The notes under the pieces: generated by a model
Told to the model about the DNA's origin: nothing
The model's database searches: none
What the model saw: the letters and a program-made list of their open reading frames with translations, nothing else
Shown here: positions 1-40,000 of the stretch, in pieces
Position numbering within the stretch: the first letter of the stretch is position 1
How the letters are laid out: the number at the start of each line of letters is the position of its first letter
Program-made: the position numbers and the translations under genes
NCBI RefSeq assembly: GCF_001457615.1
Contig: NZ_LN831024.1
Location: 1,554,773 to 1,594,772, forward strand
Direction of reading: 5' to 3'
Origin: Pseudomonas aeruginosa
GTDB taxonomy: Bacteria; Pseudomonadota; Gammaproteobacteria; Pseudomonadales; Pseudomonadaceae
Length of the DNA: 40,000 bases

Positions 1-345
1 GCGGCGAAGAACGCGATCCTGATCGTCGAGTTCGCCCGCACGCTGGAGGCCGAGGGCGCCCGTGCGCTGGAGGCGGTGGTCGAGGCTTGCCGCCTGCGCC
101 TGCGGCCGATCCTGATGACCTCGCTGGCGTTCATCGCCGGCGTGGTGCCGTTGGTCATGGCCAGCGGCGCCGGAGCGGAAATGCGCCAGGCCATGGGCGT
201 CGCGGTATTCGCCGGGATGCTCGGGGTGACGCTGTTCGGCCTGTTCCTCACGCCAGTGTTCTACGTACTGGTACGGGCACTGGCGGCGCGCCTGGAGCGA
301 CGCGCCGGCGGCAGCCTGGCGCATCTGGAGGGAGGCCGTCCATGA
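1..345 (+). CDS. mexQ: RND multidrug efflux inner-membrane transporter, C-terminal fragment (5' end outside window)
   Basis: Frame 1 reads AAKNAILIVEFA..., the conserved AcrB/Mex C-terminal region followed by TM helices. The stop TGA at 343-345 overlaps the next gene's ATG (ATGA). Synteny with opmE supports the call. Confidence 0.85.
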   Translation, partial: AAKNAILIVEFARTLEAEGARALEAVVEACRLRLRPILMTSLAFIAGVVPLVMASGAGAEMRQAMGVAVFAGMLGVTLFGLFLTPVFYVLVRALAARLERRAGGSLAHLEGGRP

Positions 346-1817
346 AGCCATACCTGCGGTCTTCGTTGAGCGCGCTGATCCTGCTGGGCGGCTGTGCCGC
401 GGTGGGGCCCGACTATGCGCCGCCGAGCGCGTCCGCACCGGCCAGCTTCGGCGCGATGCCGGCGGGTATCGATGGCGGTGGCGTGGAGATCGAGTGGTGG
501 CGCGGGTTCGACGAGCCAGACCTGGAGTCTCTGATCCAGCGGGCGCTCGCGGCGAACCTCGACATCGCCCTTGCCGGCGCGCGCCTGGACGAAGCGAAGG
601 CGCTGCTGCGCGAGAACCGCGAAGAGTTCCTGCCGCGCGGCGGCCCGGCGTTCGATTACCAGGCCCGGCGGCGCGGCGAGGTGGAAACACCGGCCGGCCA
701 GCAGCGCGACATCGAGACCTATCGCGGCGCGCTGGATGCTTCCTGGGAAATCGACCTGTTCGGCCGGGTGCGGCGCTCGGTGGAGGCCGCCGAGGCGCAG
801 GCGGGCTCGCGCGAGGCCCTGCTGCGCAACGTGCAGGCGAGCGTCGCGGCTACGGTTGCCATGACCTGGTTCCAGCTACAGGGCATCGAGGCCGAACTTG
901 CGGTGGTCCATGACATCGCCGGCAACCAGCGCGACAGCCTGGAGATGGTCGAACGCCTGGTCAGCGCCGGCTCCGCCCACGAGTTCGACCGGTTGCGCGC
1001 CGAAGCGTTATTGCACAACGTCGAGGCGGCCGTGCCCGACCTCGAACGGCGCCGCGCCGCCACCCGCAATGCGCTGGCCGTTCTCCTTGCGGAAGCCCCG
1101 CAGGCCTTCAGCCCGCCGGTCGCCCGTGCCTCCGGGGAAAGGCTGACGCTCCGCACCCTCGGGGTCGGCGACCCGGCGGGACTGCTGGCGCGTCGCGCCG
1201 ACATCGCCGCGGCCGAACGCAACCTGGCGGCCGCGACCGCACGTATCGGCGTCGAGACCGCGGGGCTGTATCCGCAGGTCGAGGTACGCGGCTCGATCGG
1301 CCTGGTCGCCGGCAATCTCGATGCTTTGGACGAGAGTGGTACGTCCTTCAACGTCCTGAACCCGGTGATTCGCTGGGCGTTACTCGACCGCGGTCGCGTG
1401 CGGGCGCGGATCGCCGCCAGCGAGGCCCGTGCGCAGGAGGCATTGATCCTCTACGACCGGACGGTGCTGCGCGCCCTGCAGGAGACCGATGATGCCTTCA
1501 ACGGCTATGGCGCTGCCGCTGACAGGCTCCGCCTGCGCCTGCTCGAGGCGACGGCCAATCGCGAGGCGGCGCGCCTGGCCCGGGAACGCTTCGTCCAGGG
1601 GGACGGCGAGTACCTGGACGTGCTCGAGGCGGAACGCTCGGACTACCTCAGCCGGCGCGCATTGAGCATCGCGCGCACCGAGCAGCGCCTTGCCGTCGTG
1701 GGTATCTACAAGGCGCTGGGTGGTGGCTGGGAAGCCTGCGCGGGGGCGCGGCGCTGTGGCGTGGCTACCGACGATACCTCTCCAGGCGTGGCACGGCAGC
1801 GCGACAGTCGCTCCTGA
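342..1817 (+). CDS. opmE: Outer-membrane efflux lipoprotein, NodT/OprM family (491 aa)
   Basis: N-terminus MKPYLRSSLSALILLGGC carries a lipobox. The protein has the two-repeat OMF architecture and its start overlaps the mexQ stop. The longer track ORF starting at 87 is an out-of-context extension. Confidence 0.9.
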   Translation: MKPYLRSSLSALILLGGCAAVGPDYAPPSASAPASFGAMPAGIDGGGVEIEWWRGFDEPDLESLIQRALAANLDIALAGARLDEAKALLRENREEFLPRGGPAFDYQARRRGEVETPAGQQRDIETYRGALDASWEIDLFGRVRRSVEAAEAQAGSREALLRNVQASVAATVAMTWFQLQGIEAELAVVHDIAGNQRDSLEMVERLVSAGSAHEFDRLRAEALLHNVEAAVPDLERRRAATRNALAVLLAEAPQAFSPPVARASGERLTLRTLGVGDPAGLLARRADIAAAERNLAAATARIGVETAGLYPQVEVRGSIGLVAGNLDALDESGTSFNVLNPVIRWALLDRGRVRARIAASEARAQEALILYDRTVLRALQETDDAFNGYGAAADRLRLRLLEATANREAARLARERFVQGDGEYLDVLEAERSDYLSRRALSIARTEQRLAVVGIYKALGGGWEACAGARRCGVATDDTSPGVARQRDSRS

Positions 1818-1823
1818 TCAGCC

Positions 1824-1850
1824 GCCGGCGGTTTCCGGCCGCCGGCCTTC
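1824..1850 (+). terminator. GC-rich hairpin just after the opmE stop (possible terminator)
   Basis: GCCGGCGG (1824-1831) pairs with CCGCCGGC (1839-1846) around a 7-nt loop. Only a weak T run (CTTC) follows. Confidence 0.35.
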
Positions 1851-2352
1851 GCTCGACTGCCTGGGTCGAGGGCCGTGCGGCGCGTCCTCCGGTTATTTGG
1901 CGAACCCCGGGAGTACGGATTGCCTGGCGCGGATCGCTCGTCCCTGTCCGCCTTATCGATAAGTCGGTTCCGAACTCTTTTTCGGTAGTTCATTCAGATG
2001 GATGAGTGAAGAGGGCAGATGGAAAGTATCTGCTCGGGACTTCAATGTTCAGAAGAGTGGGGAAGTATTACTTTCTCATTGTTCTTCAGGTACGTTCCGG
2101 CTGCCCGCCGTTTCTTATTGAACGAGGTCACTCCTGTGCCTCTGCGCTCGCGCCGCACGGAGACGTCGAATACATATCGTCGAGAGGTTCTTCAGTGGTG
2201 AGTGGAGCTGGCTGAGGCGGTATCTCGGTTGCCTGGCGGAGTTGTTCTATATGTTCGTTCTTGGCTTTGCCCGTTGTTTGAAGTTTGCGGAATAACCTCT
2301 GGAACTATTCATATGAATTTTTGAAAGTTTGGTTTACCTGAGAGATTTATGA

Positions 2353-2383
2353 GTTGACCTTGTCACGATGGCAGGACTCATGG
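2353..2383 (+). promoter_or_regulatory. MerR/CueR-type promoter-operator upstream of the copper chaperone gene
   Basis: TTGACC -35 (2353-2358), a 19-bp spacer with an imperfect dyad, and CATGGT as -10. It is 23/31 identical to the element at 2944-2974 and ends about 31 nt before the ATG. Confidence 0.6.
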
Positions 2384-2414
2384 TTCGCAGGAGTCAACAA
2401 ACCAGGAGGTTGCG

Positions 2415-2609
2415 ATGTTTTCTTTCCATATTCCGAACATGACCTGCGGCGGTTGTGCCAAGACTGTCACCCGTATCCTGCACGGCGTCGATCCCCAGGC
2501 GCGCGTAGAGACCGATCCCCCTCGGCGCGAGGCTAGGGTCGAGAGCACTCTGGACAAGCACGCATTCCTCGAGGCGTTGAGCGAGGCCGGTTATCCGGAG
2601 GGCCGTTGA
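2415..2609 (+). CDS. copZ1: HMA-domain copper chaperone (64 aa)
   Basis: MTCGGC metal-binding motif (MxCxxC) at residues 9-14, ferredoxin-like HMA length, and AGGAGG RBS at 2404-2409. Position matches PA3520. Confidence 0.9.
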   Translation: MFSFHIPNMTCGGCAKTVTRILHGVDPQARVETDPPRREARVESTLDKHAFLEALSEAGYPEGR

Positions 2610-2943
2610 GTGCATGGGCATGACGCAGGCGTAGGGTCGGATAGTAGCGTTTCGCCCAGTGCCGGCAATAGGAAAATGATTTTCATTGAAGTCTGCGCGC
2701 CATATGCCATCAATGGCGCTTGGCTATTGTGGAAAGAACGCTTTGGAATTTGTAAATCAATATTTCAGTCGGCCGCGAGGTGACAGTTATGTGAACGGAA
2801 AGAGGCGCTGACAGGAAACCCTAAAAGTTATTCTCCGATGGATTCGCAGGCCTTTAGCTCGGGGTTTTTCGCAGCGCATCCAGTGTTATCGAAGAGCACC
2901 TTTCGGCGAACTCCGTTGTCCGCCGAGAAGGCCGCTGCATTGC

Positions 2944-2974
2944 TTGACCTTGCCACCGTGGCAAGCTTTACGGT
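2944..2974 (+). promoter_or_regulatory. MerR/CueR-type promoter-operator of the 5-gene biosynthetic operon
   Basis: TTGACC -35 (2944-2949), 19-bp spacer, TACGGT -10. A perfect dyad CTTGCCAC-C-GTGGCAAG (2949-2965) lies inside the spacer, as in CueR/MerR operators. Confidence 0.7.
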
Positions 2975-3009
2975 CGCCCCGCACAACAACAAAAACAAGG
3001 GTGATCCAA

Positions 3010-4047
3010 ATGACTTCAAATCCGTTACAGCAATGCTGCAGTTCTTCCTCCGATATGAATATCCGTTCCCAGCGGACAATGTCGGAACCTGCCCGAAATG
3101 CATCGGCTCTCCTGGCTGAAGCCTTGAAACCCGGTGCCTCCCTGGACCAGATCACGCTCGCGCTCGAGGCGATTCTCGCGGTCACGGCCAAAGGCCTGGG
3201 CGGCGATGCTTCGGCTTACGCGCAGTACCAGGCGTTGCTCCTGGAACTGCACGTAGGCAGCGATCCGCATACGGAGCCGACCCGCCGCTGGATGGCGAGC
3301 CAGGTCTACCTGGTCGAGGATCGTTTCGCTCCCGAGCCGGCCGGTTTCAGCGCCGTCCCGGTGGAGGAGTTCCGCAAGAAGGTCGACGCCGAGATCGAGG
3401 CGCGCAGCCGGGTGCGCCATCCCATGTCGGTCCACCTGTTCCAGGGCACGCCGCCGGTCGAGGACGTGCGCTTCTTCCTGGAACACCATTGGGTCCGTTC
3501 CTACAACTTCTACAGCCTCCTGGCGGAGCTGGCCTTCCGCTTCGAAAACATCGAGGACGCCTCGGTGTTCTACCGCAACCTCTACGGCGAGGCCGGGGCG
3601 GAGACGCCGGAGCGCTCGCACCCCGCGTTGCTGTCCCACCTGATGACCTACTTCGACATTCCGCTGCGCATCGATTTCCCGGCGCTGCATCCGCTGGAGA
3701 AGGCCTACCTCAACAACCGTATCCGTTGCGTGCGGCACACCGATGTCGCCTGGGGCCTTGCGCTCCTGTACGCGGTCGAGTCGGTGAGCTGCGTCAACCA
3801 CCGGCGCATCTACGAACTCCTGCAGCGCCTGGGCGTGCCCGAGCAACCCAGCGAGTTCCATCGCCTGCACGGCACCCAGGACGAGATCGATACCGAGGAG
3901 ATGTGGGCGCTGATCGCCAAGTTCGCGCCGAGCGAAGACTTCCAGCGCCAGTTCATGCAGTCGCTGGCGCGCCACTTCGAAATCAACCGGGCCTACTTCG
4001 ACCTGCTCTGGGAGCAGATGCAGGCGAATTCCCTGGCCATGGCCTGA
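3010..4047 (+). CDS. flcE: Heme-oxygenase-like diiron oxidase/oxygenase (HDO) family protein, paralog 1 (345 aa)
   Basis: Helical protein with dispersed E/H ligand patterns (YGEAG..ERSHP, AVES, HRLHG..DEID), reminiscent of TenA/PqqC/CADD-like iron enzymes. RBS AAGGGTG lies before the ATG at 3010. Paralogous to the next gene; position matches PA3519. The gene-letter assignment is from memory. Confidence 0.8.
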   Translation: MTSNPLQQCCSSSSDMNIRSQRTMSEPARNASALLAEALKPGASLDQITLALEAILAVTAKGLGGDASAYAQYQALLLELHVGSDPHTEPTRRWMASQVYLVEDRFAPEPAGFSAVPVEEFRKKVDAEIEARSRVRHPMSVHLFQGTPPVEDVRFFLEHHWVRSYNFYSLLAELAFRFENIEDASVFYRNLYGEAGAETPERSHPALLSHLMTYFDIPLRIDFPALHPLEKAYLNNRIRCVRHTDVAWGLALLYAVESVSCVNHRRIYELLQRLGVPEQPSEFHRLHGTQDEIDTEEMWALIAKFAPSEDFQRQFMQSLARHFEINRAYFDLLWEQMQANSLAMA

Positions 4048-4079
4048 TGCCTATCCAGAACAAGAACAAGGAGTACAGG

Positions 4080-5066
4080 ATGAATACCCGCAATTTTTCC
4101 CTGCCGCAGTTGCAGAACCTGCCCATCGAAGAAGCACGCATCGTTGCCGATGCGCTGGCCGTCCACGCTACTTCCCGCCAGATCGATAGCGCCGCGAGCA
4201 AGCTGGCCGCGCTGGCCGAGGCAGGGCTCAAGGGCGACCGCCAGGCCTATGCCGCGTACCAGCAGTTGCTCTACGTCCTTTCGTTGAGCGACGACGTGGC
4301 GACCGCCCAGACCCGGCGCTGGCTGGCCCGGGCGATCTATCGCGTCGAAGAGCGTTTCATGCCCGCCGCCGATCTTTCCAGGGCGTTGTCCGAGGAGGAT
4401 TTCCAGAAGCGACTCGAACAGGAAATCGCCGCGCAGTCCCGCGAGCGGCACCCGATGTCGCAGTACGTGTTCTCCGGCTCGGCCTCCCGCGCGCAGCTCC
4501 AGGTGTTCCTCCGTCACCAGTGGTTCCGCACCTTCCGCCTGTACCGCGATGCGGCCGACCTGTTGGTCAACCTGACCGATGTGGACGAGGCCGCGGCGCT
4601 CGCGCGTTACCTCTATGGCGAGTTGGGCGAGGAAGACGAAAAGGGTTCGCATCCGCGCCTGCTGGCCAAGCTGCTCGAGGCCATCGGCCTTGAGGCGGAC
4701 TTCCAGGCCGTGTCGACGATGCCCGAGGAAATCGCCTACCTGAACAATCGCGCCCGTGCCTTCCGGCATGCCGAGGTCGGTTGGGGGCTGGCGGTGTTCT
4801 ACATCACCGAACTGGTCGTGCCGGGGAACCACGAAAAGCTCTATCGGGCCCTGCTCCAGGCCGGCCTGAGCGAGGACCAGGCGGAGTACTACAAGGTCCA
4901 CATCAGCCTCGTACCGCCGCGGGCCAAGCGCGAATGGCAACTCATCGCGCGGCGGATTCCGGACGTGCAGTTCCAGAATGCGTTCCTGACCTCGCTATCG
5001 CAGCACTTCCGTGTGGAAAGGGCCTATTACGACGCGATCTGGGAAGAGATGCAGAGCGTCAAGTGA
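4080..5066 (+). CDS. flcD: Heme-oxygenase-like diiron oxidase/oxygenase (HDO) family protein, paralog 2 (328 aa)
   Basis: Collinear similarity to 3010-4047: RHPMSQYVF vs RHPMSVHLF, YGELGEEDEKGSHPRLL vs YGEAGAETPERSHPALL, AYLNNRARAFRH vs AYLNNRIRCVRH. AAGGAG RBS at 4068-4073. Confidence 0.8.
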   Translation: MNTRNFSLPQLQNLPIEEARIVADALAVHATSRQIDSAASKLAALAEAGLKGDRQAYAAYQQLLYVLSLSDDVATAQTRRWLARAIYRVEERFMPAADLSRALSEEDFQKRLEQEIAAQSRERHPMSQYVFSGSASRAQLQVFLRHQWFRTFRLYRDAADLLVNLTDVDEAAALARYLYGELGEEDEKGSHPRLLAKLLEAIGLEADFQAVSTMPEEIAYLNNRARAFRHAEVGWGLAVFYITELVVPGNHEKLYRALLQAGLSEDQAEYYKVHISLVPPRAKREWQLIARRIPDVQFQNAFLTSLSQHFRVERAYYDAIWEEMQSVK

Positions 5067-5096
5067 CTTCCACCGGGACAAAGCGAGCACTCGAAA

Positions 5097-6530
5097 ATGC
5101 CAAGTCACATTACGGAATCCCGTATACACGGGGGCGCCTACTCGTCCCCGGCATTCGCCGCGATCTTTTCCGATACCAACCAGGTGCGGAGGTGGCTGGA
5201 TGTCGAGCGAGCCTTGGCGGCGACCCAGGCCGAGATGGGCATCATCCCCCACGAGGCGGCGCGGGAGATCGACCGCGCCGCCCAGGTGGAGCGCTTCGAC
5301 CTCACCCAACTGGGCCGCGAAAGCCTGGAGACAGGGCACCTACTGGTGCCTACCATCCGCGCCCTGGCGAGGTCGTGCGAGGGTAGCTGGGGGGAGTACG
5401 TGCACTATGGCGTGACCACCCAGGACATCCTCGACACCGGGCTGATGCTGCAGGTCAAGGAAGCCTGGGGCCATGCGCTCGGGCTCCTGCACTCGATCCG
5501 TGGCCATCTGCTGGCGCTTGCCCTGCGCCACCAGCACACGCCGATGGTTGCACGCACCCACGGGCAGCAGGCGCTGCCCACGACCTTCGGCTACAAGGTC
5601 GCCGTCTGGGTGGATGAAATCGACCGTCACCTGGCGCGCTTCGACGAAGCGCGCGAACGCGTCCTGGTCGGCAACCTGACCGGTGCCGTGGGAACCCTGG
5701 CGTCGTTCGGCGCCCAGGGCTTCGAGCTACAGCGGCGAACCCTGGCCAGGCTTGGCCTCGGCGCGCCGTCGACCAGTTGGCACAGCGCCCGGGACCGGGT
5801 GCTGGAGGTTGCCGGGTTGCTGGTCCAGGTGTCGGTGACGCTGGGCCGGGTGGCGAACGAGATCTACCACCTGCAGCGCAGCGAAATCGACGAGGTACGC
5901 GAGGGCAGCCGGCCGGGACAGGTGGGCAGCAGCACCATGCCGCACAAGCGGAACCCGTCGTCGGTCGACCTGGTCAGCGCGCTGTCGCGGCTGGTGCGGG
6001 CACAGATGGTGGCGCTCACCGATGCCGCGTTCCAGTTGCACGAGCGCGACGGCACCGCCTGGCGCATCGAGTGGGCGGCGTTGCCGGAGCTGTTCGTCTA
6101 CGCCGGCGCCTTGCTGACCCGCATGGAGGCGGTGCTGGCCGAGGGGCTCGAGGTGCGCGAGGAACGCATGCGCGCCAACCTCGACCTGCTGGGTGGGCTG
6201 ATCCTGTCGGAGCGGGTCATGCTCGCGCTGGCGGGGCAGTTCGGCAAGCAGACCGCCCACGAACTGCTCCATGAGATAACCCAGGCCTCCCAGCGGCAGG
6301 GCGTTCCGTTCCGCGAGGCGCTGCTCGGGCAGCCAAGGTTGCGCGGCTGTTTCAGCGCCGAGGCGCTCGAAGAACTGCTCGACCCCGTCGGCTACGTCGG
6401 CCTCGCCGCGGAGATGGTCGACCTGGTCGCCGGCAAACCACGAACCGGCGCGTCGGGCGACAGGCCCGAAGGCGCCGCCTCTTCCCAAGGAAATCCCGGT
6501 CAGTCCCAGTACGTGATGGAGGATAGGTGA
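5097..6530 (+). CDS. flcC: Fumarate-lyase superfamily enzyme (adenylosuccinate lyase / 3-carboxymuconate cycloisomerase-like), paralog 1 (477 aa)
   Basis: Superfamily signature GSSTMPHKRNP is present, with a conserved N-terminal block WLDVERALA..Q. Position matches PA3517. Confidence 0.85.
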   Translation: MPSHITESRIHGGAYSSPAFAAIFSDTNQVRRWLDVERALAATQAEMGIIPHEAAREIDRAAQVERFDLTQLGRESLETGHLLVPTIRALARSCEGSWGEYVHYGVTTQDILDTGLMLQVKEAWGHALGLLHSIRGHLLALALRHQHTPMVARTHGQQALPTTFGYKVAVWVDEIDRHLARFDEARERVLVGNLTGAVGTLASFGAQGFELQRRTLARLGLGAPSTSWHSARDRVLEVAGLLVQVSVTLGRVANEIYHLQRSEIDEVREGSRPGQVGSSTMPHKRNPSSVDLVSALSRLVRAQMVALTDAAFQLHERDGTAWRIEWAALPELFVYAGALLTRMEAVLAEGLEVREERMRANLDLLGGLILSERVMLALAGQFGKQTAHELLHEITQASQRQGVPFREALLGQPRLRGCFSAEALEELLDPVGYVGLAAEMVDLVAGKPRTGASGDRPEGAASSQGNPGQSQYVMEDR

Positions 6531-7981
6531 TGGATGCTGAATCGCTGGAAATGCTTGCCCGTTCCTCGTGCACCGCGCATCCGCAGAGCTTCGGCGGCGC
6601 ACCGGCCGAGTCGTCCTGCAAGCACGAACACAGTCACATCGTTGACTCTAAAACCCATGGCGGCGGCTACGCCGGTCCGGTGAGCCGCCGGATCTTCTGT
6701 AGCCACTGCCGCCTGCAACGCTGGCTCGACGTGGAGGCGGCGCTGGCGCTGGCGCAGGCCGATGTCGGCGTCATTCCGCCCGAGGCGGCGCTGGAGATCG
6801 CGAAGGCCGCCAGGCTTTCGGCCGTCGACCTGCAGCAGATCGCCGACGGCGTGGCCAGCACCGGGCACTCGCTGATGCCCCTGCTGGGCGCGCTGCAAAG
6901 GAACTGCAGCCCCAGCGCGCGCGAGTACGTGCATTTCGGCGCGACCACGCAGGATATCCAGGACACCGCGCAGTCCCTGGAAATGCGCGATGTGCTGGAT
7001 GAAACGGAGCGGGCGCTGGACATCCTCCTGGACCGGCTCTCGGTGCTGGCGAGCGGGACCCGCAATGCGCTGATGGTCGCCAGGACCCACTCGATCCCGG
7101 CGTTGCCAACCACCTTCGGGCTGAAGGTGGCCGGCTGGATCGACGAGTTGCTGCGTCACCGCGAACGCCTGGGCGAGGCGCGCAAGCGGATCCTGGTGGT
7201 GCAACTGTTCGGCGGCGTGGGCACGATGGCCGCCTTCGGCGACGAGGCCATGCTCCTGCTCGAAAGCTTCGCGCGGCGGCTGTCGCTGGACGTGCCGCTG
7301 GCGGGTTGGCACGTGTCCCGCGACCGGGTTACCGAGTTCGTCAGCACCCTGGCCATGGTCACCGCGTCCCTGGCGCGGATCGCCGACGAGATCCGCACCC
7401 TGAACCGCTGGGAGATCGGCGAGCTGGAGGTGGGCTGGACGCAGCAGCAGATCGGTAGCAGCACCATGCCCCACAAGCGCAATCCGGAAGGCTGCGAGCA
7501 GGTCGTGGTGCTGGCCCGGCTGGCCAAGGCCCAGGTCCTGCTCGCGTTGGACGCCATGATCCTCGAGCACGAGCGGGACTACCGCGGCACGCGCCTGGAA
7601 TGGTGTGCGGTGGCGGACGTTTCCCACTATGCGCTGATGGCGCTGTCGCTGCTGACCGACACCATCGACGGGCTCACGGTCCACGACGAGACCATGGCGC
7701 GGACGGCGAATGCATACAGCGATGCGATCTGTACCGAGGCGTTCGTCTTCGAGATGGCCAAGCAACTGGGCAAGAGCAGCGCTTACGAAATCATCTTCGA
7801 GATCACCCAGGCCTGCCAGCGCAAGCGGATTCCGATGCGCCAGGCGCTCGAGTCGGATCCGCGGGTGGGCGCCGTCATGCCGAAGGAAACCCTGGCCAGG
7901 CTGTTCGAGCCGCGGACCCATCTCGGCATGGCCGGGACCATCGTCGACAAGGTGCTGGACAAGGTCGCCAGCCACCACTGA
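6527..7981 (+). CDS. flcB: Fumarate-lyase superfamily enzyme, paralog 2, with Cys/His-containing N-terminal extension
   Basis: GSSTMPHKRNP signature. The start (GTG 6527 or ATG 6530) overlaps the upstream stop TGA at 6528-6530. About 33 extra N-terminal residues relative to the paralog include SSC...SSCKHEHSH. Confidence 0.85.
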   Translation: MMDAESLEMLARSSCTAHPQSFGGAPAESSCKHEHSHIVDSKTHGGGYAGPVSRRIFCSHCRLQRWLDVEAALALAQADVGVIPPEAALEIAKAARLSAVDLQQIADGVASTGHSLMPLLGALQRNCSPSAREYVHFGATTQDIQDTAQSLEMRDVLDETERALDILLDRLSVLASGTRNALMVARTHSIPALPTTFGLKVAGWIDELLRHRERLGEARKRILVVQLFGGVGTMAAFGDEAMLLLESFARRLSLDVPLAGWHVSRDRVTEFVSTLAMVTASLARIADEIRTLNRWEIGELEVGWTQQQIGSSTMPHKRNPEGCEQVVVLARLAKAQVLLALDAMILEHERDYRGTRLEWCAVADVSHYALMALSLLTDTIDGLTVHDETMARTANAYSDAICTEAFVFEMAKQLGKSSAYEIIFEITQACQRKRIPMRQALESDPRVGAVMPKETLARLFEPRTHLGMAGTIVDKVLDKVASHH

Positions 7982-8030
7982 ATCACCCGCCGCCAGAGGC
8001 GGCGGTACTGCACATCAACGGAGAACAAGA

Positions 8031-9104
8031 ATGACAAAGGCTAACGAGATCGAAACCGCGAAGGTCAAGCAGTTTTCAGCACGGATCATGGAGGACTACG
8101 GCAATACCCTGCGCGGCGCGATGCTCTACATCGGCGACCGCCTGGGGCTGTTCAAGGCGCTCGCCCATGGCCAATGGGTGACCCTGGAAGAGCTGGCGCA
8201 GCAGACCGGCTACACCACCCGCTACCTGCGCGAATGGCTGGGCAGCATGGTCACCGGCAACTACCTGGCCTACGATCCGCAGAGCAGGAGCTATCGGTTG
8301 CCGGCCGAGTTCGTCCCGGTGCTCGCCGACGAGGACTCGCCTTATTTCGCCGGCGGGATCATCCAGTTGAGCGTGCCCTTCGTGAGCATGGCGCCGAAGA
8401 TCATCGAGGCCTTCCGCTGCGGCGGCGGTTGCCCCGAGGAATCCTTCCCGCTGGAAACCTGGGAAGGCATGGAGCGCATGACCATGCCCTGGTACAAGCA
8501 CTTCCTCGTGCAGCACTGGATTCCTTCGCTGGATGGCGTCAAGGAAAAGCTCCAGGCGGGTGGCAGCGTGCTCGATTTCGGCTGCGGCAGCGGGCTGGCC
8601 GCGATCATGATGGCCAAGGCGTTCCCCGAAGCCCAGGTCTATGGCTGTGACTTCCACGCGCCGTCCATCGAACGCGCGCGGGCGAACGCCGAGGCCGCGG
8701 GGGTCGGCGACCGGGTGCGCTTCGAGGTCAGCGATTCCGATGCGCTGGCGGGCAAGAAGTTCGACTTCGTCACGACCTTCGTGGTCATCCACGACGCGAC
8801 CGACCCGCAGCAGATGATGAAGGACCTGCGCGAGTCGACCGCCGACGATGGGACCTACCTGATGGTGGAACTCAACCTGTCGCAGGAACTGCACGAGAAC
8901 ATGAACCTGTTCGGTCGCGTGATGTACCCGCAGAGCACGCTGTATTGCATGACCTGTTCGCTGTCCCACGGCGGCGAGGGCCTCGGCGCCTTCATGGGCG
9001 AGGACCGCGCGCGGCAGATGGCCGAGGCCGCCGGCTTCAGTCGCTTCCGCAAGGTGCCTTCGGAGTGGCCGCCGCTGCCGGCGCTGTTCGAACTGCGACC
9101 CTGA
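8031..9104 (+). CDS. flcA: Class I SAM-dependent methyltransferase with N-terminal winged-helix-like domain (357 aa)
   Basis: Motif I VLDFGCGSG and an acidic motif-II-like GCDFH. RBS GGAGAA lies before the ATG at 8031. The upstream part of the track ORF (7710-8030) overlaps flcB and was rejected. Confidence 0.85.
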   Translation: MTKANEIETAKVKQFSARIMEDYGNTLRGAMLYIGDRLGLFKALAHGQWVTLEELAQQTGYTTRYLREWLGSMVTGNYLAYDPQSRSYRLPAEFVPVLADEDSPYFAGGIIQLSVPFVSMAPKIIEAFRCGGGCPEESFPLETWEGMERMTMPWYKHFLVQHWIPSLDGVKEKLQAGGSVLDFGCGSGLAAIMMAKAFPEAQVYGCDFHAPSIERARANAEAAGVGDRVRFEVSDSDALAGKKFDFVTTFVVIHDATDPQQMMKDLRESTADDGTYLMVELNLSQELHENMNLFGRVMYPQSTLYCMTCSLSHGGEGLGAFMGEDRARQMAEAAGFSRFRKVPSEWPPLPALFELRP

Positions 9105-9144
9105 GGTTGCACGCCCGGAGTCGCCTGGCGCGGCTCCGGGGCGA

Positions 9145-9171
9145 GGGTGGCGTCCGCGGCGGACGCCACCC
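9145..9171 (+). terminator. Perfect 11-bp GC hairpin downstream of the operon (terminator-like, no U-tract)
   Basis: GGGTGGCGTCC (9145-9155) and GGACGCCACCC (9161-9171) flank a 5-nt loop. No T run follows, so intrinsic termination is uncertain. Confidence 0.4.
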
Positions 9172-9543
9172 GCAGCCCGGTGTGTCCGGGACCGCCGCAG
9201 TCGTTTCGTCCCTGTCTGCCTCGGCCTGAAGTCTTCGCTGCGAAGACCCTCGTCCTTATATAAGCAGGGGAGTTGCTGCGAGCAGAGGTCGAGAGCCTGC
9301 GGCACTCGTTCAAGCGAGCGATGTGGCTGTCAGGAAACCTTCCCCTGTTACCGAATGGAGCAATGTTGCTCCTTGTGTGTGCAACAACGCCCCACTTCCC
9401 GGAAGCCTGGCGAACCGCGTGAAAACCGCTCGGAGCGCCTTTCGTCGCAGGATTCCTCGGTAATTCTCCGCGCTTTAATTCAACTCTCTGATTTTAAAAG
9501 TTTAATACTCGGAACAAGGCTGTTTCGCCGGTGAACTTTCATC

Positions 9544-9559
9544 TGGCATGGCTTCTGCA
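9544..9559 (+). promoter_or_regulatory. Sigma-54 (RpoN)-type -24/-12 promoter candidate upstream of the ABC/catabolic cluster
   Basis: TGGCATG-GCTT-CTGCA compared with consensus TGGCACG-N4-TTGCW. GG and GC are correctly spaced. It sits 58 nt upstream of the ATG at 9617 in an AT-rich intergenic region. Confidence 0.5.
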
Positions 9560-9616
9560 AGTTTTATATTTAAAACGATGTTTCATATATAAAACAAGAC
9601 AAGAGGCTTAGTCCAG

Positions 9617-10468
9617 ATGAGAGCGACGTCGTTGAGCATCCTCACTTCCGAGCATTCGCTACCTGTAGCCGCTCCTGCGGATAGCCGTCTCGAAATCGAA
9701 TTCCGCGGCGTCGCCAAGCATTTTCCGGGCCGCGGCAAAAGCGCGGCGACCCTCGCGGTGCAGGGGCTCGACCTGGCCATCCGCCGCGGCGAGGTGGTGT
9801 CCATCATCGGGCCGTCCGGTTGCGGCAAGAGCACCCTGCTGAACATGGGGGCGGGTCTCTACGCACCCAGCGAAGGCGAGGTGCGGGTCGGCGGCGAGCG
9901 GGTCAGCGGTCCGGTACGCAAGGTCTCCTTCATGTTGCAGAAGGACCTGCTGATGCCCTGGCGCAGCATTCGCCGCAACATCGAGCTGGGCCTGGAGATC
10001 GACGGTCGCGCGGCCGGCGAACGGCGCGCCATCGCCGAGGAAATGCTGGAGAAGTGTCACCTCGCCGGTTTCGCCGAGCACTATCCGTTCCAGCTTTCCG
10101 GCGGCATGCGCCAACGCGCCGCCCTGGCCCGAACCCTGGCCACCGACCCGCAGGTGCTGTTCCTCGACGAGCCGTTCTCGGCCCTCGACGCGCAGACCAA
10201 GATGATCCTCCAGCAGGACCTGGCGCGGATGCTCTGCGAGCAACGCAAGACCGCGCTGTTCATTACCCACGACCTGGTCGAGGCGATCGCCATGTCCGAT
10301 CGCATCCTGGTGATGAGCGCGCGGCCGGGCACCATCGTCGAGGAGATCGAGGTCGGCCTGCCGCTGCGCGACAACCCGCTGGAGCGCCGCAAGCTGCCGG
10401 AGATCGGGCCGCTGGTCGGGCGCCTGATGACCCTGCTGAAAGTGGGCGAGAGCGCCGAGCTGCACTGA
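9617..10468 (+). CDS. ABC transporter ATP-binding protein (NitT/TauT-type)
   Basis: Walker A GPSGCGKST, signature LSGGMRQR and Walker B LFLDEPFSALD. Confidence 0.9.
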   Translation: MRATSLSILTSEHSLPVAAPADSRLEIEFRGVAKHFPGRGKSAATLAVQGLDLAIRRGEVVSIIGPSGCGKSTLLNMGAGLYAPSEGEVRVGGERVSGPVRKVSFMLQKDLLMPWRSIRRNIELGLEIDGRAAGERRAIAEEMLEKCHLAGFAEHYPFQLSGGMRQRAALARTLATDPQVLFLDEPFSALDAQTKMILQQDLARMLCEQRKTALFITHDLVEAIAMSDRILVMSARPGTIVEEIEVGLPLRDNPLERRKLPEIGPLVGRLMTLLKVGESAELH

Positions 10469-10508
10469 TCGCCGCCTGCCGATCCGAATTCCGTTACAGG
10501 AGCCGCTG

Positions 10509-11516
10509 ATGTCCAAGTCATTGCTCAACGCCGCATTGTGCGGCGCGTTGTTCGCCGCCGGCCTGACCGTCCAGGCCGCCCCGCGGGAAGTCACCTACCT
10601 GCTGCCGGCACCGCCGAACTCGCCGGCCTTCGCACCCTGGGTGATCGCCCGGGAGAAGGGCTACTACGCCGACCTGGGCCTGAAGGTGACCTTCGTCGCC
10701 GGCAAGGGCGGGGTCGACGTGGCCAAGCAGATCGGCGCCGGCAACGCACCGGTCGGCGGCGCCATCGGCGATACGCCGATCGTGGTGCGCGCCAACGGCA
10801 TCCCGGTGAAAGCCGTGGCGGTGCTCGGTGCCGGCGGGGTGACCATGATCGCCACCGATGGCACGGCCGGTATCGACAGCGTCAAGGACCTCAAGGGCAA
10901 GACCCTGACCGTGATGTCCTACTCCGACACCACCTACTACGCCCTGCTGGCGTCGATGCGCAAGGCTGGCCTGGGCAAGTCCGACGTGGACATCCAGGCG
11001 GCCGGCCCATCCGGCGTCTGGCAACTGTTCTCCGCCGGCCGCTCGCAGGCCATGGCCGGCGTGCCGGACTGGGTGGTGAGTGCCGAGGATGCCGGCCGGC
11101 AGGTGAAGTTGCTGCCGGGCAGCGAGGTGTTCGAGAGCATGGCCCAGGCGATCCTCGCCTCGGACGAGGCCATCGAGAAGCAGCCTGAGGTGGTCGGCGG
11201 GGTGGTCAGGGCGACCCTCATGGGCATGCGCGACATCATCGCCGACCCAAGGCAGGCCGCCGCCACCTTCGCTGCCGCGGTGCCCGCCTACAAGGGCCGC
11301 GAGGCCAGCCTGGAACGGGTCCTGCGGCTCTATGTCGAGCACGTCTACGCCAACCAGCAGCCGCTCGGGCACATCGATCCGCAGCGCCTGGACAAGGTTC
11401 GCAGGTTCTACGTCAGCGAAGGCATCGTCGGCCGCGAGACGCCGCTGGACGAGCTTTACACCAACCGTTTCGTCGAGTCCGCCGACCTGACCGCGCAGCA
11501 CGGAGCCCGCCCATGA
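10509..11516 (+). CDS. Periplasmic substrate-binding protein, NMT1/THI5-like (NitT/TauT family)
   Basis: Signal peptide MSKSLLNAALCGALFAAGLTVQA-AP. Size and context fit, lying between the ATPase and the permease. Confidence 0.8.
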   Translation: MSKSLLNAALCGALFAAGLTVQAAPREVTYLLPAPPNSPAFAPWVIAREKGYYADLGLKVTFVAGKGGVDVAKQIGAGNAPVGGAIGDTPIVVRANGIPVKAVAVLGAGGVTMIATDGTAGIDSVKDLKGKTLTVMSYSDTTYYALLASMRKAGLGKSDVDIQAAGPSGVWQLFSAGRSQAMAGVPDWVVSAEDAGRQVKLLPGSEVFESMAQAILASDEAIEKQPEVVGGVVRATLMGMRDIIADPRQAAATFAAAVPAYKGREASLERVLRLYVEHVYANQQPLGHIDPQRLDKVRRFYVSEGIVGRETPLDELYTNRFVESADLTAQHGARP

Positions 11517-12289
11517 ACCTCTCCACCAGACCCTTGCTCGGCAGTCTCGCGCTGTTGTTCCTGTTCCTCGCTGCCTGGCAGTGGGGGCCCGGCCTGCTCG
11601 GCATGCCCGAGTTCGTCCTGCCGGGGCTGAGCCGGGTGGCGGCGGAGGGCGTGGCCATGTGGCACGGCGCCGGACTGCTGGAGCACACGGCGATCACCAG
11701 CCTGGAGATCGTCGTCGGTTTCGCCCTGGGCGCGCTGCTTGGCGTGAGCATCGGCGTTGCCCTCGGCCTGTCGCCGACCACCGAGGCCATGCTCTCGCCC
11801 TACATCCTGGCGCTGCAGATCGCGCCGAAGGTGGCCTTCGCCCCGCTGTTCGTGATGTGGCTGGGCTATACGGTGTACCCGAAGATCCTCATCGCCGTGC
11901 TGATCGTGTTCTTCCCGGTGATGATCAACGTGCTCTCGGCCATCCGCACCGTCGACCCGGACATGATCAACCTGGTGCGCGCGATGAGCGCCAGCCGTTG
12001 GCAGATCTTCCGCCTGGTGGAGTTCCCCTCGGCGATGGCCGCGCTGTTCTCCGGCCTGCGCATCGCCTCCACCCTGGCGGTGATCGGCGTCACCGTCGGC
12101 GAGCTGGTGGGCGGCAACAAGGGCCTCGGCTTCCTGCTGGTGGATGCCGAAGGGCAGGGCAACACCGCCGGGGTGTTCGTCGCCATCGTCATGCTCACCC
12201 TGATCGGCGTGCTCGCCTATGGCGCGGTGGTCTGGGCCGAGAAGCGCGTCCTGCATTACCTGCCGAAAGCCAACCTGGGCACGGTGTGA
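11513..12289 (+). CDS. ABC transporter permease (BPD-type inner-membrane component)
   Basis: Multiple hydrophobic helices and an EAA-like loop (MSASRWQIFRLVEFPSAMAALFSG). ATGA overlap with the upstream gene. Confidence 0.85.
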   Translation: MNLSTRPLLGSLALLFLFLAAWQWGPGLLGMPEFVLPGLSRVAAEGVAMWHGAGLLEHTAITSLEIVVGFALGALLGVSIGVALGLSPTTEAMLSPYILALQIAPKVAFAPLFVMWLGYTVYPKILIAVLIVFFPVMINVLSAIRTVDPDMINLVRAMSASRWQIFRLVEFPSAMAALFSGLRIASTLAVIGVTVGELVGGNKGLGFLLVDAEGQGNTAGVFVAIVMLTLIGVLAYGAVVWAEKRVLHYLPKANLGTV

Positions 12290-12294
12290 ACGCC

Positions 12295-13056
12295 ATGAGC
12301 CAGAACTCTCTTCTCGACGGTCGCCGCGTGCTCCTCACCGGCGGCGCCCGCGGCCTCGGCTACGCCTTCGCCGAAGCGGCGGCACGCGCCGGCGCCCGGG
12401 TGGTGATCGCCGACATCCTGGAGGAACGCGTGCAGCGCTCCGCCCGTGAACTCGCCGAGCAGGGCCTGGATATCAGCGGCCTGCCACTGGACCTGGCCGA
12501 CCCGGTTTCGATCGAGCGCTGCGTGGCCGCGGCGGTCGAGCGCCTGGGCGGTCTCGACGGCCTGGTGAACAACGCCTCCATCACCAACTCCGGCGGCAAG
12601 AGCTGCGAAGAACTGGAGATCGAGGTGTTCGACCGGGTGCTCCAGGTCAACGTGCGCGGCACCTGGCTGATGACCCGTGCCTGCCTGCCGGCGCTGCGCG
12701 AGTCCGGACGTGGCGCGGTGGTCAACCTGGCCTCCGACACCCCGCTGTGGGGCGCGCCCAACCTGCTCGCCTACAGCGCCAGCAAGGGCGCGCTGATCGC
12801 CATGACCCGCAGCCTGGCCCGCGAGCTGGGCGGCGACGGCATCACCGTCAACGCCATCGCTCCCGGACTGGTGGAGGTCGAGGCCACCGAGTACGTGCCG
12901 GCCGCCCGCCACCGGCTCTACCGCGAGCAGCGCGCGCTCCAGCGCGGCCAACAGCCGGCGGATGTCTGCGGCGCGGTGCTGTTCGCCCTTTCCGACCTTT
13001 CCCGCTTCATCACTGGACAAACCTTGCCGGTCAACGGCGGGTTCGTCATGCCCTGA
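12295..13056 (+). CDS. Short-chain dehydrogenase/reductase (SDR), 253 aa
   Basis: TGGARGLG cofactor motif, NNAS, and YSASK (YxxxK) catalytic motif. Start chosen at MSQNSLLDGRR. Confidence 0.9.
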   Translation: MSQNSLLDGRRVLLTGGARGLGYAFAEAAARAGARVVIADILEERVQRSARELAEQGLDISGLPLDLADPVSIERCVAAAVERLGGLDGLVNNASITNSGGKSCEELEIEVFDRVLQVNVRGTWLMTRACLPALRESGRGAVVNLASDTPLWGAPNLLAYSASKGALIAMTRSLARELGGDGITVNAIAPGLVEVEATEYVPAARHRLYREQRALQRGQQPADVCGAVLFALSDLSRFITGQTLPVNGGFVMP

Positions 13057-13069
13057 TCCGGAGGACTCC

Positions 13070-13600
13070 ATGACCGATCTGAACCAGAACGCCCCGAAAT
13101 CCTGGGACCGCCCCGAAGGCGCCAGCTTCGAGGAGTGGTGCAACACCCGCATCGCCCGTTACTCCACCCGCAAGTACGACTGGAACGCGCTGAAGTTCCA
13201 GGCCGACTACGACCCCAGGTTCCGCCGCGCGCAGATGCGCTACATCGGCACCGGCGGCACCGGTGTGGCCAGTGACATGAACACCATTCCGTCCGAGCAC
13301 TTCACCTTTTCCACCATGGTCATCCCGGCGGGTCACGAAGGCCCGCCGCACCTGCACATCGACGTCGAGGAAGTGTTCTTCGTCCTGCGCGGCAAGCTCA
13401 AGGTGGTGCTGGAGAAGGACGGCGAGCGCTTCGAGACCATCCTCACCGACCGCGACGTGATTTCCGTGCCGCCGGGCGTGTACCGCGAGGAGATCAACAT
13501 CGGCGACGAGGATGCGCTGATGTGCGTGATGCTCGGTGCGAAGAAGCCGATCACCCCGACCTACCCGCCGGAGCACCCTCTGGCGAGCATCAAGCGCTGA
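13070..13600 (+). CDS. Cupin-domain protein (176 aa)
   Basis: Cupin motif GHEGPPHLHIDVEEVFFVLRG plus a second-motif region PPGVYRE. GGAGGA RBS at 13059-13064. Confidence 0.75.
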   Translation: MTDLNQNAPKSWDRPEGASFEEWCNTRIARYSTRKYDWNALKFQADYDPRFRRAQMRYIGTGGTGVASDMNTIPSEHFTFSTMVIPAGHEGPPHLHIDVEEVFFVLRGKLKVVLEKDGERFETILTDRDVISVPPGVYREEINIGDEDALMCVMLGAKKPITPTYPPEHPLASIKR

Positions 13601-13608
13601 GGCCGCCG

Positions 13609-14478
13609 ATGAACATGGCGCAGACCCACACCCCCGTCCCGAACCTGCAACAGCGCTTTCCCGAGCGGCTGGTGCAACTGGCCGACGGCGCCCAGCTGGC
13701 CATCCGCGAATGCGGCCAGGGCCCGGTGGTGGTGCTGTTGCACGGCATCGGTTCGGGCTCGGCGTCCTGGCTGCATTGCGCCCAGCGCCTGGCCGCCGGC
13801 AATCGGGTGATCGCCTGGGACGCGCCGGGTTACGGCCTGTCCACGCCGCTGCCGCCGGCCCGGCCCAAGGCCTGCGACTACGCCGCGTGCCTGGAGCTGC
13901 TGCTGGATGCGCTGGGCGTGGAGAGCTGCCTGCTGGTGGGCCACTCCCTCGGCGCGCTGATGGCCACGGCCTACGCCGCCGGCATCGGCGCGGCGCGGGT
14001 GCGCCGCCTGGTGCTGCTCAGCCCGGCGCGCGGCTACGGCGCCGCCGAGCTGCGCGACAGCGGCGCCCAGGTGCGCCGCCAGCGCCTGGAGAACCTGGAG
14101 CGCTTCGGTATCGACGGCATGGCCAGCGAGCGCACCGCGCGCCTGCTCGGCCGCAACCCCAGCGAGGAGGCCCTGGCCTGGGTGCGCTGGAACATGGCGC
14201 GGCTCAACCCCGAGGGCTACCGCCAGGCCGTCGAGCTGCTCTGCGGCGACGACCTGCTGGGCAACGGGCAGCCTGCCGCTCCTTGCGAGGTGCATTGCGG
14301 CGAGGACGACGGCATCACCACGCCCGAGAGTTGCGGCGCCATCGCCCGCCAGCTCGGCGCGTCGTTCTCGTCGATTCCCGGGGCCGGCCACGCCAGCCCG
14401 ATCGAACAACCCGAAGTGGTCGCAGGACGCATCGGCCACGCGCAACGCCTCTCTCTTGAAGGAACCGCCAATGGATAA
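13609..14478 (+). CDS. Alpha/beta-fold hydrolase (289 aa)
   Basis: HGIGSG oxyanion region, nucleophile elbow GHSLGA, C-terminal GAGH. Confidence 0.85.
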   Translation: MNMAQTHTPVPNLQQRFPERLVQLADGAQLAIRECGQGPVVVLLHGIGSGSASWLHCAQRLAAGNRVIAWDAPGYGLSTPLPPARPKACDYAACLELLLDALGVESCLLVGHSLGALMATAYAAGIGAARVRRLVLLSPARGYGAAELRDSGAQVRRQRLENLERFGIDGMASERTARLLGRNPSEEALAWVRWNMARLNPEGYRQAVELLCGDDLLGNGQPAAPCEVHCGEDDGITTPESCGAIARQLGASFSSIPGAGHASPIEQPEVVAGRIGHAQRLSLEGTANG

Positions 14479-15304
14479 GTCAGACGATTCGCAAGACAAG
14501 TACATCGTGCCTGGCCTCGAACGCGGCCTGCTGCTGCTCTGCGAGTTCAGCCGGAAGGACCGTACCCTGACGGCGCCGGAGTTGGCGCGGCGCCTGAAGC
14601 TGCCGCGCTCGACCATCTTCCGCCTGCTGACCACCCTGGAGGCCATGGGCTTCGTCACCCGCAACGGCAACGAGTACCGCCTGGGCATGGCGGTGTTGCG
14701 CCTGGGCTTCGAGTACCTGGCCTCGCTGGAGCTGACCGAACTCGGCCAGCCGCTGCTGAACCGCCTGTGCGACGAGATCCGCTACCCCTGCAACCTGGTG
14801 GTGCGCGACGGCCGTTCGATCGTCTACGTGGCCAAGGTTTCGCCGTCCACCCCGCTGAGCAGCTCGGTGAACGTCGGGACCCGGTTGCCGGCCCACGCCA
14901 CGGTGCTCGGCCGCATCCTGCTGCAGGACCTGAGCCTGGGCGAGCTGCGCGAGCTGTACCCGGAGGAGCAGCTGGAGCAGTTCTCGCCGAACACCCCGCG
15001 CAGCGTGCTGGAACTCTTCGACATGGTCCAGGGCGACCGCCAGCGTGGCTTCGTCCAGGGCGAGGGGTTCTTCGAGGCGAGCATCTCCACCGTCGCGGCG
15101 CCGGTACGTGATCACAGCGGTCGCGTCATCGCGGCGATGGGGGCGACCATCGCCGCCGGGCATATCGACCCGGAACGCATCGAGGGACTGGTCAGCCGGG
15201 TGCGCAGCAGCGCCGACGAGCTGTCGTACCTGCTCGACTACCGCGCCGACGGCCAGGACAACGTTACCCCGATCTTCCGGAGTCGCCCGCATGAAACCGT
15301 ATGA
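14471..15304 (+). CDS. IclR-family transcriptional regulator (277 aa)
   Basis: N-terminal wHTH (LTAPELARRLKLPRSTIFRLLTTLEAMGFV) followed by an IclR effector domain. ATG at 14471 is preceded by AAGGAA and overlaps the hydrolase gene by 8 nt. Confidence 0.9.
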   Translation: MDKSDDSQDKYIVPGLERGLLLLCEFSRKDRTLTAPELARRLKLPRSTIFRLLTTLEAMGFVTRNGNEYRLGMAVLRLGFEYLASLELTELGQPLLNRLCDEIRYPCNLVVRDGRSIVYVAKVSPSTPLSSSVNVGTRLPAHATVLGRILLQDLSLGELRELYPEEQLEQFSPNTPRSVLELFDMVQGDRQRGFVQGEGFFEASISTVAAPVRDHSGRVIAAMGATIAAGHIDPERIEGLVSRVRSSADELSYLLDYRADGQDNVTPIFRSRPHETV

Positions 15305-16088
15305 CCTGTCCGAGGCGGTGGCGGTGGTCACCGGCGGTTCCTCCGGGATCGGCCTGGCCACGGTGGAACTGCTGCTGGAGGCAGGCGCCGCCGTGGCTTT
15401 CTGCGCTCGCGACGGCGAGCGCCTGCGTGCCGCCGAGTCCGCGCTACGCCAGCGCTTCCCCGGGGCGCGCCTGTTCGCCAGTGTCTGCGACGTGCTGGAT
15501 GCGTTGCAGGTGCGCGCCTTCGCCGAAGCCTGCGAGAGAACGCTGGGGTGCGCCAGCATCCTGGTGAACAACGCCGGCCAGGGCCGCGTCTCGACCTTCG
15601 CCGAGACCACGGACGAGGCCTGGAGCGAGGAACTGCAACTGAAGTTCTTTTCCGTCATCCACCCGGTACGCGCTTTCCTGCCGCAACTGGAAAGCCGCGC
15701 CGACGCGGCCATCGTCTGCGTCAACTCGCTGCTGGCCAGCCAGCCGGAGCCGCACATGGTGGCTACCAGCGCGGCCCGCGCCGGGGTGAAGAACCTGGTG
15801 CGCTCCATGGCCTTCGAGTTCGCGCCTAAGGGCGTACGGGTCAACGGCATCCTCATCGGCCTGGTCGAGTCCGGCCAGTGGCGGCGCCGTTTCGAAGCCC
15901 GCGAAGAGCGCGAGCTGGACTGGGCGCAATGGACCGCGCAGCTGGCGCGGAACAAGCAGATTCCCCTGGGACGCCTGGGCAAGCCGATCGAGGCGGCCCG
16001 CGCCATCCTGTTCCTCGCATCTCCCCTGTCTGCCTATACGACGGGCAGTCATATCGACGTTTCCGGAGGGTTGTCCCGTCATGCGTAA
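15291..16088 (+). CDS. Short-chain dehydrogenase/reductase (SDR), 265 aa
   Basis: TGGSSGIG, NNAG, and an atypical active-site region. Overlaps the IclR gene by 14 nt and the next gene by 8 nt. Confidence 0.85.
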   Translation: MKPYDLSEAVAVVTGGSSGIGLATVELLLEAGAAVAFCARDGERLRAAESALRQRFPGARLFASVCDVLDALQVRAFAEACERTLGCASILVNNAGQGRVSTFAETTDEAWSEELQLKFFSVIHPVRAFLPQLESRADAAIVCVNSLLASQPEPHMVATSAARAGVKNLVRSMAFEFAPKGVRVNGILIGLVESGQWRRRFEAREERELDWAQWTAQLARNKQIPLGRLGKPIEAARAILFLASPLSAYTTGSHIDVSGGLSRHA

Positions 16089-17763
16089 CGCAAGCCAAGT
16101 CACCGTCGGCGCCGCCATCGCCGCCTTCCTCGAACAGTGCGAGGTGAAGGCCGCCTTCGGGGTGATCTCGATCCACAACATGCCGATCCTCGATGCCTTC
16201 GCCAGCCGCGGCAACATCCGTTTCGTGATGGCCCGCGGCGAGGCCGGGGCGGCCAACATGGCCGATGCCTACGCCCGCACCAGCGGTGGCCTGGGCGTGT
16301 GCCTGACCAGCACCGGAACCGCCGCCGGCAACGCTGCCGGGGCGCTGGTCGAGGCGCTCACTGCCGGCACCCCGCTGCTGCACCTGACCGGGCAGATCGA
16401 AACCCCCTACCTGGATCGGAGCCTCGCCTACATCCACGAGGCGCCGGACCAGTTGAGCATGCTCAAGGCCATCTCCAAGGCGGCCTTCCGCGTGCGCAGC
16501 GTCGACACCGCCATCAGCACCCTCAAGCTGGCCGTGCAAACCGCCCTGACCGCGCCCGCCGGCCCGGTGAGCGTGGAAATCCCGATCGATATCCAATCGG
16601 CGCTGATCAACCTGCCGGCCGACCTGTCGCCGCTGCCGGTGCCGGTGGCCAGGCCCTCCGAGCAAGCCCTGGACGACCTAGCCGAGCGTTTCGCCCAGGC
16701 GCGGCGACCGATGCTCTGGCTGGGGGGCGGTGCCCGGCATGCCGGCCCGCAGGTACAACGCCTGCTGGCCATGGGCGTGGGCGTGGTCACCAGCACCCAG
16801 GGGCGTGGCATCGTCCCGGAAGACGACACGCGTTCCCTCGGCGCCTTCAACCTGAACAAACCGGTGGAGCGGTTCTACCAGAGCTGCGACGCCATGCTCG
16901 TGGTGGGCTCGCGCCTGCGCGGCAACGAAACCCTCAAGTACGAACTCAAGCTCCCGCGTCCGCTTTACCGGGCAGACGCCGATGCCACGGCGGAGGGCCG
17001 CTGCTACCCCAGCGATTTCTTCGTCTGCGGCGATTCCGAACGGGTCCTCAAGGGGCTCGCCGACCGCCTGGAAGGGCGCCTGTCGGTGGACCCGGCCTTC
17101 GCCGCGGATCTCGCCGCCGCGCGCAACCAGGCCCGCGCCCAGTTGGTGGACGGCCTTGGCCCCTACGCTTCGCTGGTGGAGCAACTGCAGGCGCTGGCCG
17201 GCCGCAATTTCAACTGGGTGCGCGACGTCACCGTCTCCAACAGCACCTGGGGCAACCGCCACCTGAATATCTTCAGCCCCCGCGCCGGCGTCCACGCCCT
17301 CGGCGGTGGCATCGGCCAGGGCCTGGCCATGGGCATCGGCGCGGCGGTCGGCGCGGCGGAAACCGCGCCTGGGCGCAAGACCTTCGTGCTCGCCGGCGAC
17401 GGCGGCTTCATCCTCAACCTGGGCGAACTGGCCACCGCCGTGCAGGAGCGGGCCGACATGCTCATCGTGCTGATGAACGACCAGGGCTACGGGGTGATCA
17501 AGAACATCCAGGACGCCGCCTACGGTGGCCGCCGCTGCTACGTCGACCTGCACACCCCGGACTACGCCCAACTGTCGGCTTCCCTCGGCCTGCGTCATGC
17601 CAAGGTCAGCGATCTGAAGGATTTCAGCGCCGTGCTCGATGGCGCCCTGGCCGAGCCAGGTCCCTTCCTGCTGGAGGTGGACATGCTCGCGGTGGGCAGC
17701 TTCAAGAGCATTTTCGCCGGCCCGCCGACCAACGATGCCAAGACCGACAAGGCCACCGCCTGA
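16081..17763 (+). CDS. Thiamine-diphosphate-dependent enzyme (acetolactate synthase / benzoylformate decarboxylase-like), 560 aa
   Basis: N-terminal Pyr domain (catalytic Glu context RGEAGAANMADAYAR) and a ThDP-binding motif GDGGF...NDQGYG. Confidence 0.9.
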   Translation: MRNASQVTVGAAIAAFLEQCEVKAAFGVISIHNMPILDAFASRGNIRFVMARGEAGAANMADAYARTSGGLGVCLTSTGTAAGNAAGALVEALTAGTPLLHLTGQIETPYLDRSLAYIHEAPDQLSMLKAISKAAFRVRSVDTAISTLKLAVQTALTAPAGPVSVEIPIDIQSALINLPADLSPLPVPVARPSEQALDDLAERFAQARRPMLWLGGGARHAGPQVQRLLAMGVGVVTSTQGRGIVPEDDTRSLGAFNLNKPVERFYQSCDAMLVVGSRLRGNETLKYELKLPRPLYRADADATAEGRCYPSDFFVCGDSERVLKGLADRLEGRLSVDPAFAADLAAARNQARAQLVDGLGPYASLVEQLQALAGRNFNWVRDVTVSNSTWGNRHLNIFSPRAGVHALGGGIGQGLAMGIGAAVGAAETAPGRKTFVLAGDGGFILNLGELATAVQERADMLIVLMNDQGYGVIKNIQDAAYGGRRCYVDLHTPDYAQLSASLGLRHAKVSDLKDFSAVLDGALAEPGPFLLEVDMLAVGSFKSIFAGPPTNDAKTDKATA

Positions 17764-17773
17764 GGCTCTCGCC

Positions 17774-18577
17774 ATGCTGAATATCGTCATGATCGGCTGC
17801 GGCGCCATCGGCGCCGGCGTCCTGGAACTGTTGGAAAACGATCCGCAACTGAGGGTCGATGCGGTGATCGTTCCTCGCGACTCCGAGACCCAGGTCCGCC
17901 ATCGCCTGGCCAGCCTGCGCCGGCCGCCGCGGGTACTCAGCGCGCTGCCGGCCGGAGAGCGCCCCGATCTTCTGGTGGAGTGCGCCGGGCACCGCGCCAT
18001 CGAGCAGCACGTGCTGCCGGCGCTGGCCCAAGGCATTCCCTGCCTGGTGGTCTCGGTGGGCGCGCTGTCCGAGCCGGGCCTGGTGGAGCGCCTGGAAGTC
18101 GCGGCGCAAGCCGGAGGCAGCCGCATCGAGCTGCTGCCCGGCGCCATCGGCGCCATCGATGCGCTGTCGGCGGCCAGGGTCGGTGGCCTCGAGTCGGTGC
18201 GCTACACCGGGCGCAAGCCGGCGAGCGCCTGGCTGGGGACGCCGGGCGAGACGGTCTGCGACCTGCAGCGCCTGGAGAAGGCGCGGGTGATCTTCGACGG
18301 CAGCGCCCGCGAGGCGGCGCGGCTCTATCCGAAGAACGCCAATGTCGCCGCCACCCTGTCGCTCGCCGGCCTCGGCCTGGACCGCACCCAGGTGCGCCTG
18401 ATCGCCGACCCCGAAAGCTGCGAGAACGTGCACCAGGTGGAAGCCAGCGGCGCCTTCGGCGGCTTCGAACTGACCTTGCGTGGCAAACCGCTGGCGGCCA
18501 ACCCGAAGACATCGGCGCTGACCGTGTACAGCGTGGTCCGAGCGTTGGGCAACCACGCCCACGCGATTTCGATCTAG
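17774..18577 (+). CDS. L-aspartate dehydrogenase (NadX-like), 267 aa
   Basis: Rossmann motif IGCGAIG and a conserved C-terminal NPKTSALT..S motif. Length and position match PA3505, remembered as a characterised aspartate dehydrogenase. Confidence 0.85.
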   Translation: MLNIVMIGCGAIGAGVLELLENDPQLRVDAVIVPRDSETQVRHRLASLRRPPRVLSALPAGERPDLLVECAGHRAIEQHVLPALAQGIPCLVVSVGALSEPGLVERLEVAAQAGGSRIELLPGAIGAIDALSAARVGGLESVRYTGRKPASAWLGTPGETVCDLQRLEKARVIFDGSAREAARLYPKNANVAATLSLAGLGLDRTQVRLIADPESCENVHQVEASGAFGGFELTLRGKPLAANPKTSALTVYSVVRALGNHAHAISI

Positions 18578-18588
18578 GGACGACTACC

Positions 18589-20073
18589 GTGATTGACCTG
18601 AACCCGATCCAACCCATCTGCATCGCCGGCGAGTGGCGAGCGGGCGGCGGCGACCTCTACGAAAGCCTCTATCCGGCCACCGGCGAGGCCGTCGCCCGCC
18701 TGCATGCGGCCAGCCTGGAGGACGTGGAGGAAGCCATGGCCGGCGCCCACCGCGCCTTCCGTGAGAGCGGCTGGGCCCAGCGCAAGCCTCATGAGCGGGC
18801 CACCGTGCTTTATCGTATCGCCGCGCTGATCCGCGAGCGCAGCGAAGAACTGGCGCAGTTGCAGCGCCTGGACAACGGCAAGCCGATCAGGGAAACCCGC
18901 AACCTGGTGGCCAGCGCCGCCGCCACCTTCCAGTTCTTCGCCGCCGCCTGCGAGACCCTGGAGGAAAGCATCACGCCGTCGCGCGGCGACTTCGTCAGCA
19001 TGAGCGTGTACGAGCCCATGGGCGTGGTGGTTGCCATCACCCCGTGGAACTCGCCCATCGCCTCCGAGGCGCAGAAGCTCGCCCCGGCCCTGGCCGCCGG
19101 CAACGCGGTGGTGGTCAAGCCGGCCGAGATCACCCCGCTGGCCGCCCTGGCGCTGGCGCGCATCTGCGATGAGGCCGGCCTGCCGCGTGGGCTGGTCAGC
19201 GTGCTGCCGGGCAAGGGCGCGCTGATCGGCGATGCCCTGACCCGCCACCCCCTGGCCAGGCGCGTGTCCTTCACCGGCGGCACCCGCACCGGCAAGCACA
19301 TCGCGCGCATCGCCGCCGACAAGATGATGCCGGTGTCCCTGGAACTGGGCGGCAAGTCGCCGACCATGGTGCTGGCCGACGCCGATCTCGACCACGCGGT
19401 GGCCGGCGTGCTCTATGGCATCTTCAGTTCCAGCGGCGAATCCTGCATTGCCGGCTCGCGGTTGTTCGTCGCCAGCGAGCGCTACGACGAATTCATGGAG
19501 CGCCTGGCCACCGGCGCCGCGGCCCTGCGCGTCGGCAACCCGGCCGACGAGCGCACCCAGATGGGCCCGCTGATCAGCGCGCGGCACCGCGAGTCGGTGG
19601 AGCGCTATGTCGAGATGGGCGTGGCCGAGGGCGGTCGCCTGCGCACGGGGGGCGTACGTCCCCATGGCGCAGCCTTCGATCGTGGCTACTTCTACACCCC
19701 GACCATCATCGAAGGCCTCACCAACGACGCCCGCCTGTGCCAGGAGGAAGTCTTCGGCCCGGTGCTGGTGGCCATGCCTTTCGACAGCGAAGAGGCCCTG
19801 ATCGAAGAGGCCAACGACAGCTGCTACGCGCTGGCCGCCGGCATCTGGACACGCGACTTCCAGCGCGCCTGGCGGCTCGGCCGCGCCGTGCAGGCCGGCA
19901 CCGTGTGGATCAACACCTACAAGCAGTTCTCCATCTCCACCCCCTTCGGCGGCTGGCGCGACAGCGGCCTGGGCCGCGAAAAGGGCCGCCTGGGGATACT
20001 CCAGTACATGGAGCAGAAGAGCCTCTACTGGGGCCTGAACGAACAGCCGCTGGCCTGGGCCGGCAGCCACTGA
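18589..20073 (+). CDS. NAD(P)+-dependent aldehyde dehydrogenase (494 aa, GTG start)
   Basis: ELGGKSP and catalytic Cys context GESCIAGSR. Start assigned to GTG 18589, preceded by a purine-rich AGGGA (18576-18580); the upstream part of the track ORF overlaps the previous gene. Confidence 0.88.
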   Translation: MIDLNPIQPICIAGEWRAGGGDLYESLYPATGEAVARLHAASLEDVEEAMAGAHRAFRESGWAQRKPHERATVLYRIAALIRERSEELAQLQRLDNGKPIRETRNLVASAAATFQFFAAACETLEESITPSRGDFVSMSVYEPMGVVVAITPWNSPIASEAQKLAPALAAGNAVVVKPAEITPLAALALARICDEAGLPRGLVSVLPGKGALIGDALTRHPLARRVSFTGGTRTGKHIARIAADKMMPVSLELGGKSPTMVLADADLDHAVAGVLYGIFSSSGESCIAGSRLFVASERYDEFMERLATGAAALRVGNPADERTQMGPLISARHRESVERYVEMGVAEGGRLRTGGVRPHGAAFDRGYFYTPTIIEGLTNDARLCQEEVFGPVLVAMPFDSEEALIEEANDSCYALAAGIWTRDFQRAWRLGRAVQAGTVWINTYKQFSISTPFGGWRDSGLGREKGRLGILQYMEQKSLYWGLNEQPLAWAGSH

Positions 20074-20086
20074 TGAGGAAGACGCG

Positions 20087-21052
20087 ATGAGCGTATCGGG
20101 AATCGACGAAATCACCTACGGCGTGGAAGACCTGGCCACCAGCGCGCGTTTCTTCGCCGACTGGGGCCTGGCGCAGGTCGAGGCGAGCGAGGACCAGGTG
20201 GTCTTCGAAAGCCTCAACGGCTGCCGCGTGATAGTCGCGGCGCGGGACAAGCCCGGCCTGCCGCCGGCCATCGAGGAAGGCTCGACCCTGCGTGAAGTGG
20301 TTTGGGGCGTGGAGAGCGAGGCGGACCTCAAGCTGTACGCCGAGCGCATCGCCAATGATCCCGGCTTCATCGAGGGCGAGGGCCGTATCGGCTGCACCGA
20401 CCCGAACGGTCTGGCCGTGCGCTTGCAGGTCACCCGTAAACGCGACATCCAGGTGGCCTGCGGCCAGTCCAACACCTGGCAGTTCAAGGGCCGGATCAAC
20501 CAGGCCAGCCCCATCTACGAACGTGCGCAGCCCGTCGAAGTCGGCCACGTGGTGTTCTTCGTCAAGGACGTCAACGCCTGCGAACGCTTCTACCGCGAGC
20601 GCTTCGGCTTCGTCTGCTCCGATCGCTATCCGAATCGCGGCGCCTTCCTGCGTTGCGCGGAGGAGGGCGGCCACCACGACCTGTTCATGCTGCAACTGCC
20701 GCAACCGCGCGCCGGCCTGAACCACGTGGCGTTCACCGTGCGCGATATCCATGAGGTGTTCGGCGGCGGCATGCACATCGCCCGCTGCGGCTGGGATACC
20801 GAGATCGGCCCGGGTCGGCATCCGGTGTCCTCGGCGTACTTCTGGTACTTCCGGAACCCCGCCGGCGCCCTCGTCGAGTACTACGCCGACGAGGACCAAC
20901 TGACCGGCGAGTGGCAGGCCCGCGAGTTCGAACCTGGCCCTACGGTATTCGCCGAATGGGCCATCGCCGGTGGCCTGGACGGCAATACCCGGCGACAGAA
21001 AAGCGTCGAGGCACCGCAGGGCCGGTTCCTCACCGACAAACCCAGGAGTTGA
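20087..21052 (+). CDS. Two-domain VOC (glyoxalase/extradiol dioxygenase) family protein, 321 aa
   Basis: Two VOC modules. The second contains the H..H..E-type context (VGHVVFFV, GGHHDLFMLQ, LNHVAF, ALVEYY) typical of type I extradiol dioxygenases. Confidence 0.8.
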   Translation: MSVSGIDEITYGVEDLATSARFFADWGLAQVEASEDQVVFESLNGCRVIVAARDKPGLPPAIEEGSTLREVVWGVESEADLKLYAERIANDPGFIEGEGRIGCTDPNGLAVRLQVTRKRDIQVACGQSNTWQFKGRINQASPIYERAQPVEVGHVVFFVKDVNACERFYRERFGFVCSDRYPNRGAFLRCAEEGGHHDLFMLQLPQPRAGLNHVAFTVRDIHEVFGGGMHIARCGWDTEIGPGRHPVSSAYFWYFRNPAGALVEYYADEDQLTGEWQAREFEPGPTVFAEWAIAGGLDGNTRRQKSVEAPQGRFLTDKPRS

Positions 21053-21059
21053 GACGAGC

Positions 21060-21377
21060 ATGAGCGACACCTTGTTGCTGACCGTGCTGCTCCGGCACGA
21101 CCAGTCGAAGAATCTCGACGAGATCCAGGCCCGCATGAAGGCCATGGACTGGTGGGAGCGCTTTCCGGGAGAGGGCGTGGCGATCGTTTCTTGGACCGTC
21201 GCCATGGGCCTCGGCCAGATCGTCACCCTGCGCCTGCCGCCGGCCCTGCTGCCACGCGTCAACGTCGAACTGGAGCGCTCCGCCTGGGGCGTGTTCCGCA
21301 CCGAATGCTACCCGACCTACGACTTCGTCCCGGTTCGCGAAACCATCCGCGAACGGGTCCGCACTGGAGGCCAATGA
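21060..21377 (+). CDS. Small hypothetical protein (105 aa)
   Basis: ORF packed between the dioxygenase gene and the next small ORF. AGGAG lies upstream. No motif recognised. Confidence 0.6.
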   Translation: MSDTLLLTVLLRHDQSKNLDEIQARMKAMDWWERFPGEGVAIVSWTVAMGLGQIVTLRLPPALLPRVNVELERSAWGVFRTECYPTYDFVPVRETIRERVRTGGQ

Positions 21378-21378
21378 C

Positions 21379-21597
21379 ATGCAAGACCGTTACCTCGAAC
21401 CCCATCAGGCCCGTACCCGCGAGCCGAACGCCTTCGAAGACCTGCTCGGCGATTCCATCGAGCGCGCCTACGCCGCCGGCCTGCACGACCTGCCGGGGCT
21501 GCTCGGCTACCTCAACCAGGCCGGCCCGACCTGCCCGGGCGGCGGTCCCTGGACCGAGGAAGCCTACAAGACCCTGATGGCCCGCCTGGGCGCGTGA
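21379..21597 (+). CDS. Small hypothetical protein (72 aa)
   Basis: Starts 1 nt after the previous stop. GC3-rich codon usage like its neighbours. No motif recognised. Confidence 0.55.
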   Translation: MQDRYLEPHQARTREPNAFEDLLGDSIERAYAAGLHDLPGLLGYLNQAGPTCPGGGPWTEEAYKTLMARLGA

Positions 21598-21619
21598 ATT
21601 CCCCCGAGAGGAAACCGCT

Positions 21620-22639
21620 ATGAGCACCGTGAACCCTGTTGAACAGCTTCTCGCCAACGGCCTGAAGAACCTCTGGTACCCGATCTGCCCGGTGGGCTTC
21701 ATCGAGGACAAGCCGGTGTCCCTGCGCCGCCTGGGCTACAAGCTGGCCGTCTGGCGCGATACCGACGGCACCCTGCATGCCCTCGAAGACCATTGCCCGC
21801 ACCGTGGCGCGCCGCTGTCGCGCGGGGTGAACCTGGGCGACCGCCTGCAATGCCCCTACCACGGCGTGGAAGTGCGCTGCGACGGCGTTACCGCCCGCGT
21901 GCCCGGCAGCCCCGGCTGCAAGCTGGAAGGCAGCCAGGCCACGCGCTTCTTCCACATCACCGAGGCGGCCGGCGCCGTGTGGCTGTACAACTCGGCGGGC
22001 AATGTCGAGGAAGCCCCGCCGCTGGTGCTGCCCGAGCAACTGACCGACCCCGAGTTTTCCCACTTCCTCTGCTATACCGAGTGGCGCGGCGACTACCGCT
22101 ACGTGCTGGACAACGTCATGGACCCCATGCACGGCACCTACCTGCACAAGCAGTCGCACTCCATGTCCGAGGGCGAAAGCCAGGCACGCTTCGTCACCCG
22201 CGACACCGACACCGGCTTCATCTTCGAGAAGGACGGCCAGCGCGGGGTCAACTTCGACTGGACCGAATGGGCCGACACCGGGATGCACTGGATGCGCCTG
22301 GAGATTCCCTATCCGAAGACCGGCGGCCCGGGTGGCAACTTCCATATCGTCGGCAGTTACACGCCGATCGCCCGCGACCTCTGCGCGGTGTTCCACTGGC
22401 GTTGCCGGCCGCTCACCGGCTGGCAGCGTGACACCTGGCGGTTCCTCTACAGGAACCGCCTGGAGGCGCGTCACTGGGCGGTGCTGGAGCAGGACCGGGA
22501 AATGCTCGAATTCATGGAGCCGGACGCCAACCAGCGGGAGAACCTCTACCAGCACGACCTCGGCCTGGTGCGCCTGCGGCGGCACCTGAAGAACCTGGCC
22601 AAGGCCCAGCTGGAACTGATCGAGGCCCGGCAACTGTGA
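21620..22639 (+). CDS. Rieske [2Fe-2S] non-heme-iron oxygenase, alpha-only type (339 aa)
   Basis: Rieske motif CPHRGAPLS...CPYHG. Catalytic-domain His pair region DPMHGTYLH. Confidence 0.9.
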   Translation: MSTVNPVEQLLANGLKNLWYPICPVGFIEDKPVSLRRLGYKLAVWRDTDGTLHALEDHCPHRGAPLSRGVNLGDRLQCPYHGVEVRCDGVTARVPGSPGCKLEGSQATRFFHITEAAGAVWLYNSAGNVEEAPPLVLPEQLTDPEFSHFLCYTEWRGDYRYVLDNVMDPMHGTYLHKQSHSMSEGESQARFVTRDTDTGFIFEKDGQRGVNFDWTEWADTGMHWMRLEIPYPKTGGPGGNFHIVGSYTPIARDLCAVFHWRCRPLTGWQRDTWRFLYRNRLEARHWAVLEQDREMLEFMEPDANQRENLYQHDLGLVRLRRHLKNLAKAQLELIEARQL

Positions 22640-23070
22640 CCGCCGTACGCCGGATCCGCGCCGCGGCGCTACCCGACCTGCCGGATGCAAGCTGGTCCAA
22701 TGCCCTGCTGGTGGGAGAGGAGCTGGTGATGTCCGGCATGACCGCGCACCCGGCCACCCGCCAGGCCGCCGAGCGCGGCGCCGCGCTCGACGCCCATGCC
22801 CAGGCCCTGGTGGTGCTGGGCAAGGTGAAGGCGCTGCTGGAGGCGGCGGGAGGCCATGTCGGCAACCTCTACAAGCTCAACGTCTACGTCACCCGCATCG
22901 CCGACAAGGACGCTATTGGGCGCGCGCGGCAGGAGTTCTTCGCCGGCCAGGGCACTTTTCCCGCCTCCACCCTGGTCGAGGTGAGCGGCCTGGTGTTTCC
23001 CGAACTGCTGGTGGAGATCGACGCCTGGGCGCGCCTCGATATCGACCTGGCGAACTGCGACGAAGCCTGA
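22636..23070 (+). CDS. RidA/YjgF/Rut-family enamine/imine deaminase-like protein (144 aa)
   Basis: Family-typical length and a C-terminal block (PASTLVEVSGLVFPELLVEIDAWA). GTG start overlaps the Rieske stop (GTGA). Confidence 0.8.
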   Translation: MTAVRRIRAAALPDLPDASWSNALLVGEELVMSGMTAHPATRQAAERGAALDAHAQALVVLGKVKALLEAAGGHVGNLYKLNVYVTRIADKDAIGRARQEFFAGQGTFPASTLVEVSGLVFPELLVEIDAWARLDIDLANCDEA

Positions 23071-23084
23071 AAGCGAGGTAGAAG

Positions 23085-24041
23085 ATGACTCACGACAACA
23101 GACTGGCGGCCTTCGTCCATACCCTGCGCTTCGAGGCGCAGGGTATCCTCGGCGTCGAACTGCGCCCGCAGGGCGACCAGGTCTTTCCGCCATTCAGCGC
23201 CGGCGCGCATATCGACCTGCACCTGCCCAACGGCCTGGTGCGCAGCTACTCGCTGCTCAACTCGCCGGAGGACTGCGGCCGCTATGTGCTCGGCATCCTG
23301 CGTGATCGCGGCAGCCGCGGCGGCTCCGCGTTCGTCCACGATAGCCTGCGGGTCGGCATGCAATTGCAGATATCCCGGCCGCGCAACCTGTTCCCGCTGG
23401 AGGAAAACGCTGCGCACAGCGTACTGGTGGCCGGTGGCATCGGCGTGACGCCGATCTACTGCATGTTCAACCGCCTGCGTGCGCTGGGACGTTCGGTGGA
23501 ACTGCTCTACTGCGCGCGCTCGCGCCAGGAAGCCGCCTTCGTCGAAGAACTGGCCGCCAGCGATGCCGCTATCCAGCTGCATTTCGACGACGAGAAGGGC
23601 GGCCCCATGGATCTCGGCGCCTTCCTTGGCGCACGGGCGTCCACCGCGCATTTCTACTGTTGCGGGCCGACCCCGATGATCGATGCCTTCGAGACGCACT
23701 GCGAACGCCTTGGCCATCCGCATGTGCACATCGAGCGCTTCGCCGCCGCGCCCCAGGCCCCGGCGGCGCCCCAGGGCAGCTACGAAGTGCGCCTGGCGCG
23801 CAGCGGCACGAGCATCGAGGTGCCGAGCGGCAAGTCGTTGCTCGACGCCCTGCTGGAAGCTGGCGTGGTGGTCGATTGCAGTTGCCGCGAGGGCGTTTGC
23901 GGTTCCTGCGAGACCCGTGTGCTGGAAGGCGAGCCGGAGCATCGCGACGGCGTCCTGACCAAGGCGGAAAAGATCGCCAACCAGACCATGATGGTCTGCG
24001 TGTCCGGCTGCAAGGGATCGCGCCTGGTGCTCGACCTCTGA
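23085..24041 (+). CDS. Phthalate-dioxygenase-reductase-type oxidoreductase (FMN/NAD-binding plus C-terminal plant-type 2Fe-2S), 318 aa
   Basis: RSYSL flavin-binding motif, GGIGVTP NAD motif, C-terminal CREGVCGSC...C ferredoxin motif. Confidence 0.9.
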   Translation: MTHDNRLAAFVHTLRFEAQGILGVELRPQGDQVFPPFSAGAHIDLHLPNGLVRSYSLLNSPEDCGRYVLGILRDRGSRGGSAFVHDSLRVGMQLQISRPRNLFPLEENAAHSVLVAGGIGVTPIYCMFNRLRALGRSVELLYCARSRQEAAFVEELAASDAAIQLHFDDEKGGPMDLGAFLGARASTAHFYCCGPTPMIDAFETHCERLGHPHVHIERFAAAPQAPAAPQGSYEVRLARSGTSIEVPSGKSLLDALLEAGVVVDCSCREGVCGSCETRVLEGEPEHRDGVLTKAEKIANQTMMVCVSGCKGSRLVLDL

Positions 24042-24069
24042 TCCCCGGTTATTCCCGCGTTGCCTTTGG

Positions 24070-24097
24070 ACCGGCGTTTGTAACGCCGGTTTTTTTT
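24070..24097 (+). terminator. Rho-independent terminator ending the 17-gene cluster
   Basis: ACCGGCG-TTTGTAA-CGCCGGT hairpin followed by a T8 run (24090-24097). Confidence 0.85.
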
Positions 24098-24298
24098 GCC
24101 TGGGGATCGAGCCCGGCCAAGGCTGGAATAGCGTTCCGGGGGGACGAAAAGTGTCACCGTGATCTTTCTACGCACCCGCTTCGGGCGTTTTCGTTACCTT
24201 GCCAAGAGCCTGTTTCGAGGGTGAAAAGAAGTTGCGCGTTTAATATATAAACAACTGTATTTAAAGGATTTTTTTGTTTTATGAGATTGTTCTTGCAC

Positions 24299-24314
24299 TG
24301 GCATGGTTAATGCT
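24299..24314 (+). promoter_or_regulatory. Sigma-54-type -24/-12 promoter candidate upstream of the OMP gene
   Basis: TGGCATG-GTTA-ATGCT compared with TGGCACG-N4-TTGCW. An AT-rich tract lies upstream (24238-24290, possible bending site), with the shared 16-mer at 24210-24225. Confidence 0.45.
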
Positions 24315-24509
24315 CGAAACGTTGTGCCGCATATGAAACGAAGTGCGGAGCGATAACACAACCGAGGCCGTTCCGACGGCCGGGAAAAATAAAAAACAAG
24401 AGCAACCGGAAACCAACTATCCAAGGCCACCCGCGCTGTCGGCGAAGTTCGCCGAAGGGGTTCGGCTTGCTCGAAAAAACGCTGCCTTGGCGCACTCGCA
24501 GACGAGGTC

Positions 24510-25730
24510 ATGATGAAAACCCATCCGCTGTTCCCCGTACTTCTTCTTTCCAGTCTTTCGGCCCTGGCCGCTTCGCCGCCGTCCGAGGCGTCGAAGACCG
24601 GCAAGCCTTTCCCGCATGTCGGCCTGCGCAGCGACGACGGGCGCAGCAGCCTGGATATCGGCGGCGCGCTGCGGGTGAACTACCGCGACGAACACTGGAA
24701 GAGCACGGAAAACAATGGCCGCCTACTGTTCGATACCTTCCGCCTGGATATCCAGGCAACCCACGAGGACTTCTTTTCCGACCTCGGCTACTGGTTCCAG
24801 GACGACGGCAAGCGGGCCATCGACCGCGGCTTCGTCGGCTATCGCTTCAGCGACCTATCCAGCCTGCAATTGGGCGCGCCGTTCAAGCCGTTCGGCCTGG
24901 AGCCCTATCCGCAGTTCGGCTGGAGCTACCACATCCCGTTCTTCCTGGGCTACGGGGTCAGCGCCGGCAGCGGCGCCAAGTACGTCTACAAGGACGCCGA
25001 CTGGCATGTCCAGGCCGGCTATTTCCCACGGATGCTGCCGGGCGGTGTGCGCTATTCGCCGGAAGTCGGCCGTTATACCGACCTGGACGACAACGCGGTC
25101 GCGGCGATTCATTCGCGGCAGGACAACGAGAAACGTGACCAGCTCAACCTGCGGGTCGCCCGTAATCTCGCCGGAGATGGCTGGAAAAGCGAGTTGGGCG
25201 CGTCGCTGGCGGCCTCGCGCCTGTACAACGCGACCACCAGGGACGATGGCCGCTACTGGGCGGCGGGGTTGCATGGCGTGCTCAACGCCGGCAACTGGAC
25301 GTTCAGCGGCGAAGCCATTCGCTACGCTTTCGATCCGAAGAACCCGGCGGGCGTCAGCGACGACGTGGTACTCATGGGTACCAACGGCCTGACCCCGGCC
25401 TACCTGATGGCCGCCAGGGCCTCGGTGGCGTCCTTCAACGTCGCCTACGACGTGCCGACGCCGAACCTGGGCATGCTGAAGAAGCTGCGCTTCTACAACG
25501 ACTACAGCCGCATGTTCAAGGACAAGGCCGGCTGGGACGACTCGCAGATGTATACCGCAGGGGTGCAGTTCTTCGCCTTGCCGATCATGGGCTGGCTGGA
25601 CTTCACCTGGGGACGCAACGCCAATCCCTACGGCGGTGCCGAGAGCGGCACGGGCTTCAGCAGCACCAGTTCGTCGCGCAGCAACGAGTGGATATTCCGC
25701 ACCAACCTGAACATCGGCTACTACTTCTGA
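24510..25730 (+). CDS. Outer-membrane beta-barrel protein (porin-like), 406 aa
   Basis: Signal peptide MMKTHPLFPVLLLSSLSALA. Alternating amphipathic strands rich in Y/G/N/D. C-terminal ...NLNIGYYF ends in an aromatic residue, an OMP signature. Confidence 0.8.
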   Translation: MMKTHPLFPVLLLSSLSALAASPPSEASKTGKPFPHVGLRSDDGRSSLDIGGALRVNYRDEHWKSTENNGRLLFDTFRLDIQATHEDFFSDLGYWFQDDGKRAIDRGFVGYRFSDLSSLQLGAPFKPFGLEPYPQFGWSYHIPFFLGYGVSAGSGAKYVYKDADWHVQAGYFPRMLPGGVRYSPEVGRYTDLDDNAVAAIHSRQDNEKRDQLNLRVARNLAGDGWKSELGASLAASRLYNATTRDDGRYWAAGLHGVLNAGNWTFSGEAIRYAFDPKNPAGVSDDVVLMGTNGLTPAYLMAARASVASFNVAYDVPTPNLGMLKKLRFYNDYSRMFKDKAGWDDSQMYTAGVQFFALPIMGWLDFTWGRNANPYGGAESGTGFSSTSSSRSNEWIFRTNLNIGYYF

Positions 25731-25745
25731 ACGGCGGAAAAAACG

Positions 25746-25768
25746 AAGCCCCGCCAATTGCGGGGCTT
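25746..25768. terminator. Hairpin terminator between convergent genes, best suited to the minus-strand transcript
   Basis: AAGCCCCGC-CAATT-GCGGGGCTT. An A6 run on the plus side (25737-25743) becomes a U-tract after the hairpin on the minus strand. Confidence 0.7.
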
Positions 25769-25791
25769 GCTTGCGGTGTGGACGGCGCTGC

Positions 25792-25980
25792 TCACAGGTC
25801 GAAGTCGTAGTCCGACAACTGGCGCTGCAGGCGGCGTTCTTCCAGCAGGTTGTCGATGATGCGACGCTTGGTCAGGTTGGTCTTGGCCACCTCGACGCTG
25901 GTTTCCTCGCCGTCATCCTCTTCAACGCCGGCTTCGTCGTCGATCTCGAGTTCTTCTTTGGCTTTTGCCATGACATTCAC
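25792..25980 (-). CDS. Small, highly acidic PA3496-family protein (62 aa or shorter from an internal Met)
   Basis: MNVMAKAKEELEIDDEAGVEEDDGEETSVE...LLEERRLQRQLSDYDFDL. Position downstream of nth matches PA3496. Confidence 0.7.
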   Translation of the reverse strand: MNVMAKAKEELEIDDEAGVEEDDGEETSVEVAKTNLTKRRIIDNLLEERRLQRQLSDYDFDL

Positions 25981-26079
25981 TCCAACTTATGGGGTGGTAA
26001 TGGCGCACCTTATAGCGACAAAGCCGTGGCTGGTAAAAAAGATTTTTTCAATCGTAAAGATAGGATTTCGAATAGTTGA

Positions 26080-26718
26080 TCAATCGTCTGAAGTCTTGTG
26101 CTTGTATTCGCACAGGTCCTCGATCCGGCAGCTTCCGCATTGCGGCTTGCGCGCCTTGCAGACGTAGCGGCCATGCAGGATCAGCCAGTGGTGGGCATCG
26201 AGCAGGTACTCGCGCGGCACGAACTTCAGCAGTTTCTTCTCCACCTCCAGAACGTTCTTTCCCGGTGCTATGCCGGTGCGGTTGGCGACGCGGAAGATAT
26301 GCGTGTCCACCGCCATGGCCAGTTGCCGGAAGGCGGTGTTGAGCACCACGTTGGCGGTCTTGCGGCCAACCCCGGGCAGGGCTTCGAGGTCCTCGCGGTT
26401 GTCGGGGACCTGGCCGCCGTGCTTTTCGATGAGGATGCGGCAGGTTTCGATGACGTTCTTCGCCTTGCTGTTGTAGAGGCCGATGGTCTTGATGTACTCC
26501 GACAGCCCCTCGACGCCGAGGGCGTGGATCGCCTCGGGGGTGTTGGCCACCGGATAGAGGCGGGCGGTGGCCTTGTTCACCCCGACGTCGGTGGCCTGGG
26601 CGGAGAGGATCACCGCGATGAGCAGTTCGAAGGGGGTGGTGTAGGCCAGTTCGGTCCTTGGCTCGGGGTTGTCTTCGTGCAGTCGGCGGAAGATCTCCGC
26701 GCGCTTGGCGGCATTCAT
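26080..26718 (-). CDS. nth: Endonuclease III (DNA glycosylase/AP lyase), 212 aa
   Basis: HhH-GPD motif ([13 protein letters not shown]) and C-terminal 4Fe-4S cluster loop C-x6-C-x2-C-x5-C ([17 protein letters not shown]). Confidence 0.95.
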
Positions 26719-27431
26719 TCAATCACTCCGGTGACGCGGACGCGCTGGCGCTGGGTGGCGGGTACGTCGCCCGCCTGCACCTTGGCGCGTTCCGCCAGGC
26801 TTTCATCGATACGGTTCTTCAGGGCGATCAGCAGGCCGAGCATGATGAACGCGCCCGGCGGCAGGATCGCCAGCAGGAAGCCCTGGTACTGCGGGAACGG
26901 CTGGATCTTCCAGTCCGCCGCCGCCGGGCCGAACAGCAAGTGCATGTCGGCCAGCAGGGTACCCTGGCCGAGCAGCTCGCGCAGGCCGCCGAGGACCAGC
27001 AGGACCAGGGCGAAGCCGAGGCCCATCAGCAGTCCGTCGAAGCTGGCGCGCAGCACGCCGTTCTTCGCCGCGAAGGCCTCGGCGCGGCCGAGGATCACGC
27101 AGTTGGTGGTGATCAGCGGGATGAAGATGCCGAGGACCTGGTACAGCTCGTAGGTCCAGGCCTGCATCAGCAGTTCGATGCAGGTGGTCAGCACGGCGAT
27201 GATCATGACGAACGCCGGTAGCCGGATCGCCTCGCTCACCGCGCCGCGCACCAACGATACCGCGGCATTGGAGCAGGCCAGCACGAGCATGGTGGCCAGG
27301 CCCAGGCCGAGGGCGTTGACCGTCGAGTTGCTGGTGCCCAGCAGCGGGCACAGGCCGAGCAACTGGACCAGGCCCGGGTTGTTGCGCCACAGGCCGTTGC
27401 GGGCGATCTCGCGGAAATCTTGTTCACTCAT
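26715..27431 (-). CDS. rnfE: Rnf/Rsx electron-transport complex subunit E
   Basis: Polytopic membrane protein with [17 protein letters not shown]. Paralogous to the rnfA product. Operon context supports it. Confidence 0.9.
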
Positions 27432-28068
27432 GTCCGGCAGCCTCTTCGGGGGCGAGCAGGCGTTCGCGGTTGGCGTCGAAGTAGCGCAGCGCCTTGTGCA
27501 CGGCGCGGACCACGGCGCGCGGGGTGACGGTGGCGCCGGCGAACTGGTCGAACGTACCGCCGTCCTTCTTCACCGCCCAGCCGGCGTCCGCCGGATCGCC
27601 CAGGCCCTTGCCGTCGAAACCGTGCACCCAGGGACTCTTGGCCAGTTCGATGCGGTCGCCGAGGCCGGGGGTTTCCTTGTGCGCGACGACCCGCACGCCG
27701 AGCAGCCGGCCCTGGGCGGTGACCCCGACCAGTAGCTGGATGGCGCCGCTGTAGCCATCCGGCGCGCTGGCCTGGAGGATGACTGCGCTGGCCTGGCCGT
27801 GCAGGCGGGCGACATAGGCCGGACGCGGCGCATCCAGGCCGAGCAGCTTCGGCGCGAAGGTTGGCACCTGGCTGTCCAGCGGATGGTTGTCGTAGCTGCC
27901 CGGCGGCAGCAGTTCCAGCAGGGCGCGGCCGCGCGCCTCGCGCTGGGCTTCGGCGATGCGCGCCTCTGTGAATTGCTGCACCAGGGCCACCAGGCCCACC
28001 CCGACCAGGGCGAAGAGCCCGAGCAGGAGGGCGTTGCGCAGCATCGAGCGGCGAGTCGCGGCGTCCAT
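27424..28068 (-). CDS. rnfG: Rnf/Rsx complex subunit G (FMN-binding), 214 aa
   Basis: N-terminal TM anchor, and an FMN attachment region GATVTPRAV (S/T-G-A-T). Start ATG at 28068 overlaps the rnfD stop (ATGA). The upstream part of the track ORF was rejected. Confidence 0.88.
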
Positions 28069-29102
28069 CAGTCGCCTGCCTTGAAGCCGCGCTCGGCCTT
28101 GCGATGGCCGTAGGTGCGCGGCCGGGTGTAGTAGTCGATGGTCGGCGCCGCCAGGTTCATCAGCAGCACGGCGAACGCCACGCCATCGGGATAGCCGCCC
28201 CAGGCGCGGATGACGTAGGTGAGGACGCCGACGCCGAGGCCGAAGACCAGCCGCCCGCGATTGCTGGTGGCGCCGGACACCGGGTCGGTGACGATGAAGA
28301 AGGCGCCGAGCATGGTCGCCCCGCTGAACAGATGGAACAGTGGCGAGCCATGGGAATCGGAGCCGGAACCATTCCAGAACAGCAGGCTCATGGCGAACAG
28401 GCCGGCGAGCATGCCCAGCGGCGCGTGCCAGGTGAACAGCCGGCGCCAGAGCAGGAACAGGCCGCCGAGGAGGAACGCCAGGTTGACCCACTCGCTGCCG
28501 GCGCTACCGAGGTGGCCGAAGGCCGGGTTGCCGGCGAACAGCTCGTCGACGGTCAGGCTGCGGTCGGTCTTCAGCACGTCGAGGGCGGTGGCGTGGGCCC
28601 AGGCGTCCGGCCGGGTAGCGAGACCGAGGAATTCGCGGAGGCTGTCGGGCAGGCCGAGGGCGCTGTCCGGCGAGGGCCAGCGGGTCATTTCCAGGGGAAA
28701 CGAGACCAGCGCCACGACGTAGCCGAGCATCGCCGGGTTGAACGGGTTCTGTCCGAGGCCGCCGTACAGGTGCTTGCCGAATACCAGGGCGAAGAAGGTC
28801 GCCACCAGGGTCAGCCACCAGGGGGCGTAGGGCGGCAGGGCGACGGCCAGCAACAGGGCGGTGACCAGCGCGCTGCCGTCCTTGAGGAACACCCCCGGCG
28901 GACGTTTGCGCAGGGCCAGCATGGCGGCTTCGCAGGCCAGCGCGACGAGGCTGGCCCAGGCCAGGTTGAGCAGGGTGCCCGGGCCGTACAGCCAGGTCAG
29001 CGTCAGCAGGCCGGGGACGCAGGCGCCGAGCACCAGGCGCATGATCGCCGGGGTACGGTTGGAGCCGCGGGCGTGGGGCGAGGTGGGGCGGGGCAGGGCC
29101 AT
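28068..29102 (-). CDS. rnfD: Rnf/Rsx complex subunit D (344 aa)
   Basis: Polytopic NqrB/RnfD-like membrane protein with SGATSN-type FMN-binding context (TDPVSGATS). Start at MALPRPTS. Confidence 0.88.
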
Positions 29103-29104
29103 GG

Positions 29105-31429
29105 TCACTCCGTGCCGTGTTCGGTCAGGGCGCGCTCGGCGGCGCTCAGGCGCGCGCGGGCGGCGGCGAGTGCGGCGGCGTCGGCGTTCGCCAGGCGTTC
29201 GAGCTTCTTCAGGGCGGCGCGGGCGTAGGCCAGCTCGGTCTTCAGCTCGCGGATGCGCGGGTCGACCGGGCGCTTGTCGATCCGCACCAGCTCCGGCGCC
29301 GGCTTGCCGCAGGCGTCCTCGGCGGCATGCAGGTCGCGCTCGGCGGCTTGCAGCTCGCCGCGCAGGCGTTCCAGCTCGCTGTCCATCACCCCGGCCTGCT
29401 CGGCCTTCTTCAAGGCCGCGCGCTTGCCGACCAGGGCGATCTTCGCCCGCTTCAGCGCCGCCTGGCCGTCGTCGCCGGGCGCCGCGGGCTTCGGCGCGTG
29501 ACGCTCGAGGCGGGCCAGGGTGGCTTCGCAACGCTCGACCTCGGCGCGCAGTTCGTCGAGGGTCGCCCGCTGCTCGGCGCCGGGCGCTTCGCCGAACGCC
29601 TTTTCCGAGCGCTTGAGCTGGGCGCGGGCCATGGCGGCCTGGGCCTTGGCCTTCTTCAGTTCGGCTTCGTCGTCGAGCGCGGCAGGCGGTGCGCTGGGTA
29701 GGTCGCGCGGCAGGCTGGCTTCGGCATCGGCCAGGGCCTTGTCGGCGGCCTCGGCGGCGGCGCGCAGTTCCGCGACCAGGCCATGCTGTTCCGGGGTGTC
29801 GTGGCTGAGCAACTGTTTCTCGGCCTTCTTCAGGGCCACCCGCGCCATGCTCGCTTCGATCTTCAGCCGTTTCAGCCGTTCGCTGCCGCTACCGGCCTGC
29901 TTGCGCGCCCTGGCCCGCTCGATCGCCGCCTGCACCGGGTCGACCGCCGTGGCGGGGGCGGCTTCCTCGCGCTCGGCCTGGGCGGCGCGCGCCAGCGCAG
30001 CCTTCTCCGCGCGTTGGGCGCGTTCTGCGGCCCGGCGCTCCTCGTCGCGGCGCAGGCGAGCCTGGCGTTGCTCGAAACGCTCACGGGATTGTTCGGCCTT
30101 CAGCAACTTCTGCCGCTGCTCGCGGATCTCCGCCTTGGACGCGCGGTAGTACTGCACCAGGGGAATGCTCGACGGGCAGACGTAGGCGCAGGCGCCGCAC
30201 TCGATGCAATCGAACAGGTTGTGGGCGAGCAATTGCTCGTGCTCGTCGCCCAGGGCGAAGAAATGCAGTTGTTGTGGCAGCAGGCTGACGGGGCAGACCT
30301 GGGCGCAGTCGCCGCAGCGGATACAGGGCATGGCCGGCACTGGTTCCGGCAGCTCCGTGGCATCGCCGGCGAGCAGGCAGTTGCAGGTCTTGATCAGCGG
30401 CACCGAGAGATCGGGCAGGGCGAAGCCCATCATCGGCCCGCCCATCAGCACGCGTTCCAGGCGTCCCTCGGCGAGGCCGGCGAACGCCAGCAACTCGTGT
30501 ACCGGCGTACCGATCAGCGCCTCGACGTTCATCGGCCGCTCCAGGGCGCCGCCGGCGAGGGTAGTGATCCGCGAGATCAGCGGCCGACCGAGGACGACGG
30601 CATCGTGCACGGCGGCCAGGGTGCCGACGTTCTGGCACAGGATGCCGATGTCCGCCGGCAGGCCGTCCGCCGGGACTTCCCTGCCGGTGAGCAACTGGAT
30701 CAGCTGGCGCTCGCCGCCCGAGGGATAGCGGGTCGGCAGGGCGACGATACGATAGGGCCGTTCACCGAGGGCGGCGCCGAGGGCGGCGATGGCTTCCGGT
30801 TTGTCGTCCTCGATGCCGACCAGCACCTCTTCGGGGCACAGGATCTGCACCAGGATATCGATGCCGCCCAGCACCTGCGTGGCGCGCTCGCGCATGAGCA
30901 GGTCGTCGGCGCTGATGTAGGGCTCGCATTCGGCGCCGTTCACCACCAGCGTATGGATCTTGTCCGCCGGGCGCGCGGCGAGCTTGGCCGCGGTGGGGAA
31001 GCCGGCGCCGCCGAGACCGCCGATGCCGGCCGCGCGGATGCGTTCGAGCAACGCCAGCGGACTTTCGGCGCGGAAGTCCGGGCAGGGATGCAGCTCGGTC
31101 CAGCGCTCCAGGCCGTCGCTGGCGATGACGATGGCCGGCGCGGGAAGACCGGAGGCATGCGGATAGGGGTGTGCGCCGATCGCCACCACGGTACCCGAGG
31201 TCGGGGCATGCAGCGCGGCGCTGACGGTGCCGTCCGGGAGGGCGATGGTCTGGCCCTTGAGTACGGCCTGGCCGACTTCCACGCAAGGCCGCGCCGGCGC
31301 GCCGATGTGCTGGCCGAGCGGCACGATGTAGCGCTGCGCCAGCGGCGCCTGCTGGATCGGCAGGGCGGTGGAGCGCTCCTTGTTGGCCGGCAGGCAGAGG
31401 CCGCCGGGGAAGGCGTGCAGGGCGCTCAT
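29105..31429 (-). CDS. rnfC: Rnf/Rsx complex subunit C with a long Ala/Glu/Lys/Arg-rich C-terminal extension (774 aa)
   Basis: NADH/FMN-binding-like core [10 protein letters not shown]. Two 4Fe-4S motifs ([24 protein letters not shown]). About 330 aa of repetitive coiled-coil-like tail. Start at [10 protein letters not shown] overlaps the rnfB end. Confidence 0.88.
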
Positions 31430-31992
31430 GCCGCTCGCTCCCGGTCGCTGGCGATCAGTCGCGGCGACGGCTGCGGCCATTTCCAGTGGCGCACGTCGTC
31501 CGGTATCTCGCGCATCTCGATGCAGTCCACCGGACAGGGCTCCAGGCACAGGTCGCAACCGGTGCATTCGTCGGCGATCACCGTGTGCATCAACCGTGCG
31601 GCGCCGACGATGGCGTCCACCGGGCAGGCCTGGATGCACTTGGTGCAGCCGATGCATTCGGCCTCGCGGATGTAGGCTACCCGCGGCGGGGTTTCCTCGG
31701 CGGCGTCGAGCGGCTCGGGCTCCAGGTCGAGCAGGTCGGCGAGGGCGCGGATGGTCGCTTCGCCGCCCGGCGGGCACTTGTTGATCTTGTCGCCGGCGGC
31801 GATCGCCTCGGCGTAGGGCTTGCAGCCGGGGTAGCCACACTGGCCGCACTGGGTCTGCGGCAACAGGGCGTTGACCTGCTCGGCGACCGGATCGCCCTGG
31901 ACGCGGAAGCGCACCGCCGCATAGCCGAGCAGCGCACCGCCGGCCAGGCAGATCGGCAGCAGCGCGCCGATCGCCAGGAACACGCCGTTCAT
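31426..31992 (-). CDS. rnfB: Rnf/Rsx complex subunit B (polyferredoxin), 188 aa
   Basis: N-terminal anchor, [13 protein letters not shown] cluster motif, and two CxxCxxCxxxCP ferredoxin motifs. Confidence 0.92.
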
Positions 31993-32573
31993 GGCCGGAC
32001 CAACCCACTGAAGCCCATGAACGCCAGCGACATCAGGCCGGCGGTGATCATGCCGATGGCCGCGCCGCGGAACGGCGCCGGCACGTCGGCGATGGCGATG
32101 CGCTCGCGCAGGGCGGCGAACAGCACCAGCACCAGGGAAAAGCCCAGCCCGGCGCCGAAGCCCTGGGTAGTGGCCTGGAGGAAGCCGTATTCAGCCTTGT
32201 TGGCGTTGAGCAGGGCGACGCCGAGGACGATGCAATTGGTGGTGATCAGCGGCAGGAAGATGCCGAGCACCCGGTACAGCAGCGGGCTGGTCTTCTTCAC
32301 CAGCATCTCGGTGAACTGCACCACCACCGCGATCACCAGGATGAAGCCGATGGTGCGCAGGTACTCCAGGTCCAGTGGGCGCAGCACGTAGCGTTGCAGG
32401 ATATGGCTGCACATCGCCGCCAGGGTCAGGACGAAGGTGGTGGCGAGGGACAGGCCGATGGCCGTCTCGATCTTCCGCGACACGCCCATGAACGGGCACA
32501 GGCCGAGGAACTGCACCAGGACAAAGTTGTTGACCAGGATGGCGCTGACCAGGATCAGGGCGAGTTCAGTCAT
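31989..32573 (-). CDS. rnfA: Rnf/Rsx complex subunit A (194 aa)
   Basis: Six-helix membrane protein with [16 protein letters not shown]. First gene of the rnfABCDGE-nth string. Confidence 0.92.
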
Positions 32574-32670
32574 ACGCGAAGCATTCGTTGCAGGGCCGGG
32601 GCCGTCGGGGGAAATCCCCTATTATCGGGTGGGATTGCCCTGCAAGGCTAGCGCAAACACGTACGAAAGA

Positions 32671-32701
32671 CCGGGAGACGGACTGCCGTTGCGTCTCCCG
32701 G
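32671..32701 (-). terminator. Hairpin terminator after tsi3
   Basis: CCGGGAGACG (32671-32680) pairs with CGTCTCCCGG (32692-32701). On the minus strand the hairpin is followed by TCTTTCGT. Confidence 0.6.
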
Positions 32702-32709
32702 GGTCGCGC

Positions 32710-33147
32710 TCACTGCAACCTGGCCCGCTCCAGCAGCGCCCAGGCCAGGGCGAAGGTCGGTTCACCATCCTCGCTCTGCTCGCTGGCGCTGACCACGATC
32801 CACCGCGCGCCCGCCGGCTTGGCTGCCCACAGGCGGTATTCGCTGCCTGCGGAGCCGCCGTCGTCTTCCTCTACCTTGTAGCGCGCCTCGCCGTCGCCCA
32901 GGCGCCTGCTCGCCAGGTCGGGCGGGGGCGGCGCGTCCTGGCGCTGGACCTCCAGTTGGCGTGGGTTGCGCAGCTTGCCGCCTTCGTCGAAGCGGAAGCC
33001 CTCGGCGCTGCGCCGCGCGTCGAAGCCGACGGGGCGCTCCACCACCAGGCCGTTCGGGTGGGTCAGGGTCTTGTCGAAGTCCACCCCGGACTCCGCGGTG
33101 CAGGCCAGCAGGGCGAGGCTGGCGAGAATCAGGGCGACTGTCTTCAT
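32710..33147 (-). CDS. tsi3: Periplasmic immunity lipoprotein for Tse3 (145 aa)
   Basis: Lipoprotein signal MKTVALILASLALLAC. ATGA overlap with tse3 indicates translational coupling. Sequence and position match PA3485. Confidence 0.88.
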   Translation of the reverse strand: MKTVALILASLALLACTAESGVDFDKTLTHPNGLVVERPVGFDARRSAEGFRFDEGGKLRNPRQLEVQRQDAPPPPDLASRRLGDGEARYKVEEDDGGSAGSEYRLWAAKPAGARWIVVSASEQSEDGEPTFALAWALLERARLQ

Positions 33148-34370
33148 GGGAACCTCATTCCAGGGTCGAGGAAGGTGGCGTAGGCATCGTCGACGAACAT
33201 CGGCCAGCCCGGCGACAGGTTGTCGTCCCAGGGCCGCGAGGTGTATTCCGAGGCCAGCGCGCGGACATTGTCCCGCGGCCAGTTGCGCGGATTGCCGGCG
33301 TAGGCGCGGAGATCGATGGAGGGAAATGCGCCGCGGGTCTTCGGCAACTTGCGCAGGTCCTGTTGCGACGCGAGGTTGGCGACGTAGCGGATGTAACGGG
33401 CGGTGGCGAAGATGTTGAATTCGTCGGAAGCCAGCAGGGTGGCGACCGCCTTGCGCGACAGACCGCGGCGCACCGGCTGGCCGAGCAGGTCGGTGAACAG
33501 CTCGTACTTGATCGCGGTGGAGACCACCACCTGGCCGAGGCCGATGGAGGTGTTGGCGCTCTTGATGCTGACTGCCGCCTGATAGTCCTTGGCGTCTTCG
33601 TCGCGGGTCTGGTCACGCTGCTCGGCGAGGATGATCGCGCCGATCAGTTGCGGCGTCAGGTCGTACTTGCGCGCGGCCGCGGACATGACCTTGGCCCGCG
33701 ACGGCGGGTTGCCCGGATAGGCGTCGGGGAACAGCGTGCTGATCGGCTGGCCGACCAGCGTCTGTGCCTGGTTCAGCTTGTCTTGCGGCGAAAGCTGGCT
33801 CAGGTAGGCGCCCAGGTCGCCGAGCGGGTTGCTGTACTTGGTGACGGTCGCCGGGTCCTTGTTGAGCAGCTTGAGCTGGTCGCCGAAGGCAATGGACGGC
33901 AGGTCGGTCGGATTGACGCCGGTGGCGCCGACCCCGCTGAACGGACCCTGGATCGCCTGGCTGGCCACCCCGGTGGCGCCGGCCGCGGCGAAGCCCAGGC
34001 GGCCAGCGGCGTCGGCGAGGTCGGCGCAGATGTCGAAGAAGGTGATGGTGGGGAAGTAGATCCAGTTGTCGGTCTGGGTGCCCAGGGGATTGTTGATCAG
34101 GCTGCGGATCAAGGCATTGCGTGCCTGGTAGCGCTGCATGGTGGTGCGCCCGGCGATGCTGGCGATCAGCGAGCGCGCCAGTTCCGGCGGGCCCACCCGC
34201 TGGAACAGCTTGATCAGCGAGCCGCTCTTGTCGAGTGCGGCGATGGTCGCATCGGGCACGTTGTCGTTGCGGATCGCGGCGATCACCCGGCGGGCTTCCT
34301 GGCGGGTCACCTGCCAGTCGTCCCAGCTATAGGAAATCAGTGACTCGATCAGGTCGCTGGTGGCGGTCAT
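33144..34370 (-). CDS. tse3: Type VI secretion exported effector 3, peptidoglycan muramidase (408 aa)
   Basis: MTATSDLIESLISYSWDDW... with a lysozyme/SLT-like region (IILAEQRDQ...SIGLGQV). AGGAGG RBS. Length and position match PA3484. The 701-aa track ORF is an upstream extension. Confidence 0.9.
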   Translation of the reverse strand: MTATSDLIESLISYSWDDWQVTRQEARRVIAAIRNDNVPDATIAALDKSGSLIKLFQRVGPPELARSLIASIAGRTTMQRYQARNALIRSLINNPLGTQTDNWIYFPTITFFDICADLADAAGRLGFAAAGATGVASQAIQGPFSGVGATGVNPTDLPSIAFGDQLKLLNKDPATVTKYSNPLGDLGAYLSQLSPQDKLNQAQTLVGQPISTLFPDAYPGNPPSRAKVMSAAARKYDLTPQLIGAIILAEQRDQTRDEDAKDYQAAVSIKSANTSIGLGQVVVSTAIKYELFTDLLGQPVRRGLSRKAVATLLASDEFNIFATARYIRYVANLASQQDLRKLPKTRGAFPSIDLRAYAGNPRNWPRDNVRALASEYTSRPWDDNLSPGWPMFVDDAYATFLDPGMRFP

Positions 34371-34423
34371 CGGTCTTCCTCCTTGTGAGTTGCCAGGCCC
34401 GTCAGGCGGTCCTGGGCGAAAGA

Positions 34424-34442
34424 GCGGACCCTCCCGGTCCGC
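34424..34442 (-). terminator. Short hairpin after the lipoprotein gene (terminator-like)
   Basis: GCGGACC-CTCCC-GGTCCGC. On the minus strand it is followed by TCTTTCGCC, the same tail as the tsi3 hairpin. Confidence 0.45.
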
Positions 34443-34456
34443 CCGTATGCCTGGGC

Positions 34457-35257
34457 TCAGCGCGCCTCGTTCTTGCCGGGCCGCCGCAGCCAGCGCCACA
34501 GGCCGCGCAGCAACAGGCCCAGCGGCAGCAGCACGACGAGGAACGGCAGGCTGTAGGCGAAGAATTTCATCGCGGCGATGGTGCCATCGACAAGGTCGTC
34601 GAGCAGTTGCCCGGCGGCCGTGGCGAGCTGGCCGAGGCGGCTGTCCGGCTGCGCCTCGCTGCTGAAGCTCAGGGTCAGCAGGTTGGTGGCGATGCGCCGC
34701 TGCTGCTGGGCGCCGGCCTGGGCGTTGTCGGCCAGTTGAGCTTCCACCGCGGCGATTTCCTTGGCCAGGGCCAGCAGGTCGCCGACGCTCATGTCCTTGC
34801 GCCCCTGGTATTGCTGCAGGGTCTGGTACTCGCGTTGCAGGCGCTCGCGTTGCTGGCGGGTGTCGGCGACCGCCTGGGCCAGGTCCTCGGCGCGGGTCTG
34901 CCGGCTTTCCAGCGTGCCGCCCTGGGCAGCGGCCGCGACCAGCTTCTCCACGCCGTCCGGGACGATGCGCACGGTGAGTTCGGCGTAATGGCCGATACCG
35001 CCGCGTTGTTCGATGGCGAGCACGTCGCACTGGCCGAAGTGCTCGCTGTTGCAGGCGTCGCGGCTGGCGGCGAGTTGCGCGTCGATACGCGCGGCGGAAA
35101 GGCGGATGCCGACGCGGTGTTCGTAGGCGAGGGCGGTGCCGGGTTTGCCCGTCTCGCCCTGGAAACCGGCATTGCCGGAGACGCTTTCGGTGTGTTCGGC
35201 GGAGCATCCGTAGAGCGCCGCCAGCAGGACGCCGGCGGCAAGCTTCCATGCGTTCAT
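34457..35257 (-). CDS. Lipoprotein with coiled-coil region and C-terminal TM helix (DUF4349-like), 266 aa
   Basis: Lipobox LLAALYGC. Central heptad-like region (RQQRERLQREYQTLQQYQ). C-terminal hydrophobic helix FFAYSLPFLVVLLPLGLLL. Confidence 0.75.
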   Translation of the reverse strand: MNAWKLAAGVLLAALYGCSAEHTESVSGNAGFQGETGKPGTALAYEHRVGIRLSAARIDAQLAASRDACNSEHFGQCDVLAIEQRGGIGHYAELTVRIVPDGVEKLVAAAAQGGTLESRQTRAEDLAQAVADTRQQRERLQREYQTLQQYQGRKDMSVGDLLALAKEIAAVEAQLADNAQAGAQQQRRIATNLLTLSFSSEAQPDSRLGQLATAAGQLLDDLVDGTIAAMKFFAYSLPFLVVLLPLGLLLRGLWRWLRRPGKNEAR

Positions 35258-35290
35258 TCTATCGAGCCCTCCATGGCTTCGTGGTCTGCG

Positions 35291-37324
35291 TTACTTGACG
35301 CGCTGGCCCGGCTTGGCTCCGCTGTCCGGACTCAGCAGGTAGATCTCCTCGCCACCCGGGCCGGCGGCCAGGACCATGCCCTCGGACACCCCGAACTTCA
35401 TCTTGCGCGGCGCCAGGTTGGCCACATAGAGCGTCAGGCGGCCTTCCAGGGCGCTCGGGTCGGGATATGCGCTCTTGATCCCGGAGAACACGTTACGCTT
35501 CGCGTCGCCGATGTCCAGCGACAGGCGCAGCAGCTTGTCGGCGCCTTCGACGAATTCGCACTTCTCGATCAGGGCGATGCGCAGGTCGACCGCGGCGAAA
35601 GCGTCGAAGTCGATCTCCGCGGCGATGGGTTCCTTGACCAGCTCGCCGTTGCCGGCGGGTTGGGATGCGGCGGCGAGGTCTTCCTTGGAGGCTTCGATCA
35701 TGGCTTCTACTTTCGCGGGCTCGATACGGGTCATCAGGGGCTGGAACGGGTTCAACTGGTGGTTGGCCAGCAGGGTCTGGTGGTCGGCCCAGGTCAGCGG
35801 GGCGACGTTGAGGAAGGCTTCGGCGGCGGCGGCCAGCTTCGGCAGCACCGGCTTGAGGAAGATCACCAACTGGCGGAACAGGTTGATGCCCAGGCCGCAG
35901 ACGGCCTGGACCTTGTCCTGCTGGCCTTCCTGCTTGGCCAGCGCCCAGGGCGCCTGTTCGGCGATCCAGGCGTTGGCGCGGTCGGCGAGGGCCATGATCT
36001 CGCGCATGGCGCGATTGAAGTCGCGGGCCTCATAGGCCTCGGCGATTCCCGGGGCGGCCTCGCGGAAGGCGGCGAGCAGCTCCGGCGCCGGATCGGCGCC
36101 GACCAGCACGCCGGCGTTGCCCTTGTGGATGAAGCCGGCGCAGCGGCTGGCGATGTTGACGACCTTGCCGACCAGGTCGGAGTTGACCTTCTGCACGAAG
36201 TCCTCGAGGTTCAGGTCGAGGTCCTCGACGCCGCGGCCGAGCTTGGACGCGTAGTAGTAGCGCAGGTATTCCGGGTCCAGGTGGTCGAGGTAGGTGCGCG
36301 CCTTGACGAAGGTGCCGCGCGACTTGGACATCTTCTGGCCGTTCACGGTCAGGTAGCCGTGCACGTTCAGCGCGGTCGGCTTGCGGTAGCCGGCGCCTTC
36401 GAGCATGGCCGGCCAGAACAGCGCGTGGAAGTTGACGATGTCCTTGCCGATGAAGTGGTACAGCTCGGCACTGGAGTCCTTGCCCCAGAACGCGTCGAAG
36501 TCCAGCTCGGGACGCCGCGCGCAGAGGTTCTTGAAGCTGGCCATGTAGCCGATCGGCGCGTCCAGCCAGACGTAGAAGTACTTGCCGGGAGCGTCGGGAA
36601 TCTCGAAGCCGAAGTACGGCGCGTCACGCGAGATGTCCCACTGCTGGAGGCCGCTGTCCAGCCATTCGGCGAGCTTGTTGGCCACCGACTCCTGAAGGGT
36701 GCCGCTGCGGGTCCATTGCTTGAGCATGGCCTCGAAGTCCGGCAGCTTGAAGAAGTAGTGCAGCGATTCCTTGAGCACCGGGGTGGCGCCGGAGATCGCC
36801 GATTTCGGGTCCTTCAGTTCGGTCGGGGCGTAGGTCGCGCCGCAGGCCTCGCAGTTGTCGCCGTACTGGTCGGCGGTGCCGCACTTCGGGCAGGTGCCCT
36901 TGATGAAGCGGTCGGCGAGGAACATCTGCTTTTCCGGGTCGAAGTACTGGGTCACCGGGCGGGTGTCGATGTGCCCGGCGTCGCGCAGTTTCAGGTAGAT
37001 CGCGCTGGACAGCTCGCGGTTCTCTTCCGAGTGGGTCGAGTGGTAGTTGTCGAAGTCCACCAGGAAGTCGGCGAAGTCGCCCATGTGCTCGGCGCGCACG
37101 GCGTCGATCAGTTGCTCGGAGGTGATGCCCTCGCGCTCGGCGCGGAGCATGATCGCCGAACCGTGGGCGTCGTCGGCGCAGACGTAGACGGCCTGGTTGC
37201 CACGCATCTTCTGGAAGCGCACCCACATGTCCGTCTGGATGTACTCCAGCATGTGTCCCAGGTGAATGGAACCGTTGGCGTAGGGGAGGGCGCTGGTAAC
37301 GAGGATCTTGCGTGGTTCGGACAT
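35291..37324 (-). CDS. metG: Methionyl-tRNA synthetase (677 aa)
   Basis: HIGH motif (NGSIHLGH), KMSKS, a zinc knuckle CPKCG...CEACG, and a C-terminal tRNA-binding (Trbp111-like) domain. Confidence 0.97.
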
Positions 37325-37454
37325 GGGTTCGGCTTATCGGCTGAGAGCTAAACGGATCGGTCACTATAAAGAAGCGGCGGTTTTTTTTCATCCGCGCGCC
37401 ACTCGGGTAGGATGACCGGCATCGATTCCCCGCTTAACCCTCAGGAAATCCCCC

Positions 37455-38549
37455 ATGTCCGCTATCACTCGCCAAACGGTGGAAGCCACCCTCCGCCAGT
37501 ACCAGGACCCCTATCTGAACCAGGACCCCGTCAGCGCCGGCTGCCTGCGCGAGGTGGAGATCCAGGGCGACCGCGTGCGGGTGCGCCTGGAACTGGGGTA
37601 CGCCGCCGGGCTGTTCAGAAACGGCCTGGCGCAAACCCTGCAAATGGCCCTGGAGGCGCTCGACGGCGTCGCTCGCGCCGAGGTCCGGGTCGACTGCGTG
37701 ATCCAGCCGCACAAGGCACAGCCGCAGGTCGAGGTGATGGGCAACGTGAAGAACATCGTCGCGGTGGCTTCCGGCAAGGGCGGCGTCGGCAAGTCCACCA
37801 CCGCCGCCAACCTGGCCCTGGCCTTGGCCCGCGAGGGTGCGCGGGTGGGCATCCTCGACGCGGACATCTACGGACCCAGCCAGGGCATCATGTTCGGCCT
37901 GCCGGAAGGCACCCGGCCGAAGGTCCGTGAGCAGAAGTGGTTCGAGCCCCTGGAGGCGCACGGGGTGCAGGTGATGTCGATGGCCTTCCTCACCGACGAC
38001 AGCACGCCGGTGGTCTGGCGCGGGCCGATGGTCTCCGGTGCCCTGATCCAACTGATCACCCAGACCGCCTGGGACAACCTCGACTACCTGGTGGTGGACA
38101 TGCCGCCGGGCACCGGCGACATCCAGCTGACCCTGGCGCAGAAGGTGCCGGTGGCCGGCGCGGTGATCGTCACCACCCCGCAGGACCTAGCGCTGCTCGA
38201 CGCGAAGAAGGGCGTGGAGATGTTCCGCAAGGTGAACATCCCGGTGCTCGGCGTGGTGGAGAACATGGCGGTGCATATCTGCTCCAACTGCGGCCATGCC
38301 GAGCACCTGTTCGGCGAGGGCGGCGGCGAGAAGCTGGCGGCGCAGTTCGGCGTCGAGCTGCTGGCGTCCATGCCGCTGTCGATCGCCATCCGCACCCAGG
38401 CCGACAGCGGCCGGCCGACGGTGATCGCCGATCCGGAAAGCCAACTGGCGATGCTCTACCAGGAAATCGCCCGCCATGTCGGCGCGCGCATCGTTCTCAG
38501 CGAGCGGGCCAGCGTCGGCCTGCCGAACATCAGCATCAGCGACGACTGA
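37455..38549 (+). CDS. apbC: Fe-S cluster carrier ATPase, Mrp/ApbC/NBP35 family (364 aa)
   Basis: N-terminal DUF59-like domain, deviant Walker A SGKGGVGKST, CxxC motif CSNCGH. Confidence 0.92.
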   Translation: MSAITRQTVEATLRQYQDPYLNQDPVSAGCLREVEIQGDRVRVRLELGYAAGLFRNGLAQTLQMALEALDGVARAEVRVDCVIQPHKAQPQVEVMGNVKNIVAVASGKGGVGKSTTAANLALALAREGARVGILDADIYGPSQGIMFGLPEGTRPKVREQKWFEPLEAHGVQVMSMAFLTDDSTPVVWRGPMVSGALIQLITQTAWDNLDYLVVDMPPGTGDIQLTLAQKVPVAGAVIVTTPQDLALLDAKKGVEMFRKVNIPVLGVVENMAVHICSNCGHAEHLFGEGGGEKLAAQFGVELLASMPLSIAIRTQADSGRPTVIADPESQLAMLYQEIARHVGARIVLSERASVGLPNISISDD

Positions 38550-38557
38550 GGCGATCG

Positions 38558-38583
38558 GGCAGCCGTCGGCGACGGCTGCCTTT
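38558..38583 (+). terminator. Hairpin terminator after apbC
   Basis: GGCAGCCGTC-GGC-GACGGCTGCC followed by TTT. Confidence 0.55.
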
Positions 38584-38649
38584 GCCCTGGGGCGGCGGCC
38601 CCGGTAAGATTCGCGATCATTTTTCGCAGCTTTCGACAGGACACCCTCC

Positions 38650-39216
38650 ATGACCATCAAATCGGACAAGTGGATTCGCCGCATGGCTCAGGAGCACGGC
38701 ATGATCGAGCCGTTCGTCGAGCGCCAGGTGCGCGGCGCGGACGACAGCCGGGTGATTTCCTACGGGGTGTCCAGCTACGGCTACGACGTGCGCTGCGCCG
38801 CCGAGTTCAAGGTGTTCACCAACATCCATTCGGCGGTGGTCGATCCGAAGAACTTCGACGAGAAAAGCTTCGTCGACATCAACAGCGACGTCTGCATCAT
38901 CCCGCCGAACTCCTTCGCTCTGGCGCGCACCGTCGAGTACTTCCGCATCCCGCGCGACGTCCTGACCATCTGCCTGGGCAAGAGCACCTACGCGCGTTGC
39001 GGCATCATCGTCAACGTCACCCCGCTGGAGCCGGAGTGGGAAGGCCATGTGACCCTCGAGTTCTCCAATACCACCAACCTGCCGGCGAAGATCTACGCCA
39101 ACGAAGGCGTGGCGCAGATGCTCTTCCTGCAATCCGACGAGGCCTGCGAAGTGTCCTATAAGGACCGTGGCGGCAAATACCAGGGCCAGCGCGGCGTGAC
39201 CCTGCCAAAAGCCTGA
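38650..39216 (+). CDS. dcd: dCTP deaminase (188 aa)
   Basis: [13 protein letters not shown]..., [10 protein letters not shown], and LEFSNTT motifs typical of Dcd. Confidence 0.95.
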
Positions 39217-39240
39217 CGCCAGAGCGTTTCGACACCGGAA

Positions 39241-39265
39241 ACCGGGCCTGGCGCCCGGTTTTTTC
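39241..39265 (+). terminator. Rho-independent terminator after dcd
   Basis: ACCGGGC-CTGGC-GCCCGGT hairpin followed by a T run (39259-39265). Confidence 0.85.
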
Positions 39266-39359
39266 ATGCCTTTTCCGCCAACCCCTCGCTGTTCCCCGCC
39301 GGCCGCTCTGGCACGCCTTATCGCGGGCGGGCAGGGGCTTATGCGCAGGCGGCCGCCCG

Positions 39360-39379
39360 TCCTGTGAAATCTGGCAGTT
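39360..39379 (+). promoter_or_regulatory. las/rhl (lux-type) box of the rhlAB promoter, RhlR binding site
   Basis: TCCTGTGAAATCTGGCAGTT fits NNCT-N12-AGNN. I recognise it as the rhlA upstream box. Confidence 0.8.
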
Positions 39380-39603
39380 ACCGTTAGCTTTCGAATTGGC
39401 TAAAAAGTGTTCATCGGCTACGCGTGAACACGGACGCCAATCGTTTGCGCAGGCCGATCTGCAAGACCCACACAAGCCCCTCGCCTGAAGGGGTACGCAT
39501 CCGCCGTGGCTGGTCCGCGCGGATGGCCGCTGAGTTACTTGTCTGCCGTTCGAACAATAAGAACGAACTCTACGTAATGCCGGGATACCCGTGGCAGCGA
39601 TAG

Positions 39604-40000
<397 letters not shown>

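What the first reader, a model, noticed from the sequence alone, without database searches (positions are those of the whole stretch)
2353..9104. Copper-switched 5-gene operon (2 HDO + 2 fumarate-lyase paralogs + methyltransferase): compact metallophore/antibiotic pathway (fluopsin C-type)
The sequence shows a MerR/CueR-type promoter with a 19-bp spacer and a perfect dyad. It drives five tightly spaced genes whose family combination makes no sense in primary metabolism. They are two heme-oxygenase-like diiron enzymes, two adenylosuccinate-lyase-like enzymes carrying GSSTMPHKRNP, and a SAM methyltransferase. The operon sits beside a copper chaperone gene under the same kind of promoter and beside an RND efflux operon. 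From memory, this gene order is PA3519-PA3515 of P. aeruginosa. It was reported in 2021 as flcE-D-C-B-A, which makes the copper-bound thiohydroxamate antibiotic fluopsin C from cysteine. In that pathway a lyase adds Cys to fumarate. The HDOs carry out decarboxylation, N-hydroxylation and carbon excision. The second lyase releases fumarate and the methyltransferase finishes the product. It is therefore the most remarkable system in the window but, to my knowledge, already described. The gene-letter mapping is from memory and may be off.
Basis: partly seen in the sequence, partly recalled or inferred. Interest (0 to 1): 0.9.

Follow-up and report, generated by a model that had tools for sequence, protein, structure and literature searches.

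The report
Known fluopsin C copper-antibiotic operon

Summary

**Anatomy**
- A MerR/CueR-type promoter lies at 2944-2974: TTGACC, a 19-bp spacer, TACGGT, with a 17-bp perfect palindrome inside.
- It precedes five co-oriented genes: two heme-oxygenase-like oxidases (3010-4047, 4080-5066), two adenylosuccinate-lyase-family enzymes (5097-6530, 6530-7981) and a SAM methyltransferase (8031-9104).
- Upstream lie copZ1 (2415-2609), with a similar but weaker promoter (2354-2384), and the end of mexQ plus opmE.

**Identity**
- All six proteins occur letter-for-letter in P. aeruginosa genomes.
- The second oxidase is 328/328 identical to crystallised FlcD (PDB 3BJD/8W1Q).
The FlcC/FlcB assignment rests on gene order.
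- The E-D-C-B-A order recurs in 25 genomes of five genera.

**Corrections**
- FlcD uses mononuclear iron, not diiron.
- The copZ1 dyad is imperfect.
- Pathway order is B, E, D, C, A, not gene order.

**Verdict:** already known, low interest.

**Minor leads**
- The first ~12-15 codons of FlcE match a separate short ORF in other Pseudomonas.
- A conserved non-coding block at 2672-2810 contains a Fur-box-like palindrome.
- Lysobacter has a MerR-YHS regulator gene next to its flc cluster.

The parts
1..345 (+). 3' end of mexQ (RND inner-membrane permease, PA3522 by position)
   Evidence: The frame-1 translation ends at TGA 343-345. It matches the last ~92 positions of the multidrug RND permease models: 146 bits, against 57 bits for the CusA/CzcA type.
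342..1817 (+). opmE (outer-membrane factor of MexPQ-OpmE, PA3521 by position), 491 aa, lipoprotein signal LLGGC
   Evidence: The ATG at 342 overlaps the mexQ stop. It scores 304.9 bits against TIGR01845 NodT, above the cut-off of 210. It has the Pfam OEP domain.
2354..2384 (+). CueR-type promoter of copZ1: TTGACC, 19 nt, CATGGT; imperfect dyad GACCTTGTCA-cga-TGGCAGGACT
   Evidence: 4 mismatches to the PaCueR box consensus. The -35 hexamer and left half-site are conserved in P. paraeruginosa.
2415..2609 (+). copZ1 (PA3520), 64-aa HMA-domain copper chaperone with MTCGGC motif
   Evidence: Pfam HMA. Exact match to Q9HY89_PSEAE. An AGGAGG Shine-Dalgarno sequence precedes the ATG.
2672..2810 (.). 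Conserved non-coding block of unknown function between copZ1 and the flc promoter; includes the palindrome AATGA-TTT-TCATT (Fur-box-like) and GCCAT-CA-ATGGC
   Evidence: It is about 80-90% identical to P. paraeruginosa while the flanks diverge. It holds the best Fur-consensus match in the window, 14/19. The short ORF inside it is not conserved. No Rfam hit.
2944..2974 (+). CueR-type promoter of the flc operon: TTGACC, 19 nt, TACGGT; perfect 17-bp palindrome at 2949-2965
   Evidence: 2 mismatches to GACCTTGNCA-N3-TGNCAAGGTC, derived from the published copZ2 and mexPQ CueR boxes. It is identical in P. paraeruginosa except for the central base. PA3519 is listed with a CueR binding site in PMC5145850.
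3010..4047 (+). [quoted passage not shown]
   Evidence: Pfam HOASN + Haem_oxygenas_2. Exact P. aeruginosa protein. It is 40% identical to FlcD. Only ATG 3010 has a Shine-Dalgarno sequence. Function from PMC11363339.
4080..5066 (+). flcD (PA3518), mononuclear-iron heme-oxygenase-like dioxygenase, 328 aa: excises the oxime carbon as formate
   Evidence: 328/328 identical to PDB 3BJD/8W1Q. V278 and R281 are present. Function from PMC11363339.
5097..6530 (+). flcC (PA3517 by order), aspartase/fumarase-superfamily lyase, 477 aa: C-S cleavage that releases fumarate and the thiohydroxamate
   Evidence: Lyase_1 + ADSL_C. NF006500 scores 810.8 bits. SS-loop GSSTMPHKRNP. Function.
6530..7981 (+). flcB (PA3516 by order), aspartase/fumarase-superfamily lyase, 483 aa: adds L-cysteine to fumarate (first pathway step)
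   Evidence: Lyase_1 + ADSL_C. NF006500 scores 839.5 bits. It is 43% identical to FlcC. The ATG overlaps the flcC stop and GGAGGA lies upstream. Function.
8031..9104 (+). flcA (PA3515), winged-HTH + class I SAM methyltransferase, 357 aa: N-methylation to N-methylthioformohydroxamate
   Evidence: Pfam HTH_65 plus methyltransferase domains. Exact match to Q9HY94_PSEAE. The nearest solved structures are TnmJ and the Rv2258c type. Function.
9105..9180 (+). GC-rich stem-loops directly after the flcA stop; likely operon terminator or 3'-end stabiliser, with no U-tract
   Evidence: 22-nt arms, 86% complementary. The 96-nt fold is -68 kcal/mol, z = -4.2 against shuffles.

Best explanation
The region is the flc (fluopsin C) biosynthetic operon of Pseudomonas aeruginosa, flcE-D-C-B-A = PA3519 to PA3515. 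Upstream lie copZ1 (PA3520) and the end of mexPQ-opmE.

**Regulation (partly inferred).**
1. The -35 and -10 hexamers are 19 bp apart, too far for RNA polymerase alone.
2. The MerR-family sensor CueR sits on the dyad that spans the spacer.
3. When loaded with Cu(I), CueR reshapes the DNA so that transcription starts.
4. The site is shown in the sequence. CueR regulon membership comes from the literature. The distortion mechanism is inferred from MerR-family precedent.
5. One mRNA then carries all five genes. flcC and flcB overlap by one base, and a strong hairpin follows flcA.

**Chemistry (published, not tested here).**
1. FlcB adds L-cysteine to fumarate.
2. FlcE oxidatively decarboxylates and N-hydroxylates the adduct to an oxime.
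3. FlcD, a mononuclear-iron dioxygenase, excises the next carbon as formate.
4. FlcC cleaves the C-S bond. This regenerates fumarate and frees the thiohydroxamate.
5. FlcA N-methylates it with SAM.
6. Two such ligands chelate copper to give fluopsin C.

Export by the adjacent, co-regulated MexPQ-OpmE pump is proposed in the literature but not demonstrated.
For: **Domains.** The domain content of all five genes and their neighbours fits.

**Identity.**
- All six proteins are exact matches to P. aeruginosa sequences seen on more than 1000 contigs.
- FlcD is 328/328 identical to crystallised FlcD.
- The FlcD-specific V278 and R281 are present.
- The SS-loop GSSxxPxKxN is present in both lyases.

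**Position.** Gene order relative to copZ1 and opmE matches the published numbering. An rhlA thermometer at 39537-39646 places the window in the expected chromosomal neighbourhood.

**Promoters.** There are two CueR-type promoters against 0.02 expected by chance. They match the published PaCueR boxes of copZ2 and mexPQ. PA3519 is listed with a CueR binding site.

**Conservation.** The E-D-C-B-A order is kept in 25 loci from Pseudomonas, Pseudoduganella, Serratia, Lysobacter and Archangium. A TTGACC + 19-nt promoter is kept in the 19 loci from Pseudomonas, Serratia and Pseudoduganella.
Against: - Nothing in the sequence contradicts this reading.
- Copper induction, CueR binding and the metabolite cannot be tested with these tools.
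- The primary papers (Patteson 2021, Thaden 2010, Teitzel 2006, Quintana 2017) were not held. Their results are taken from later papers that cite them.
- Which lyase gene is FlcB and which is FlcC rests on the flcA-E = PA3515-3519 numbering plus gene order, not on a per-protein accession.
- FlcC scores just above the curated cut-off of the purB model TIGR00928 (331.3 against 326.2). This explains the database name 'adenylosuccinate lyase'.
Confidence: 0.97

Rival explanations
1. The two lyases and two PqqC-like proteins are primary-metabolism enzymes (PurB/ArgH paralogues, PQQ or folate-related), and the clustering is incidental.
For: Databases name these proteins 'adenylosuccinate lyase' and 'PQQ biosynthesis protein C'. 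FlcC just passes the TIGR00928 purB cut-off, 331.3 against 326.2.
Against: - The best model for both lyases is the separate subfamily NF006500, at 811 and 840 bits.
- The E. coli-type purB model scores 91 against a cut-off of 446, and argH scores 71 against 279.5. FlcB falls below the TIGR00928 cut-off.
- PqqC and CADD models score 20-30 bits against cut-offs of 200-240.
- The five genes stay together in the same order across five genera.
- FlcD is identical to an enzyme with a demonstrated different reaction.
Confidence: 0.01
2. The operon is present but decayed or silent in this strain.
For: None found. Start-codon annotations of FlcE differ between records at 345, 330 and 322 aa.
Against: - All five ORFs are full length.
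- Their exact sequences are shared by more than 1000 P. aeruginosa contigs.
- The promoter, leader and Shine-Dalgarno sequence are intact and almost identical to P. paraeruginosa.
Confidence: 0.02
3. This concerns physiological role and is not exclusive of the best explanation. The operon may be mainly a copper-detoxification device, with the antibiotic effect secondary. Copper would be sequestered as fluopsin C and pumped out by the neighbouring MexPQ-OpmE.
For: - The operon is co-located with copZ1 and mexQ-opmE.
- It shares CueR control with them.
- PMC13653836 argues for this model and notes that mexPQ deletion increases copper sensitivity.
- In Lysobacter the cluster sits next to a MerR regulator with a YHS domain, a domain that by general knowledge is associated with copper-handling proteins.
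Against: - Export by MexPQ-OpmE is explicitly unvalidated.
- OpmE adjacency is not conserved in many flc-bearing genomes.
- Fluopsin C is a potent broad-spectrum antibiotic.
Confidence: 0.5

Closest known systems
flcABCDE (PA3515-PA3519) of P. aeruginosa PAO1, the fluopsin C gene cluster (Patteson et al. 2021, as cited in PMC11363339, PMC10989515 and PMC13653836)
   Same: The gene content, order, neighbours and promoter type are all the same. FlcD is 100% identical to the crystallised protein. CopZ1 and FlcA are identical to the PAO1 UniProt entries.
   Different: Nothing differs within the operon. From memory of PAO1 numbering, the wider window lacks the vgrG4b-pldA-tli5 genes between tsi3 and rnfA. 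The strain is therefore probably not PAO1 itself.
CueR/MerR-type activated promoters (E. coli PcopA; P. aeruginosa copZ2 and mexPQ promoters)
   Same: The -35 TTGACC overlaps the left half-site. The spacer is 19 bp. The dyad has 10-3-10 geometry, GACCTTGNCA-N3-TGNCAAGGTC.
   Different: The right arm of the flc site departs from the consensus at two outer positions (AAGCTT instead of AAGGTC). The copZ1 site departs at four positions.
XcbD 3-sulfopropionylcysteine synthase of bacterial coenzyme M synthesis (NCBIfam NF052536)
   Same: It is the second-best NCBIfam model for both lyases, at 477 and 447 bits. It is another adenylosuccinate-lyase-family enzyme whose named product is a cysteine conjugate.
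   Different: Both scores are below the 600-bit cut-off. The pathway and the partner genes are different.
Dinuclear heme-oxygenase-like oxidases (UndA, BesC, SznF, CADD)
   Same: They share the Pfam PF14518 fold. There are weak NCBIfam hits to CADD and BesC.
   Different: FlcE and FlcD carry an extra N-terminal HOASN domain. FlcD uses a single iron and lacks the last two ligands.

Membership tests
flc fluopsin C operon (flcABCDE) | Five genes (methyltransferase, two adenylosuccinate-lyase-family lyases, two heme-oxygenase-like oxidases) in one co-oriented block next to copZ1 and mexPQ-opmE | tested here: met
   Domain scans. The gaps between genes are 32, 30, -1 and 49 nt.
flc fluopsin C operon (flcABCDE) | Sequence identity to the experimentally characterised P. 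aeruginosa proteins | tested here: met
   FlcD is 328/328 identical to PDB 3BJD/8W1Q. All six proteins are exact P. aeruginosa sequences, two of them tied to PAO1 UniProt entries.
flc fluopsin C operon (flcABCDE) | FlcD-subgroup metal motif E-H-x-H-V-R (V278, R281) | tested here: met
   V278 and R281 are read from the alignment numbering. The motif is defined in PMC11363339.
flc fluopsin C operon (flcABCDE) | SS-loop GSSxxPxKxN in both lyases | tested here: met
   GSSTMPHKRNP is present in both. The signature is described in PMC13411527.
flc fluopsin C operon (flcABCDE) | Copper- and CueR-dependent transcription | not testable with these tools
   The sequence-level site is present. Regulon membership is taken from the literature.
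flc fluopsin C operon (flcABCDE) | Production of Cu-bis(N-methylthioformohydroxamate) | not testable with these tools
   Known only from the published work cited.
MerR/CueR-activated promoter | -35 and -10 hexamers separated by 19 bp | tested here: met
   2944-2974 and 2354-2384. The 16-18 nt sigma-70 scan finds neither site.
MerR/CueR-activated promoter | Dyad operator across the spacer that matches known P. aeruginosa CueR boxes | tested here: met
   The flc site has 2 mismatches to GACCTTGNCA-N3-TGNCAAGGTC and the copZ1 site has 4. The reference boxes are from PMC12833586. There are 2 hits against 0.02 expected.
MerR/CueR-activated promoter | Physical binding of CueR and Cu(I)-dependent activation | not testable with these tools
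   PMC5145850 lists a CueR binding site for PA3519.
True PurB / ArgH (primary metabolism) | Best hit and score above the curated cut-off of the equivalog models | tested here: not met
- The best model is NF006500, at 811 and 840 bits.
- E. coli-type purB: 91 and 82 bits against a cut-off of 446.
- argH: 71 and 66 bits against 279.5.
- TIGR00928 purB: FlcC 331.3 (marginally above 326.2), FlcB 306.6 (below).
Diiron heme-oxygenase-like oxidase | Full six-ligand dimetal motif | tested here: not met
   This applies to FlcD, whose last two ligand positions are V278 and R281. Mononuclear iron is shown crystallographically and spectroscopically in PMC11363339. FlcE keeps D291 and D294 at those positions, but its nuclearity was not assessed here.

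The most novel reading that the evidence does not exclude
The flc operon may have regulatory layers beyond CueR that have not been described, as far as the papers I could read show.

1. **Leader mini-ORF.**
   - A Shine-Dalgarno sequence, a start codon and about 12 codons sit directly behind the promoter and are conserved. The motif is M-x-S/T-x-x-L-Q-Q-C/R-x-x-S; in the window it reads MTSNPLQQCCSSSSD.
   - This stretch is fused to FlcE in P. aeruginosa. In seven other Pseudomonas genomes it is a separate ORF of 24-64 codons.
   - It might act as a leader peptide that tunes translation of a cysteine-consuming pathway.
2. **Upstream block.** A conserved block at 2672-2810 with a Fur-box-like palindrome might add iron input. 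That would be plausible because FlcE and FlcD need iron.

Both could equally be evolutionary leftovers or unrelated sites.
Probability: 0.1. Interest if true: 0.4.

Novelty: already known. Interest (0 to 1): 0.15.

Why it matters
The system itself is notable: a five-enzyme route from cysteine to a copper-chelating antibiotic, switched on by copper, with two unusual oxidases and fumarate used as a recyclable handle. But it was described in 2021 and FlcD was dissected structurally in 2024, in this same species, so finding it again here adds no new biology.

The practical value of this check is fourfold:
- It fixes the gene-to-letter mapping and the exact coordinates.
- It corrects the diiron assumption for FlcD.
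- It flags that public annotation still mislabels these proteins ('adenylosuccinate lyase', 'PqqC', a 367-aa FlcE that starts inside the promoter).

The side observations are cheap experimental leads on how the operon is controlled and exported: the leader mini-ORF, the conserved upstream block, and the MerR-YHS regulator in Lysobacter. Export remains an open point in the literature.

Tried and rejected
- **Papers not held.** I tried to read the primary papers: Patteson 2021 by DOI and PMC id, Thaden 2010, Quintana 2017 and Teitzel 2006. None is held, so I relied on later open papers.
- **Rfam.** The gathering-threshold search of the whole window found only the rhlA thermometer. A permissive search of 1800-3100 found nothing, so no known RNA element sits in the two AT-richer intergenic regions.
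- **Sigma-70 and terminator scan.** It found no canonical promoter at either CueR site and no internal terminator on the + strand.
- **Short ORF in the conserved block.** I considered that 2672-2810 encodes a small protein (a 35-codon ORF from ATG 2677, inside the 57-codon ORF). I rejected this because an indel shifts the frame in P. paraeruginosa.
- **Fur box.** The site at 2672-2690 is the best match in the window at 14/19. However, 9% of local shuffles reach 13/19, so it is kept only as a lead.
- **Alternative starts.**
  - flcD at ATG 4047: rejected, because the crystallised protein starts at MNTRNF and AAGGAG precedes 4080.
  - flcE at TTG 2944 (367 aa, as annotated in one genome): rejected, because that codon is the -35 hexamer itself.
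- **Genome scan.** It did not return P. aeruginosa itself. I therefore used P. paraeruginosa as the nearest comparator.
- **Covariation.** Covariation in the long leaders of four fluorescens-group loci gave only weak support for a hairpin.


Full report
**1. The observation**

*flc promoter.* It reads TTGACC (2944-2949), a 19-nt spacer (2950-2968) and TACGGT (2969-2974). A perfect 17-bp palindrome, CTTGCCAC-C-GTGGCAAG, lies at 2949-2965.

*copZ1 promoter.* A second promoter of the same build lies 590 bp upstream. It reads TTGACC (2354-2359), 19 nt and CATGGT (2379-2384), but only 5 of 10 arm positions are complementary.

*Chance.*
- A pattern that captures the shared core hits exactly these two places in 40 kb, against 0.02 expected from dinucleotide shuffles.
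- The repeat finder independently pairs the two 31-mers at 74% identity.
- A standard sigma-70 scan with 16-18 nt spacers finds neither. This is expected for promoters whose hexamers are deliberately too far apart.

**2. The genes**

Start codons were chosen from Shine-Dalgarno context and homology.

| Gene | Coordinates | Length | Start context | Domains |
|---|---|---|---|---|
| flcE | 3010-4047 | 345 aa | AAGGGTGA upstream | HOASN + Haem_oxygenas_2 |
| flcD | 4080-5066 | 328 aa | AAGGAG upstream | HOASN + Haem_oxygenas_2 |
| flcC | 5097-6530 | 477 aa | – | Lyase_1 + ADSL_C |
| flcB | 6530-7981 | 483 aa | ATG overlaps the flcC stop; GGAGGA upstream | Lyase_1 + ADSL_C |
| flcA | 8031-9104 | 357 aa | GGAGAA upstream | winged-HTH + class I SAM methyltransferase |

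- Both lyases carry GSSTMPHKRNP. This is the SS-loop signature of the aspartase/fumarase superfamily.
- The two oxidases are 40% identical to each other and the two lyases 43%.
- copZ1 (2415-2609) is a 64-aa HMA-domain protein.
- The window opens with the C-terminus of a multidrug-type RND permease (1-345). Its stop overlaps the start of a NodT-family outer-membrane lipoprotein, 342-1817.
- A very stable GC-rich hairpin follows flcA at 9105-9180: -68 kcal/mol over the 96 nt folded, z = -4.2.
- The next gene, an ABC-transporter ATPase, starts at 9617.

**3. Identity**

- All six proteins occur as exact sequences in P. aeruginosa, each on more than 1000 contigs. CopZ1 and the methyltransferase are the UniRef representatives Q9HY89_PSEAE and Q9HY94_PSEAE.
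- The second oxidase is 328/328 identical to PDB chains 3BJD and 8W1Q. PMC11363339 identifies these as P. aeruginosa FlcD.
- The window also ends with the rhlA 5'-UTR thermometer at 39537-39646.
- In between it carries an IclR regulator, SDR, TPP decarboxylase, aspartate and aldehyde dehydrogenases, a Rieske oxygenase, nth, the rnf genes, tsi3/tse3, metG and dcd.
- The window is therefore P. aeruginosa chromosome, read in the opposite direction to PAO1 gene numbering.

**4. Mapping to published names**

- Open papers state that flcABCDE = PA3515-PA3519, copZ1 = PA3520 and mexPQ-opmE = PA3521-PA3523. FlcA is the methyltransferase, FlcB and FlcC the lyases, and FlcD and FlcE the oxidases.
- The window order is opmE, copZ1, oxidase, FlcD (anchored by the crystal structure), lyase, lyase, methyltransferase.
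- The FlcC/FlcB assignment rests on that numbering, not on a per-protein accession. I rate it about 0.9.

**5. Mechanism**

*Shown in the sequence:* the 19-bp spacer promoters with a dyad that matches the published P. aeruginosa CueR boxes of copZ2 (GACCTTGACAccaTGTCAAGGTC) and mexPQ. The flc site has 2 mismatches and the copZ1 site has 4.

*From the literature:*
- PA3515-3519, copZ1, copZ2, copA1 and mexPQ-opmE form the CueR regulon and respond quickly to copper.
- PA3519 is tabulated with a CueR binding site.

*Inferred from MerR-family precedent:* Cu(I)-CueR reshapes the over-long spacer so that RNA polymerase can open the promoter.

*Chemistry, from PMC11363339 and PMC13411527:*
1. FlcB adds cysteine to fumarate.
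2. FlcE decarboxylates and N-hydroxylates to an oxime.
3. FlcD excises the oxime carbon as formate.
4. FlcC cleaves the C-S bond, returning fumarate.
5. FlcA N-methylates.
6. Two ligands bind copper.

Gene order is therefore not pathway order. The lyase that acts first is the second lyase gene.

**6.

- FlcD is not a diiron enzyme. Crystallography, Mossbauer and EPR show a single iron, and the last two ligand positions are valine and arginine. The window protein has V278 and R281, where FlcE has D291 and D294.
- Only the flc promoter has a perfect dyad.
- Export by MexPQ-OpmE is a hypothesis, not a finding.

**7.

- The lyases are not PurB or ArgH orthologues. Their best model is a separate subfamily, NF006500, at 811 and 840 bits.
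- E. coli-type purB scores 91 and 82 bits against a cut-off of 446. argH scores 71 and 66 bits against 279.5.
- FlcC does edge over the TIGR00928 purB cut-off, 331.3 against 326.2. This probably explains the persistent database name 'adenylosuccinate lyase'.
- The second-best model for both is XcbD. This is another enzyme of the family whose named product is a cysteine conjugate, but both scores are below its cut-off.

**8. Comparative evidence**

- A scan of one genome per species with an FlcE alignment returned 31 loci.
- In 25 of them all five genes are present in the order E-D-C-B-A. These come from Pseudomonas, Pseudoduganella, Serratia, Lysobacter and Archangium.
- copZ1 and opmE adjacency is variable.
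- Six myxobacterial loci (five Nannocystis, one unclassified Myxococcales) have only a 40%-identical oxidase.
- A TTGACC + 19-nt promoter precedes the operon in the 19 Pseudomonas, Serratia and Pseudoduganella loci. It is absent in Lysobacter and Archangium.
- In Lysobacter enzymogenes a MerR-family regulator with a C-terminal YHS domain is encoded immediately upstream. A different 10-3-10 dyad precedes flcE there.
- A MerR-type regulator next to the cluster in Lysobacter suggests that metal-responsive control is kept even where the CueR box is absent.

**9. Side observations in the window**

- *Leader and start.* From the -35 hexamer to the ATG at 3010 the sequence is almost identical to P. 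paraeruginosa; only the central palindrome base and one leader base differ.
- *FlcE N-terminus.*
  - The Shine-Dalgarno sequence, the ATG and about 12 codons directly behind the promoter are conserved across Pseudomonas.
  - In the window and in ten other loci this ORF continues as FlcE.
  - In seven loci it stops after 24-64 codons, and flcE restarts downstream with its own Shine-Dalgarno sequence.
  - Public annotations of P. aeruginosa FlcE vary at 345, 330, 322 and even 367 aa.
- *Conserved block.* The stretch 2672-2810 is conserved while its flanks are not. It holds the best Fur-consensus match of the window at 14/19, but that is statistically weak. No known RNA family matches there.

**10. 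Verdict**

- The system is already known in this very species, so interest is low (0.15).
- The most novel reading not excluded is an extra regulatory layer, a leader mini-ORF and/or iron input. I give it about 0.1 probability.

Noticed in passing
window 3010-3054; L002-L006, L014, L016 just downstream of their promoters: The first 15 codons of the 345-aa FlcE (MTSNPLQQCCSSSSD) match a separately terminated ORF of 24-64 codons that follows the same promoter, leader and Shine-Dalgarno sequence in seven other Pseudomonas genomes. There flcE restarts 60-250 nt further on. Public annotations of P. aeruginosa FlcE disagree on the start, at 345, 330, 322 or 367 aa.
   Followed up: partly
window 2672-2810: A non-coding block between copZ1 and the flc promoter is 80-90% conserved with P. 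paraeruginosa while its flanks diverge. It contains AATGA-TTT-TCATT, the best Fur-box-like match in the window at 14/19; however, 9% of local shuffles reach 13/19. It also contains GCCAT-CA-ATGGC. The short ORF inside is not conserved, and there is no Rfam hit.
   Followed up: partly
L018 8974-9672 and about 9806-9828 (Lysobacter enzymogenes): The gene directly upstream of flcE encodes a MerR-family regulator with a C-terminal YHS domain. There is no TTGACC CueR box. A dyad, GTCGCGACCG-cat-CGGTCGCGGC, recurs in related form in other Lysobacter loci. This suggests a dedicated regulator for the cluster.
   Followed up: partly
L002 9663-9920, L003 9664-9930, L004 9607-9928, L006 9608-9930: The long 5' leaders of the fluorescens-group flc operons share a conserved stretch about 40 nt before the flcE ATG and a predicted hairpin with a few compensatory changes. 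With only four sequences the support is weak. P. aeruginosa lacks this leader.
   Followed up: partly
window 9105-9180: A very stable GC-rich double hairpin lies right after the flcA stop, without a U-tract: -68 kcal/mol over the 96 nt folded (9105-9200), z = -4.2. It is probably the 3' end of the operon transcript.
   Followed up: partly
window 5097-6530: FlcC scores 331.3 bits on the purB equivalog TIGR00928, whose cut-off is 326.2. Automated annotation therefore calls a C-S lyase of antibiotic synthesis 'adenylosuccinate lyase'.
   Followed up: yes
protein P0106 (metagenome): A 411-aa relative of FlcE carries an N-terminal HMA (CopZ-like) domain fused to HOASN + HDO. This is either a true copZ-flcE fusion or a gene-calling artefact.
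   Followed up: no
L026-L031 (five Nannocystis loci and one unclassified Myxococcales MAG): FlcE-like oxidases at about 40% identity occur without FlcD, FlcC, FlcB or FlcA within 10 kb. They presumably belong to a different pathway.
   Followed up: no
window 1818-2353: A 536-bp spacer with about 50% G+C lies between opmE and the copZ1 promoter. It is poorly conserved with P. paraeruginosa and has only short unconserved ORFs.
   Followed up: partly
window 24510-25730: A 406-aa ORF has coding-like GC3 (0.86) and sits in the lowest-G+C part of the window outside the flc upstream region (0.58). It has no Pfam or NCBIfam match.
   Followed up: partly
window 32710-34400 (- strand): tsi3 and tse3 (type VI immunity and muramidase effector) lie directly beside rnfA. 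From memory of PAO1 numbering, vgrG4b-pldA-tli5 would sit between them, so the strain probably lacks that island.
   Followed up: no
window 39537-39646: The rhlA 5'-UTR ROSE-like RNA thermometer (Rfam RF02758) scores 136.8 bits. It is a known element and useful as a positional marker.
   Followed up: no

Follow-up and report, generated by a model that had tools for sequence, protein, structure and literature searches.

The question raised by this Pseudomonas aeruginosa locus is why two similar 31-bp segments stand 590 bp apart, each shortly before a gene start, and what regulator they have in common. The window, meaning the whole stretch of 40,000 nucleotides that was analysed, covers positions 1,554,773-1,594,772 of a 6.32-Mb P. 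aeruginosa genome with 66.5% GC. With a probability of roughly 95%, the two segments are CueR-activated core promoters, one for the copper chaperone gene copZ1 and the other for the operon flcEDCBA, and they are two of five such sites. The bases of this reading are the promoter architecture, the five-site family, the presence of CueR, conservation and the transcription starts, each of them found here or in cited data. The binding and activation of both promoters by CueR are taken from the literature, by way of papers that cite Thaden et al. 2010.

The segments were located by exact-string search and agree in 23 of their 31 positions. This reproduces both the distance and the identity given by an earlier sequence-only reading, which had also placed the second copy correctly at 2944-2974. 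Its position for the first copy, 2353-2383, was one base too low. Both segments contain a -35 element of TTGACC and a 19-bp spacer, followed by a -10 element of CATGGT in copZ1 and TACGGT in flc, in agreement with the xAxGGT form described before. The gap to the start codon is 30 nt for copZ1 (ATG at 2415) and 35 nt for flc (ATG at 3010), where about 30-36 nt had been claimed. The flc segment comprises the perfect 8-1-8 dyad of the earlier description, CTTGCCAC c GTGGCAAG, with all eight pairs matched, and the copZ1 segment has a degenerate dyad with five of eight pairs matched in the same register. The likeness is confined to the 31 bp, as the 60-bp flanks compared in register give 6-10 matches per 31 positions, which is the random level. 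A 22-nt degenerate pattern covering both segments matches nowhere else in the window, also when two mismatches are tolerated, and its chance expectation over 100 shuffles is 0.00. A generic promoter scan with a spacer of 16-18 bp found nothing in 1750-3100.

The gene order around the segments corresponds to the P. aeruginosa arrangement of opmE, copZ1 (PA3520) and flcEDCBA (PA3519-15), the last being the operon for the antibiotic fluopsin C (Table 1). The copZ1 protein carries the MTCGGC motif. The flc operon has been identified and described as CueR-controlled (PMC13653836). The opmE-copZ1 spacer at 1818-2180 is AT-rich and indel-polymorphic among P. aeruginosa assemblies, and an 88-aa ORF called there by some pipelines is unsupported.

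Table 1. Features of the opmE-copZ1-flc region, in window coordinates; transcription starts are carried over from strain PA14.
Feature	Position	Strand	Details
Outer-membrane efflux protein (opmE)	342-1817		
LasR (las-rhl) box CTGAGAGATTTATGAG	2338-2353	+	maps exactly to the sequence in Wurtzel 2012 Table S4
PcopZ1 (PA3520), CueR/MerR-type promoter	2354-2384	+	-35 2354-2359, dyad centre 2367, -10 2379-2384
copZ1 transcription start (G)	2391	+	7 nt past -10, 24 nt before ATG
copZ1 (PA3520), 64-aa HMA-domain Cu(I) chaperone	2415-2609	+	Pfam HMA, E = 5e-10
Pflc (PA3519-15), CueR/MerR-type promoter	2944-2974	+	-35 2944-2949, dyad 2949-2965, -10 2969-2974
flc operon transcription start (G)	2981	+	7 nt past -10, 29 nt before ATG
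flcE-D-C-B-A (PA3519-PA3515), fluopsin C biosynthesis operon	3010-9104	+	Pfam and NCBIfam matches
Heme-oxygenase-like oxidases (two), flc operon	3010-4047, 4080-5066	+	
Fumarate-lyase-family enzymes (two), flc operon	5097-6530, 6527-7981	+	
Methyltransferase, flc operon	8031-9104	+	

Published 5' ends from strain PA14 place a transcription start behind each segment (Wurtzel et al. 2012, PMC3460626). In PA14 coordinates, the PA3520 start is at 1620663 with the ORF start at 1620687, and the PA3519 start is at 1621253 with the ORF start at 1621282. The data come from LB cultures with no added copper and are carried to this strain by identical spacing. Since PA14 and the window agree in the copZ1 gene length (195 nt) and in the start-to-start distance of the two genes (595 nt), the starts map to the two G residues in Table 1. 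Each lies 7 nt past the last T of its -10 element, which argues for two independent promoters using these elements. The proposed -10 hexamers, for which incompatible start sites had been named as the refuting observation, are thus compatible with the published starts. The proposal that the chaperone and the biosynthetic operon form separate transcription units likewise agrees with the distinct starts before the two ATGs. The supplement of a PAO1 dRNA-seq paper has no entry for copZ1 or the flc genes. Further PA14 5' ends fall inside the flc operon, at window positions 4053, in the 32-nt flcE-flcD gap, and 8012, which is 19 nt before flcA (Wurtzel et al. 2012, PMC3460626); they may stand for promoters within the operon or for processing sites.

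It is highly improbable that copZ1 and flc are expressed as one PcopZ1 transcript, with the second site serving only as an internal roadblock or booster for CueR. A scan of 1750-3100 detected no intrinsic terminator in the 334 bp between copZ1 and flc, so that part of the transcription from PcopZ1 may continue into flc. However, an independent 5' end is mapped where the flc -10 element predicts it, and the operator of the flc site is the better one and comes with a full -35 and -10. The stretch from the flc site to its ATG is also almost 100% conserved in the sister species G014, and other genera retain the flc promoter also at loci in which copZ and flc are separated by another gene. Two CueR-activated promoters, each with its own start, remain the preferred reading.

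Both 31-mers are identical in all 10 of the other P. aeruginosa assemblies compared, and the surrounding spacers in the same assemblies contain SNPs, with additional indels upstream of about 2180. Of 33 further species in the genus, G014 alone has flc, with FlcE 92% identical. The flc site of this species differs only in the dyad-centre base, and its copZ1 site is kept with a better dyad (7/8). Both promoter sites form conserved islands in G014. In a second genus, flc occurs in 3 of 130 sampled genomes with FlcE at 78-83% identity, and all three loci have TTGACC, a 19-bp spacer and TAnnnT upstream of flc. A copZ1-like gene is present in the fetched upstream flank of two of these three loci, or three of four when G014 is included. 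The distribution of flc is patchy (loci L005 and L018-L020).

The sequence-only reading had treated the segments as two copies of one promoter. The shared architecture stands, and the pair belongs to a larger regulon of five sites. A genome scan with TTGACCTT-N11-AAGG gives three perfect matches besides the copZ1 and flc sites. The copA1 site precedes the gene for a 792-aa HMA P-type ATPase, the copZ2 site precedes the gene for a 65-aa HMA protein, and the mexP site, which lies upstream of the window at a distance of about 4 kb, precedes the gene for a 385-aa RND adaptor. All five sites (copA1, copZ2, mexPQ-opmE, copZ1 and flc) comprise TTGACC and a 19-bp spacer. A 25-nt weight matrix built from the copA1, copZ2 and mexP sites only was run against both strands of the 6.3-Mb genome, and its best new matches are flc (30.6 bits) and copZ1 (23.4 bits). 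The next unrelated match scores 14.1 bits, the other matches above this value being reverse-strand readings of the same palindromes, and the matrix scan found no sixth CueR-type site of comparable score in the genome. The genome-wide regulon search proposed earlier thus recovers the five-site family, with copZ1 and flc on top of the new matches.

Pairwise identities over 31 positions are 23 for copZ1-flc, 23 for copZ1-copA1 and 26 for copA1-copZ2, and copZ1 and flc hence resemble each other no more than they resemble the other family members. Of 11 dyad positions, 10 match in copZ2, 9 in flc, 8 in copA1, 8 in mexP and 5 in copZ1, so that the CueR-register inverted repeat of the CCTTnn-N7-nnAAGG type is clear in flc and weak in copZ1. 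The -10 element ending in GGT is common to copZ1 and flc and absent from the other three.

The genome contains a single CueR equivalog at 5404613-5404990, which scores 177.5 bits against TIGR02044 (cut-off 147.4). Its closest solved structures are those of E. coli CueR (1q05, 4wlw and 6ldi; phmmer E = 1e-34), and the protein ends with the metal loop CQGDHRPDC. The other MerR paralogues of the genome score below the TIGR02044 cut-off. PMC7122816 and PMC8872213 state, with reference to Thaden et al. 2010, that five promoters are bound directly and activated by CueR; the 11 genes behind them are PA3515-19, PA3520, mexPQ-opmE, PA3574.1 and cueA. PA4778 is CueR, the regulator to which the literature assigns the five sites. 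One sensor for both segments, as the sequence-only reading had it, is consistent with the single equivalog and with the CueR binding that these papers report at PA3520 and PA3519-15.

It is very unlikely that the sites serve as operators for a MerR-family paralogue other than CueR, for example one like ZntR, CadR or SoxR. The genome has at least eight further MerR-family matches, and a TTGACC element with a long spacer is common throughout the family. In contrast, the five sites share a dyad of the CCTTG-N-CAAGG type that resembles the E. coli CueR box CCTTCC-N7-GGAAGG, all five precede copper genes, and the literature assigns them to PA4778. Several paralogues also have distinct dyad promoters of their own: at genome positions 2423764, 3304051, 5519984 and 5811659, TTGACC long-spacer dyads lie each beside a different MerR-family gene and do not resemble the CueR box, an illustration that the paralogues have specific operators. 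Origin as a locally duplicated segment or repeat, alike by descent and with no common regulatory role, is rejected as very improbable: the short distance of 590 bp and the shared GGT ending of the -10 element speak for it, whereas the likeness stops exactly at 31 bp within random flanks, copZ1 is equally similar to the distant copA1 site, starts are mapped 7 nt past each -10, and both sites are conserved across strains and species. CueR control of two separate core promoters accounts for the pair.

The sequence-only reading had further suggested that the two dyads differ in affinity for the same sensor. In PMC12833586, the affinity of CueR is reported to differ among the five promoters and to track the length of continuous dyad symmetry, with copZ2 the highest (33 nM) and mexPQ-opmE the second lowest (146 nM). 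By the counting rule of that paper, the continuous dyad measures 10 bp in copZ2, 8 in copA1, 7 in flc, 2 in mexP and 2 in copZ1. The affinity rank of the copZ1 and flc promoters can be inferred from these lengths: flc would rank high, and copZ1 is probably the weakest of the five, as it belongs to the shortest dyad class. The near-perfect flc dyad and the degenerate copZ1 dyad suggest that the occupancy by CueR and the output probably differ between the two. The mexP operator at genome 1550713 reads TTGACCTTACC... in this strain, with A at position 9; the corresponding base of the PAO1 oligonucleotide in PMC12833586 is G, and the already poor dyad thereby loses one more pair.

Both segments are sigma-70 promoters of the MerR class, with a good -35 element (TTGACC) and a weak -10 element 19 bp apart. 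This spacing is 2 bp too long and leaves the hexamers out of phase, and the spacer houses the operator dyad of CueR (PA4778), the Cu(I) sensor. By analogy with E. coli CueR, and given the homology of the regulators and the identical architecture, CueR carrying Cu(I) would kink and undertwist the spacer, by which RNA polymerase could engage both hexamers; transcription begins 7 nt past the -10 element. E. coli CueR is reported to bend and undertwist DNA with a 19-bp spacer and so to realign the hexamers, and the inverted repeat of E. coli PcopA shares 3 bp with the -35 element and stops 2 bp short of the -10 element (PMC8169799). Both sites have the register of PcopA, including the 2 bp from box to -10, and share with it TTGACC and the 19-bp spacer (PDB 4WLW, 6LDI, 6XH7), which agrees with the MerR-family type claimed at the outset. 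The operator half-sites differ, being CCTTG(a/c)C in P. aeruginosa and CCTTCC in E. coli PcopA. The regulon comprises five promoters in P. aeruginosa and two in E. coli, and in P. aeruginosa it extends to the fluopsin C biosynthetic operon and to an RND pump. The mer operator-promoter of Tn501/Tn21, the archetype for MerR, likewise has a long-spacer sigma-70 promoter, metal-dependent DNA distortion and a dyad in the spacer, but the metal, the dyad sequence and the regulator are different. MerR of Tn501/Tn21 is encoded divergently beside its target, whereas P. aeruginosa cueR is about 3.8 Mb away.

The copZ1 promoter has further reported inputs. The LasR box directly adjoins the copZ1 -35 element and is conserved in G014; Wurtzel 2012 Table S4 (PMC3460626) lists it at -53 to -38 of the PA3520 start in PA14, with validation by EMSA only. 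From this position beside the -35 element, copZ1 looks like a composite quorum-sensing and copper promoter. FleQ is also reported to bind the PA3520 promoter (PMC6610081).

The copZ1-flc spacer contains several conserved elements. A Fur-box-like 19-mer, GAAAATGATTTTCATTGAA, at 2672-2690 matches the Fur consensus at 14 of 19 positions, and at 15 of 19 in G014. A match of 14/19 or better occurs at only 51 positions of the 6.3-Mb genome. The element has no SNPs in 10 strains and is absent from the flc loci of the second genus. An inverted repeat, GCCAT-ca-ATGGC, is conserved at about 2700-2716, and the 17-mer TTGTAAATCAATATTTC at 2750-2766 is unique in the genome; 16 of its 17 positions are kept in G014 (L005), and likewise in L019, which is from another genus. 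An Rfam search of 1700-3100 gave no match, and no conserved ORF was found in the copZ1-flc spacer. FlcD and FlcE are iron-dependent enzymes. It is rather doubtful that the conserved elements are a second, undescribed input to flc, such as iron via Fur, or the mark of an unannotated transcript. The Wurtzel supplements list no ncRNA in either spacer, and no literature link of PA3520 or PA3519 to Fur or iron regulation was found.

The closest known system is the P. aeruginosa CueR (PA4778) regulon of Thaden, Lory and Gardner (2010, J Bacteriol 192:2557), which agrees in organism, in genes and in the set of five promoters with 11 genes. As that regulon is described in the citing papers, the two sites show no substantive difference from its promoters PPA3520 and PPA3519-15. 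The finding is thus already known, since about 2010, and as all of it is in the literature, nothing is new beyond small side observations. The sequence-only reading nevertheless recovered the true architecture of a metal-sensor regulon. By way of five CueR promoters, efflux, chaperoning and the synthesis of a copper-binding metabolite respond to a single cytoplasmic copper signal.

Follow-up and report, generated by a model that had tools for sequence, protein, structure and literature searches.

Identification of the tandem genes

In the stretch of Pseudomonas aeruginosa DNA analyzed here (40,000 nucleotides, hereafter the window), two adjacent genes encode similar proteins of the heme-oxygenase-like domain oxidase (HDO) family, which raises the question of what such a duplicated pair does and whether both copies carry the canonical metal site. 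The two open reading frames lie on the same strand at 3010..4047 (345 aa) and 4080..5066 (328 aa). A BLASTP alignment of their products (308 residues, 4 gap positions, E 8e-76) shows 40% identity and 58% positives. Their local alignment score of 591 places this similarity far beyond chance, 200 shuffles having given 37 +/- 5.6 with a maximum of 63. The description of these genes as adjacent, collinear paralogs in the sequence-only reading was therefore accurate. Third-position GC content (GC3) was 0.84 in both genes and 0.67-0.70 in the long antisense reading frames, indicating that the + strand is the coding strand; the minus-strand frames at 3025..3975 and 3993..4940 were dismissed as high-GC artefacts.

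The pair is almost certainly flcE and flcD of the P. aeruginosa fluopsin C locus, and nothing that contradicts this identification was found in our analysis. They open the copper-induced fluopsin C operon, flcEDCBA (PA3519-PA3515). Their products are characterized iron enzymes that shorten cysteine by two carbons en route to the copper antibiotic fluopsin C. Earlier publications cover the pair, its pathway and regulation, and the structure of one member; the tandem-paralog observation is real but already explained. The features of the locus are as follows:

1..345, + strand: 3' end of a mexQ-like RND inner-membrane transporter gene, cut by the window start (frame-1 translation ends LERRAGGSLAHLEGGRP, stop at 345)
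342..1817, + strand: opmE-like outer-membrane efflux lipoprotein gene (ATG at 342, lipoprotein-type signal MKPYLRSSLSALILLGGCAA)
2354..2384, + strand: site resembling a MerR/CueR-type promoter, ahead of the copZ-like gene (TTGACC and CATGGT separated by 19 nt that hold an imperfect dyad; regex and direct reading)
2415..2609, + strand: copZ-like copper chaperone gene, 64 aa, with an MTCGGC motif (Pfam HMA PF00403)
2944..2974, + strand: site resembling a MerR/CueR-type promoter, for the flc operon (TTGACC and TACGGT separated by 19 nt; regex and direct reading)
3010..4047, + strand: flcE (PA3519), HOASN plus HDO iron enzyme (Pfam PF14515 and PF14518; exact P. aeruginosa sequence; AlphaFold; Foldseek)
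4080..5066, + strand: flcD (PA3518), HOASN plus HDO-fold mononuclear-iron dioxygenase (identity to PDB FlcD)
5097..6530, + strand: flcC (PA3517), adenylosuccinate-lyase-family C-S lyase (Pfam Lyase_1 and ADSL_C; NCBIfam NF006500)
6527..7981, + strand: flcB (PA3516), adenylosuccinate-lyase-family enzyme (Pfam Lyase_1 and ADSL_C; NF006500, 839 bits)
8031..9104, + strand: flcA (PA3515), SAM-dependent N-methyltransferase with an N-terminal winged-helix domain (Pfam Methyltransf_31/12/25 and HTH_65)

Each of the two proteins consists of a HOASN N-terminal domain (PF14515; E 4.5e-45 in FlcE and 1.3e-50 in FlcD) followed by a heme-oxygenase-like iron domain (PF14518; 55.4 and 55.2 bits, respectively, gathering cut-off 28.9). 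Together with the crystal structures of FlcD and the superposition of a FlcE AlphaFold model on HDOs, these matches bear out the proposed family membership. Three of the four sequence blocks said to be shared by the paralogs are present as given, i.e., RHPMS (residue 136 in FlcE, 123 in FlcD), YGE.G.E....SHP.LL (192 and 179) and AYLNNR.R..RH (232 and 219). The second block had been mis-transcribed and is (F/V)FL(E/R)H(H/Q)W, which reads FFLEHHW in FlcE and VFLRHQW in FlcD. Also overstated was the divergence of roughly 60 N-terminal residues: the part that does not align with FlcD is limited to about 33 residues at the start of the 345-aa FlcE reading, and FlcE 34-106 is 44% identical to FlcD, as compared with 39% in the catalytic domain.

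The fluopsin C operon and its surroundings

The window contains, in order, the mexQ end, opmE, the copZ-like gene, flcE, flcD, flcC, flcB and flcA. Between 3010 and 9104, the pair of HOASN-HDO paralogs is followed by two genes of the adenylosuccinate-lyase family and one for a SAM methyltransferase, all co-oriented, and the flcE-flcD-flcC-flcB-flcA order is identical in 25 other genomes from five genera. The flanking lyases, the methyltransferase and the upstream HMA chaperone agree with the published flc locus (PMC13653836, PMC10989515). FlcE, FlcD, FlcC and FlcA match exactly P. aeruginosa proteins that are present on at least 1000 contigs, and FlcA is identical to UniProt Q9HY94_PSEAE. Identity between FlcE and FlcD is 33-40%, and among the orthologs of each it is 64-100%; the duplication probably predates the spread of the flc cluster.

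FlcC exceeded the NF006500 cut-off (811 bits, cut-off 626), and on gene order and the literature it is assigned a putative role in the release of fumarate and thiohydroxamate. The roles of FlcB and FlcA are taken from the literature (PMC11363339). The start of flcB is uncertain: the candidates GTG at 6527 and ATG at 6530 overlap the stop codon of flcC (GTGATG), and residue 35 is where the family model begins; the 484-aa FlcB reading is absent from the public collection, implying that the annotated start differs.

Upstream, the position of the mexQ-like gene before opmE is that known from the mexPQ-opmE locus (PA3521-PA3523), a published neighbor of flc (PMC13653836). The opmE name for 342..1817 is likewise suggested by the locus order in the literature, and other Pseudomonas loci have orthologous segments (63-82% identity) ahead of flcE. 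The copZ-like protein matched the HMA family (E 5.3e-10, 40 bits, cut-off 24.8) and had CopZ as its best NCBIfam match, at a score below the cut-off of that family. Orthologs of it occupy the same place in eight other flc loci.

CueR control of copZ and flc, copper induction and linkage to mexPQ-opmE have been published (PMC13653836). In the whole 40-kb window, a MerR-type regex gave just two + strand matches, at 2354 and 2944. The latter site ends 36 nt upstream of the flcE ATG, and its spacer holds the perfect dyad CTTGCCA-ccg-TGGCAAG. Among 25 flc loci from other species, 18 have the same architecture ahead of flcE. CueR probably acts at the putative site at 2944..2974, and the published control of copZ and flc suggests the same type of function for the site at 2354..2384. 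A generic sigma-70 scan, set to spacers of 16-18 nt, gave no promoter ahead of flcE or the copZ-like gene, as is to be expected given the 19-nt spacers of MerR-type promoters. An Rfam scan showed no RNA family in or around flcE and flcD, and a scan for intrinsic terminators gave fewer matches than shuffled sequences, with none meaningful inside the flc operon.

The fluopsin C pathway was published by Patteson et al. in Science in 2021 (cited in PMC13108848). For FlcE, we describe the chemistry as given in the same group's 2024 paper (PMC11363339) and in reviews. In the route established by published experiments, FlcB joins L-cysteine to fumarate to yield S-succinyl-L-cysteine (PMC11363339), from which FlcE, as these sources describe it, uses Fe(II) and O2 to remove C1 as CO2 and to N-hydroxylate, yielding an oxime (PMC11363339). 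FlcD then cuts out the oxime (methine) carbon, i.e., cysteine C2, as formate, by four-electron dioxygenase chemistry that needs no external reductant and at a single iron held by E181, H191, H274 and the substrate oxime (PMC11363339). Finally, FlcC takes off fumarate to leave a thiohydroxamate, FlcA N-methylates the product, and two thiohydroxamates chelate Cu(II). The sequence-only reading had anticipated both an S-succinyl-cysteine-type substrate and two distinct oxidative steps on related substrates; consecutive oxidations of S-succinyl-cysteine-derived compounds are indeed what has been published (PMC11363339).

Metal ligands of the two paralogs

FlcD from the window is identical over 328/328 residues to PDB 3BJD, 8W1Q, 9B9M, 9B9N and 9B9O, and is thus the same protein as the published FlcD (PA3518), with no difference. 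Its gene is preceded by a Shine-Dalgarno-like AAGGAG 7 nt before the start. The published numbering fits exactly, with E181, H191, E244, H274, V278 and R281 in the ligand columns and the succinate-binding residues R121, Q147, R150, Y220, R224 and H251 at their published positions; hence the E-H-X-H-V-R motif of the FlcD subgroup and the succinate-binding residues are all present. In FlcE, the aligned columns are E194-H204-E257-H287-D291-D294. The divergence that had been noted near putative ligands therefore reaches the ligand positions themselves (V278/R281 in FlcD versus D291/D294 in FlcE), and the canonical motif of dimetal HDOs, E-H-E-H-(D/E)-H, is absent in both proteins.

This bears directly on the view, favored in the sequence-only reading, that both paralogs are diiron HDOs of the canonical type, with a 3-His/3-carboxylate site in each copy. 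Both proteins match PF14518, E-H-X-H-(D/E)-H occurs in about 85% of HDO groups (PMC11363339), and a 2024 review still depicts FlcD with a diiron centre (PMC10989515). However, crystallography, Mossbauer and EPR established one iron in FlcD and no diiron species, with E181, H191 and H274 as ligands and V278/R281 standing in for the last two dimetal ligands (PMC11363339); the mononuclear cofactor and the reaction assignments are also backed by PMC13133933 and PMC13108848. At the last position FlcE has an Asp, D294, where 9PJ4 and BesC 7TWA have the terminal His of their H-x3-D/E-x2-H motif, so that neither copy has 3 His and 3 carboxylates. We consider the canonical-diiron reading very unlikely: FlcD has an E-H-E-H-V-R set, FlcE an E-H-E-H-D-D set, and "diiron" does not hold for both.

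Loss of metal ligands in one copy had been taken as the mark of a pseudoenzyme, and such a loss is present, since two of the six canonical ligand positions in FlcD are non-ligating. Moreover, the HDO RohS is inactivated by an Arg that occurs naturally at the corresponding position (PMC13133933). FlcD is nevertheless a fully active dioxygenase that works with one equivalent of Fe(II), and its E181A, H191A, H274A, E244A and R281A variants are inactive (PMC11363339). Active-site closure needs R281 (PMC11363339), with E244/R281 forming the closure pair, and the V278/R281 loop refolds when substrate binds. Ligand loss, then, did not yield a pseudoenzyme, and the idea of FlcD as a dead scaffold has essentially no chance of being correct, having already been refuted by the published enzymology. 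In addition, the FlcD E-H-E-H-V-R motif and nine active-site residues that we checked (substrate-binding residues and nearby tyrosines) are invariant in all 26 clusters, i.e., the window and the 25 other genomes, which span Pseudomonas to Archangium. This is the pattern of purifying selection on a working active site. FlcD orthologs were taken by tblastn on 31 fetched loci, as the word-indexed homolog search with FlcE gave FlcE-type proteins only.

A PqqC-like PQQ synthase, a CADD-type folate enzyme or a 3-oxoacyl-ACP synthase, as labelled in PDB 8W1Q and 3BJD and some JGI/NCBI records, is equally implausible, the NCBIfam matches to PqqC (TIGR02111, 24.2 bits, cut-off 240) and CADD (TIGR04305, 30.1 and 21.3 bits, cut-off 200) being weak and far under threshold, with no pqq genes alongside and the genes lying within the flc operon with published biochemistry (PMC11363339). 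BesC (NF042919) likewise scored 23.5 bits against a cut-off of 500. All four names were rejected on the missed family cut-offs and the published function.

The identification of the pair as FlcE and FlcD leaves the metal site of FlcE. A search for a solved structure of this protein found none. Its AlphaFold model (pLDDT 90.3, pTM 0.87, residues 1-25 below 50 and predicted to be disordered) retrieved FlcD as the top Foldseek match (TM 0.83-0.90), followed by the HDOs HrmI (TM 0.74-0.77), CADD, RohS, BesC and SznF, as well as PqqC and UndA. The start codon is ambiguous among 3010, 3055 (330 aa) and 3079 (322 aa), and public annotation includes the 345-, 330- and 322-aa versions. In the model, helix alpha3 is broken at residues 290-294, and both D291 and D294 fall within this break.

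From its ligand columns, FlcE is predicted to have a dinuclear site of 2 His and 4 carboxylates, E-H-E-H-D-D. This set is invariant in 26/26 flc clusters, and the closest non-flc relatives of FlcE (39-41% identity) retain His at the terminal position. The HDO variants recognized in a 2026 review are 3H/3C, 3H/4C and mononuclear through loss of two ligands (PMC13108848). We tentatively suggest, as a possibility that we hold to be rather less than even, that FlcE represents a subgroup outside these variants, with Asp in place of the terminal His that binds Fe2. Should this be so, its second metal site could be unusually carboxylate-rich or labile, or its nuclearity or metal could differ, and the odd site might relate to the dual decarboxylation and N-oxygenation without external reductant. 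The substitution may also be mechanistically unimportant. The ligand set may already be visible, uncommented, in Fig. 1B of Simke et al. (2024). In the supplement text of PMC11363339, "E-H-E-H-D-D" or "H-D-D" statements were sought and none was found, and the accessible literature yielded neither discussion of the motif nor documentation of FlcE cofactor nuclearity.

Taken together, the family, the tandem paralogy and the substrate class could all be recognized from raw sequence. FlcD, whose mechanism and structure were published in 2024 (PMC11363339), overturned the default that an HDO is diiron and that ligand loss means a dead enzyme. For the FlcE cofactor, the conserved Asp-for-His exchange gives a testable prediction.

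Comparison with known HDOs

FlcE and FlcD share the two-domain architecture, with flcE directly upstream of flcD. Both have in common with the canonical diiron HDOs (UndA, BesC, the SznF central domain, HrmI, RohS and AetD; CADD with Fe/Mn) the seven-helix heme-oxygenase-like fold and the first four ligands (E and H of alpha1, E of alpha2 and H of alpha3), although sequence identity to these enzymes is only 10-19%. Like SznF, HrmI and RohS, FlcE N-oxygenates, and like UndA and BesC it breaks a C-C bond. The two paralogs depart from the canonical enzymes in having an additional N-terminal domain, the helical HOASN domain. FlcD, moreover, is mononuclear and lacks the Fe2 ligands, and in FlcE the terminal His is replaced by Asp.

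Nannocystis and other Myxococcales (loci L026-L031) have single FlcE-like HDOs with the same HOASN and HDO domains. These proteins are 39-41% identical to FlcE and are FlcE-like at eight of the nine positions aligned to the checked FlcD active-site residues. They differ from FlcE in having the canonical E-H-E-H-D-H set and Gly at the position of R134. Their loci lack a paralog partner, lyases and flcA; the neighbors in L026 encode an O-methyltransferase, a PLP enzyme, an MFS transporter and a glycosyltransferase. In contrast to FlcE, these single HDOs belong to a different, uncharacterized pathway.

Identity of the gene pair and its locus

FlcD of the window matches PDB entries 3BJD and 8W1Q/9B9M/9B9N/9B9O, described in Foldseek as Pseudomonas aeruginosa FlcD, at every one of its 328 residues (100% identity), and the locus is mexPQ-opmE / copZ1 / flcEDCBA (PA3523-PA3515), complete as published (PMC10989515, PMC13653836). 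Exact copies of FlcE, FlcD, the adjoining lyase and the methyltransferase (UniProt Q9HY94_PSEAE) are recorded in P. aeruginosa, each from at least 1000 contigs. The PDB chain names "Putative 3-oxoacyl-(acyl-carrier-protein) synthase" and "PQQ biosynthesis protein C" (3BJD, 8W1Q) were set aside as misleading legacy labels on FlcD; they have also been carried over into the annotation of both proteins in genomes.

Features of the window, with strand where assigned
Upstream of the outer-membrane lipoprotein gene: 3' end of an RND pump gene
342..1817: outer-membrane lipoprotein gene
2354..2384, +: MerR/CueR-type promoter-like site before the copZ-like gene (TTGACC, 19-nt spacer with dyad, TAnnnT-like -10)
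2415..2609: HMA copper chaperone, 64 aa
2944..2974, +: MerR/CueR-type promoter-like site before flcE (TTGACC, 19-nt spacer, TACGGT)
3010..4047, +: flcE ORF, 345 codons
4080..5066, +: flcD ORF, 328 codons
5097..6530: first adenylosuccinate-lyase-family gene (NF006500, 811 bits)
~6527..7981: second adenylosuccinate-lyase-family gene (NF006500, 839 bits)
8031..9104: SAM methyltransferase gene
9617..21052, +, downstream of flcA: NMT1-type ABC transporter (ATPase, binding protein, permease), SDR, alpha/beta hydrolase, IclR regulator, second SDR, ThDP enzyme, aldehyde dehydrogenase, glyoxalase-fold protein
39537..39646, +: RhlA_thermometer (Rfam RF02758) of the rhlA 5'-UTR, 136.8 bits vs gathering score 85

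The RhlA_thermometer match places the end of the window at the rhlA 5' UTR, which agrees with a stretch of P. aeruginosa chromosome that extends from mexQ to rhlA. The metabolic genes at 9617..21052 showed no evident link to flc.

FlcE and FlcD are paralogs

By BLASTP, FlcE and FlcD shared 40% identity over 308 residues (E 8e-76), and their local alignment score was 591 vs 37 +/- 5.6 in shuffles (n=200), confirming the adjacent paralogous pair at 3010-5066 that had been proposed from the sequence alone. Both carry HOASN (PF14515) at the N-terminus (Pfam E 4.5e-45 in FlcE and 1.3e-50 in FlcD), and, after it, PF14518, "iron-containing redox enzyme" (55 bits against a cut-off of 28.9 in each case). 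Three of the four sequence blocks described as shared were exact, but the fourth reads (F/V)FL(E/R)H(H/Q)W rather than F(F/V)L. The N-terminal divergence, put at roughly 60 residues, was overstated: the unaligned stretch covers only residues 1 to ~33 of the longest version of FlcE, and FlcE 34-106 is 44% identical to FlcD.

GC3 was 0.84 in flcE and flcD vs 0.67-0.70 in the long ORFs antisense to them, which identifies the + strand as coding and rules out the antisense ORFs. A good Shine-Dalgarno motif, AAGGAG, lies 7 nt upstream of the flcD ATG; the flcE ATG at 3010 has a weaker one (AAGGGTG). The flcE start is ambiguous among 3010, 3055 and 3079, public records carrying 345-, 330- and 322-aa versions and, in one case, 367 aa from TTG 2944. 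Of the three, 3010 alone is preceded by a Shine-Dalgarno-like sequence, though MNIRSQ at 3055 is similar to MNTRNF, with which FlcD begins. At 4045..4049 the flcE stop TGA overlaps ATG 4047, upstream of and in frame with flcD, although crystallised and annotated FlcD begins at 4080. The flcC stop likewise overlaps candidate flcB starts (GTGATG, 6527..6533). These two junctions suggest translational coupling. A 484-aa reading of flcB is absent from the public collection, so the annotated start differs.

Predicted HDO fold of FlcE

The AlphaFold2 model of FlcE (alignment of 43 sequences) was all-helical and confident (mean pLDDT 90.3, pTM 0.87; residues 1-25 below 50). Using Foldseek, its best PDB match was FlcD (TM 0.83-0.90, rmsd 2.2-2.9 A), followed by the diiron N-oxygenase HrmI (TM 0.74-0.77, N-terminal domain included) and then, in order, CADD, RohS, BesC, PqqC, SznF and UndA. 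Because of these matches a non-metalloenzyme helical family does not apply, and the proposed membership of the heme-oxygenase-like domain oxidases (HDOs) is upheld by the model and by PF14518 in both proteins.

Neither paralog retains the full canonical set of metal ligands

In a global alignment, E181-H191-E244-H274-V278-R281 of FlcD correspond to E194-H204-E257-H287-D291-D294 of FlcE; neither paralog therefore has the 3-His/3-carboxylate set that the sequence-only reading expected in both. FlcD is also not a diiron enzyme as supposed: crystal structures, Mossbauer and EPR established that only one iron is present, its ligands being E181, H191, H274 and the substrate oxime, with V278 and R281 at the last two dimetal ligand positions; R281 moves ~10 A, pairs with E244 and shuts the active site (PMC11363339). 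All six residues, and the succinate-binding R121, Q147, R150, Y220, R224 and H251, lie at their published numbers in the window FlcD.

In FlcE, five canonical ligand positions out of six are conserved, and Asp stands in place of the terminal His. By phmmer, its H287-x3-D291-x2-D294 lies opposite H-x3-D-x2-H of 4-aminobenzoate synthase (9PJ4) and H-x3-E-x2-H of BesC (7TWA), both solved canonical HDOs, and helix alpha3 of the model is broken at 290-294, the site of D291 and D294. D294 is present in 57 of 60 full-length FlcE homologs, the three most distant (40-44% identical) having His. No discussion of this conserved substitution was found in the literature examined; we put it forward only as a low-stakes prediction and claim no discovery.

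Conservation of flc clusters

Scanning one genome per species yielded 31 loci, 25 of them with identical flcE-flcD-flcC-flcB-flcA order (Pseudomonas spp., Pseudoduganella, Serratia aquatilis, Lysobacter spp., Archangium); in many Pseudomonas a copZ-like gene and opmE lie upstream. Across these 25 and the window (n=26), E-H-E-H-V-R with all nine checked active-site residues of FlcD, and E-H-E-H-D-D of FlcE, were present in 26/26, so both copies are under purifying selection. Such selection argues against the pseudoenzyme that ligand loss in one copy had been taken to imply, a view already contradicted by the well-characterised activity of FlcD. Orthologs were 64-98% (FlcE) and 67-100% (FlcD) identical vs only 33-40% between FlcE and FlcD; the duplication is thus older than the spread of the cluster.

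One FlcE homolog record (P0076, 411 aa, Logan assembly) combines HMA (PF00403), HOASN and HDO domains, and may represent a copZ-flcE fusion, or else a gene called straight through the intergenic region.

Candidate promoters

A regex for MerR-type promoters (TTGAC[CT]-N19-[TC]A-N3-T) had only two + strand matches in the 40 kb window, 2354..2384 and 2944..2974, the latter with a perfect dyad, CTTGCCA-ccg-TGGCAAG, in its spacer. The flcE-upstream site is kept in 18/25 flc loci from other species, with no regex match in Lysobacter or Archangium. CueR controls flc, copZ and mexPQ-opmE (PMC13653836), and we infer that both sites are putative CueR operators.

Comparison with known systems

A 2026 review recognises 3H/3C, 3H/4C and FlcD-type mononuclear HDO sites (PMC13108848); the E-H-E-H-D-D set of FlcE is not among them. 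This review and another paper that followed the FlcD study PMC11363339 regard FlcD as the mononuclear exception within the HDOs (PMC13133933, PMC13108848). The remaining six loci (L026-L031, Nannocystis/Myxococcales) encode one FlcE-like HOASN-HDO without flc partners. These proteins, the closest relatives outside flc clusters, are 39-41% identical to FlcE, and have canonical E-H-E-H-D-H, unlike the E-H-E-H-D-D of flc clusters, and Gly at the FlcE R134 position. In L026 the gene (8001..8960) neighbours an O-methyltransferase, a PLP-dependent enzyme, an MFS transporter and a glycosyltransferase, and such loci look like a different, uncharacterised pathway.

The flc system itself is already known, the pathway since 2021 and the FlcD structure and mechanism since 2024. 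[quoted passage not shown] The successive FlcE and FlcD steps bear out both the two sequential oxidations and the substrate class anticipated for the pair.

What the first reader, a model, noticed from the sequence alone, without database searches (positions are those of the whole stretch)
9617..24041. 17-gene, single-strand, overlap-packed orphan catabolic cluster with no substrate assigned here
All 17 genes are co-directional. The largest intergenic gap is 40 nt, most gaps are under 25 nt, and many junctions overlap by 4, 8 or 14 nt (11513/11516, 14471/14478, 15291/15304, 16081/16088, 22636/22639). A strong terminator follows at 24070-24097. The cluster encodes a NitT/TauT-type ABC importer, 2 SDRs, a cupin, an alpha/beta hydrolase, an IclR regulator, a ThDP enzyme and an aspartate dehydrogenase homolog. 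It also encodes an ALDH, an extradiol-type VOC dioxygenase, two tiny unknown ORFs, a Rieske oxygenase, RidA and a PDR-type reductase. Together these supply all the logic of an aromatic or heterocycle pathway: uptake, hydroxylation, ring cleavage, hydrolysis, aldehyde oxidation and imine/enamine deamination. RidA together with an amino-acid dehydrogenase points to a nitrogen-bearing substrate such as an aminophenol, aminobenzoate or N-heterocycle. RidA-family 2-aminomuconate deaminases are known from aminophenol pathways. I know of no assigned substrate for the corresponding PAO1 genes (PA3498-PA3514). That is a statement from memory, not a search result.
Basis: partly seen in the sequence, partly recalled or inferred. 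Interest (0 to 1): 0.7.

Follow-up and report, generated by a model that had tools for sequence, protein, structure and literature searches.

The report
Candidate kynurenic acid breakdown operon
A tightly packed 17-gene operon of Pseudomonas aeruginosa (PA3514 to PA3498), conserved in hundreds of bacterial species, probably encodes the kynurenic acid breakdown pathway, whose chemistry has been known since the 1960s but for which I found no gene assignment.

Summary
Seventeen co-directional genes (9617-24041) have gaps of at most 40 nt and five overlaps, and a strong terminator follows. The window is P. aeruginosa, and the genes are PA3514 to PA3498. The cluster is not an accident of one genome. 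In 65 fully visible loci from Pseudomonas and Burkholderiales, 58 carry all 11 core genes and 56 keep the same order. A Sphingomonas replicon carries the same families in shuffled order.

No literature search found an assigned substrate. My best explanation (confidence about 0.55, inferred) is catabolism of kynurenate, the classical "quinoline pathway" of tryptophan:
- Rieske oxygenase plus reductase, SDR and extradiol dioxygenase open the benzene ring.
- A second SDR, the ThDP decarboxylase and the ALDH shorten the side chain to 5-(2-carboxyethyl)-4,6-dihydroxypicolinate.
- The cupin and the hydrolase open the pyridone ring to 2-oxoglutarate and iminoaspartate.
- Aspartate dehydrogenase reduces iminoaspartate. 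An optional RidA plus 105-aa protein pair hydrolyses it.

New findings: the "9544 promoter" is a conserved sigma54-type promoter. A second one drives an unclassified outer-membrane barrel gene (24510-25730). Both regions share an AT-rich motif. Nothing here is experimentally tested.

The parts
9544..9559 (+). sigma54-type -24/-12 promoter TGGCATGGCTTCTGCA of the operon
   Evidence: It is one of only 2 matches to TGGCAY-N5-HTGCH in the 40-kb window. The same element lies upstream of the ATPase gene in 34 of 59 related loci, including all of the closest ones. The sigma70 scan also scored this site, at 9 of 12.
9561..9595 (+). two AT-rich 16-bp palindromes (GTTTTATATTTAAAAC, GTTTCATATATAAAAC), a putative operator
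   Evidence: The motif GTTTNNNATATAAAC occurs only here and at 24238, with 0 expected by chance. The strict palindrome lies near the operon start in 28 of 59 loci, against 1 match in 599 kb elsewhere. The binding protein is unknown; IclR is inferred.
9617..10468 (+). ABC transporter ATPase (PA3514)
   Evidence: Pfam ABC_tran. Linked to the catabolic genes in the metagenome loci.
10509..11516 (+). periplasmic binding protein, NMT1/SsuA-like (PA3513)
   Evidence: Pfam NMT1 at 5e-30. It scores below the SsuA_fam cut-off, 101 against 163.5. No close solved structure.
11513..12289 (+). ABC permease (PA3512)
   Evidence: Pfam BPD_transp_1.
12295..13056 (+). SDR 'a' (PA3511); proposed dihydrodiol dehydrogenase or C=C reductase
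   Evidence: Pfam adh_short. No NCBIfam cut-off is passed. The role is inferred.
13070..13600 (+). cupin (PA3510); proposed O2-dependent pyridone ring-cleaving enzyme
   Evidence: Pfam Cupin_2. The best PDB matches are the quercetinase QueD at 5e-5, then oxalate oxidase, acireductone dioxygenase and 3-HAO. The H-x-H-x3-E motif is conserved, and the motif-2 His is replaced by Arg. The role is inferred.
13609..14478 (+). alpha/beta hydrolase (PA3509); proposed N-acyl-enamine (amide) hydrolase
   Evidence: The GHSLG nucleophile motif, His and Asp are conserved. PDB relatives include esterases, MCP hydrolases and N-acetylaminomethylene-succinate hydrolase 3KXP. The role is inferred.
14471..15304 (+). 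IclR-family regulator (PA3508)
   Evidence: Pfam HTH_IclR and IclR_C. It scores 175.6 on the PcaR/PobR subfamily model, below the 284.75 cut-off.
15291..16088 (+). SDR 'b' (PA3507), translationally coupled to the ThDP gene
   Evidence: NCBIfam PRK07062 at 458.6 bits, above the cut-off. It matches PDB 3LF1/3LF2, an orphan structural-genomics structure. Its overlap with the ThDP gene is conserved in other loci.
16081..17763 (+). ThDP enzyme (PA3506); proposed 2-oxoacid decarboxylase
   Evidence: Three TPP domains. NCBIfam PRK07064 at 927.7 bits. The next-best named family is 5-guanidino-2-oxopentanoate decarboxylase. PDB shows only ALS-family relatives.
17774..18577 (+). L-aspartate dehydrogenase (PA3505); proposed iminoaspartate reductase
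   Evidence: NCBIfam equivalog at 479 bits against a cut-off of 226. The P. aeruginosa PAO1 enzyme was characterised by Li et al. 2011, as cited in PMC5554190.
18589..20073 (+). aldehyde dehydrogenase (PA3504)
   Evidence: Pfam Aldedh at 1e-168. No equivalog cut-off is passed.
20087..21052 (+). two-domain VOC extradiol dioxygenase (PA3503)
   Evidence: Pfam Glyoxalase. PDB relatives are homoprotocatechuate and catechol 2,3-dioxygenases. H154, H196, H212 and E264 are conserved in 75 orthologues.
21060..21377 (+). 105-aa protein with no family (PA3502), genetically tied to RidA
   Evidence: No Pfam match even at E=10. It has 872 homologues; the 120 best listed are 75-99% identical. The AF2 model has a ferredoxin-like fold at pLDDT 82.6, and Foldseek gives only generic hits. 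It co-occurs with RidA: 44 loci with both, 32 with neither, 1 with RidA alone.
21379..21597 (+). 72-aa HTH_62 protein (PA3501), always directly upstream of the Rieske gene
   Evidence: Pfam PF20552. Present in 65 of 65 loci. The AF2 model shows three helices at pLDDT 85.9, with no PDB fold match. Function unknown.
21620..22639 (+). Rieske oxygenase, VanA_C type, alpha-only (PA3500); proposed kynurenate 7,8-dioxygenase
   Evidence: Pfam Rieske and VanA_C. C59, H61, C78, H81, D164, H171 and H176 are invariant. Orthologues at 72-96% identity occur in at least 588 species genomes. PDB relatives are DdmC, SxtT, carbazole dioxygenase CarAa and OxoO.
22636..23070 (+). Rid-family protein (PA3499); proposed imine/enamine deaminase, accessory
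   Evidence: Full-length match to PDB 2IG8. Pfam Ribonuc_L-PSP. It scores below the archetypal RidA model cut-off. Absent from 32 of 77 loci.
23085..24041 (+). reductase with NAD-binding and plant-type 2Fe-2S domains (PA3498)
   Evidence: Pfam Fer2, NAD_binding_1 and DmmA-like_N. Present in 65 of 65 loci.
24068..24100 (+). intrinsic terminator
   Evidence: Stem of 11 pairs (6 G-C), loop of 3, then a T-run.
24193..24216 (+). GTTAC-N14-GTTTC, an upstream-activator-like element
   Evidence: It is the only match in the window. It sits 105-108 nt upstream of the sigma54-type promoter in 24 of 33 Pseudomonas loci.
24238..24252 (+). AT-rich motif GTTTAATATATAAAC shared with the operon leader
24299..24314 (+). 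second sigma54-type promoter TGGCATGGTTAATGCT
   Evidence: Conserved in front of the orthologous gene in 33 of 38 Pseudomonas loci.
24510..25730 (+). 406-aa putative outer-membrane beta-barrel channel, an 18th member of the unit
   Evidence: It has a signal peptide and a C-terminal ...NIGYYF. No Pfam, NCBIfam or PDB match. Orthologues at 67-83% identity lie directly after the reductase gene in 38 Pseudomonas loci.

Best explanation
The unit is an uptake-plus-catabolism system for kynurenate (4-hydroxyquinoline-2-carboxylate). This is the 'quinoline pathway' of tryptophan breakdown described biochemically in Pseudomonas in the 1960s.

Proposed route. Enzyme families are shown by the tool results. 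Substrate assignments are inferred.
1. The outer-membrane barrel and the ABC importer take up kynurenate.
2. The Rieske oxygenase PA3500 with reductase PA3498 makes the 7,8-dihydrodiol (EC 1.14.99.2).
3. One SDR re-aromatises it to 7,8-dihydroxykynurenate (EC 1.3.1.18).
4. The VOC dioxygenase PA3503 cleaves the 8,8a bond (EC 1.13.11.10). The product is 5-(3-carboxy-3-oxopropenyl)-4,6-dihydroxypicolinate.
5. The other SDR reduces the side-chain double bond.
6. The ThDP enzyme PA3506 decarboxylates the 2-oxoacid to the formylethyl compound.
7. The ALDH PA3504 oxidises that to 5-(2-carboxyethyl)-4,6-dihydroxypicolinate.
8. My own extension: the cupin PA3510 oxygenatively opens the 4-hydroxy-2-pyridone ring at C4-C5.
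9. The alpha/beta hydrolase PA3509 splits the resulting N-acyl enamine into 2-oxoglutarate and 2-aminofumarate/iminoaspartate.
10. Aspartate dehydrogenase PA3505 reduces iminoaspartate to L-aspartate, which saves the nitrogen. Where present, RidA PA3499 with the 105-aa protein PA3502 hydrolyses it to oxaloacetate and ammonia.

Regulation: transcription starts at a sigma54-type promoter. It is probably gated by the IclR protein at the AT-rich palindromes.
For: Gene set and linkage:
- Eleven core genes co-occur in 58 of 65 fully visible loci and are collinear in 56. They recur in shuffled order in Sphingomonas. The ABC importer is always followed by the catabolic genes in SBP-anchored metagenome loci.

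Fit to the classical pathway:
- Each of the six classical steps has one candidate protein of an expected family. That includes the unusual pair of a 2-oxoacid decarboxylase and an aldehyde dehydrogenase after ring cleavage.
- The intermediates 7,8-dihydroxykynurenate, 5-(3'-carboxy-3'-oxopropyl)-4,6-dihydroxypicolinate and 5-(2'-carboxyethyl)-4,6-dihydroxypicolinate are listed tryptophan-pathway compounds.
- Carbon bookkeeping works. C10 gives CO2, 2-oxoglutarate (C5) and a C4 unit carrying the nitrogen (inference).
- Pseudomonads convert kynurenate to glutamate, alanine and organic acids (review PMC11354673 citing Horibata 1961).

Individual proteins:
- The VOC protein keeps the extradiol catalytic residues, and the Rieske protein keeps its ligands.
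- The cupin's nearest solved relatives are C-C cleaving dioxygenases.
- The hydrolase is related to, among others, the enamide hydrolase of vitamin B6 breakdown.
- PA3505 is an aspartate dehydrogenase by the equivalog model, and the PAO1 enzyme has been characterised.
- Rid-family deaminase and AspDH-family reductase are documented alternative fates of an enamine dicarboxylate in tryptophan catabolism.

Accessory genes in other taxa:
- TctC receptors and MFS transporters point to a carboxylate substrate.
- A class A flavin hydroxylase in 20 of 80 loci could be an entry point for xanthurenate.
- A molybdenum hydroxylase near 5 Variovorax loci could be an entry point for quinaldate.

Acinetobacter baumannii:
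- It grows on kynurenic acid.
- It has neighbouring, co-induced genes for an alpha/beta hydrolase (A1S_0954), aspartate dehydrogenase, ALDH and an 'acetolactate synthase' (A1S_0956 to A1S_0958).

Literature: no paper assigning genes to this pathway was found.
Against: - There is no experimental link between these genes and kynurenate.
- Every step assignment is at family level. Only the aspartate dehydrogenase passes a function-named curated model.
- The sequence of classical steps comes partly from my memory of KEGG and the 1960s papers. Only three compound names and the end products were confirmed in held papers.
- Steps 8-10 are my own chemical inference. The cupin lacks the usual motif-2 histidine.
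- VanA-type Rieske enzymes are often monooxygenases or demethylases. The dihydrodiol chemistry is assumed.
- No kynurenine-forming genes recur in the flanks.
- P. aeruginosa is reported to excrete kynurenate.
- Other bicyclic N-heteroaromatic acids would fit most of the same logic.
- The A. baumannii cluster could not be inspected directly.
Confidence: 0.55

Rival explanations
1. The pathway logic is the same but the natural substrate is different. It would be another bicyclic or substituted N-heteroaromatic or amino-aromatic carboxylate. Candidates are xanthurenate, quinaldate, another hydroxyquinoline carboxylate, or an aminophthalate-type compound. Its breakdown would also leave a 2-oxoacid side chain and a C4 imino-dicarboxylate.
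For: All family-level evidence is shared with the main explanation. The optional flavin hydroxylase and the molybdenum hydroxylase show that related compounds feed in. No sequence feature pins the Rieske specificity. Its nearest solved relatives are DdmC, SxtT, CarAa and OxoO, at only 1e-7 to 4e-21.
Against: I know of no other described pathway that needs exactly this set: dihydrodiol dehydrogenase, extradiol cleavage, C=C reduction, 2-oxoacid decarboxylation, aldehyde oxidation, and an aspartate-forming end. The kynurenate route does.
Confidence: 0.25
2. The cluster catabolises an aromatic non-proteinogenic amino acid, possibly kynurenine itself. The aspartate-dehydrogenase homologue would deaminate the amino acid, the ThDP enzyme would decarboxylate the 2-oxoacid, and the ALDH would oxidise the aldehyde (an Ehrlich-type module). 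The Rieske, VOC and hydrolase proteins would then degrade the ring. A variant has the dehydrogenase convert kynurenine to the dioxo acid that cyclises to kynurenate.
For: The ThDP, AspDH and ALDH genes are adjacent in almost all loci. The ThDP enzyme's nearest named family is a 2-oxoacid decarboxylase of an amino-acid pathway. AspDH-family enzymes can evolve new substrates.
Against: PA3505 passes the aspartate dehydrogenase equivalog model, and an aspartate dehydrogenase from PAO1 has been characterised. This reading leaves the cupin, the second SDR and RidA without roles. The transporters are not of amino-acid type.
Confidence: 0.1
3. An aminophenol or aminobenzoate meta-cleavage pathway of the amn/nbz type, with RidA as 2-aminomuconate deaminase.
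For: A Rid-family gene sits next to the oxygenase genes. Rid-family 2-aminomuconate deaminases exist.
Against: There is no LigB-type aminophenol dioxygenase, 4-oxalocrotonate decarboxylase, hydratase or aldolase in the cluster. RidA is dispensable: it is absent from 32 of 77 loci that keep everything else. The ThDP enzyme and the aspartate dehydrogenase would be unexplained.
Confidence: 0.05
4. The cluster is a chance juxtaposition of unrelated functions: a sulfonate or nitrate-type importer, NAD-biosynthetic nadX, and a stray aromatic oxygenase.
For: The importer family is best known for sulfonates, and AspDH for NAD synthesis.
Against: Collinearity holds across gamma- and betaproteobacteria, and the set recurs shuffled in an alphaproteobacterium. 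The binding protein fails the SsuA cut-off. There is no nadA or nadC nearby. Distant members are co-regulated.
Confidence: 0.02

Closest known systems
Classical kynurenate ('quinoline') pathway of Pseudomonas: EC 1.14.99.2, 1.3.1.18, 1.13.11.10 and the dihydroxypicolinate intermediates
   Same: The number and chemical type of steps match the enzyme families encoded here one to one. The reported end products, glutamate and alanine, fit 2-oxoglutarate plus an aspartate-type C4 unit.
   Different: That pathway is defined by enzyme activities and intermediates. I found no genes assigned to it, so homology-based membership cannot be tested. The steps beyond 5-(2-carboxyethyl)-4,6-dihydroxypicolinate are my proposal.
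Alpha-only Rieske oxygenases with a one-protein reductase acting on aromatic acids and N-heterocycles (VanAB, phthalate dioxygenase, dicamba demethylase DdmC, carbazole CarAa, 2-oxoquinoline 8-monooxygenase OxoOR)
   Same: Rieske and VanA_C domains, no beta subunit, conserved ligands, and an adjacent reductase with NAD-binding and 2Fe-2S domains.
   Different: The relation to any characterised member is distant; the best is DdmC at 4e-21 over the N-terminal half. It is always preceded by a 72-aa HTH_62 protein, which as far as I know is not described for those systems.
Pyridine-ring pathways in which an oxygenase opens the ring and an alpha/beta hydrolase splits the N-acyl product (nicotinate NicX/NicD, vitamin B6 MHPC oxygenase and AAMS hydrolase); recalled from memory
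   Same: An oxygen-dependent ring opener is followed by an alpha/beta hydrolase. The hydrolase here is distantly related to AAMS hydrolase 3KXP.
   Different: The proposed ring opener here is a small cupin, not NicX or a flavoprotein. The product would be iminoaspartate rather than formate, maleamate or acetate.
2-aminomuconate disposal in tryptophan catabolism (bacterial and fungal Rid-family deaminase; metazoan ASPDH as 2-aminomuconate reductase)
   Same: The same two protein families deal with an unstable enamine/imine dicarboxylate, one by hydrolysis and one by NAD(P)H reduction.
   Different: Here both are encoded in one cluster. The reductase is universal and the deaminase optional. The proposed substrate is the C4 iminoaspartate, not the C6 2-aminomuconate.
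Arginine transaminase pathway module (AruI 2-oxoacid decarboxylase plus an aldehyde dehydrogenase); recalled from memory
   Same: A ThDP decarboxylase of the same broad family is followed by an ALDH that shortens a 2-oxoacid by one carbon.
   Different: The score is below that family's cut-off, 250 against 500. The context is aromatic ring-fission products, not arginine.

Membership tests
Kynurenate (quinoline-pathway) catabolic system | NAD(P)H- and O2-dependent kynurenate 7,8-hydroxylase forming a dihydrodiol | not testable with these tools
   A two-component Rieske oxygenase of a suitable class is present. Its substrate is unknown. I found no reference sequence for EC 1.14.99.2.
Kynurenate (quinoline-pathway) catabolic system | NAD-dependent dihydrodiol dehydrogenase and Fe(II) extradiol dioxygenase | tested here: inconclusive
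   Two SDRs are present, and a VOC protein with conserved H154, H196, H212 and E264. The family level is met. Specificity is untested.
Kynurenate (quinoline-pathway) catabolic system | Side-chain reduction, 2-oxoacid decarboxylation and aldehyde oxidation to 5-(2-carboxyethyl)-4,6-dihydroxypicolinate | tested here: inconclusive
   An SDR, a ThDP enzyme and an ALDH are adjacent and conserved. The intermediates are confirmed as named compounds. The activities are untested.
Kynurenate (quinoline-pathway) catabolic system | Growth on, or induction by, kynurenate that depends on these genes | not testable with these tools
   There is only indirect literature evidence. A. baumannii grows on kynurenate and has neighbouring, co-induced alpha/beta hydrolase, AspDH, ALDH and ThDP genes.
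Alpha-only (class IA-like) Rieske oxygenase system | CxH...CxxH Rieske motif, His-His-Asp iron site, VanA_C catalytic domain, no beta subunit, and a reductase with NAD-binding and 2Fe-2S domains | tested here: met
   Pfam Rieske and VanA_C; Fer2 and NAD_binding_1 in the neighbouring gene. C59, H61, C78, H81, D164, H171 and H176 are invariant. No beta-subunit gene occurs in any locus.
Type I extradiol dioxygenase (VOC superfamily) | Two-domain VOC fold with a 2-His-1-Glu iron site and a catalytic His in the C-terminal domain | tested here: met
   Conservation in 75 orthologues. It scores below all named equivalog cut-offs, with HpaD at 70.9 against 321, so it is a new subfamily.
2-aminophenol / 2-aminomuconate (amn, nbz) pathway | LigB-type aminophenol dioxygenase, aminomuconate semialdehyde dehydrogenase and deaminase, then 4-oxalocrotonate decarboxylase, hydratase and aldolase | tested here: not met
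   No LigB-type, decarboxylase, hydratase or aldolase domains occur among the 17 proteins. The Rid gene is optional.
L-aspartate dehydrogenase (NadX) | Sequence membership | tested here: met
   NF009827 at 479 bits against a cut-off of 226. The PAO1 enzyme has been characterised.
L-aspartate dehydrogenase (NadX) | NAD-biosynthetic context (with nadA/nadC) | tested here: not met
   In all loci the neighbours are the ThDP enzyme and the ALDH of this cluster. No quinolinate synthase is in the window.
Sulfonate/taurine/nitrate (NitT/TauT) ABC importers | A binding protein that belongs to a substrate-defined subfamily | tested here: not met
   General NMT1 fold, yes. SsuA_fam scores 101.2, below the 163.5 cut-off. 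The best PDB match is only 2e-8. The transporter is swapped for TctC or MFS types in other taxa.
PcaR/PobR/PcaU subfamily of IclR regulators | TIGR02431 membership | tested here: not met
   It scores 175.6, below the 284.75 cut-off. It is a general IclR family member.
Archetypal RidA | TIGR00004 / RidA-subfamily membership | tested here: not met
   It scores 40.8, below the 106.25 cut-off. It is a Rid-superfamily member by Pfam and by structure 2IG8.
sigma54-dependent promoter | GG-N10-GC element at the right distance, conserved in orthologous positions | tested here: met
sigma54-dependent promoter | A cognate enhancer-binding protein | tested here: not met
   No AAA+ activator is in the cluster. 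No GAFTGA-containing ORF occurs in 5 kb upstream in 20 loci. The activator may be encoded elsewhere.

The most novel reading that the evidence does not exclude
PA3514-PA3498 plus the barrel gene encode the complete kynurenate pathway, which I believe has no gene assignment, and it contains new enzymology. That enzymology would include a small cupin that oxygenatively opens a 4-hydroxy-2-pyridone ring. It would include an aspartate dehydrogenase working physiologically in reverse, as an iminoaspartate trap that turns ring nitrogen directly into aspartate. It would also include two unclassified small proteins as obligatory partners of the Rieske oxygenase (HTH_62) and of the Rid deaminase (105 aa). 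Expression would be under sigma54 control. The system would then let P. aeruginosa, and probably A. baumannii, use a host tryptophan metabolite as a carbon and nitrogen source.
Probability: 0.4. Interest if true: 0.8.

Novelty: new variant of a known kind. Interest (0 to 1): 0.66.

Why it matters
- Kynurenic acid is an abundant, bioactive tryptophan metabolite of animals, plants and microbes. Its bacterial breakdown was worked out chemically more than 60 years ago. As far as I know, the three EC-numbered enzymes have no sequences.
- A gene assignment would give those enzymes sequences and give 17 'probable' or 'hypothetical' PAO1 genes a function.
- It would also explain two orphan structural-genomics structures, 2IG8 and 3LF1.
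- It would explain why an 'NAD-biosynthetic' aspartate dehydrogenase sits in a catabolic operon in hundreds of species.
- It would make kynurenate consumption by opportunistic pathogens directly testable with existing mutant libraries.

Tried and rejected
Literature:
- Searches on all PA3498-PA3514 tags found only omics lists, one intergenic mutation and one in-silico network paper, with no function.
- 'DUF3303' found no papers.
- Combinations of aspartate dehydrogenase, Rieske, thiamine and IclR gave nothing relevant.
- Searches for a published kynurenate gene cluster found none.
- The primary paper on A. baumannii growth on kynurenate is not held.

Structures:
- No solved structure is close to the Rieske, VOC, binding protein, cupin, hydrolase or ThDP proteins.
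- The fold search for the 105-aa protein gave only generic ferredoxin-like hits with TM below 0.52.
- The fold search for HTH_62 gave no match.

Flanks and regulators:
- Recurrent flanking gene families in 80 loci showed no kynurenine-forming genes.
- No enhancer-binding protein gene lies near the operon.

Hypotheses considered and dropped:
- Sulfonate catabolism (cysteate to sulfopyruvate to sulfoacetaldehyde). The binding protein fails the SsuA cut-off, other taxa use TctC or MFS transporters, and there is no desulfonating enzyme.
- Vitamin B6, picolinate or nicotinate pathways, because the enzyme sets differ.
- The aminophenol pathway (see the membership test).
- The sigma70 reading of the 9544 site. 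It scores only 9 of 12, at the level expected by chance (1 found, 1.1 expected). The sigma54 reading, by contrast, is conserved across species.

Full report
**Observation**

The window is high-GC. A frame-by-frame GC3 plot shows unbroken + strand coding from 9617 to 24041. Inspection of start codons gives 17 genes.
- Gaps are 40, 5, 13, 8, 10, 11, 13, 7, 1, 22 and 14 nt.
- A terminator follows at 24068-24092 plus a T-run, with 11 stem pairs.

Ten proteins have exact matches in P. aeruginosa. PDB 2IG8 ('hypothetical protein PA3499') matches gene 16 over its full length, and PDB 3LF1 (Q9HYA2) matches gene 8. The genes are therefore PA3514 (first) to PA3498 (last).

**Is it one unit?**

I anchored on the Rieske protein. 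Close orthologues (72-96% identity) occur in at least 588 species genomes. I compared the 17 proteins with the 80 best loci by tblastn.
- Of 65 loci with a full 10 kb on both sides, 58 contain all 11 core genes: cupin, hydrolase, IclR, SDRb, ThDP, AspDH, ALDH, VOC, HTH_62, Rieske and reductase.
- Of these, 56 keep the same order and strand. They span Pseudomonas and Burkholderiales (Variovorax, Herbaspirillum, Noviherbaspirillum, Paraburkholderia, Pandoraea, Acidovorax).
- The apparent losses are mostly genes pushed out of the 10-kb range by insertions.

A Sphingomonas replicon has the same families in a different order. It reads ThDP-AspDH-ALDH-IclR-p105-RidA, then an MFS gene, then HTH_62-Rieske-IclR-VOC-cupin-hydrolase-SDR-SDR.

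I then anchored on the binding protein in metagenome contigs. Wherever enough sequence is present, the ABC importer is followed by SDRa-cupin-hydrolase-IclR-SDRb-ThDP, down to 57% identity of the binding protein.

A published RNA-seq reports PA3514, PA3510 and PA3504 falling together.

**Variable parts**

- The 105-aa protein and the Rid protein are present or absent together: 44 loci have both, 32 have neither, and 1 has RidA alone. They are adjacent in loci where the order differs.
- Some loci insert a TctC receptor and/or a class A flavin hydroxylase between the VOC and HTH_62 genes. The hydroxylase's nearest families are 3-hydroxybenzoate 6-hydroxylase, salicylate hydroxylase and HpxO, all below cut-off.
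- Five Variovorax loci have a molybdenum hydroxylase nearby.
- In other taxa the transporter is an MFS, a TctC receptor or a TonB-dependent receptor.

**What each protein is**

- Only three proteins pass a curated NCBIfam cut-off. These are SDRb (PRK07062), the ThDP enzyme (PRK07064) and aspartate dehydrogenase (NF009827). The first two names are uninformative.
- The Rieske protein has invariant C59/H61/C78/H81 and D164/H171/H176. It is only distantly related to DdmC, SxtT, CarAa and OxoO.
- The VOC protein keeps H154, H196, H212 and E264 in 75 orthologues, which is the type I extradiol signature.
- The cupin keeps H-x-H-x3-E but has Arg in place of the motif-2 His. Its nearest solved relatives are the quercetinase QueD, oxalate oxidase, acireductone dioxygenase and 3-hydroxyanthranilate dioxygenase.
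- The hydrolase has the Ser-His-Asp set. Its relatives are esterases, MCP hydrolases and the enamide hydrolase of vitamin B6 catabolism.
- The ThDP enzyme's nearest named family is a 2-oxoacid decarboxylase.
- An aspartate dehydrogenase from P. aeruginosa PAO1 has been characterised.

**Mechanism**

No search found a substrate for these genes. The gene set maps one to one onto the classical kynurenate pathway:
1. NAD(P)H- and O2-dependent 7,8-dihydroxylation
2. diol dehydrogenation
3. extradiol 8,8a cleavage
4. reduction of the oxopropenyl side chain
5. decarboxylation to the formylethyl compound
6. oxidation to 5-(2-carboxyethyl)-4,6-dihydroxypicolinate

The step order is from my memory of KEGG map00380 and the Hayaishi-laboratory papers. 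Three of the compound names appear in held papers as tryptophan-pathway metabolites. A 2024 review states that pseudomonads convert kynurenate to glutamate, alanine and organic acids.

The decarboxylase-plus-ALDH pair after ring fission is unusual for aromatic pathways. It is exactly what this route needs.

For the remaining genes I propose the following, as inference:
- The cupin cleaves the C4-C5 bond of the 4-hydroxy-2-pyridone ring.
- The hydrolase splits the N-(2-oxoglutaryl) enamine.
- The products are 2-oxoglutarate and 2-aminofumarate/iminoaspartate.
- Aspartate dehydrogenase reduces iminoaspartate to aspartate.
- The optional Rid and 105-aa pair hydrolyses it to oxaloacetate and ammonia.

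The carbon count closes: 10 = 1 + 5 + 4. A 2026 preprint shows that a Rid-family deaminase and an AspDH-family reductase are alternative solutions for 2-aminomuconate in tryptophan catabolism. That is a close precedent.

The optional flavin hydroxylase could admit xanthurenate, and the molybdenum hydroxylase could admit quinaldate. Both are inferences.

Independent hint: A. baumannii grows on kynurenic acid. It has neighbouring, co-induced genes for an alpha/beta hydrolase (A1S_0954), aspartate dehydrogenase, ALDH and an 'acetolactate synthase' (A1S_0956 to A1S_0958). I could not inspect that locus.

**Regulation**

- The window has only two such matches. The second, at 24299, precedes the gene after the terminator.
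- The element is conserved upstream of the importer gene in 34 of 59 related loci. It is conserved upstream of the downstream gene in 33 of 38 Pseudomonas loci.
- In the latter case it comes with a GTAC-type element, GTTAC-N14-GTTYC, 105-108 nt upstream in 24 of 33 loci.
- A 16-bp AT-rich palindrome (consensus GTTTCATATATGAAAC) marks the operon start in 28 of 59 loci, against one match in 599 kb elsewhere.
- The window has two copies just downstream of the promoter and a related motif before the downstream gene.
- No enhancer-binding protein is encoded nearby. This remains unexplained.

The downstream gene (24510-25730) encodes a 406-aa protein with a signal peptide and a C-terminal ...GYYF. 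It has no Pfam, NCBIfam or PDB match. Its orthologues follow the reductase gene in 38 Pseudomonas loci. I count it as an 18th member, a putative outer-membrane channel.

**The two small proteins**

- The 105-aa protein has 872 homologues, and the 120 best listed are 75-99% identical. It has a confident ferredoxin-like model, but only generic structural neighbours.
- HTH_62 is a three-helix protein with a conserved N-terminal tail and no structural match.
- Their roles are unknown. Their genetic links are to RidA and to the Rieske oxygenase respectively.

**Comparison and novelty**

This is an aromatic or heterocycle catabolic operon, which is a known kind. Several features set it apart:
- It contains an aspartate dehydrogenase and a ThDP decarboxylase.
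- It carries two unclassified conserved small proteins and an unclassified barrel protein.
- It has sigma54 promoters.
- It fits a pathway for which I found no genes.

I rate it a new variant of a known kind. The substrate assignment is a hypothesis (confidence about 0.55). The broader claim is stronger, at about 0.8. That claim is an N-heteroaromatic acid pathway ending in an imino-dicarboxylate.

**Caveats**

- Nothing was tested experimentally.
- The assignments are at family level.
- Part of the pathway knowledge is from memory.
- A subscription-journal paper outside the searchable library could already describe this cluster.

Noticed in passing
window 87-9104: The upstream neighbours are an outer-membrane efflux protein (OEP), a haem-oxygenase-like protein, two adenylosuccinate-lyase-like lyases and a methyltransferase. 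From memory this is the MexPQ-OpmE end and the fluopsin C (flc, PA3515-PA3519) gene cluster. It appears unrelated to the finding.
   Followed up: partly
window 24510-25730: A 406-aa protein with a signal peptide and a C-terminal aromatic motif. It has no match in Pfam, NCBIfam or PDB. It is conserved after the cluster in 38 Pseudomonas species and has its own sigma54-type promoter. This is an unclassified outer-membrane barrel family.
   Followed up: yes
window 9357-9372: A perfect 7-bp inverted repeat, GGAGCAATGTTGCTCC, about 175 nt upstream of the operon promoter. The terminator scan flagged it. It could be an activator site or the terminator of the upstream unit.
   Followed up: no
L118, L119, L128, L129, L135 (upstream of the importer gene): Betaproteobacterial-type loci carry GGTGCA...GCACC repeats upstream of the sigma54-type promoter. 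From memory these resemble NtrC sites, which would mean nitrogen control.
   Followed up: no
L050, L053, L055, L057, L059, about 4-8 kb after the reductase gene, minus strand: A molybdenum hydroxylase large subunit (Ald_Xan_dh_C, MoCoBD_1/2) with an unannotated ~278-aa neighbouring protein, next to the cluster in Variovorax. It is a candidate quinaldate-type hydroxylase.
   Followed up: partly
window 15291-16088 and 22636-23070: Two proteins of the cluster already have structural-genomics crystal structures with no assigned function: 3LF1/3LF2 for PA3507 and 2IG8 for PA3499.
   Followed up: yes
window 26080-32008, minus strand: Endonuclease III (nth) and Rnf electron-transport genes. The 967-aa RnfC-like ORF has a long Ala/Glu/Lys/Arg-rich C-terminal extension. 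That extension probably explains the extreme AT skew and 75% GC at 28-30 kb.
   Followed up: partly
window 2001-3000: A GC dip to 0.53 between the efflux gene and the haem-oxygenase-like gene.
   Followed up: no
L026 (Gordonia sp. record) and L028 (Pantoea sp. record): These records hold Pseudomonas-like copies of the cluster, with 77% identity of the Rieske protein and the same order as the P. putida-group loci. This suggests mislabelled or contaminated assemblies, or recent transfer.
   Followed up: no
P. fluorescens-type loci, 5' leaders of both the operon and the barrel gene (L088-L116; L007-L025): Both transcripts would begin with a shared conserved stretch (...CGTATCACCTATAAAACAG / ...GCCGTATCACCTACGAAACAG) downstream of the -12 element. 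This may be a second operator or an RNA element.
   Followed up: no

Follow-up and report, generated by a model that had tools for sequence, protein, structure and literature searches.

The 40,000-nucleotide stretch of Pseudomonas aeruginosa DNA analyzed here (the window) corresponds to positions 1,554,773-1,594,772 of the single 6,316,979-bp contig of this 6.32-Mb genome. Two overlapping genes on the minus strand, tse3 and tsi3, lie between a DUF4349 lipoprotein gene and rnfA, and the following features were assigned to the locus:

34457..35257, minus strand: gene of a DUF4349 lipoprotein of 266 aa at the position of PA3483 (Pfam DUF4349, 1.4e-21), the upstream neighbour, which lies outside the pair
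34422..34444, minus strand: hairpin 3' of the DUF4349 gene with a 9-bp stem, a 5-nt loop and a short U-tract
34378..34383, minus strand: AGGAGG Shine-Dalgarno sequence, 7 nt 5' of the tse3 ATG, in a context (CAAGGAGG) that contains GGA
33144..34370, minus strand: tse3, the PA3484 equivalent, for a predicted 408-aa H1-T6SS peptidoglycan muramidase effector with the catalytic Glu250; Pfam places T6SS_Tse3_N at residues 2-119 and T6SS_Tse3_cat at residues 144-332
33144..33147, minus strand: ATGA start/stop overlap of tse3 and tsi3, as read from the sequence
32710..33147, minus strand: tsi3, the PA3485 equivalent, for a predicted 145-aa periplasmic lipoprotein immunity protein
32664..32701, minus strand: hairpin 3' of tsi3 (10-bp stem at 32671-32701) with a TCTTTCG tail (32664-32670)
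32654..32713, minus strand: 60-bp segment of the island-free form, delimited by the blastn breaks against the assemblies L003, L006 and L007 at 32714 and 32653
32574..32709, no strand: tsi3-rnfA intergenic region of 136 bp, the unoccupied vgrG4b island site
31989..32573, minus strand: rnfA, a housekeeping gene and the downstream neighbour (Pfam Rnf-Nqr, 2.1e-61)

The tse3 reading frame starts with an ATG at 34370, ends with a TGA at 33146-33144 and encodes 408 aa, which over their full length (residues 1-408) are 100% identical to chain A of the PDB entry 3WA5, which bears the description "Type VI secretion exported 3"; the E value is 9e-272, and the PDB also yielded matches to five further Tse3 sequences from crystal structures. 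The corresponding Pfam models scored 145 bits (PF22120) and 434 bits (PF22115), the cut-offs being about 27. A direct check of the sequence places a glutamate at residue 250, inside AIILAEQRDQTR, and the SLT-motif residues Ile246, Gly276, Gln280 and Tyr376 (residue list in PMC3792639) are kept, as follows from the complete identity to the crystallised chain. Inspected by eye, the N-terminus, which begins with MTATSDLIESLISYSWDDW, is without a hydrophobic signal-like stretch, and neither a hydrophobic core nor a Sec/Tat signal was seen in MTATSDLIESLISYSWDDWQ.

The tsi3 reading frame (ATG at 33147, stop at 32712-32710, minus strand) encodes 145 aa, and residues 1-145 are 100% identical to chain B of 3WA5, the "Tse3-specific immunity protein". 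Its Pfam family, PF22211, covers residues 36-143 with 115 bits, far above the cut-off. By eye, the N-terminus MKTVALILASLALLAC contains the lipobox LLA-C with Cys16, which predicts targeting to the periplasm. In the published complex Arg60, Asp96 and Ser99 of Tsi3 are the contacts of the catalytic Glu250 of Tse3, and the interface also includes Pro62 and Pro130 (PMC3792639); in our translated sequence R60, P62, D96, S99 and P130 are all kept. GAGG is found 5 nt 5' of the tsi3 ATG. As tsi3 lies directly downstream of tse3 and overlaps it at 33147-33144, the gene layout predicts that the two are co-expressed.

The initial annotation had described a 408-aa, lysozyme/SLT-like protein without signal peptide, an AGGAGG ahead of its gene and an ATGA coupling to a 145-aa lipoprotein, and had named the pair Tse3/Tsi3 (PA3484/PA3485). 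These claims were borne out: the first protein by its N-terminus, T6SS_Tse3_cat and E250, the ribosome binding site by its location at 34383-34378, 7 nt from the ATG, and the coupled lipoprotein by the overlap and Cys16. The protein comparison with PA3484/PA3485 that the initial annotation had proposed is answered by the full-length identity to both chains of 3WA5, to which the Pfam families T6SS_Tse3_N, T6SS_Tse3_cat and Tsi3 can be added. Judged by these protein sequences, the locus is almost certainly the canonical tse3-tsi3 effector-immunity pair of Pseudomonas aeruginosa, and none of the results obtained contradicts this identification. This pair is already known, and everything about it has been described before; protein identity, gene anatomy, genomic distances, the presence of Hcp1 and the empty island site form the basis of the present account.

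In a genome-wide family search, no match to VgrG (Phage_GPD), Hcp (T6SS_HCP), PAAR or TssC was found inside the 40-kb window. The nearest VgrG (at 1,804,910) and the nearest PAAR (at 1,114,157) are 216 kb and 473 kb away from the pair, confirming the earlier statement that no vgrG, hcp or PAAR gene is near it. The whole genome contains three TssC sheath genes (at 101,875, 2,872,646 and 3,703,525), four Hcp matches, ten Phage_GPD (VgrG-type) matches, nine of which are above the cut-off, and five PAAR matches. No vgrG, hcp or PAAR gene adjoins tse3, so that the pair is not a VgrG-linked effector locus, and the label "orphan" is correct because all such genes are missing from the window and far off. 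The cognate delivery machine, the H1-T6SS with Hcp1, was found in the same genome: Hcp1 at 103,243-103,731 matches PDB 1Y12 (PA0085) with 356 bits over 161 aa, and together with the TssC at 101,875 and the VgrGs at 110,944 and 115,276 it marks the H1-T6SS cluster, about 1.48 Mb from the pair.

This orphan position is not a puzzle, as it is explained by the existing literature. Tse3 needs no linked vgrG because it is a cargo of the Hcp1 lumen and is not loaded onto the spike. Tse3 comes down with Hcp1 in pull-downs, ranks among the three leading interactors of Hcp1 in vivo and requires the inner-ring residues L28, A29, T59, S115 and T122 of Hcp1 for secretion (PMC8262886). A review table lists Tse3 as PA3484 and Tsi3 as PA3485, with a periplasmic target, muramidase activity, repression by RetS and dependence on Hcp1 (PMC4899435). 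In addition, the pair has no vgrG neighbour because the vgrG4b-pldA-tli5a island is absent in this strain.

For the comparison of the downstream region, contigs encoding the exact Tsi3 sequence were used, which are P. aeruginosa assemblies of two forms. The unoccupied form, consisting of tsi3, 136 bp and rnfA as in the window, is present in L004, L005, L008, L011 and L012, and L009 and L010 show the unoccupied layout with a gap of 135-136 bp. In L003, L006 and L007 the site is occupied by a segment of about 7.3 kb whose genes match Phage_GPD, PLDc and Tli4_C. Read from tsi3 to rnfA, their products are a VgrG of 808 aa, a PLD-domain protein of 1099 aa and one of the Tli type, and together they make up the vgrG4b-pldA-tli5a island; the VgrG gene has the strand of tsi3 and starts about 295 bp beyond it. 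According to the junction sequences, the two forms part at the third base of the final tsi3 codon (codon and stop read CAG TGA in the window versus CAA TAG in the occupied form) and rejoin at GCTAGCCTTGCAGGG. In L006, the 60 bp of the window (32654-32713) are replaced by 7253 bp with a GC content of 63.5%, versus 66-70% in the flanks. No direct repeats or target-site duplications were found at the island junctions, the best candidate being a 13-mer that is merely the start of the shared right flank, and the polymorphism is thus not a clean insertion but an exchange of 60 bp for 7253 bp. The pair itself gives no foreign-DNA signal by GC content (65-71%, like the flanks).

The 136-bp gap is the unoccupied form of an accessory H2-T6SS island, which in PAO1-type strains begins at the tsi3 stop. 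This polymorphism has already been reported: 83% of the isolates in one cystic fibrosis panel are without the island, earlier studies cited there found it missing from PAK and PA7, and tse3 was classed as a core effector that is kept in all strains, whereas the island is absent from most (PMC9846239). Since VgrG4b carries PldA via the H2-T6SS (PMC6684961), the proximity of vgrG4b and tse3 in PAO1 is positional and not functional. The value for annotation is that the core muramidase effector of the H1-T6SS and the cognate immunity gene are present in the strain and the accessory PldA phospholipase island is not; the presence or absence of this island has been surveyed in clinical isolates already, and no open question becomes newly testable.

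Of 34 species of the genus, two gave a Tse3 match, namely this genome and the sister species G014 (96% identity), and so did 2 of 401 sampled genomes of the family. The DUF4349 gene is syntenic with metG in 21 of the 34 species. Other species keep the order metG-DUF4349...rnfA and carry in place of the pair a gene on the opposite strand for a 176-aa secreted protein without Pfam match; one species also has a ccdA-ccdB pair in the same DUF4349-rnfA slot. This makes the pair a lineage-specific insertion into a variable slot. In the P. aeruginosa group, this slot is a recurrent landing site for toxin-type cargo, as represented by tse3-tsi3, the vgrG4b island and, in another species, ccdAB.

A separate observation concerns the divergence between this genome and G014. 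Tsi3 is only 79% identical, compared to 96-97% for Tse3, DUF4349 and RnfA, its dN is 0.13 versus 0.014-0.017 for these three, and its omega is 0.45 versus 0.07-0.20. The known Tsi3 interface residues are kept in G014 except for D96, which is replaced by P. Between the sister species the immunity gene has changed about eight times as fast as the toxin, which is a mildly new finding.

The order tse3-tsi3-vgrG4b-pldA in PAO1, and the VgrG gene that follows tsi3 on the same strand in the three occupied assemblies, might suggest that Tse3 is tied to the VgrG4b spike and the H2-T6SS, in which case the pair would be stranded here as an undeliverable remnant. We consider this highly improbable: Tse3 binds Hcp1 and requires residues of the Hcp1 lumen for its secretion (PMC8262886, PMC4899435), the cargo delivered by VgrG4b through the H2-T6SS is PldA (PMC6684961), tse3 is retained in all strains although most are without the island (PMC9846239), and the sister species also carries the pair without it. 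Moreover, both reading frames are intact and identical to active proteins, which speaks against a remnant. Even less credible is the idea that the pair has nothing to do with secretion and represents a housekeeping lytic transglycosylase with a periplasmic inhibitor like those of lysozyme. The SLT fold of the catalytic domain (PMC3792639) and the housekeeping genes metG and rnfA in the neighbourhood would be in line with such a role; however, Tse3 cannot reach its own cell wall because it has no signal peptide, it is identical to a protein exported by the H1-T6SS, and its occurrence in only two species of the genus and two sampled genomes of the family is an accessory distribution. The stranded remnant, VgrG4b-dependent delivery and the housekeeping transglycosylase were rejected on the grounds of Hcp1 loading, intact reading frames, the missing signal peptide and the sparse distribution.

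The transcription of the tse3-tsi3 pair was addressed by a consensus promoter and terminator scan of both strands from 32400 to 35400, which found no sigma-70-like promoter and called no terminator; both hairpins were for this reason judged by folding alone. The hairpin at 34422-34444 folds with -18.7 kcal/mol (z = -2.17), its U-tract consists only of UUU and it was uncalled by the terminator scan, so it is a partial terminator at best. Of the terminator-like hairpin that the initial annotation had placed after the upstream lipoprotein gene, the structure is thus present, but the weak UUU tract and the missing call speak against its terminator character. The hairpin at 32671-32701 is the stronger one (-20.3 kcal/mol, z = -3.49), and falls within the 60 bp exclusive to the island-free form; where the island is missing, it probably terminates the transcript of the pair. 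TCTTTCG, the tail common to both hairpins, occurs 3 times in the window versus 3.75 expected and is not enriched in itself.

The same earlier reading had suggested that the pair has a promoter of its own in the remaining spacer (about 34371-34423), which is unsupported, as nothing like a promoter was seen in or around it and there is little room. That the pair is transcribed on its own from a promoter in the 46-53 nt that separate the upstream hairpin from the ATG appears unlikely to us, even though a stable hairpin trails the upstream gene, 84 of the 86 nt of the DUF4349-tse3 spacer are identical in the sister species, and distant homologous pairs are likewise self-contained two-gene cassettes. 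The spacer conservation of 98% is uninformative, however, since neighbouring synonymous sites (dS 0.08-0.14) are conserved to much the same degree. Besides the result of the scan, only about 46 nt follow the hairpin tail, the last 13 of which are the Shine-Dalgarno sequence and its spacing, and this would be too little for a -35, a -10 and a leader. No less likely, given the UUU-only tract of the hairpin and the missing terminator call, are read-through from metG/DUF4349 and a promoter within the coding sequence of DUF4349. PA3483-PA3485 have no entries in one TSS supplement of the PAO1 RNA-processing/TSS paper (PMC5870498), and a preprint on RsmA/N CLIP-seq makes no mention of tse3.

The secretion route, enzymology and immunity of the pair are adopted here from the literature on the identical proteins. 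Tse3, lacking a signal peptide, would be produced in the cytoplasm and exported without a periplasmic intermediate. Hexameric Hcp1 rings would hold it in their lumen, and the H1-T6SS, about 1.48 Mb off in this genome, would inject it into the periplasm of Gram-negative neighbours, where its SLT-fold domain with Glu250 and the Ca2+ sites would cut the MurNAc-GlcNAc beta-1,4 bond of peptidoglycan. The ATGA-coupled Tsi3 would be exported as a lipoprotein to the periplasm of the producer, where three of its loops would plug the groove of Tse3 with sub-nanomolar affinity and thereby shield sister cells from mutual attack. Expression of tse3-tsi3 may be co-regulated with the H1-T6SS via RetS/Gac-Rsm, perhaps through the GGA-containing Shine-Dalgarno sequence.

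For the identical Tse3, H1-T6SS- and Hcp1-dependent secretion as well as periplasmic toxicity have been published (PMC8262886, PMC4899435). Published experiments on the identical proteins also include competition between a tse3-tsi3 deletion recipient and a wild-type donor, and the toxicity of periplasm-directed Tse3 in the presence and absence of Tsi3. [quoted passage not shown] With hardly any doubt, the secretion and toxicity of Tse3 and the immunity conferred by Tsi3 can be presumed for this strain from the identity to the characterised proteins.

Beyond Pseudomonas, the matches listed include full-length Tse3 homologues with 41-56% identity from Sorangium, Nannocystaceae, Roseospira and MAGs of Planctomycetes. 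PF13699 (eCIS_core/DUF4157) is present in about 25 of the 120 Tse3 homologues listed, and in the Sorangium homologue, the one protein checked, it is N-terminal. A Tsi3-family gene abuts or overlaps both the Sorangium gene and a metagenomic homologue with 48% identity (L029), and the L029 pair keeps the 4-nt overlap of tse3-tsi3. No injection-system gene was found within 10 kb of these two loci, the neighbours being metabolic genes. Given the abutting Tsi3 genes and the metabolic surroundings, the orphan two-gene cassette appears to be typical of the family in the loci examined. The homologues suggest that Myxococcota and Planctomycetes may load the same muramidase into eCIS-type particles, and P. 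aeruginosa into the lumen of Hcp1. That tse3-tsi3 is a self-contained mobile two-gene cassette, reused by different contractile injection systems, is put forward only tentatively, and we would not favour it on present grounds. A published link of DUF4157 with Tse3-like domains was not found in the papers searched, one of which mentions both terms; that the Tse3-Tsi3 cassette is met again in distant phyla, with an N-terminal domain of the eCIS type, is mildly new.

The closest known system is Tse3-Tsi3 of PAO1 (PA3484/PA3485; PDB 3WA5, 4LUQ, 4M5F, 4N7S, 4N80, 4N88), with which the locus shares identical protein sequences and an identical gene order, ATGA coupling and flanking metG-DUF4349 and rnfA. 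Only the downstream neighbour differs, being the PAO1-type vgrG4b-pldA-tli5a in one case and 136 bp followed by rnfA in the other. Like Tse1-Tsi1, Tse2-Tsi2 and Tse4-Tsi4, the pair is bicistronic, scattered off the H1 cluster, Hcp1-dependent and repressed by RetS (PMC4899435, PMC8262886). The activities of these effectors are however unlike that of Tse3, Tse1 being an amidase, Tse2 a cytoplasmic NAD-dependent toxin and Tse4 a pore former, and Tse3 is the largest Hcp1 cargo with 44.4 kDa. The vgrG4b island (VgrG4b-PldA/Tle5a-Tli5a, PA3486-PA3488), which belongs to the slot just 3' of tsi3, likewise forms a T6SS effector-immunity unit, but in contrast to tse3-tsi3 it is spike-loaded, H2-T6SS-dependent (PMC6684961) and accessory, and it is absent from this genome. 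Finally, soluble lytic transglycosylases and goose-type lysozymes share the SLT fold and the single catalytic Glu with Tse3 (PMC3792639), whereas Tse3 differs from them as a hydrolytic muramidase with three Ca2+ sites by the active centre, an extra N-terminal domain, no signal peptide and intercellular delivery.

The interval between the DUF4349 lipoprotein gene and rnfA, which holds tse3-tsi3 in the window, is variable across the genus. In species without the pair it is filled by a 176-aa signal-peptide protein encoded on the opposite strand, for which Pfam gave no match, and in one species a ccdA-ccdB toxin-antitoxin pair is additionally present.

L024:901-1431 and L018:2316-3551, contents of the interval in species of the genus free of tse3-tsi3

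Within the pair, the immunity protein has diverged strongly between the window and a sister species (genome G014).

L014:2724-3161, sister-species tsi3, counterpart of window 32710-33147

Tsi3 identity is just 79% in this comparison, with a dN of 0.13 and an omega of 0.45; the corresponding values for Tse3, DUF4349 and RnfA are 96–97%, about 0.015 and 0.07–0.20. Among the known Tse3-contact residues of the sister-species Tsi3, D96 is replaced by P and the others are unchanged.

The hairpins 3' of the DUF4349 gene and of tsi3 have a TCTTTCG tail in common. With 3 copies of this heptamer in the window and 3.75 expected, the motif itself shows no enrichment.

Window 32664-32670, tail after the tsi3 hairpin
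Window 34417-34423, tail after the DUF4349-gene hairpin

Two annotation details were also noted. In another P. aeruginosa assembly (L009, HG530068.1) metG, rhlB and tse3 each have split or truncated calls, which look like assembly frameshift errors and not real pseudogenes. At RnfC, whose C-terminal tail is long and Ala/Glu/Lys/Arg-rich, the longest ORF reaches upstream beyond the 774-aa protein called in related strains.

Window 29105-32008, minus strand, longest ORF at RnfC (967 aa)

About 25 of the 120 Tse3 homologues listed carry a DUF4157/eCIS_core domain together with both the N and the catalytic Tse3 domains, and the Sorangium protein P0074 is one such fusion.

L028:10001-12363, Sorangium Tse3-like gene encoding P0074

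In P0074, the single protein checked for this, the DUF4157/eCIS_core domain is N-terminal. No injection-system genes were found within 10 kb of its gene, and a Tsi3-family gene abuts it directly 3'. This fusion, together with the abutting immunity-family gene, suggests that eCIS-type systems in other phyla may use the same muramidase-immunity cassette.
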